Assembly (NCBI GenBank): GCA_032718475.1
Contig: JAUCBJ010006384.1
Location: 1 to 43,102, forward strand
DNA from: Nemertoderma westbladi
Taxonomy: Eukaryota; Animalia; Xenacoelomorpha
DNA length: 43,102 nt
Reading direction: 5' to 3'
The notes below the pieces were generated by a model. The model ran no database searches. It was not told the DNA's origin and saw only the letters and a program-made list of their open reading frames with translations. The position numbers were made by a program, and so were the translations under genes. Positions within the stretch are counted from its first letter, which is position 1. Each line of letters starts with the position of its first letter. This document shows positions 1 through 43,102 of this stretch, in pieces.

Positions 1-2529
1 AGTCGTTCTTACAAGTTCTATAAAGTAAGTTAATTAGTCGTTCTTACAAGTTCTATAAAGTAAGTTAATTAGTCGTTCTTACAAGTTCTATAAAGTAAGT
101 TAATTAGTCGTTCTTACAAGTTCTATAAAGTAAGTTAATTAGTCGTTCTTACAAGTTCTATAAAGTAAGTTAATTAGTCGTTCTTACAAGTTCTATAAAG
201 TAAGTTAATTAGTCGTTCTTACAAGTTCTATAAAGTAAGTTAATTAGTCGTTCTTACAAGTTCTATAAAGTAAGTTAATTAGTCGTTCTTACAAGTTCTA
301 TAAAGTAAGTTAATTAGTCGTTCTTACAAGTTCTATAAAGTAAGTTAATTAGTCGTTCTTACAAGTTCTATAAAGTAAGTTAATTAGTCGTTCTTACAAG
401 TTCTATAAAGTAAGTTAATTAGTCGTTCTTACAAGTTCTATAAAGTAAGTTAATTAGTCGTTCTTACAAGTTCTATAAAGTAAGTTAATTAGTCGTTCTT
501 ACAAGTTCTATAAAGTAAGTTAATTAGTCGTTCTTACAAGTTCTATAAAGTAAGTTAATTAGTCGTTCTTACAAGTTCTATAAAGTAAGTTAATTAGTCG
601 TTCTTACAAGTTCTATAAAGTAAGTTAATTAGTCGTTCTTACAAGTTCTATAAAGTAAGTTAATTAGTCGTTCTTACAAGTTCTATAAAGTAAGTTAATT
701 AGTCGTTCTTACAAGTTCTATAAAGTAAGTTAATTAGTCGTTCTTACAAGTTCTATAAAGTAAGTTAATTAGTCGTTCTTACAAGTTCTATAAAGTAAGT
801 TAATTAGTCGTTCTTACAAGTTCTATAAAGTAAGTTAATTAGTCGTTCTTACAAGTTCTATAAAGTAAGTTAATTAGTCGTTCTTACAAGTTCTATAAAG
901 TAAGTTAATTAGTCGTTCTTACAAGTTCTATAAAGTAAGTTAATTAGTCGTTCTTACAAGTTCTATAAAGTAAGTTAATTAGTCGTTCTTACAAGTTCTA
1001 TAAAGTAAGTTAATTAGTCGTTCTTACAAGTTCTATAAAGTAAGTTAATTAGTCGTTCTTACAAGTTCTATAAAGTAAGTTAATTAGTCGTTCTTACAAG
1101 TTCTATAAAGTAAGTTAATTAGTCGTTCTTACAAGTTCTATAAAGTAAGTTAATTAGTCGTTCTTACAAGTTCTATAAAGTAAGTTAATTAGTCGTTCTT
1201 ACAAGTTCTATAAAGTAAGTTAATTAGTCGTTCTTACAAGTTCTATAAAGTAAGTTAATTAGTCGTTCTTACAAGTTCTATAAAGTAAGTTAATTAGTCG
1301 TTCTTACAAGTTCTATAAAGTAAGTTAATTAGTCGTTCTTACAAGTTCTATAAAGTAAGTTAATTAGTCGTTCTTACAAGTTCTATAAAGTAAGTTAATT
1401 AGTCGTTCTTACAAGTTCTATAAAGTAAGTTAATTAGTCGTTCTTACAAGTTCTATAAAGTAAGTTAATTAGTCGTTCTTACAAGTTCTATAAAGTAAGT
1501 TAATTAGTCGTTCTTACAAGTTCTATAAAGTAAGTTAATTAGTCGTTCTTACAAGTTCTATAAAGTAAGTTAATTAGTCGTTCTTACAAGTTCTATAAAG
1601 TAAGTTAATTAGTCGTTCTTACAAGTTCTATAAAGTAAGTTAATTAGTCGTTCTTACAAGTTCTATAAAGTAAGTTAATTAGTCGTTCTTACAAGTTCTA
1701 TAAAGTAAGTTAATTAGTCGTTCTTACAAGTTCTATAAAGTAAGTTAATTAGTCGTTCTTACAAGTTCTATAAAGTAAGTTAATTAGTCGTTCTTACAAG
1801 TTCTATAAAGTAAGTTAATTAGTCGTTCTTACAAGTTCTATAAAGTAAGTTAATTAGTCGTTCTTACAAGTTCTATAAAGTAAGTTAATTAGTCGTTCTT
1901 ACAAGTTCTATAAAGTAAGTTAATTAGTCGTTCTTACAAGTTCTATAAAGTAAGTTAATTAGTCGTTCTTACAAGTTCTATAAAGTAAGTTAATTAGTCG
2001 TTCTTACAAGTTCTATAAAGTAAGTTAATTAGTCGTTCTTACAAGTTCTATAAAGTAAGTTAATTAGTCGTTCTTACAAGTTCTATAAAGTAAGTTAATT
2101 AGTCGTTCTTACAAGTTCTATAAAGTAAGTTAATTAGTCGTTCTTACAAGTTCTATAAAGTAAGTTAATTAGTCGTTCTTACAAGTTCTATAAAGTAAGT
2201 TAATTAGTCGTTCTTACAAGTTCTATAAAGTAAGTTAATTAGTCGTTCTTACAAGTTCTATAAAGTAAGTTAATTAGTCGTTCTTACAAGTTCTATAAAG
2301 TAAGTTAATTAGTCGTTCTTACAAGTTCTATAAAGTAAGTTAATTAGTCGTTCTTACAAGTTCTATAAAGTAAGTTAATTAGTCGTTCTTACAAGTTCTA
2401 TAAAGTAAGTTAATTAGTCGTTCTTACAAGTTCTATAAAGTAAGTTAATTAGTCGTTCTTACAAGTTCTATAAAGTAAGTTAATTAGTCGTTCTTACAAG
2501 TTCTATAAAGTAAGTTAATTAGTCGTTCT
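1..2529. repeat. 35-bp minisatellite AGTCGTTCTTACAAGTTCTATAAAGTAAGTTAATT, 72 apparently identical copies, continuing off the left edge
   Basis: Exact 35-bp periodicity from 1 to 2520, no variants seen by eye; partial unit to 2529, then LINE sequence. The unit contains GTAAGT and TTAATTAG. Confidence 0.98.
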
Positions 2530-2534
2530 ATAAA

Positions 2535-3140
2535 GTAGCCTGTCTTTCTTTTTTGATAACTCTTCAATTATCCTTCTAAGTGCCAAAATGGGCTCCATGG
2601 TCCCACGACCTTTACGGAACCCATTCTGATTTCCACGGAGCAGTCTCTCAATGGGATCCCTGATGCGATTTAATAGAATTCTAATGTATAGCTTTGCAGC
2701 AATCGAGATCAATGAGATTCCCCGAAAAGAACCATAGAGTGTTAGGTTGCCCTTCTTGGGAACTGGCACCAACTTATTTGTTTTCATTTCTTGTGGGACT
2801 CTTATTGTTCGGTACATGTCTACTATGATGGGATAGATGAGCTTTAAACACTCAGGTATTTTAAAGACCTCAGGGGGAACACCATCTACTCCACTGGCAC
2901 GATTGGTCTTAATGCTCCTAGCTGCAGTATTAATTTCAGCAAAGCAGATGTGGATATCTGTGAGCACAGACATACACGATGTACCTCAAAGTTTTCAGGC
3001 AATTGTTTAGAAGCTTCTCAAAGTGGGCCTTCCAACCATTGATGCGTTCAGCTGGAGATTCAGCCTTAACCTTGGTGGTTGGTTGGCTTTTCCTCCCATC
3101 CCTGTGAGCAGGTTTATTGATTACAATGTCTGGGCTGATT
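2535..3140 (-). mobile_element. Non-LTR retrotransposon (RTE-like LINE) fragment: linker and N-terminal reverse transcriptase region, truncated
   Basis: ORF 2515-2973 has ASGVDGVPPE, VPVPKKGNL..FRGISLISIAAKLY, QNGFRKGRGT..I.ALRRIIE. Upstream on the minus strand it reads WKAHFEKLLN. It breaks off before the DF.KAFD motif. Confidence 0.9.
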
Positions 3141-3536
3141 GCCTGCTAATAAACTTAATAGTAAAAGTTCAGGTTTCCGTTGCTTAATTGAAATTTGACT
3201 GGCTATATAAATTGCTTTTTTATTATTTAATCTACAAAAATATATTGAAAGTTGAGATTTCGAATTTGTTGGCCGAAGGTTTCGGTTTTCGGATACATTG
3301 CAGTTCTAATTAATTTGGTGTCAAACTGTCAACCCTATAATGAATAATTTACAAAACTTCCTTGTGGAAGGAACTGCGAAGTATAAAACCGCCGACTCAC
3401 AAACTCGAACCCCGTAGTTCCAAATAATATTTGGATTAGATAAGAGACTAAATCCTAGAAGTAGCACCTTTTTTATACCTACAAGTTATAAACTAATAAA
3501 GTAACTATATAAATAATACATGTGTCCAACCAACTA

Positions 3537-4511
3537 CTATAAGTCTGTTATGAGGTCGTCTACACGCGATTTGCATTTATTCTTTGGGAGTTTCCGACGT
3601 TTTGGGAAGGAGGAACCTGTACTGGATGAGTTCGAGTTGCTGCCTCCGGAACCAGGACTGCCTGTCAGACAGGCCGCTGTGTCTGTCCAGGGGGGCAAGG
3701 AGGGAGCACCGAGAGAGCTGGCGAGCCCAGCATCCAGAAACCCGCTGGGTTCCCCCAACGTGCCATCAGAGCGGACGGAGGGCGCCTCCGCACCCAGCAG
3801 GTATCCCCTCGCCGTGGCCCGTTGCTCCTCCGTGTGTAACGGACACCGCAACGTCTTGGAGCAGATCCGGCGCGTGTGTTCGGAAACAACGCCGCACTGC
3901 ACGGCTAGGTGGGCCCGCAGGTCCTCCCGGGAAAGCATACCGGTCCACAGCTGGTCGGGAGGGGACTCCGCCGGGGACAGACACCCTAGATTGGGGTCCC
4001 CGGACCGCAGTCCTCGCACTCGTCGGGACGTAGTACCTCTCATCTTCTTCCCCCTCGTCTCCCCCCACTCGTCGCCCTCCTCCCCCACCCGGTCCGTATC
4101 GCTGCAATCCGCCCCTTTGGTCGCCGTGTGCTTGGCTATCCGTCGACTCGCCAACCTGCTGCTGTTCCGTCCCATCCCCATACACTTCTCGAGATGCGGT
4201 GCGAACCGAATGGCTGCGATACTCCGCGAGCAGTTGGGACAGCTGCACTCGACTTGCTTCCTCGACGGCTCCTGCCCGAATACATCCAACCCAGGCTGGT
4301 TTACAACCCGGAACTCAGACATTTCTTCCTCATCCGTGTCACTCAACTGCAGTTCGAAGTGTCCGAGCTTCACTGACCTATGAACTTTTATACACATTCC
4401 GAAACTAATCTCCTCGACAATATCCCAGAATACAGCGGCAATCTCTTCCGATTCATTAACTTGTTCCGCTTTCCTGACGTTACTAACAGATTCCATATCT
4501 TTCGCGTGCAT
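3537..4511 (-). CDS. ATXN7L3: SAGA deubiquitination module subunit Sgf11 / ataxin-7-like protein 3, single exon, 324 aa
   Basis: N-terminal helix (DIVEEISFGMCIKVHRSVKLG), DVFGQ, Sgf11 zinc finger CSCPNCSRSIAAIRFAPHLEKCMGMGRNSSRLASRRIA, and SCA7 zinc finger QCGVVSEHTRRICSKTLRCPLHTEEQR. Uninterrupted GC-rich ORF ending in TAG. Confidence 0.95.
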   Translation of the reverse strand: MHAKDMESVSNVRKAEQVNESEEIAAVFWDIVEEISFGMCIKVHRSVKLGHFELQLSDTDEEEMSEFRVVNQPGLDVFGQEPSRKQVECSCPNCSRSIAAIRFAPHLEKCMGMGRNSSRLASRRIAKHTATKGADCSDTDRVGEEGDEWGETRGKKMRGTTSRRVRGLRSGDPNLGCLSPAESPPDQLWTGMLSREDLRAHLAVQCGVVSEHTRRICSKTLRCPLHTEEQRATARGYLLGAEAPSVRSDGTLGEPSGFLDAGLASSLGAPSLPPWTDTAACLTGSPGSGGSNSNSSSTGSSFPKRRKLPKNKCKSRVDDLITDL

Positions 4512-4969
4512 TACGACCTGACTATCTATAGCTGTATCTGACCGCTGTATTGGTTACTGTACGTCCTTCCGGTCAGCTGATAATCTACCTAATATACTAC
4601 ACATACACTGCAATAACTGAGCTGTCTCGCTTTATAGTACCACCGACTGCATTTGATTAATAACTAACTAATCACTTAACGTAAATATTAGTCATCTTCT
4701 GTCATTTCCCACTCCCTACTGCTGAAATTATCATTTCCGCATTGATTTCTATTTACTGTTGGGTAAATAAATATAAAGGTCAGTGGCCTAAGCTGAATGG
4801 CACACATTGCGAAGGTTAATGACTGTCTGCTTTGATTGTCTGTTAACGTTAACAATATTGCAGTATTGCCATAATATCTCTTTTATTTTAAACTAAATAC
4901 AGTAGCTTTAATTGTAACATGCAACGGACCTTCTCGCAGCGCAGTTATGTAGTTCAGTGTGGGGCGAGC

Positions 4970-5439
4970 CACGAAGTTGGCGGAGCCTTAGCGAATTGAC
5001 ACTGTTAGGGGGTGGGTCAATTTATGTAAATAGTTGTCGTCGTCGTCGTCGTTGTCGTCGTCGTCGTCGTCGTTACGATTTTGACATGCTAATAACTTTG
5101 TCGGATTTAAAGCTGCCAAGTTGAAAATTTGTAGGTATCAATATGAGCAAAAGTTGAGATTTTTGAGAGACTTTCAGACACCATCAGTGCAATGGTCTCC
5201 CGCTAGAGGGCCACATGTCTAAACATTAAATGCCCTCCCATTTCTTTGCTTTTAATCCGTTTAAGCTGAAACTTGGCAGATATGTATTAGACCATTAGCT
5301 GTGACTTTCAAAGGAGGCGAATCTATCTGCAGTTCACCAGTCTGCCGCTAGAGGGCCAACGTGACTATTTGCATAAATTGACCTACCCCTTAACAGTGTA
5401 AATTCGCTAAGGCTCTGCCAACTTCGTGCTGCGCGAAGT
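4970..5439. mobile_element. Non-autonomous MITE/HINE-like element with ~65-bp inverted repeats, internal (GTC)n microsatellite and 3' hairpin
   Basis: 4970-5034 is the reverse complement of 5364-5428 with about 5 mismatches. (GTC)n at ~5035-5073; hairpin ACTTCG-N7-CGAAGT at 5421-5439. Outer ends and target-site duplication not resolved. Confidence 0.7.
5200..5358 (+). promoter_or_regulatory. Two CTCF-like motifs CCGCTAGAGGGCCA (5200-5213, 5345-5358)
   Basis: The same 14-mer occurs twice and fits the CTCF core CC[AG]C[CT]AG[AG]GGGC. The second copy has CTGCAGTTC (5327-5335) at the spacing of the upstream CTCF module. Binding is not shown. Confidence 0.45.
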
Positions 5440-5917
5440 CCCCACTTCGTGTTATACAGGTCTGTTTAGATAGTGGGTTTTATAACACTATCCCTTCTTG
5501 GTACTGTATTCCTTTATTACTTGGTCTACACCGGTCTCCACTCCCATTACCTACAGTAGACAGAGTAGTACTGTCGAAATTACTTTCAACGCATTCAAAT
5601 ATCATCACTTCTACTCCTTTGTCTTCATTGATTGACATTTTAACATTGAGGCGAGATGTTAAATCGCCGAGAGACTCTCAGGAATATAGATTGTCTATTT
5701 TTTTTACTAATACTTAGTTAGGATTTACTTTTATTCCCGGAAAAACAAGGGTATTTAGCAACTTTTATTCCTCGAAATTTCGGATTTTTAGCATGTAATG
5801 AATGCATTGCCTTTTATTCCTAAAAATTTCTTAACGTTTACTAAATATATTTCTATTGAATCATCGGGGAAAAAAACCTGTTTACTTTCAATGTTACAAG
5901 CTATTGATTTCCTACAG

Positions 5918-6068
5918 GGGTGCGGCTTTGGATCGCCGACTCAACGACCGCCAACGCGAAGCGATGCTGGACCAAAAGGATCGCGGCAACGAACTCTTGG
6001 AAATCGACGTGTCGAAGCGCAGGATGGAGAAACAAGGGAACGATGGTGTGGAACAGTTCATAGAGAAG
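5918..6068 (+). CDS. RBM25: RBM25-like splicing factor, internal exon A (GAALDRRLNDRQREAMLDQKDRGNELLEIDVSKRRMEKQGNDGVEQFIEK)
   Basis: Acceptor TTTCCTACAG, donor AAG|GTTTGT. The peptide resembles RBM25 RGSALQKRLRDREKEMEADERDR...RQRLLAEG. Enters in phase 2, exits in phase 0. Confidence 0.85.
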
Positions 6069-9000
6069 GTTTGTAGGGAACGACGGTGTGGAACTGTTCA
6101 TAGAGAAGGTTTGTAGGGAACGACGGTGTGGAACAGTTCATGGAGAAGGTTTGTAGGGAACGACGGTGTGGAACAGTTCATAGAGAAGGTTTGTAGGGAA
6201 CGATGGTGTGGAACAGTTCATAGACAAGGTTTGTAGGGAACGACGGTGTGGAACAGTTTATAGAGAATGTTTGTAGGGAACGACGGTGTGGAACAGTTTA
6301 TAGAGAAGGTTTGTAGGGAACGACGGTGTGGAACAGTTCATAGAGAAGGTTTGTAGGGAACGACGGTGTGGAACAGTTCATAGAGAAGGTTTGTAGGGAA
6401 CGACGGTGTGGAACAGTTTATAGAGAATGTTTGTAGGGAACGACGGTGTGGAACAGTTTATAGAGAAGGTTTGTAGGGAACGACGGTGTGGAACAGTTCA
6501 TAGAGAAGGTTTGTAGGGAACGACGGTGTGGAACAGTTCATGGAGAAGGTTTGTAGGGAACGACGGTGTGGAACAGTTCATAGAGAAGGTTTGTAGGGAA
6601 CGATGGTGTGGAACAGTTCATAGACAAGGTTTGTAGGGAACGACGGTGTGGAACAGTTCATAGAGAAGGTTTGTAGGGAACGACGGTGTGGAACAGTTTA
6701 TAGAGAATGTTTGTAGGGAACGACGGTGTGGAACAGTTTATAGAGAAGGTTTGTAGGGAACGACGGTGTGGAACAGTGCATAGAGAAGGTTTGTAGGGAA
6801 CGACGGAGTGGAACAGTTCATAGAGAAGGTTTGTAGGGAACGACGGTGTGGAACAGTTTATAGATAATGTTTGTAGGGAACGACGGTGTGGAACAGTTTA
6901 TAGAGAAAGTTTGTAGGGAACGACGGTGTGGAACAGTTCACAGAGAAGGTTTGTAGGGAACGACGGTGTGGAACAGTTCATAGAGAAGGTTTGTAGGGAA
7001 CGATGGTGTGGAACAGTTCATAGACAAGGTTTGTAGGGAACGACGGTGTGGAACAGTTCATAGAGAAGGTTTGTAGGGAACGACGGTGTGGAACAGTTTA
7101 TAGAGAATGTTTGTAGGGAACGACGGTGTGGAACAGTTTATAGAGAAGGTTTGTAGGGAACGACGGTGTGGAACAGTTCATAGAGAAGGTTTGTAGGGAA
7201 CGACGGTGTGGAACAGTTCATAGAGAAGGTTTGTAGGGAACGACGGTGTGGAACAGTTCATAGAGAAGGTTTGTAGGGAACGACGGTGTGGAACAGTTCA
7301 TGGAGAAGGTTTGTAGGGAACGACGGTGTGGAACAGTTCATAGAGAAGGTTTGTAGGGAACGATGGTGTGGAACAGTTCATAGACAAGGTTTGTAGGGAA
7401 CGACGGTGTGGAACAGTTTATAGAGAATGTTTGTAGGGAACGACGGTGTGGAACAGTTTATAGAGAAGGTTTGTAGGGAACGACGGTGTGGAACAGTTCA
7501 TAGAGAAGGTTTGTAGGGAACGACGGTGTGGAACAGTTCATAGAGAAGGTTTGTAGGGAACGACGATGTGGAACAGTTTATAGAGAATGTTTGTAGGGAA
7601 CGACGGTGTGGAACAGTTTATAGAGAAGGTTTGTAGGGAACGACGGTGTGGAACAGTTCATAGAGAAGGTTTGTAGGGAACGACGGTGTGGAACAGTTCA
7701 TGGAGAAGGTTTGTAGGGAACGACGGTGTGGAACAGTTCATAGAGAAGGTTTGTAGGGAACGATGGTGTGGAACAGTTCATAGACAAGGTTTGTAGGGAA
7801 CGACGGTGTGGAACAGTTCATAGAGAAGGTTTGTAGGGAACGACGGTGTGGAACAGTTTATAGAGAATGTTTGTAGGGAACGACGGTGTTGAACAGTTTA
7901 TAGAGAAGGTTTGTAGGGAACGACGGTGTGGAACAGTTCATAGAGAAGGTTTGTAGGGAACGACGGTGTGGAACAGTTCATAGAGAAGGTTTGTAGGGAA
8001 CGACGGTGTGGAACAGTTCATAGAGAAGGTTTGTAGGGAACGACGGTGTGGAACAGTTTATAGAGAAGGTTTGTAGGGAACGACGGTGTGGAACAGTTTA
8101 TAGAGAATGTTTGTAGGGAACGATGGTGTGGAACAGTTTATAGAGAATGTTTGTAGGGAACGACGGTGTGGAACAGTTTATAGAGAAGGTTTGTAGGGAA
8201 CGACGGTGTGGAACAGTTCATTGAGAAGGTTTCTAGGGAACGACGGTGTGGAACAGTTCATAGAGAAGGTTTGTAGGGAACGATGGTGTGGAACAGTTCA
8301 TAGACAAGGTTTGTAGGGAACGACGGTGTGGAACAGTTCATAGAGAAGGTTTGTAGGGAACGACGGTGTGGAACAGTTTATAGAGAATGTTTGTAGGGAA
8401 CGACGGTGTGGAACAGTTTATAGAGAAGGTTTGTAGGGAACGACGGTGTGGAACAGTTCATAGAGAAGGTTTGTAGGGAACGACGGTGTGGAACAGTTCA
8501 TAGAGAAGGTTTGTAGGGAACGACGGTGTGGAACAGTTTATAGAGAATGTTTGTAGGGAACGACGGTGTGGAACAGTTTATAGAGAAGGTTTGTAGGGAA
8601 CGACGGTGTGGAACAGTTCATAGAGAAGGTTTGTAGGGAACGACGGTGTGGAACAGTTCATAGAGAAGGTTTGTAGGGAACGATGGTGTGGAACAGTTCA
8701 TAGACAAGGTTTGTAGGGAACGACGGTGTGGAACAGTTCATAGAGAAGGTTTGTAGGGAACGACGGTGTGGAACAGTTTATAGAGAATGTTTGTAGGGAA
8801 CGACGGTGTGGAACAGTTTATAGAGAAGGTTTGTAGGGAACGACGGTGTGGAACAGTTTATAGAGAAGGTTTGTAGGGAACGACGGTGTGGAACAGTTCA
8901 TAGAGAAGCTTTGTAGGGAACGACGGTGTGGAACAGTTCATAGACAACGTTTGTAGGGAACGACGGTGTGGAACAGTTCATAGAGAAGGTTTGTAGGGAA

Positions 9001-9475
9001 CGACGATGTGGAACAGTTCATAGAGAAGGTTTGTAGGGAACGACGGTGTGGAACAGTTCATAGAGAAGGTTTGTAGGGAACGACGGTGTGGAACAGTTCA
9101 TAGAGAAGGTTTGTAGGGAACGACGGTGTGGAACAGTTCATAGAGAAGGTTTGTAGGGAACGACGGTGTGGAACAGTTCATAGAGAAGGTTTGTAGGGAA
9201 CGACGGTGTGGAACAGTTCATAGAGAAGGTTTGTAGGGAACGACGGTGTGGAACAGTTTATAGAGAAGGTTTGTAGGGAACGACGGTGTGGAACAGTTCA
9301 TAGAGAAGGTTTGTAGGGAACGATGGTGTGGAACAGTTCATAGAGAAGGTTTGTAGGGAACGACTGTGTGGAACAGTTCATAGAGAAGGTTTGTAGGGAA
9401 CGACGGTGTGGAACAGTTCATAGAGAAGGTTTGTAGGGAACGACGGTGTGGAACAGTTTATAGAGAAGGTTTGTA
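6035..9475 (+). repeat. 40-bp minisatellite AGGGAACGACGGTGTGGAACAGTTCATAGAGAAGGTTTGT, ~86 copies, made of the exon A 3' end plus its donor site
   Basis: 40-bp periodicity with point variants. The first copy overlaps the coding exon; the last copy continues into unique intron (GTTTGTAACGTC). Confidence 0.97.
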
Positions 9476-9616
9476 ACGTCCCGTCTCCAAGATAGCGTCC
9501 CAGTCGGTTCCACATAATTATTATTGAATTAATTAATTATTATAACTCTGATTATCAATTATTTTCTCTTGTAATTATTTATTCTGGTTGAGATTATCTT
9601 ATTAATTACATTGTAG

Positions 9617-9790
9617 ATGAAAGCGGATGCGGAACGACATTTAGAAACTCCGCCACCGGAACAAAGATTCCATATCTCAGCGCCGGTAACTCCAATTCCC
9701 GAAGAGGTCGCCAGGGGGCGTAGTGTACAATCCAGCGAGTCGCCGGTGATGGAGAGAGAGGGGCGGAGACCCAGACACCGAAAGGAACAG
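9617..9790 (+). CDS. RBM25: RBM25-like internal exon B (MKADAERHLETPPPEQ...GRRPRHRKEQ)
   Basis: Acceptor ACATTGTAG, donor CAG|GTAGGA, phase 0/0. EK|MKADAERH resembles RBM25 QRMEQEAERR. GC-rich relative to the flanking intron. Confidence 0.8.
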
Positions 9791-11077
9791 GTAGGAACGG
9801 TGGTACCTAGGTAGGAACGGTGGAACCAAGGTAGGAACAGTGGAACCAAGGTAGGAACGGTAGAACCAAGGTAGGAACGGTGGAACCAAGGTAGGAACGG
9901 TGGAACCAAAGTAGGAACGGTGGAACCAGGGTAGGAACGGAGGAACCAGGGTAGGAACGGAGGAACCAGGGTAGGAACGGTGGAACCAAGTTAGGAACGG
10001 TGGAACCAAGGTAGGAACGGTGTAACCAAGTTAGGGACGGTGGAACCAAGGTAGGAACGGTGGAACCAAGGTAGGAACGGTGGAACCAAGGTAGGAACGG
10101 TGGAACCAAGGTGGGAACGGTGGAACCAAGGTAGGAACGGTGGAACCAAGGTAGGAACGGTGGAACCAAGGTGGGAACGGTGGAACCAAGTTAGGAACGG
10201 TGTAACCAAGTTAGGGACGGTGGAACCAAGGTAGGAACGGTGGAACCAAGGTAGGAACGGTGGAACCAACGTAGGAACGGTAGAACCAGGGTAGGAACGG
10301 TAGAACCAAGGTAGGAACGGAGGAACCCGGGTAGGAACGGTGGAACCAAGGTGGGAACGGTGGAACCAAGGTAGGAACGGTGGAACCAAGTTAAGAACGG
10401 TAGAACCAAGGTAGGAACGGTGGAACCAAGGTAGGAACGGTAGAACCAAGGTGGGAACGGTGGAACCAAGGTAGGAACGGTAGAACCAAGGTGGGAACGG
10501 TGGAACCAAGGTAGGAACGGTGGAACCAAGGTGGGAACGGTGGAACCAAGGTAGGAACGGTGGAACCAAGGTGGGAACGGTGGAACCAAGGTGGGAACGG
10601 TGGAACCAAGGTAGGAACGGTGGAACCAAGGTGGGAACGGTGGAACCAAGGTAGGAACGGTGGAACCAAGGTAGGAACGGTGGAACCAAGGTAGGAACGG
10701 TGGAACCAAGGTAGGAACGGTGGAACCAAGGTGGGAACGGTGGAACCAAGGTAGGAACGGTGGAACCAAGGTAGGAACGGTAGAACCAAGGTGGGAACGG
10801 TGGAACCAAGGTAGGAACGGTGGAACCAAGGTGGGAACGGTGGAACCAAGGTAGGAACGGTGGAACCAAGGTAGGAACGGTGGAACCAAGGTAGGAACGG
10901 TGGAACCAAGGTAGGAACGGTGGAACCAAGGTAGGAACGGTGGAACCAAGGTAGGAACGGTGGAACCAAGGTAGGAACGGTGGAACCAAAGTAGGAACGG
11001 TGGAACCAGGGTAGGAACGGTGGAACCAAGGTAGGAACGGTGGAACAAAGGTGGGAACGGTGGAACCAAGGTAGGAA
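9791..11077 (+). repeat. 20-bp minisatellite GTAGGAACGGTGGAACCAAG, ~64 copies, starting exactly at the exon B donor
   Basis: 20-bp periodicity. Most units begin GT and end AG, giving AG|GT at most junctions. Confidence 0.97.
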
Positions 11078-11247
11078 GTATCTTATCGGTTAACTAACTT
11101 ATCGGTTTTGTTTGCTTTTAAAATTATCTACTGCTGTACACAATTGTTACCTACCGGTAAGGTTTTTTCTTAACTCGCTTGACTAATTAAAATAAAAATG
11201 ATTAATATTTTATGATATTTCAAGTCTGTGTTGTTATGTTACTATAG

Positions 11248-11444
11248 CGACGAACACCAAGGCGCCGGTCAACCAGTCATGACAGACAAATCCCATCAGC
11301 CGTTTCCCAGGCAACCGCCATACCGACCAATGATGATGACGTCATAGGAGCAGACAAACCAGTCGCTCAGCCTAACTTTGTGCCTGCGTTCAGAGTCGCA
11401 GATATGGGGGGAGTTACCATGCCAACCGCGGTCACTGTCCCACA
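11248..11444 (+). CDS. RBM25: RBM25-like internal exon C (RRTPRRRSTSHDRQIPSAV...DMGGVTMPTAVTVP)
   Basis: Acceptor GTTACTATAG, donor CA|GTAAGT. Open when entered in phase 0 from exon B; exits in phase 2, matching exon D. Assigned by phase continuity rather than a recognised motif. Confidence 0.75.
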
Positions 11445-11565
11445 GTAAGTTACCATGCCAACCGCGGTCACTGTCCCACAGTAAGTTACCATGCCAACCG
11501 CGGTCACTGTCCCACAGTAAGTTACCATGCCAACCGCGGTCACTGTCCCACAGTAAGTTACCATG
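11412..11565 (+). repeat. 36-bp tandem repeat AGTTACCATGCCAACCGCGGTCACTGTCCCACAGTA, 4.3 copies, exon C 3' end plus donor
   Basis: Four identical units from 11412. Each junction recreates CA|GTAAGT. Confidence 0.95.
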
Positions 11566-11741
11566 TCAACAAGATTTTATATATTTTTTACTTTGTCCGG
11601 GATCCATATTGTCCTATATATCCACCTAGATTATACCTATATACGTATACCTAGTAGCTATGGTAACCTATTCTAAAGTCATGGGGCATGGGCAACATTA
11701 AATAGTCTGTCCAGGATTTGGAAGTTACATAGAATACATCG

Positions 11742-11996
11742 GAAATTTAAAAGGGGAGGGGGGGGGGGGTAACCCTTCGGTTTTTCGTTATTTTGTACAT
11801 GTCTGCAATGTGGTTGAAAAATGCGTAGAAAACGATATACCATCAGAAAGAGGATCATCAAAAGTAAATAACGAATAAATAACGAACCCCCCCCCCCCGA
11901 TTTGGTATCGTTACATAACATAACTATTTTTATTAAAGGGCGTTATTTGCCCAGTTATTTAACCCAGGGCAGTAAAATCCTGGGCAAATAACTCCC
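11742..11996. repeat. Short inverted repeats, probable MITE remnants
   Basis: G-run...TTCGTTATTT (~11752-11793) pairs with AAATAACGAA-C-run (~11877-11898). GGGCGTTATTTGCCCAG (11938-11954) pairs with CTGGGCAAATAACTCCC (11980-11996). Confidence 0.45.
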
Positions 11997-12894
11997 TAAC
12001 TGGTTAATAAACATGTTATTACACACTTTAAATATAACTTTATATGTTGCCGTTATATTTCTTCCAGTTACCCAACCACAACCGCTTCACCGCGTGTAGC
12101 AATTAAAAATTTCTAAAAGGGTTTTGTTTGGGGGCTGAGATATTAAAATGGGGCGTGGAATTTTTGGGGGGATTAATAACTATTAATATTTATTTATTAC
12201 ACTATACATAAACTATATATTAAGTTATATTAAAATTGCAGCCAATCAAAAGCCAGATATTCATTTTTAATGGGATTACCATATCCACAGCCACCACCAT
12301 CTCGTTTTACTAACGGAAACTGTTTTACATATCCGTACCTTATATTTTATAAGGTTGAAAGTTACAAAATTAACATATTCTAGGTTGAAGTAAATTATTG
12401 TACAGTAGGTTAGTCTCTAACATAACCGATCGGATATTCATGTATTATGCGACATGGGTCCGAAATGAATGTGTCTGTTGCAGGCAGAAAATTGAATACT
12501 GTAGTGCAAACTACTTTTGCTGATTTTCCGGTATCTGAACACTGGGGCAGGGGTGTAAACGCTATGCCGACAACTGACAACCAAAACCGACAACCATTAT
12601 TGACGCTAATTAATGTTAATTATAAATTGAGGTAAAGGAGCATATTACAGCGGAATGTATTCTAACCAAAACAATAACCGAGAGTCATGATAATAGGTTA
12701 CAGTTTCGTATTTGTCGTTGTCGGCAGTAGTGGTTTGTCGGGTGTCGGATGTTTGCGTAAGGTTTACTCCCTTCGGGCGGTCCTCTGAGGTTTGATGAGA
12801 TTGGCAGTGGGGTGTAAAGTAATGGCAAAATTTCTTGAACACCGTAAGTCTAAACTTCTAAAGGTAACTTAGATCTGAAAGTATAGTAGGCCTG

Positions 12895-13317
12895 AGTGTC
12901 TGAGTCTGTACTCCCAGATATTCCCATTGGCGATATCTCCTTTGCAGAAGTGAAGGCTGCTGCAAAGAGCATTAAGACCAATCGAGCTAGTGGAGTAGAT
13001 GGTGTTCCCCCTGAGGTCTTTAAAATACCTGAGTGTTTAAAGCTCATCTATCCCATCATAGTAGACATGTCGATCTAGACATGTTGATCTCGACATGTCG
13101 ATCTAGACATGTTGATCTCGATCTTTCCATGATTTGGAAGTCACCGAGAATTAATCGAAAACTTAAGTGCCGATTATTTAGAGCAGCAGTAGTTCCAGTT
13201 AGAAAATGTCATGGGTGATAGGGAGTTGTGGCGGCGCAATTTTGTCGACAAGCCGGCACAGCATTCTTAAAAATGCAGCTGCAATGCAGCATGCCGATCC
13301 TAGTAGTAGTAGTAGTT
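12895..13317 (+). mobile_element. Second RTE-like LINE copy, internally deleted, with (AGT)n 3' tail
   Basis: 12930-13070 closely matches the reverse complement of ~2815-2955 (IKTNRASGVDGVPPEVFKIPECLKLIYPIIVDM). It then jumps to a C-terminal-like segment IWKSPRINRKLKCRLFRAAVVPV, then DRELWRR, and a TAGTAGTAG tail at ~13301-13317. Confidence 0.8.
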
Positions 13318-13812
13318 TAGTAGGCCTACCAGAGTTAAGGTACCGGCTATAATACCAGAATATGGGTATACACCTTTCAGATTCATTAAAACTGCAGACT
13401 GGCTGAAATTAAAATACCAGTAACTACTAGCACTAGGCCTACCGAAACACCTGCCCACTTATCTAGTCAGTCAGTCAATAATATTATTGTGAGATTGCGA
13501 ACTCAAACTACTGCTACATATTGAACAAGCTGTTAGGCCTATCAATATACAGATACATAGGAATGTACCAGATACCTGATATCATTATAGCATCTTCACC
13601 TTCAGATACCGGTACCGGTAGTAGAATTGAAATTTAATACTGAAAGTAACTAAATAACAACTTATTTGGCCCTATGGCAGAAAGTGATATTTTTGTTAAG
13701 GATATACATTAAAGTGATATATTGCCCGATTAAAAGTGTATAATAACATAATTAATCATACAAACATTCATTACCAATAAATATTATTATAGTTATAATT
13801 TATTCGTTTTAG

Positions 13813-13940
13813 GGAAAGAACTCGGGAAGCTGATTACAGTAGCAGCGACAACGAAGATCGTAGTTTCAGTTTACCTGTAGCTCCTCAGTTGCAAAATCAA
13901 CACACATACAAACCGATCCAAGTCCATCTCCCCTCCTATG
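13813..13940 (+). CDS. RBM25: RBM25-like internal exon D (ERTREADYSSSDNEDRSFSLPVAPQLQNQHTYKPIQVHLPSY)
   Basis: Acceptor TTCGTTTTAG, donor ATG|GTTAGT. Enters in phase 2, exits in phase 1, open and compatible with exons C and E. Confidence 0.72.
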
Positions 13941-13991
13941 GTTAGTAGATCAAACCAATAATGTAATCATCGGCAATAAATGTTAACAAAT

Positions 13992-16900
13992 TTCCCTAGT
14001 TACCATCTGATCCCCTGGGTTGTCATCTGCCTCATCTGCTTCCCTCGGTTATCATCTGATTCCCTTTTTTATCATCTGATTCCCTTTGTTATCATCTGAT
14101 TCCCTTTGTTTTCATCTGATTCCCTTTGTTATCATCTGATTCCCTTTGTTTTCATCTGATTCCCTTTGTTATCATCTGATTCCCTTTGTTATCATCTGAT
14201 TCCCTTTGTTATCATCTGATTCCCTTTGTTTTCATCTGATTCCCTTTGTTATCATCTGATTCCCTTTGTTATCATCTGATTCCCTTTGTTATCATCTGAT
14301 TCCCTTTGTTATCATCTGATTCCCTTTGTTATCATCTGATTCCCTTTGTTATCATCTGATTCCCTCGGTTATCATCTGATTCCCTTTGTTATCATCTGAT
14401 TCCCTTTGTTATCATCTGATTCCCTTTGTTATCATCTGATTCCCTTTGTTATCATCTGATTCCCTTTGTTATCATCTGATTCCCTTTGTTATCATCTGAT
14501 TCCCTTTGTTATCATCTGATTCCCTTTGTTATCATCTGATTCCCTTTGTTATCATCTGATTCCCTTTGTTATCATCTGATTCCCTTTGTTATCATCTGAT
14601 TCCCTCGGTTACCATCTGATTCCCTTTGTTATCATCTGATTCCCTTTGTTATCATCTGATTCCCTTTGTTATCATCTGATTCCCTTTGTTATCATCTGAT
14701 TCCCTTTGTTATCATCTGATTCCCTTTGTTATCATCTGATTCCCTTTGTTATCATCTGATTCCCTTTGTTATCATCTGATTCCCTCGGTTACCATCTGAT
14801 TCCCTTTGTTATCATCTGATTCCCTCGGTTACCATCTGATTCCCTTTGTTATCATCTGATTCCCTTTGTTATCATCTGATTCCCTTTGTTATCATCTGAT
14901 TCCCTTTGTTATCATCTGATTCCCTTTGTTATCATCTGATTCCCTTTGTTATCATCTGATTCCCTTTGTTATCATCTGATTCCCTCGGTTACCATCTGAT
15001 TCCCTTTGTTATCATCTGATTCCCTTTGTTATCATCTGATTCCCTTTGTTATCATCTGATTCCCTTTGTTATCATCTGATTCCCTTTGTTATCATCTGAT
15101 TCCCTTTGTTATCATCTGATTCCCTTTGTTATCATCTGATTCCCTCGGTTACCATCTGATTCCCTTTGTTATCATCTGATTCCCTCGGTTACCATCTGAT
15201 TCCCTTTGTTATCATCTGATTCCCTTTGTTATCATCTGATTCCCTTTGTTATCATCTGATTCCCTTTGTTATCATCTGATTCCCTTTGTTATCATCTGAT
15301 TCCCTTTGTTATCATCTGATTCCCTTTGTTATCACCTGATTCCCTTTGTTATCATCTGATTCCCTTTGTTATCATCTGATTCCCTTTGTTATCATCTGAT
15401 TCCCTTTGTTATCATCTGATTCCCTTTGTTATCATCTGATTCCCTTTGTTATCATCTGATTCCCTTTGTTATCATCTGATTCCCTCGGTTACCATCTGAT
15501 TCCCTTTGTTATCATCTGATTCCCTTTGTTATCATCTGATTCCCTTTGTTATCATCTGATTCCCTTTGTTATCATCTGATTCCCTTTGTTATCATTTGAT
15601 TCCCTTTGTTATCATCTGATTCCCTTTGTTATCATCTGATTCCCTTTGTTATCATCTGATTCCCTTTGTTATCATCTGATTCCCTTTGTTATCATCTGAT
15701 TCCCTCGGTTACCATCTGATTCCCTCGGTTACCATCTGATTCCCTCGGTTACCATCTGATTCCCTCGGTTACCATCTGATTCCCTCGGTTACCATCTGAT
15801 TCCCTTTGTTATCATCTGATTCCCTTTGTTATCATCTGATTCCCTCGGTTATCATCTGATTCCCTCGGTTATCATCTGATTCCCTTTGTTATCATCTGAT
15901 TCCCTTTGTTATCATCTGATTCCCTTTGTTATCATCTGATTCCTTTTGTTATCATCTGATTCCCTTTGTTATCATCTGATTCCCTTTGTTATCATCTGAT
16001 TCCCTTTGTTATCATCTGATTCCCTTTGTTATCATCTGATTCCCTTTGTTATCATCTGATTCCCTTTGTTATCATCTGATTCCCTCGGTTACCATCTGAT
16101 TCCCTTTGTTATCATCTGATTCCCTTTGTTATCATCTGATTCCCTTTGTTATCATCTGATTCCCTTTGTTATCATCTGTTTCCCTTTGTTATCATCTGAT
16201 TCCCTTTGTTATCATCTGATTCCCTTTGTTATCATCTGATTCCCTTTGTTATCATCTGATTCCCTTTGTTACCATCTGATTCCCTTTGTTACCATCTGAT
16301 TCCCTTTGTTATCATCTGATTCCCTTTGTTATCATCTGATTCCCTTTGTTATCATCTGATTCCCTTTGTTATCATCTGATTCCCTTTGTTATCATCTGAT
16401 TCCTTTTGTTATCATCTGATTCCCTTTGTTATCATCTGATTCCCTTTGTTATCATCTGATTCCCTTTGTTATCATCTGATTCCCTTTGTTATCATCTGAT
16501 TCCCTTTGTTATCATCTGATTCCCTTTGTCATCATCTGATTCCCTTTGTTATCATCTGATTCCCTTTGTTATCATCTGATTCCCTTTGTTATCATCTGAT
16601 TCCCTTTGTTATCATCTGATTCCCTTTGTTATCATCTGATTCCCTTTGTTATCATCTGATTCCCTTTGTTATCATCTGATTCCCTTTGTTATCATCTGAT
16701 TCCCTTTGTTATCATCTGATTCCCTTTGTTATCATCTGATTCCCTTTGTTATCATCTGATTCCCTCGGTTACCATCTGATTCCCTTTGTTATCATCTGAT
16801 TCCCTTTGTTATCATCTGATTCCCTTTGTTATCATCTGATTCCCTTTGTTATCATCTGATTCCCTTTGTTATCATCTGATTCCCTTTGTTATCATCTGAT

Positions 16901-19900
16901 TCCCTTTGTTATCACCTGATTCCCTTTGTTATCATCTGATTCCCTTTGTTATCATCTGATTCCCTTTGTTATCATCTGATTCCCTTTGTTATCATCTGTC
17001 CCTCGTTTATCATCTGATTCCCTTTGTTATCATCTGATTCCCTTTGTTATCATCTGATTCCTTTTGTTATCATCTGATTCCCTTTGTTATCATCTGATTC
17101 CCTTTGTTATCATCTGATTCCCTTTGTTATCATCTGATTCCTTTTGTTATCATCTGATTCCCTTTGTTATCATCTGATTCCCTTTGTTATCATCTGATTC
17201 CCTCGGTTATCATCTGATTCCCTCGGTTACCATCTGATTCCCTTTGTTATCATCTGATTCCCTTTGTTATCATCTGATTCCCTTTGTTATCATCTGATTC
17301 CCTTTGTTATCATCTGATTCCCTTTGTTATCATCTGATTCCTTTTGTTATCATCTGATTCCCTTTGTTATCATCTGATTCCTTTTGTTATCATCTGATTC
17401 CCTTTGTTATCATCTGATTCCCTTTGTTATCATCTGATTCCCTTTGTTATCATCTGATTCCCTTTGTTATCATCTGATTCCCTTTGTTATCATCTGATTC
17501 CCTTTGTTATCACCTGATTCCCTTTGTTATCATCTGATTCCCTCGGTTATCATCTGATTCCCTTTGTTATCATCTGATTCCCTTTGTTATCATCTGATTC
17601 CCTTTGTTATCATCTGATTCCCTTTGTTACCATCTGATTCCCTTTGTTACCATCTGATTCCCTTTGTAACCATCTGATTCCTTCGGTTATCATCTGATTC
17701 CCTTTGTTATCATCTGATTCCCTTTGTTATCATCTGATTCCCTTTGTTATCATCTGATTCCCTTTGTTATCATCTGATTCCCTTTGTTATCATCTGATTC
17801 CCTTTGTTATCATCTGATTCCCTTTGTTATCATCTGATTCCCTCGGTTACCATCTGATTCCCTTTGTTATCATCTGATTCCCTCGGTTACCATCTGATTC
17901 CCTCGGTTACCATCTGATTCCCTCGGTTACCATCTGATTCCCTCGGTTATCATCTGATTCCCTTTGTTATCTTCTCATTCCCTTTGTTATCATCTGATTC
18001 CCTTTGTTATCATCTGATTCCTTTTGTTATCATCTGATTCCCTTTGTTATCATCTGATTCCCTTTGTTATCATCTGATTCCCTTTGTTATCATCTGATTC
18101 CCTTTGTTATCATCTGATTCCCTTTGTTATCATCTGATTCCCTTTGTTATCATCTGATTCCCTTTGTTATCATCTGATTCCCTTTGTTATCATCTGATTC
18201 CCTTTTTTATCATCTGATTCCCTTTGTTACCATCTGATTCCCTTTGTTACCATCTGATTCCCTCGGTTACCATCTGATTCCCTCGGTTACCATCTGATTC
18301 CCTCGGTTACCATCTGATTCCCTTTGTTATCATCTGATTCCCTCGGTTACCATCTGATTCCCTTTGTTATCATCTGATTCCCTTTGTTATCATCTGATTC
18401 CCTTTGTTATCATCTGATTCCCTTTGTTATCATCTGATTCCCTTTGTTATCATCTGATTCCCTTTGTTATCATCTGATTCCCTCGGTTACCATCTGATTC
18501 CCTCGGTTACCATCTGATTCCCTCGGTTACCATCTGATTCCCTCGGTTACCATCTGATTCCCTCGGTTACCATCTGATTCCCTCGGTTACCATCTGATTC
18601 CCTCGGTTACCATCTGATTCCCTCGGTTACCATCTGATTCCCTTTGTTATCATCTGATTCCCTTTGTTATCATCTGATTCCCTCGGTTATCATCTGATTC
18701 CCTCGGTTATCATCTGATTCCCTTTGTTATCATCTGATTCCCTTTGTTATCATCTGATTCCCTTTGTTATCATCTGATTCCTTTTGTTATCATCTGATTC
18801 CCTTTGTTATCATCTGATTCCCTTTGTTATCATCTGATTCCCTTTGTTATCATCTGATTCCCTTTGTTATCATCTGATTCCCTTTGTTACCATCTGATTC
18901 CCTCGGTTACCATCTGATTCCCTCGGTTACCATCTGATTCCCTCGGTTACCATCTGATTCCCTCGGTTATCATCTGATTCCCTTTGTTATCTTCTCATTC
19001 CCTTTGTTATCATCTGATTCCCTTTGTTATCATCTGATTCCTTTTGTTATCATCTGATTCCCTTTGTTATCATCTGATTCCCTTTGTTATCATCTGATTC
19101 CCTTTGTTATCATCTGATTCCCTTTGTTATCATCTGATTCCCTTTGTTATCATCTGATTCCCTTTGTTATCATCTGATTCCCTTTGTTATCATCTGATTC
19201 CCTTTGTTATCATCTGATTCCCTTTTTTATCATCTGATTCCCTTTGTTACCATCTGATTCCCTTTGTTACCATCTGATTCCCTCGGTTACCATCTGATTC
19301 CCTCGGTTACCATCTGATTCCCTCGGTTACCATCTGATTCCCTTTGTTATCATCTGATTCCCTCGGTTACCATCTGATTCCCTTTGTTATCATCTGATTC
19401 CCTTTGTTATCATCTGATTCCCTTTGTTATCATCTGATTCCCTTTGTTATCATCTGATTCCCTTTGTTATCATCTGATTCCCTTTGTTATCATCTGATTC
19501 CCTCGGTTACCATCTGATTCCCTCGGTTACCATCTGATTCCCTCGGTTACCATCTGATTCCCTCGGTTACCATCTGATTCCCTCGGTTACCATCTGATTC
19601 CCTTTGTTATCATCTGATTCCCTTTGTTATCATCTGATTCCCTCGGTTATCATCTGATTCCCTCGGTTATCATCTGATTCCCTTTGTTATCATCTGATTC
19701 CCTTTGTTATCATCTGATTCCCTTTGTTATCATCTGATTCCTTTTGTTATCATCTGATTCCCTTTGTTATCATCTGATTCCCTTTGTTATCATCTGATTC
19801 CCTTTGTTATCATCTGATTCCCTTTGTTATCATCTGATTCCCTTTGTTATCATCTGATTCCCTTTGTTATCATCTGATTCCCTCGGTTACCATCTGATTC

Positions 19901-22900
19901 CCTTTGTTATCATCTGATTCCCTTTGTTATCATCTGATTCCCTTTGTTATCATCTGATTCCCTTTGTTATCATCTGTTTCCCTTTGTTATCATCTGATTC
20001 CCTTTGTTATCATCTGATTCCCTTTGTTATCATCTGATTCCCTTTGTTATCATCTGATTCCCTTTGTTACCATCTGATTCCCTTTGTTACCATCTGATTC
20101 CCTTTGTTATCATCTGATTCCCTTTGTTATCATCTGATTCCCTTTGTTATCATCTGATTCCCTTTGTTATCATCTGATTCCCTTTGTTATCATCTGATTC
20201 CTTTTGTTATCATCTGATTCCCTTTGTTATCATCTGATTCCCTTTGTTATCATCTGATTCCCTTTGTTATCATCTGATTCCCTTTGTTATCATCTGATTC
20301 CCTTTGTTATCATCTGATTCCCTTTGTCATCATCTGATTCCCTTTGTTATCATCTGATTCCCTTTGTTATCATCTGATTCCCTTTGTTATCATCTGATTC
20401 CCTTTGTTATCATCTGATTCCCTTTGTTATCATCTGATTCCCTTTGTTATCATCTGATTCCCTTTGTTATCATCTGATTCCCTTTGTTATCATCTGATTC
20501 CCTTTGTTATCATCTGATTCCCTTTGTTATCATCTGATTCCCTTTGTTATCATCTGATTCCCTCGGTTACCATCTGATTCCCTTTGTTATCATCTGATTC
20601 CCTTTGTTATCATCTGATTCCCTTTGTTATCATCTGATTCCCTTTGTTATCATCTGATTCCCTTTGTTATCATCTGATTCCCTTTGTTATCATCTGATTC
20701 CCTTTGTTATCACCTGATTCCCTTTGTTATCATCTGATTCCCTTTGTTATCATCTGATTCCCTTTGTTATCATCTGATTCCCTTTGTTATCATCTGTCCC
20801 TCGTTTATCATCTGATTCCCTTTGTTATCATCTGATTCCCTTTGTTATCATCTGATTCCTTTTGTTATCATCTGATTCCCTTTGTTATCATCTGATTCCC
20901 TTTGTTATCATCTGATTCCCTTTGTTATCATCTGATTCCTTTTGTTATCATCTGATTCCCTTTGTTATCATCTGATTCCCTTTGTTATCATCTGATTCCC
21001 TCGGTTATCATCTGATTCCCTCGGTTACCATCTGATTCCCTTTGTTATCATCTGATTCCCTTTGTTATCATCTGATTCCCTTTGTTATCATCTGATTCCC
21101 TTTGTTATCATCTGATTCCCTTTGTTATCATCTGATTCCTTTTGTTATCATCTGATTCCCTTTGTTATCATCTGATTCCTTTTGTTATCATCTGATTCCC
21201 TTTGTTATCATCTGATTCCCTTTGTTATCATCTGATTCCCTTTGTTATCATCTGATTCCCTTTGTTATCATCTGATTCCCTTTGTTATCATCTGATTCCC
21301 TTTGTTATCACCTGATTCCCTTTGTTATCATCTGATTCCCTCGGTTATCATCTGATTCCCTTTGTTATCATCTGATTCCCTTTGTTATCATCTGATTCCC
21401 TTTGTTATCATCTGATTCCCTTTGTTACCATCTGATTCCCTTTGTTACCATCTGATTCCCTTTGTAACCATCTGATTCCTTCGGTTATCATCTGATTCCC
21501 TTTGTTATCATCTGATTCCCTTTGTTATCATCTGATTCCCTTTGTTATCATCTGATTCCCTTTGTTATCATCTGATTCCCTTTGTTATCATCTGATTCCC
21601 TTTGTTATCATCTGATTCCCTTTGTTATCATCTGATTCCCTTTGTTATCATCTGATTCCCTTTGTTATCATCTGATTCCCTTTGTTATCATCTGATTCCC
21701 TTTGTTATCATCTGATTCCCTTTGTTATCATCTGATTCCCTTTGTTATCATCTGATTCCATTTGTTATCATCTGATTCCCTCGGTTACCATCTGATTCCC
21801 TCGGTTACCATCTGATTCCCTTTGTTATCATCTGATTCCCTCGGTTATCATCTGATTCCCTTTGTTATCATCTGATTCCCTTTGTTATCATCTGATTCCC
21901 TTTGTTATCATCTGATTCCCTTTGTTATCACCTGATTCCCTTTGTTATCATCTGATTCCCTTTGTTATCATCTGATTCCCTCGGTTACCATCTGATTCCC
22001 TCGGTTACCATCTGATTCCCTCGGTTACCATCTGATTCCCTTTGTTATCATCTGATTCCCTCGGTTACCATCTGATTCCCTCGGTTACCATCTGATTCCC
22101 TCGGTTACCATCTGATTCCCTCGGTTATCATCTGATTCCCTTTGTTATCTTCTCATTCCCTTTGTTATCATCTGATTCCCTTTGTTATCATCTGATTCCT
22201 TTTGTTATCATCTGATTCCCTTTGTTATCATCTGATTCCCTTTGTTATCATCTGATTCCCTTTGTTATCATCTGATTCCCTTTGTTATCATCTGATTCCC
22301 TTTGTTATCATCTGATTCCCTTTGTTATCATCTGATTCCCTTTGTTATCATCTGATTCCCTTTGTTATCATCTGATTCCCTTTTTTATCATCTGATTCCC
22401 TTTGTTACCATCTGATTCCCTTTGTTACCATCTGATTCCCTCGGTTACCATCTGATTCCCTCGGTTACCATCTGATTCCCTCGGTTACCATCTGATTCCC
22501 TTTGTTATCATCTGATTCCCTCGGTTACCATCTGATTCCCTTTGTTATCATCTGATTCCCTTTGTTATCATCTGATTCCCTTTGTTATCATCTGATTCCC
22601 TTTGTTATCATCTGATTCCCTTTGTTATCATCTGATTCCCTTTGTTATCATCTGATTCCCTTTGTTATCACCTGATTCCCTTTGTTATCATCTGATTCCC
22701 TTTGTTATCATCTGATTCCCTTTGTTATCATCTGATTCCCTTTGTTATCATCTGATTCCCTTTGTTATCATCTGATTCCCTTTGTTATCATCTGATTCCC
22801 TTTGTTATCATCTGATTCCCTCGGTTACCATCTGATTCCCTTTGTTATCATCTGATTCCCTTTGTTATCATCTGATTCCCTTTGTTATCATCTGATTCCC

Positions 22901-25900
22901 TTTGTTATCATCTGATTCCCTTTGTTATCATCTGATTCCCTTTGTTATCATCTGATTCCCTTTGTTATCATCTGATTCCCTTTGTTATCATCTGATTCCC
23001 TCGGTTACCATCTGATTCCCTTTGTTATCATCTGATTCCCTCGGTTACCATCTGATTCCCTTTGTTATCATCTGATTCCCTCGGTTACCATCTGATTCCC
23101 TTTGTTATCATCTGATTCCCTTTGTTATCATCTGATTCCCTTTGTTATCATCTGATTCCCTTTGTTATCATCTGATTCCCTTTGTTATCATCTGATTCCC
23201 TTTGTTATCATCTGATTCCCTTTGTTATCATCTGATTCCCTTTGTTATCATCTGATTCCCTCGGTTACCATCTGATTCCCTCAGTTACCATCTGATTCCC
23301 TCGGTTACCATCTGATTCCCTTTGTTATCATCTGATTCCCTTTGTTATCATCTGATTCCCTTTGTTATCATCTGATTCCCTTTGTTATCATCTGATTCCC
23401 TTTGTTATCATCTGATTCCCTTTGTTATCATCTGATTCCCTTTGTTATCATCTGATTCCCTTTGTTATCATCTGATTCCCTTTGTTATCATCTGATTCCC
23501 TTTGTTATCATCTGATTCCCTTTGTTATCATCTGCTTCCCTCTGTTACCACCTGATTCCCTTTGTTATCATCTGATTCCCTTTGTTATCATCTGATTCCC
23601 TTTGTTATCATCTGATTCCCTCGGTTATCATCTGATTCCCTTTGTTATCTTCTCATTCCCTTTGTTATCATCTGATTCCCTTTGTTATCATCTGATTCCC
23701 TTTGTTATCATCTGATTCCCTTTGTTATCATCTGATTCCCTCGGTTATCATCTGATTCCCTTTGTTATCTTCTCATTCCCTTTGTTATCATCTGATTCCC
23801 TTTGTTATCATCTGATTCCCTTTGTTATCATCTGATTCCCTTTGTTATCATCTGATTCCCTTTGTTATCATCTGATTCCCTTTGTTATCATCTGATTCCC
23901 TCGGTTATCATCTGATTCCCTTTGTTATCTTCTCATTCCCTTTGTTATCATCTGATTCCCTTTGTTATCATCTGATTCCCTTTGTTATCATCTGATTCCC
24001 TTTGTTATCACCTGATTCCCTTTGTTATCATCTGATTCCCTTTGTTATCATCTGATTCCCTCGGTTATCATCTGATTCCCTTTGTCATCATCTGATTCCC
24101 TTTGTTATCATCTGATTCCCTCGGTTACCATCTGATTCCCTTTGTTATCATCTGATTCCCTTTGTTATCATCTGATTCCCTTTGTTATCATCTGATTCCC
24201 TTTGTTATCATCTGATTCCCTTTGTTATCATCTGATTCCCTTTGTTATCATCTGATTCCCTCGGTTACCATCTGATTCCTTTTGTTATCATCTGATTCCC
24301 TTTGTTATCATCTGATTCCCTTTGTTATCATCTGATTCCCTTTGTTATCATCTGATTCCCTTTGTTTTCATCTGATTCCCTTTGTTATCATCTGATTCCC
24401 TTTGTTACCATCTGATTCCCTTTGTTATCATCTGATTCCCTTTGTTATCATCTGATTCCCTTTGTTATCATCTGATTCCCTCGGTTATCATCTCATTCCC
24501 TTTGTTATCATCTCATTCCCTTTGTTATCATCTGATTCCCTCGGTTATCATCTGATTCCCTTTGTTATCATCTGATTCCCTTTGTTATCATCTGATTCCC
24601 TTTGTTACCATCTGATTCCCTTTGTTATCATCTGATTCCCTTTGTTATCATCTGATTCCTTTTGTTATCATCTGATTCCCTCGGTTATCATCTGATTCCC
24701 TCGGTTACCATCTGATTCCCTCGGTTACCATCTGATTCCCTCGGTTACCATCTGATTCCCTCGGTTATCATCTGATTCCCTTTGTTACCATCTGATTCCC
24801 TTTGTTATCATCTGATTCCCTTTGTTATCATCTGATTCCTTTTGTTATCATCTGATTCCCTCGGTTATCATCTGATTCCCTTTGTTATCATCTGATTCCC
24901 TTTGTTATCATCTGATTCCCTTTGTTATCATCTGATTCCCTCGGTTACCATCTGATTCCCTTTGTTATCATCTGATTCCCTCGGTTACCATCTGATTCCC
25001 TCGGTTATCATCTGATTCCCTTTGTTATCATCTGATTCCCTTTGTTATCATCTGATTCCCTTTGTTACCATCTGATTCCCTCGGTTACCATCTGATTCCC
25101 TCGGTTACCATCTGATTCCCTCGGTTACCATCTGATTCCCTCGGTTATCATCTGATTCCCTTTGTTATCATCTGATTCCCTTTGTTATCATCTGATTCCC
25201 TTTGTTATCATCTGATTCCCTTTGTTATCATCTGATTCCCTCGGTTATCATCTCATTCCCTTTGTTATCATCTCATTCCCTTTGTTATCATCTGAATCCC
25301 TCGGTTATCATCTGATTCCCTTTGTTATCATCTGATTCCCTTTGTTATCATCTGATTCCCTTTGTTATCATCTGATTCCCTTTGTTATCATCTGATTCCC
25401 TTTGTTATCATCTGATTCCCTTTGTTATCATCTGATTCCCTTTGTTATCATCTGATTCCCTTTGTTATCATCTGATTCCCTTTGTTATCATCTGATTCCC
25501 TTTGTTACCATCTGATTCCCTTTGTTATCATCTGATTCCCTTTGTTATCATCTGATTCCTTTTGTTATCATCTGATTCCCTCGGTTACCATCTGATTCCC
25601 TCGGTTACCATCTGATTCCCTCGGTTACCATCTGATTCCCTCGGTTATCATCTGATTCCTTTGTTACCATCTGATTCCCTTTGTTATCATCTGATTCCCT
25701 TTGTTATCATCTGATTCCTTTTGTTATCATCTGATTCCCTCGGTTATCATCTGATTCCCTCGGTTACCATCTGATTCCCTCGGTTACCATCTGATTCCCT
25801 CGGTTATCATCTGATTCCCTTTGTTATCATCTGATTCCCTTTGTTATCATCTGATTCCCTTTGTTATCATCTGATTCCCTTTGTTATCATCTGATTCCCT

Positions 25901-28900
25901 CGGTTATCATCTCATTCCCTTTGTTATCATCTCATTCCCTTTGTTATCATCTGATTCCCTCGGTTATCATCTGATTCCCTTTGTTATCATCTGATTCCCT
26001 TTGTTATCATCTGATTCCCTTTGTTATCATCTGATTCCCTTTGTTATCATCTGATTCCCTTTGTTATCATCTGATTCCCTTTGTTATCATCTCATTCCCT
26101 TTGTTATCATCTGATTCCCTCGGTTATCATCTGATTCCCTTTGTTATCATCTGATTCCCTTTGTTATCATCTGATTCCCTTTGTTACCATCTGATTCCCT
26201 TTGTTATCATCTGATTCCCTTTGTTATCATCTGATTCCTTTTGTTATCATCTGATTCCCTCGGTTATCATCTGATTCCCTCGGTTACCATCTGATTCCCT
26301 CGGTTACCATCTGATTCCCTCGGTTATCATCTGATTCCCTTTGTTATCATCTGATTCCCTTTGTTATCATCTGATTCCCTTTGTTATCATCTGATTCCCT
26401 CGGTTATCATCTGATTCCCTTTGTTATCATCTGATTCCCTTTGTTATCATCTGATTCCCTCGGTTATCATCTGATTCCCTTTGTTACCATCTGATTCCCT
26501 TTGTTATCATCTGATTCCCTTTGTTATCATCTGATTCCTTTTGTTATCATCTGATTCCCTCGGTTATCATCTGATTCCCTCGGTTACCATCTGATTCCCT
26601 CGGTTACCATCTGATTCCCTCGGTTATCATCTGATTCCCTTTGTTATCATCTGATTCCCTTTGTTATCATCTGATTCCCTTTGTTATCATCTGATTCCCT
26701 TTGTTACCATCTGATTCCCTTTGTTATCATCTGATTCCCTTTGTTATCATCTGATTCCCTTTGTTATCATCTGATTCCCTTTGTTATCATCTGATTCCCT
26801 TTGTTATCATCTGATTCCCTTTGTTATCATCTGATTCCCTCGGTTATCATCTGATTCCCTTTGTTATCACCTGATTCCCTTTGTTATCATCTGATTCCCT
26901 TTGTTATCATCTGATTCCCTTTGTTATCATCTGATTCCCTCGGTTATCATCTGATTCCCTTTGTTATCATCTGATTCCCTTTGTTATCATCTGATTCCCT
27001 TTGTTATCATCTGATTCCCTTTGTTATCATCTGATTCCCTTTGTTATCATCTGATTCCCTTTGTTATCATCTGATTCCCTTTGTTATCATCTGATTCCCT
27101 CGGTTATCATCTGATTCCCTTTGTTATCATCTGATTCCCTTTGTTATCATCTGATTCCCTTTGTTATCATCTGATTCCCTCGGTTATCATCTGATTCCCT
27201 TTGTTATCATCTGATTCCCTTTGTTATCATCTGATTCCCTCGGTTACATCTGATTCCCTTTGTTATCATCTGATTCCCTTTGTTATCATCTGTTTCCCTT
27301 TGTTATCATCTGATTCCCTTTGTTATCATCTGATTCCCTTTGTTACCACCTGATTCCCTTTGTTATCATCTGATTCCCTTTGTTATCTTCTCATTCCCTT
27401 TGTTATCATCTGATTCCCTTTGTTATCATCTGATTCCCTTTGTTATCATCTGATTCCCTTTGTTATCATCTGATTCCCTCGGTTACCATCTGATTCCCTT
27501 TGTTATCATCTGATTCCCTTTGTTATCATCTGATTCCCTCGGTTACATCTGATTCCCTTTGTTATCATCTGATTCCCTTTGTTATCATCTGTTTCCCTTT
27601 GTTATCATCTGATTCCCTTTGTTATCATCTGATTCCCTTTGTTATCATCTGATTCCCTTTGTTATCATCTGATTCCCTTTGTTATCATCTGATTCCCTCG
27701 GTTACCATCTGATTCCCTTTGTTATCATCTGATTCCCTTTGTTATCATCTGATTCCCTCGGTTACATCTGATTCCCTTTGTTATCATCTGATTCCCTTTG
27801 TTATCATCTGTTTCCCTTTGTTATCATCTGATTCCCTTTGTTATCATCTGATTCCCTTTGTTATCATCTGATTCCCTTTGTTATCATCTGATTCCCTTTG
27901 TTATCATCTGATTCCCTCGGTTACCATCTGATTCCCTTTGTTATCATCTGATTCCCTCGGTTATCATCTGATTCCCTTTGTTATCATCTGATTCCCTTTG
28001 TTATCATCTGATTCCCTTTGTTATCATCTGATTCCCTTTGTTATCATCTGATTCCCTTTGTTATCATCTGATTCCCTTTGTTATCATCTGATTCCCTTTG
28101 TTATCATCTGATTCCCTTTGTTATCATCTGATTCCCTTTGTTATCATCTGATTCCCTTTGTTATCATCTGATTCCCTTTGTTATCATCTGATTCCCTTTG
28201 TTATCATCTGATTCCCTCGGTTACCATCTGATTCCCTCGGTTACCATCTGATTCCCTCGGTTATCATCTGATTCCCTCGGTTATCATCTGATTCCCTTTG
28301 TTATCACCTGATTCCCTTTGTTATCATCTGATTCCCTTTGTTATCATCTGATTCCCTCGGTTACCATCTGATTCCCTTTGTTATCATCTGATTCCCTTTG
28401 TTATCATCTGATTCCCTTTGTTATCATCTGATTCCCTTTGTTATCATCTGATTCCCTTTGTTATCATCTGATTCCCTTTGTTATCATCTGATTCCCTTTG
28501 TTATCATCTGATTCCCTCTGTTATCATCTGATTCCCTTTGTTATCATCTGATTCCCTTTGTTATCATCTGATTCCCTTTGTTATCATCTGATTCCCTTTG
28601 TTATCATCTGATTCCCTTTGTTATCATCTGATTCCCTCTGTTATCATCTGATTCCCTCTGTTACCATCTGATTCCCTTTGTTATCATCTGATTCCCTTTG
28701 TTATCATCTGATTCCCTTTGTTATCATCTGATTCCCTTTGTTATCATCTGATTCCCTTTGTTATCATCTGATTCCCTTTGTTATCATCTGATTCCCTTTG
28801 TTATCATCTGATTCCCTTTGTTATCATCTGATTCCCTTTGTTATCATCTGATTCCCTTTGTTATCATCTGATTCCCTTTGTTATCATCTGATTCCCTTTG

Positions 28901-31900
28901 TTATCATCTGATTCCCTTTGTTATCATCTGATTCCCTTTGTTATCATCTGATTCCCTTTGTTATCATCTGATTCCCTTTGTTATCATCTGATTCCCTTTG
29001 TTATCATCTGATTCCCTTTGTTATCATCTGATTCCCTTTGTTATCATCTGATTCCCTTTGTTATCATCTGATTCCCTTTGTTATCATCTGATTCCCTTTG
29101 TTATCATCTGATTCCCTTTGTTATCATCTGATTCCCTTTGTTATCATCTGATTCCCTTTGTTATCATCTGATTCCCTTTGTTATCATCTGATTCCCTTTG
29201 TTATCATCTGATTCCCTTTGTTATCATCTGATTCCCTTTGTTATCATCTGATTCCCTTTGTTATCATCTGATTCCCTTTGTTATCATCTGATTCCCTTTG
29301 TTATCATCTGATTCCCTTTGTTATCATCTGATTCCCTTTGTTATCATCTGATTCCCTTTGTTATCATCTGATTCCCTTTGTTATCATCTGATTCCCTTTG
29401 TTATCATCTGATTCCCTTTGTTATCATCTGATTCCCTTTGTTATCATCTGATTCCCTTTGTTATCATCTGATTCCCTTTGTTATCATCTGATTCCCTTTG
29501 TTATCATCTGATTCCCTTTGTTATCATCTGATTCCCTTTGTTATCATCTGATTCCCTCTGTTATCATCTGATTCCCTTTGTTATCATCTGATTCCCTCTG
29601 TTATCATCTGATTCCCTTTGTTATCATCTGATTCCCTTTGTTATCATCTGATTCCCTTTGTTATCATCTGATTCCCTTTGTTATCATCTGATTCCCTTTG
29701 TTATCATCTGATTCCCTTTGTTATCATCTGATTCCCTTTGTTATCATCTGATTCCCTTTGTTATCATCTGATTCCCTTTGTTATCATCTGATTCCCTTTG
29801 TTATCATCTGATTCCCTTTGTTATCATCTGATTCCCTTTGTTATCATCTGATTCCCTTTGTTATCATCTGATTCCCTTTGTTATCATCTGATTCCCTTTG
29901 TTATCATCTGATTCCCTTTGTTATCATCTGATTCCCTTTGTTATCATCTGATTCCCTTTGTTATCATCTGATTCCCTTTGTTATCATCTGATTCCCTTTG
30001 TTATCATCTGATTCCCTTTGTTATCATCTGATTCCCTTTGTTATCATCTGATTCCCTTTGTTATCATCTGATTCCCTTTGTTATCATCTGATTCCCTTTG
30101 TTATCATCTGATTCCCTTTGTTATCATCTGATTCCCTTTGTTATCATCTGATTCCCTTTGTTATCATCTGATTCCCTTTGTTATCATCTGATTCCCTTTG
30201 TTATCATCTGATTCCCTTTGTTATCATCTGATTCCCTTTGTTATCATCTGATTCCCTTTGTTATCATCTGATTCCCTTTGTTATCATCTGATTCCCTTTG
30301 TTATCATCTGATTCCCTTTGTTATCATCTGATTCCCTTTGTTATCATCTGATTCCCTTTGTTATCATCTGATTCCCTTTGTTATCATCTGATTCCCTCTG
30401 TTATCATCTGATTCCCTTTGTTATCATCTGATTCCCTTTGTTATCATCTGATTCCCTTTGTTATCATCTGATTCCCTTTGTTATCATCTGATTCCCTTTG
30501 TTATCATCTGATTCCCTTTGTTATCATCTGATTCCCTTTGTTATCATCTGATTCCCTTTGTTATCATCTGATTCCCTCTGTTATCATCTGATTCCCTTTG
30601 TTATCATCTGATTCCCTTTGTTATCATCTGATTCCCTTTGTTATCATCTGATTCCCTTTGTTATCATCTGATTCCCTTTGTTATCATCTGATTCCCTTTG
30701 TTATCATCTGATTCCCTTTGTTATCATCTGATTCCCTTTGTTATCATCTGATTCCCTTTGTTATCATCTGATTCCCTTTGTTATCATCTGATTCCCTTTG
30801 TTATCATCTGTTCCCTCTGTTATCATCTGATTCCCTTTGTTATCATCTGATTCCCTTTGTTATCATCTGATTCCCTTTGTTATCATCTGATTCCCTTTGT
30901 TATCATCTGATTCCCTTTGTTATCATCTGATTCCCTTTGTTATCATCTGATTCCCTTTGTTATCATCTGATTCCCTTTGTTATCATCTGATTCCCTTTGT
31001 TATCATCTGATTCCCTCTGTTATCATCTGATTCCCTCGGTTACCATCTGATTCCCTTTGTTATCATCTGATTCCCTCGGTTATCATCTGATTCCCTTTGT
31101 TATCATCTGATTCCCTTTGTTATCATCTGATTCCCTTTGTTACCATCTGATTCCCTTTGTTATCATCTGATTCCCTTTGTTATCATCTGATTCCCTTCGG
31201 TTATCATCTGATTCCCTTTGTTATCATCTGATTCCCTTTGTTATCATCTGATTCCCTTTGTTATCATCTGATTCCCTTTGTTATCATCTGATTCCCTTTG
31301 TTATCATCTGATTCCCTTTGTTATCATCTGATTCCCTCGGTTATCATCTGATTCCCTCGGTTACCATCTGATTCCCTTTGTTATCATCTGATTCCCTCGG
31401 TTATCATCTGATTCCCTTTGTTATCATCTGATTCCCTTTGTTATCATCTGATTCCCTTTGTTACCATCTGATTCCCTTTGTTATCATCTGATTCCCTTTG
31501 TTACCATCTGATTCCCTTCGGTTATCATCTGATTCCCTTTGTTATCATCTGATTCCCTTTGTTATCATCTGATTCCCTTTGTTATCACCTGATTCCCTTT
31601 GTTATCATCTGATTCCCTTTGTTATCATCTGATTCCCTTTGTTATCATCTGATTCCCTTTGTTATCATCTGATTCCCTTTGTTATCATCTGATTCCCTTT
31701 GTTATCATCTGATTCCCTTTGTTATCATCTGATTCCCTTTGTTATCATCTGATTCCCTTTGTTATCATCTGATTCCCTTTGTTATCATCTGATTCCCTTT
31801 GTTATCATCTGATTCCCTTTGTTATCATCTGATTCCCTTTGTTATCATCTGATTCCCTTTGTTATCATCTGATTCCCTTTGTTATCATCTGATTCCCTTT

Positions 31901-34900
31901 GTTATCATCTGATTCCCTTTGTTATCATCTGATTCCCTTTGTTATCATCTGATTCCCTTTGTTATCATCTGATTCCCTTTGTTATCATCTGATTCCCTTT
32001 GTTATCATCTGATTCCCTTTGTTATCATCTGATTCCCTTTGTTATCATCTGATTCCCTTTGTTATCATCTGATTCCCTTTGTTATCATCTGATTCCCTTT
32101 GTTATCATCTGATTCCCTTTGTTATCATCTGATTCCCTTTGTTATCATCTGATTCCCTTTGTTATCATCTGATTCCCTTTGTTATCATCTGATTCCCTTT
32201 GTTATCATCTGATTCCCTCGGTTACCATCTGATTCCCTTTGTTATCATCTGATTCCCTTTGTTATCATCTGATTCCCTTTGTTATCATCTGATTCCCTTT
32301 GTTATCATCTGATTCCCTTTGTTATCATCTGATTCCCTTTGTTATCACCTGATTCCCTTTGTTATCATCTGATTCCCTTTGTTATCATCTGATTCCCTTT
32401 GTTATCATCTGATTCCCTTTGTTATCATCTGATTCCCTTTGTTTCATCTGTCCCTCGTTTATCATCTGATTCCCTTTGTTATCATCTGATTCCCTTTGTT
32501 ATCATCTGATTCCCTTTGTTATCATCTGATTCCCTTTGTTATCATCTGATTCCCTTTGTTATCATCTGATTCCCTTTGTTATCATCTGATTCCCTTTGTT
32601 ATCATCTGATTCCCTTTGTTATCATCTGATTCCCTTTGTTATCATCTGATTCCCTCGGTTATCATCTGATTCCCTCGGTTACCATCTGATTCCCTTTGTT
32701 ATCATCTGATTCCCTCGGTTATCATCTGATTCCCTTTGTTATCATCTGATTCCCTTTGTTACCATCTGATTCCCTTTGTTATCATCTGATTCCCTTTGTT
32801 ATCATCTGATTCCCTTTGTTATCATCTGATTCCCTTTGTTATCATCTGATTCCCTTTGTTATCATCTGATTCCCTCGGTTATCATCTGATTCCCTCGGTT
32901 ACCATCTGATTCCCTTTGTTATCATCTGATTCCCTTTGTTATCATCTGATTCCCTTTGTTATCATCTGATTCCCTTTGTTATCATCTGATTCCCTTTGTT
33001 ATCATCTGATTCCTTTTGTTATCATCTGATTCCCTTTGTTATCATCTGATTCCTTCGGTTATCATCTGATTCCCTTTGTTATCATCTGATTCCCTTTGTT
33101 ATCATCTGATTCCCTTTGTTATCATCTGATTCCCTTTGTTATCATCTGATTCCCTTTGTTATCATCTGATTCCCTTTGTTATCATCTGATTCCCTTTGTT
33201 ATCATCTGATTCCATTTGTTATCATCTGATTCCCTCGGTTACCATCTGATTCCCTCGGTTACCATCTGATTCCCTTTGTTATCATCTGATTCCCTCGGTT
33301 ATCATCTGATTCCCTTTGTTATCATCTGATTCCCTTTGTTATCATCTGATTCCCTTTGTTATCATCTGATTCCCTTTGTTATCATCTGATTCCCTTTGTT
33401 ATCACCTGATTCCCTTTGTTATCATCTGATTCCCTTTGTTATCATCTGATTCCCTCGGTTACCATCTGATTCCCTCGGTTACCATCTGATTCCCTCGGTT
33501 ACCATCTGATTCCCTCTGTTACCATCTGATTCCCTTTGTTATCATCTGATTCCCTTTGTTATCATCTGATTCCCTTTGTTATCATCTGATTCCCTCGGTT
33601 ACCATCTGATTCCCTTTGTTATCATCTGATTCCCTTTGTTATCATCTGATTCCCTTTGTTATCATCTGATTCCCTCGGTTACCATCTGATTCCCTCGGTT
33701 ACCATCTGATTCCCTCGGTTACCATCTGATTCCCTCGGTTATCATCTGATTCCCTTTGTTATCTTCTCATTCCCTTTGTTATCATCTGATTCCCTTTGTT
33801 ATCATCTGATTCCCTTTGTTATCATCTGATTCCTTTTGTTATCATCTGATTCCCTTTGTTATCATCTGATTCCCTTTGTTATCATCTGATTCCCTTTGTT
33901 ATCATCTGATTCCCTTTGTTATCATCTGATTCCCTTTGTTATCATCTGATTCCCTTTGTTATCATCTGATTCCCTTTGTTATCATCTGATTCCCTTTGTT
34001 ATCATCTGATTCCCTTTGTTATCATCTGATTCCCTTTGTTACCATCTGATTCCCTTTGTTACCATCTGATTCCCTCGGTTACCATCTGATTCCCTCGGTT
34101 ACCATCTGATTCCCTTTGTTATCATCTGATTCCCTTTGTTATCATCTGATTCCCTCGGTTACCATCTGATTCCCTTTGTTATCATCTGATTCCCTCGGTT
34201 ACCATCTGATTCCCTTTGTTATCATCTGATTCCCTCGGTTACCATCTGATTCCCTTTGTTATCATCTGATTCCCTTTGTTATCATCTGATTCCCTTTGTT
34301 ATCATCTGATTCCCTTTGTTATCATCTGATTCCCTTTGTTATCATCTGATTCCCTTTGTTATCATCTGATTCCCTCGGTTACCATCTGATTCCCTCAGTT
34401 ACCATCTGATTCCCTCGGTTACCATCTGATTCCCTTTGTTATCATCTGATTCCCTTTGTTACCATCTGATTCCCTTTGTTATCATCTGATTCCCTCGGTT
34501 ACCATCTGATTCCCTTTGTTATCATCTGATTCCCTCGGTTACCATCTGATTCCCTTTGTTATCATCTGATTCCCTTTGTTATCATCTGATTCCCTTTGTT
34601 ACCATCTGATTCCCTTTGTTACCATCTGATTCCCTCGGTTACCATCTGATTCCCTCGGTTACCATCTGATTCCCTTTGTTATCATCTGATTCCCTTTGTT
34701 ATCATCTGATTCCCTCGGTTACCATCTGATTCCCTTTGTTATCATCTGATTCCCTCGGTTACCATCTGATTCCCTTTGTTATCATCTGATTCCCTCGGTT
34801 ACCATCTGATTCCCTTTGTTATCATCTGATTCCCTTTGTTATCATCTGATTCCCTTTGTTATCATCTGATTCCCTTTGTTATCATCTGATTCCCTTTGTT

Positions 34901-37900
34901 ATCATCTGATTCCCTTTGTTACCATCTGATTCCCTCGGTTACCATCTGATTCCCTCGGTTACCATCTGATTCCCTTTGTTATCATCTGATTCCCTTTGTT
35001 ATCATCTGATTCCCTCGGTTACCATCTGATTCCCTTTGTTATCATCTGATTCCCTCGGTTACCATCTGATTCCCTTTGTTATCATCTGATTCCCTCGGTT
35101 ACCATCTGATTCCCTTTGTTATCATCTGATTCCCTTTGTTATCATCTGATTCCCTTTGTTATCATCTGATTCCCTTTGTTATCATCTGATTCCCTTTGTT
35201 ATCATCTGATTCCCTTTGTTATCATCTGATTCCCTTTGTTATCATCTGATTCCCTTTGTTATCATCTGATTCCCTTTGTTATCATCTGATTCCCTTTGTT
35301 ATCATCTGATTCCCTTTGTTATCATCTGATTCCCTTTGTTATCATCTGCTTCCCTCTGTTACCACCTGATTCCCTTTGTTATCATCTGATTCCCTTTGTT
35401 ATCATCTGATTCCCTTTGTTATCATCTGATTCCCTCGGTTATCATCTGATTCCCTTTGTTATCTTCTCATTCCCTTTGTTATCATCTGATTCCCTTTGTT
35501 ATCATCTGATTCCCTTGGTTATCATCTGATTCCCTTTGTTATCATCTGATTCCCTTTGTTATCATCTGATTCCCTCGGTTACCATCTGATTCCCTTTGTT
35601 ATCATCTGATTCCCTTTGTTATCATCTGATTCCCTTTGTTATCATCTGATTCCCTTTGTTATCATCTGATTCCCTTTGTTATCATCTGATTCCCTTTGTT
35701 ATCATCTGATTCCCTTTGTTATCATCTGATTCCCTCGGTTACCATCTGATTCCTTTTGTTATCATCTGATTCCCTTTGTTATCATCTGATTCCCTTTGTT
35801 ATCATCTGATTCCCTTTGTTATCATCTGATTCCCTTTGTTTTCATCTGATTCCCTTTGTTATCATCTGATTCCCTTTGTTACCATCTGATTCCCTTTGTT
35901 ATCATCTGATTCCCTTTGTTATCATCTGATTCCCTTTGTTATCATCTGATTCACTCGGTTATCATCTCATTCCCTTTGTTATCATCTCATTCCCTTTGTT
36001 ATCATCTGATTCCCTCGGTTATCATCTGATTCCCTTTGTTATCATCTGATTCCCTTTGTTATCATCTGATTCCCTTTGTTACCATCTGATTCCCTTTGTT
36101 ATCATCTGATTCCCTTTGTTATCATCTGATTCCTTTTGTTATCATCTGATTCCCTCGGTTATCATCTGATTCCCTCGGTTACCATCTGATTCCCTCGGTT
36201 ACCATCTGATTCCCTCGGTTACCATCTGATTCCCTCGGTTATCATCTGATTCCCTTTGTTACCATCTGATTCCCTTTGTTATCATCTGATTCCCTTTGTT
36301 ATCATCTGATTCCTTTTGTTATCATCTGATTCCCTCGGTTATCATCTGATTCCCTCGGTTACCATCTGATTCCCTCGGTTACCATCTGATTCCCTCGGTT
36401 ATCATCTGATTCCCTTTGTTATCATCTGATTCCCTTTGTTATCATCTGATTCCCTTTGTTATCATCTGATTCCCTTTGTTATCATCTGATTCCCTCGGTT
36501 ATCATCTCATTCCCTTTGTTATCATCTCATTCCTTTTGTTATCATCTGATTCCCTCGGTTACCATCTGATTCCCTTTGTTATCACCTGATTCCCTTTGTT
36601 ATCATCTGATTCCTTTTGTTATCATCTGATTCCCTTTGTTATCATCTGATTCCCTTTGTTATCATCTGATTCCCTCGGTTATCATCTGATTCCCTTTGTT
36701 ATCATCTGATTCCCTTTGTTATCATCTGATTCCCTTTGTTATCATCTGATTCCCTTTGTTATCATCTGATTCCCTCGGTTATCATCTGATTCCCTTTGTT
36801 ATCATCTGATTCCCTCGGTTATCATCTGATTCCCTTTGTTATCATCTGATTCCCTCGGTTATCATCTGATTCCCTTTGTTATCATCTGATTCCCTTTGTT
36901 ATCATCTGATTCCCTTTGTTATCATCTGATTCCCTTTGTTATCATCTGATTCCCTTTGTTATCATCTGATTCCCTCGGTTACCATCTGATTCCTTTTGTT
37001 ATCATCTGATTCCCTTTGTTATCATCTGATTCCCTTTGTTATCATCTGATTCCCTTTGTTATCATCTGATTCCCTTTGTTTTCATCTGATTCCCTTTGTT
37101 ATCATCTGATTCCCTTTGTTACCATCTGATTCCCTTTGTTATCATCTGATTCCCTTTGTTATCATCTGATTCCCTTTGTTATCATCTGATTCCCTCGGTT
37201 ATCATCTCATTCCCTTTGTTATCATCTCATTCCCTTTGTTATCATCTGATTCCCTCGGTTATCATCTGATTCCCTTTGTTATCATCTGATTCCCTTTGTT
37301 ATCATCTGATTCCCTTTGTTACCATCTGATTCCCTTTGTTATCATCTGATTCCCTTTGTTATCATCTGATTCCCTTTGTTATCATCTGATTCCCTTTGTT
37401 ATCATCTGATTCCCTTTGTTATCATCTGATTCCCTTTGTTATCATCTGATTCCCTCGGTTATCATCTGATTCCCTTTGTTATCATCTGATTCCCTTTGTT
37501 ATCATCTGATTCCCTTTGTTATCATCTGATTCCCTTTGTTACCATCTGATTCCCTTTGTTATCATCTGATTCCCTTTGTTATCATCTGATTCCCTCGGTT
37601 ATCATCTGATTCCTTCGGTTACCATCTGATTCCCTCGGTTACCATCTGATTCCCTCGGTTACCATCTGATTCCCTCGGTTATCATCTGATTCCCTTTGTT
37701 ACCATCTGATTCCCTTTGTTATCATCTGATTCCCTTTGTTATCATCTGATTCCTTTTGTTATCATCTGATTCCCTTTGTTATCATCTGATTCCCTCGGTT
37801 ACCATCTGATTCCCTTTGTTATCATCTGATTCCCTCGGTTACCATCTGATTCCCTTTGTCATCATCTGATTCCCTTTGTTATCATCTGATTCCCTCGGTT

Positions 37901-39601
37901 ATCATCTGATTCCCTTTGTTACCATCTGATTCCCTTTGTTATCATCTGATTCCCTCGGTTATCATCTGATTCCCTTTGTTACCATCTGATTCCCTTTGTT
38001 ATCATCTGATTCCCTTTGTTATCATCTGATTCCCTTTGTTATCATCTGATTCCTTTTGTTATCATCTGATTCCCTCGGTTATCATCTGATTCCCTCGGTT
38101 ACCATCTGATTCCCTCGGTTACCATCTGATTCCCTCGGTTATCATCTGATTCCCTTTGTTATCATCTGATTCCCTTTGTTATCATCTGATTCCCTTTGTT
38201 ATCATCTGATTCCCTTTGTTATCATCTGATTCCCTCGGTTATCATCTCATTCCCTTTGTTATCATCTCATTCCTTTTGTTATCATCTGATTCCCTCGGTT
38301 ACCATCTGATTCCCTTTGTTATCACCTGATTCCCTTTGTTATCATCTGATTCCTTTTGTTATCATCTGATTCCCTTTGTTATCATCTGATTCCCTTTGTT
38401 ATCATCTGATTCCCTTTGTTATCATCTGATTCCCTCGGTTATCATCTGATTCCCTTTGTTATCATCTGATTCCCTTTGTTATCATCTGATTCCCTTTGTT
38501 ATCATCTGATTCCCTTTGTTATCATCTGATTCCCTCGGTTATCATCTGATTCCCTTTGTTATCATCTGATTCCCTCGGTTATCATCTGATTCCCTTTGTT
38601 ATCATCTGATTCCCTCGGTTATCATCTGATTCCCTTTGTTATCATCTGATTCCCTCGGTTATCATCTGATTCCCTTTGTTATCACCTGATTCCCTTTGTT
38701 ATCATCTGATTCCCTCGGTTATCATCTGATTCCCTTTGTTATCATCTGATTCCCTTTGTTATCATCTGATTCCCTTTGTTATCTTCTCATTCCTTTTGTT
38801 ATCATCTGATTCCCTCGGTTACCATCTGATTCCCTTTGTTATCACCTGATTCCCTTTGTTATCATCTGATTCCTTTTGTTATCATCTGATTCCCTTTGTT
38901 ATCATCTGATTCCCTTTGTTATCATCTGATTCCCTTTGTTATCATCTGATTCCCTCGGTTATCATCTGATTCCCTTTGTTATCATCTGATTCCCTCGGTT
39001 ATCATCTGATTCCCTTTGTTATCATCTGATTCCCTTTGTTATCATCTGATTCCCTTTGTTATCATCTGATTCCCTTTGTTATCATCTGATTCCCTCGGTT
39101 ACATCTGATTCCTTTTGTTATCATCTGATTCCCTTTGTTATCATCTGATTCCCTTTGTTATCACCTGATTCCTTTTGTTATCATCTGATTCCCTTTGTTA
39201 TCATCTGATTCCCTTTGTTATCATCTGATTCCCTTTGTTATCATCTGATTCCCTTTGTTATCATCTGATTCCCTTTGTTATCATCTGATTCCCTCGGTTA
39301 TCATCTGATTCCCTTTGTTATCATCTGATTCCCTTTGTTATCATCTGATTCCCTTTGTTATCATCTGATTCCCTCGGTTACCATCTGATTCCCTTTGTTA
39401 TCATCTGATTCCCTTTGTTATCATCTGATTCCCTTTGTTATCATCTCATTCCCTTTGTTATCATCTGATTCCCTTTGTTATCATCTGATTCCCTTTGTTA
39501 TCATCTGATTCCCTTTGTTATCATCTGATTCCCTTTGTTATCATCTGATTCCCTCGGTTATCATCTGATTCCCTTTGTTATCATCTGATTCCCTCGGTTA
39601 T
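13992..39601 (+). repeat. Intronic 20-bp satellite ATCATCTGATTCCCTTTGTT (variant ACCATCTGATTCCCTCGGTT), ~25.6 kb, roughly 1,280 copies
   Basis: Continuous 20-bp periodicity, degenerate at the 5' edge, with higher-order duplications. Ends about 20 nt before the exon E acceptor. Confidence 0.98.
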
Positions 39602-39622
39602 TCCCCTTTTCTATTTTCTTAG

Positions 39623-39801
39623 ACTCAAAGAACTTAAGCCAACAACCAACCACCGTCGCACCTGAGTTCGATCGCGAACCCGATACGGTTACCTTATCGA
39701 AACCGCAACAGATAAGGTCACCATCGGATGAACCAACTGTAATTCCTCCTAAAACTAGCACGGATGATAAACGGAGAACAATAAAGCAATTAATTGAACA
39801 G
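39623..39801 (+). CDS. RBM25: RBM25-like internal exon E, ending at the start of the PWI-flanking region (...KTSTDDKRRTIKQLIEQ)
   Basis: Strong acceptor CCCCTTTTCTATTTTCTTAG, donor CAG|GTTCGT, enters in phase 1. STDDKRRTIKQLIEQ matches RBM25 NTEEKRKHIKSLIEK(IPT). The PWI exon(s) were not found in the window. Confidence 0.85.
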
Positions 39802-39917
39802 GTTCGTATAAACGGAGAACAATAAAGCAATTAATTGAACAGGTTCGTATAAACGGAGAACAATAAAGCAATTAATTGAACAGGTTCGTATAAACGGAGA
39901 ACAATAAAGCAATTAAT
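39767..39917 (+). repeat. 41-bp tandem repeat ATAAACGGAGAACAATAAAGCAATTAATTGAACAGGTTCGT, 3.7 copies, exon E 3' end plus donor
   Basis: Units at 39767, 39808 and 39849, partial unit at 39890-39917. Confidence 0.95.
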
Positions 39918-40324
39918 CAAATTAATTGTAATTAAAGTAAAGAGCATAATTATTTATTGAAATTGATTAGCTACATTATTTATTTTTTATTATTTTTTTT
40001 ATTTTTTATTATTTTTTTATATTTTTTTCAAATATCAAAAAAAAAATTTTTAATTAAATTTAAAATTTTTTTTTAAAAAGTAAACTTTTTAATTATCAAA
40101 ATAATTCTCACAATCATTTCCACAATAATTGAGAATTTCATCGTCTGTCTGTCTGTGGGGTGGAGGTGGGATGAGTCTGTTGCAAAATGCAATCCGGTGC
40201 CTTTATAGTATTGTTATTATTATATATTATTATACTAGCATAGGTTTATTGTTATTTTACTAGCACAAGTTTACACAGGAATGAATATATCGTTAGTAAA
40301 CTTGAAGCTCATGTCAAGAGTTGT

Positions 40325-41760
40325 GAAATTCACGGAAACAGTTTCTTTCAGGCCGTATACAAAGGCAAACGAGACATTTCATACATCGCATTTGCGTTTT
40401 AAGGCTGCAGCCTCAAAATCAAATCAAATGATGCAGACAGAGGTCGGTGTCGTGTCTGCAGTGCAGACACTACACCGACCTCTGTCTGTATGAGGCAACA
40501 TATCAGCAAAATGGGCGGTAATGTCTCTTTGTATCTCAAGCGATGGAAGCGGTTGTGACATTTTTCTAACTCGGGGTCTGCGGCAAGTTGAAGCCTCATC
40601 CTCACTAACCGCAGGGCTAGAAACAGGGCTGGAATGGTTTGATACCGTCAATGGGGTGGCTCTCAACGCCGATGGCCGGCCCCTTTTTTGAATAAAGCAG
40701 TGTGCTTGTCACATAATAGAAGGGAAGTAGCAATTGATTGAGTAAAATGTAAAAGGTCAATATGATCAACATGAGCTTTCTCAAAGTCTCTTCTGTATTC
40801 TAATCAACCATTCACTACGGCAACGTTCAGTGACCACAAAAAAACTCGTCTATACCACTTAGAGCACCGGTGATCACAAACATATAAAAAACGGAGCATA
40901 TCGAAAAGATCTACTCCTCCCATATTTTTATTATAATCCGCCACAATTGCCGGTTGGTGACCATAATATTATTTTTGTCTACTTTTGACCACCGCTTTAC
41001 ATGATGAAGTGGATTAATTGCTATATAATTTGAAGAGAGCTGAACCATTCTAATATCGAACCATCGGACGATGAATAAACCCGAATTGGAGTCAATCTTC
41101 ACATCCATCACACTGCGCCCTTCTTTTGGGAGTTCTTTCTCGGTTTTCAAACTGCAACCTCGAATGCGGTCTATTCTCAAAGTCCCAACTGTATCAAAAC
41201 CCATATCATTTAACATAATTTGCAGCTCGGGGAATTTGAATTTGTTATCGAAGAAAATGTGAAAATGACTATTTCTAGGGACAGTCTCCAGAAGTTTGAG
41301 GACATAGTCACCTGGTTGAAAACCACAAGAATCTTCGATTGACACATGGCCATCGAAAATAAAGAAGTCATAGGTATAACCGGTCTTAGAGTTGCGACTA
41401 AAAACCTTACGTAATGCCCCATTTCTTCGGTTTCTGAGGCATATACTGCCTAAGAATGGTGTGTCCCTTGAAGGGTATCATTTGTTCATCAATTGACTGA
41501 AATACATCAGACTCAAGACTCTCTAAACACGCTTCCCGAACTTTGTCCAACAGTGGACGAATCTTAGCCAGTCGATCATAGCCTTCATGTTTTCTATTCT
41601 TGACAATGATATTATTGTCCGTGAAATGAAGATACTTGTTAATCTCAAAGAAATTATTTCTAGACGTAGACATATAGTCCGCGACAGCAGGTATACGAAA
41701 ATCCAGTTCCCAGAACATACGATTATCTCGGTAACTTATAGATCCCCATACACAAAAGTA
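40325..41760 (-). mobile_element. Degenerate piggyBac-family transposase (frameshifted, 5' truncated)
   Basis: Fragments with YLHFTDN, DRLAKIRPLLD, SIDEQMIPFKG..RQYMPQKPKKWG, HIFFDN, VGTLR..R, VRWFD, a shifted-frame YNKNMGGVDLFD, and a Cys-rich C-terminus (RGRCSVC). No terminal repeats or TTAA duplication identified. Confidence 0.9.
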
Positions 41761-41916
41761 ATGCGAAATGAGTTTCAATCTCGTTTACATCAGTTCGAAA
41801 TCGAGATGAGTTGTGAACGGCGTAGCGATTGCTTTCCTCAACTATTATCGTTCCTACTAAAAACCGCAATTTACCGCAATTTACCGCAACTAACCGCAAC
41901 TAGTTGTTATTTTGAA

Positions 41917-41987
41917 GCAGCTGCATGGTCTAGTGGCGAAATTTCTGGGCTTCCAATTAGGAGGCCCCGGTTCGATCCCTTGCTGCC
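41917..41987 (+). mobile_element. tRNA-derived SINE head or tRNA pseudogene (Gly-TCC-like loop)
   Basis: Pol III A box TGGTCTAGTGG (41926-41936), B box GGTTCGATCCC (41969-41979) and a CTTCCAA anticodon-like loop. Stems pair poorly. Confidence 0.6.
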
Positions 41988-42538
41988 TTGACCGTGTAGC
42001 ACTGTTTTCTGTTTGTGTAGTGTTTTAAAAACGGTCCTACGAATTATCCCAATACCCCGAAATACTTGTTTTTCACTCTCGTTTATTGTTTTGGTTAGAA
42101 AAACTTGCCTATGTAACCTGTTCCTTTCCCTCGCCGTTTCTAAACATTGTTGGCTTATTTTGGGGTACCGGTAATAGTTTAGCCTTTTTGTGGTATTTTG
42201 TGACTATTTTGGGGTAGGCCTAATTCGTAGGACCCTCTAACGGTCTAATGTTAACATATTGGTTTTATATTGATCACATTACAGCATTAATGATAAATTT
42301 TGTCTTTTTTAACACTGCAAAAACAGCGTTGCATGGTCAAGGGATCAATGGAATATCGTGTGGTAGGTCAATAGCATTGTTATGTTGTGTTCAACCAACG
42401 TGGGGGAGGCCAAAGAGTAACAAAAATTAAAATTTTGAAATGTTTTGTCTCCCTCTAGTGGCGGGCGGCAGTTTTAAATAATTCACTAAAAACAATTCTG
42501 GGTCAATATCACTAAAAGTGGCCAACACTAGGAACAAA

Positions 42539-42751
42539 AACGTTTGACACTCCGTAACGTTAGACACTCCGTAACCTTAGACACTCCGTAACGTTAGACA
42601 CTCCGTAACGTGAGACACTCCGTAACGTTAGACACTCCGTAACGTTAGACACTCCGTAACGTTAGACACTCCGTAACCTTGACACTCCGTAACGTTAGAC
42701 ACTCCGTAACGTTAGACACTCCGTAACCTTAGACACTCCGTAACGTTTGAC
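42539..42751. repeat. 17-bp minisatellite CGTTAGACACTCCGTAA, ~12 copies
   Basis: 17-bp periodicity with CCTTAG, CGTGAG and CGTTTG variants. Confidence 0.95.
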
Positions 42752-42775
42752 TTCCTCGATCATTTAATAACTATT

Positions 42776-42924
42776 TACATCTTTGTGTGCAAAGTAGCAC
42801 TTTGCAGCGTTACGACCCGAGTTTATTTATGTACCGAGCAACCGAGCGAGCGCAGCGAGGGAGGTTTACATAAATAAACAAGGGTCTTTAACGCTGAAAA
42901 GTGACTTTTGCAAGCAATGATGTA
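42776..42924. repeat. Imperfect palindrome, MITE-like hairpin
   Basis: TGCAAAG...CAGCGTTA.GACCC..GTTTATTTATGTA (42788-42833) pairs with TACATAAATAAAC..GGGTC..TAACGCTG...TTTGCA (42867-42912) around a CGAGCGAGCGCAGCGAG loop. TACATCTTTG/CAATGATGTA extend the arms. Confidence 0.7.
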
Positions 42925-43102
42925 TGTAATTTTGTTACATTATGTCAACTTATCAGCGTTCGGTGTGTGAAGAAAGGATTTTATGGATACTCATTTATAC
43001 ATTTTAATCATGTACTATATCGAATATAAGTGGAATTTATTAACAGGTACACAGTACTAATTATACATTTATATCTAATTAAAATTTATTGGAAGTTATC
43101 TC

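Follow-up and report, generated by a model that had tools for sequence, protein, structure and literature searches.

The mirage minisatellites of amphioxus were reportedly named by Canestro et al. in 2002. Their tandem units lie over an exon–intron boundary and repeat a splice signal, as do those of the predicted gene described here. According to the accessible parts of two reports, mirages occur in Adh3 (units of 10–72 bp), the globins BflGb6 and BflGb9, troponin C (TnC), and PGBD5; splicing is reported as normal, and their origin is stated to be unclear (PMC3087553, PMC3902484). Human donor-spanning VNTRs are described in the accessible part of PMC1557585, and include F7 IVS7 (37 bp, 5–9 copies), CBS IVS13 (15–20 copies), 6-16 (25 pseudo-sites), LMNB2 (100 bp, 10–15 copies), and PDGF intron 4 (81 bp, 16–18 copies). 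In F7, the most upstream donor is chosen, as tested with 50 constructs, while two pseudo-sites are used as well in 6-16 and CBS, which leaves exclusive first-donor use without guarantee (PMC1557585). De Grassi and Ciccarelli (2009), in the accessible part of their report, describe internal tandem repeats at exon–intron boundaries in human segmental duplications, averaging ~30 bp in 4 copies (PMC2812944). The first-pass annotation of the present DNA knew of no named system with such regularity, and was wrong in this, as the amphioxus mirages (PMC3087553, PMC3902484) and the human VNTRs (PMC1557585) have the same arrangement. A literature search, mostly outside subscription papers, found no genome-wide test of array enrichment at donors, and the accessible parts of PMC2206037 and PMC12783039 are silent on junction-spanning arrays.

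The predicted gene and its arrays

The window, which is the whole stretch of 43,102 bp of Nemertoderma westbladi DNA that was analysed, contains five segments (A–E) that are predicted to be exons of an animal gene from their sequence signals and open joined frame. Array coordinates and copy numbers are those of Tandem Repeats Finder, and a slash marks the exon–intron boundary.

1–2529, + strand: left array, 35 bp x 72.3, identical units, each with an AAA/GTAAGT donor-like site
5918–6068, + strand: predicted exon A, 151 nt, donor AAG/GTTTGT at 6069
6035–9475, + strand: array A, 40 bp x 86.0, unit of 34 nt of the exon A end plus 6 nt of intron
9617–9790, + strand: predicted exon B, 174 nt, donor CAG/GTAGGA at 9791
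9789–11077, + strand: array B, 20 bp x 64.4, unit a diverged dimer of a 10-mer covering −8/+2 of donor B
11248–11444, + strand: predicted exon C, 197 nt, donor ACA/GTAAGT at 11445
11412–11570, + strand: array C, 36 bp x 4.4, identical units, −33/+3 of donor C
13813–13940, + strand: predicted exon D, 128 nt, donor ATG/GTTAGT, the sole donor of five without an array
14032–39594, + strand: intron D–E satellite, 20 bp x 1,279, pyrimidine-rich, ending 28 nt ahead of exon E
39623–39801, + strand: predicted exon E, 179 nt, donor CAG/GTTCGT at 39802
39767–39917, + strand: array E, 41 bp x 3.7, identical units, −35/+6 of donor E

All five predicted exons have AG acceptors behind pyrimidine-rich tracts and GT donors. 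Their concatenation has one frame that is free of stops over 276 codons, and the other two frames contain 17 and 12 stops. When the joined exons were shuffled 10,000 times, an open frame was obtained in 0 cases; this control ignores that the exon boundaries were picked by the analyst. The GC content is 0.52 in predicted exons versus 0.37 in introns. In the unique DNA of the window, a simple scan with strict filters turned up no additional candidate exon on the + strand. Homologue searches with exons A and E found none among 13 and 11 candidates, respectively. The Pfam search with all five exons gave a sole, sub-threshold match to Calcipressin (E 0.032), the ESM Atlas search gave scores of at most 0.77, the PDB search gave one non-significant match to N-WASP (E 0.34), and the Rfam search gave 0 matches. 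The single match of the full HMMER search, P0121 (E 9e-5), is judged spurious; it is a repetitive charged protein without a Pfam family, and its tblastn matches fall outside all five exons.

Four of the five donors carry an array. In each array, the donor of a predicted exon lies within the first unit, and this first donor is intact. Array A consists of 20 distinct unit types, with GT intact in 85 of 86 units and AAG/GT in 70 of 86. In a post hoc count, third codon positions of the exon frame account for 5 of 5 recurrent and 11 of 16 distinct variants of array A. Array B has 17 distinct unit types with GT intact in 59 of 64 units, and its 10-mer matches the end of exon B. Arrays C and E have one unit type each, and contain 4 and 3 donor copies, respectively. 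The final partial copy of array C matches the unit start at 14 of 15 positions, which is either microhomology or a remnant, and the last copy of array E is truncated 28 nt in, ahead of its donor. The positions and copy numbers given for the four arrays by the first-pass annotation are confirmed by Tandem Repeats Finder. Its description of three units as the last 33–35 nt of the exon plus 3–6 nt of the intron also holds (A 34+6, C 33+3, and E 35+6), i.e., 33–35 of 36–41 nt are exonic. The fourth unit was said to start at the donor GT, but the −8/+2 span of the 10-mer in array B makes it junction-derived.

With the first donor still terminating the exon, every extra copy would become part of the intron. 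The joined reading frame survives only with the first donor in each array, and all 14 downstream donors tested (A copies 2–5, B 2–6, C 2–4, and E 2–3) lead to a premature stop, in agreement with the earlier view that the arrays spare the first donor and the frame. In-frame inclusion of the units, as a translated coding repeat or a micro-exon array, fails on the same 14 stops. Acceptor duplication is also rejected, as none of the five acceptors lies inside a tandem copy and the 25.6-kb array is the only long run near one.

The intron D–E satellite occupies 25.6 of the 25.7 kb of its intron, and has just 2 AG dinucleotides in 25,563 sense-strand bases. Its unit looks like a branch point plus a pyrimidine tract, and the acceptor itself is not copied. 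The usual branch-point distance is 19–37 nt, according to the accessible part of PMC10078293. Likening this unit to the end of exon D would bring the count to five of five donors, and is rejected because 826 of 18,892 control windows score equally. The donor-like site of the left array matches 7 of 9 consensus positions, and its exon-like part can be read without stops in phase 2, which exon A requires, and also in phase 0. Judged by these features, the left array is probably a fifth donor array with its exon left of the window. A 28-mer array, a 17-mer array, and the 25.6-kb array are without donor coverage. Tandem arrays make up ~77% of the window, which shrinks from 43,102 to 9,936 bp once each is collapsed to one unit.

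Comparison with described systems

The splice-donor arrays of this gene belong to the mirage class, and occur at unusually high density. They consist of head-to-tail minisatellite units of 20–41 bp x 3.7–86 that span a predicted exon–intron boundary, with the splice signal in most units. Similar to the mirages in the accessible reports, they overlap in unit size with Adh3, and several arrays are present per gene (two in PGBD5 and four here). In contrast, the copies reach 64–86 here but number 2–7 in the globin and PGBD5 cases, four of five consecutive donors carry arrays, and no acceptor of five is copied, whereas both boundary ends are involved in lancelet (PMC3087553, PMC3902484). Differences in copy number between alleles or cells also count among the traits of the mirage class, as does concerted turnover within an array.

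As in the human VNTRs described in the accessible part of PMC1557585, the first monomer lies over the exon–intron boundary with the authentic donor, which is here predicted from the frame, and is followed by identical pseudo-donors. However, one array per gene is reported in human, and most of the F7 unit is intronic (−4/+33), whereas this gene has four arrays and three of its units are mostly exon. The segmental-duplication repeats also have minisatellite-sized units at exon–intron boundaries. According to the accessible part of PMC2812944, they often give young paralogues a novel intron or an alternative transcript, whereas here the frame needs the first donor and there is no sign of a new intron.

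Placement of the arrays at donors

With the arrays collapsed (9,936 bp), 4 of 7 arrays cover donors versus 0.10 expected (P 1.3e-6), in a test of one window that was chosen for this pattern and holds n=7 arrays. The proposed excess at donors is thus upheld for this window. The left array is excluded from the count because its start lies beyond the window edge. A generous version of the test, which accepts donors or acceptors with 50 nt slack, gives P 1.1e-3. The ~167 donor start positions carry 4 arrays, versus 3 to 9 across 9,107 bp (P 3.5e-6 to 6.6e-5); the array density at donors is 24- to 73-fold that of intron interiors, for a small n and a selected window. Survival alone cannot lift the donor rate above the intron-interior rate, and therefore some bias of arrays toward exon ends is likely.

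Origin and significance

The explanation that we favour, and hold to be fairly probable, is that DNA-level duplications across the exon end and 5′ splice site were expanded and then tolerated through first-donor use. A replication or repair slip of 10–41 nt, from the exon to just beyond the donor, would provide the seed, and from two copies on, ordinary minisatellite turnover by slippage and unequal exchange would multiply the units. The spliceosome would pick the first donor, by analogy with human F7, and any use of a later donor would produce a stop-containing RNA that is then degraded. The arrays are proposed to be tolerated because the first donor wins. A DNA-level bias would also let exon ends in this genome acquire or retain duplications more often than intron interiors.

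Direct repeats at the seed ends support this explanation, with 5 nt of microhomology in array B and the 14 of 15 nt in array C. Array A likewise hints at internal shuffling of unit blocks and not polar growth: a 7-unit block recurs 29 units away (a length attained in 21 of 500 shuffles), and likeness to the exon copy has no gradient (rho −0.12, P 0.29). Tape-recorder growth outward from the exon end is rejected on the latter result. Shared variants are dispersed along array A. On the other side, the seed of array A has just 1 nt of microhomology, the original intron start beyond donor E is lost, and the exons are predictions with no homologue. Duplication and turnover also leave the fold excess at donors, the 0/5 acceptors, and the near-all-exon units unaccounted for. 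The view that arrays of few and many copies are early and late stages of one process fits the contrast between C and E, with one unit type each, and A and B, with 20 and 17, respectively. The left array, however, has 72 copies and likewise no variation among its units.

It is possible but rather doubtful that seeding is coupled to splicing or transcription, with a pause, R-loop, or nick at the U1 site that sets the breakpoint and the exon end re-copied to ~+6/+7. Duplication of 4/5 donors and 0/5 acceptors speaks for it, and a +6/+7 breakpoint fits the possible downstream breakpoints of all four arrays (A +6..+7, B +2..+7, C +3..+18, and E +6), although the ranges of B and C are too broad to constrain it much and the +6 lower limit already follows from selection alone. 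Uniform breakpoints past +6 would land so near in ~2/34 for A and ~1/35 for E, both post hoc and the latter a lower bound. The sense strand is rich in G in arrays A and B (GC skew 0.60 and 0.46, respectively), which contain 66 and 52 two-tier G-quadruplex motifs, but such motifs are absent from C, E, and the left array. As an expansion driver, G-quadruplexes or skew fit A and B and fail for the 72-copy left array and the 1,279-copy array. Coupled seeding is further weakened by the lack of polarity in array A, by units that carry unspliced exon–intron sequence and no spliced-junction sequence, and, in the accessible parts of the reports, by lancelet mirages at both 5′ and 3′ boundaries (PMC3087553) and by the −4/+33 unit of F7 (PMC1557585). 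The spliceosome-coupled breaks, rolling circle, and reverse transcription of junction RNAs put forward in the first-pass annotation have no direct support, with unspliced units, two seeds with plain microhomology, and no gradient in array A.

An extended form, in which the lineage has a splicing-coupled duplication hotspot, is improbable. A U1-bound donor would fix the breakpoint at ~+6/+7, most exon ends would seed satellites, and arrays would swap sequence with the coding exon, so that an array would be a reservoir of exon-end alleles under protein-level selection. Such exchange would account for the third-codon-position variants in the non-coding array A.

Chance and survival in a very repeat-rich genome, with arrays arising anywhere, exon-internal ones purged, and the window picked for a cluster, is quite unlikely. 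The share of tandem array in the window, the three arrays without a donor, and the selection of the window (n=7) are consistent with it, but a donor rate above the intron-interior rate is impossible by survival alone. The earlier fallback, that repeats arise everywhere and intron-directed ones survive, is insufficient by itself for the 24- to 73-fold excess. Assembly errors, or segments that are not exons, are a very unlikely source of the pattern. The exons are predicted from sequence without a homologue, and the length of the left array, with 72 identical units, could stem from assembly; however, arrays A and B carry their many unit types in constant register, unlike a stuttered copy, the five canonical exons share one open frame, and lancelet PGBD5 arrays of like kind were confirmed by resequencing, according to the accessible part of PMC3902484. 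It is hardly credible that the later donors are functional decoys tuning expression through unproductive splicing and decay: GT retention in A and B, the 14 of 14 stops, and the use of some pseudo-sites in human 6-16 and CBS (accessible part of PMC1557585) agree with it, but homogenisation already predicts GT retention, three of the unit lengths are not divisible by three, so that stops come free, copy number spans 4 to 86, and amphioxus RT-PCR found no splicing effect in the accessible part of PMC3087553.

The structure of these arrays is already known, and their density here is unusual. A genome with four of five donors affected, at 4–86 copies, is suited to measuring breakpoints and to testing for a splicing footprint in DNA mutation. 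Such arrays swell introns, with 43 kb here against 9.9 kb when collapsed, and may mislead gene prediction and read mapping.

Predicted gene and its donor-spanning arrays

Five plus-strand segments are predicted from sequence features to be exons of one gene, and the donors of four of them (exons A, B, C and E) are covered by tandem arrays, named after their exons.

Predicted exons, and arrays found by Tandem Repeats Finder
5918-6068, +, exon A, predicted; AG acceptor, GT donor
9617-9790, +, exon B, predicted; AG acceptor, GT donor
11248-11444, +, exon C, predicted; AG acceptor, GT donor
13813-13940, +, exon D, predicted; AG acceptor, GT donor
39623-39801, +, exon E, predicted; AG acceptor, GT donor
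6035-9475, array A, 40 bp x 86.0
9789-11077, array B, 20 bp x 64.4
11412-11570, array C, 36 bp x 4.4
39767-39917, array E, 41 bp x 3.7
1-2529, left array, 35 bp x 72.3
14032-39594, 25.6-kb array, 20 bp x 1,279
42539-42751, 17-bp array x 12.6
28-bp doublet

Pyrimidine-rich tracts precede all five AG acceptors, and the GT donors agree with the nine-position consensus at 6-7 of 9 positions. The joined exons form a 276-codon open frame, with 17 and 12 stops in the remaining two frames. By arithmetic, luck alone would give four phase-compatible junctions about once in 81, and 0 of 10,000 shuffles of the joined exons stayed open, a control that takes the exon boundaries as chosen by the analyst. GC content is 0.52 in the exons versus 0.37 in the introns. 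No homologue was found with Pfam (all five exons), homologue search (exons A and E), the ESM Atlas or the PDB, and the single HMMER hit was judged spurious.

Tandem Repeats Finder recovered the same four donor-site arrays that the first-pass annotation had described, and reducing every array to one unit shrinks the window from 43,102 to 9,936 bp. The unit spans 34 nt of exon and 6 nt of intron (-34/+6) in array A, -33/+3 in array C and -35/+6 in array E, in keeping with the exon-end plus intron-start units first proposed. Array B had been described as starting at the GT, which needs correction: its 20-mer consists of two diverged copies of a 10-mer that matches -8/+2 of donor B, and a 5-nt direct repeat bounds this seed, so that all four arrays are derived from the predicted junctions. 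The end of array C matches its own start at 14 of 15 positions, microhomology at array A is 1 nt, and the final copy of array E breaks off ahead of its donor. GT is retained in 85/86 units of array A and 59/64 of array B, and each of the 14 later donors tested gives a premature stop. On predicted exons the first donor and reading frame are intact, as first noted. None of the five predicted acceptors in the window is duplicated.

The left array is probably a putative fifth case, as its unit contains AAA|GTAAGT and the exon-like part is open in phase 2, the phase required by exon A, and also in phase 0. A plus-strand exon scan with strict filters found no exon beside the 17-bp array. The sense strands of the two long arrays are G-rich; two-tier G-quadruplex motifs number 66 in array A and 52 in array B, and the same count found none in the short arrays.

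Relation to known boundary minisatellites

The first-pass annotation knew of no named system of this kind, and the literature supplies one. According to PMC3087553, amphioxus mirages are exon-intron boundaries duplicated in tandem, at either boundary; the repeated unit measures 10-72 bp at Adh3 and 150-160 bp in the globin genes, array length is unstable, splicing is normal, and the paper calls their origin unclear. Two mirage arrays in lancelet PGBD5 were confirmed by resequencing (PMC3902484). Donor-spanning VNTRs occur in human F7, CBS, 6-16, LMNB2 and PDGF; 50 F7 constructs showed pseudo-sites that are functional without competing, and two pseudo-sites are used as well in 6-16 and CBS (PMC1557585). 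Boundary repeats of ~30 bp x 4 are known from human segmental duplications (PMC2812944). Arrays A, B, C and E have the structure that defines mirages and, on predicted exons, would be a real and dense instance of that class. By analogy with human F7, the first donor would be the one chosen in the predicted gene.

The intron satellite and neighbouring elements

The pyrimidine-rich 25.6-kb array fills the intron between exons D and E, and exon E begins 28 nt past its end. AG occurs only twice in its 25,563 sense bases. Its last branch-point-like A lies ~35 nt upstream of exon E, within the usual 19-37 nt given in PMC10078293, and the array may repeat a branch point ~1,279 times. The likeness of its unit to the end of exon D was not significant (equally good scores in 826/18,892 control windows).

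Other elements in the window
3537-4553, -, ATXN7L3/Sgf11 homologue, intronless 338-codon stop-to-stop frame
2515-2985, -, non-LTR retrotransposon reverse transcriptase fragment, RVT_1 family
about 12895-13065, +, non-LTR retrotransposon reverse transcriptase fragment, RVT_1 family
40911-41784, -, broken piggyBac-like transposase, Pfam DDE_Tnp_1_7, two frames

The ATXN7L3/Sgf11 frame has an Sgf11 zinc finger (E 1e-16) and a weak SCA7 domain. The best 120 of its 730 hits include vertebrate, echinoderm, brachiopod and hemichordate proteins, which match most of the frame at ~36-46%. None of those 120 comes from a close relative of the source animal, which is probably not a Branchiostoma species, though divergence of a retrocopy may distort this picture. 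It is probably nested antisense in an intron of the array-bearing predicted gene, as a retrocopy or nested gene. The reverse transcriptase fragments belong to one family (RVT_1, E 2e-6), are near-identical over ~110 nt, and both adjoin tandem repeats, one the 35-bp array and the other the 28-bp doublet. Short CCGCTAGAGGGC-type motifs lie at about 5199-5211, 5344-5356 and 42449-42464, which may resemble the CTCF motif.

Origin, turnover and placement

We consider it reasonably probable that DNA slippage over a short span across the junction started each array, and that the array grew by minisatellite turnover while the first donor still defined the exon. Such a slip would yield two copies, assisted by microhomology where present; turnover would add further copies, and the exon end would still be set by the first donor. 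Array A shows internal shuffling: it holds 20 unit types, a 7-unit block recurs 29 units apart (21/500 shuffles reach such length), and likeness to the exon copy follows no gradient (rho -0.12, P 0.29). The proposal that the arrays are early and late stages of one process is partly borne out, since arrays C and E are short and uniform, as youth would predict, but the 72-copy left array is equally uniform.

Seeding of the arrays by a splicing-coupled process is unlikely. The downstream breakpoints of all four arrays are compatible with +6/+7 and the units are exon-heavy, but lancelet mirages also lie on the acceptor side (PMC3087553), the human F7 unit is -4/+33 (PMC1557585) and array A lacks polarity. 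When the exon-derived part of array A (6035-9475) is read in the frame of exon A, third codon positions hold 11/16 distinct variants (P 0.007), 7/12 variable columns (P 0.045) and 5/5 variants seen at least 4 times (P 0.003), in a post hoc test of one array. Three of the five recurrent variants are nonsynonymous (K>N, E>D, I>M), one of these three at donor position -1. This bias would fit exchange of sequence between array and exon; that splicing sets the breakpoints while arrays trade sequence with exons is a doubtful combination.

Chance origin with later survival, the alternative raised in the first-pass annotation (repeats arise everywhere and persist if intron-directed), has a slim probability and is insufficient alone. 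A donor is covered by 4/7 arrays starting inside the window against 0.10 expected (P 1.3e-6; P 1.1e-3 with acceptors allowed and 50 nt slack), with only seven arrays and a window picked for its donor pattern. Array density per base at donors is 24- to 73-fold that of intron interiors, again with small n in a selected window; survival alone cannot push this ratio past one, and exon ends are therefore likely to be favoured. That the arrays or exons are artefacts is very improbable, and that later donors act as functional decoys is extremely so.

No genome-wide enrichment test of such arrays came up in the literature searches. The array structure is already known, and its point of interest here is the likely favouring of exon ends as array sites.
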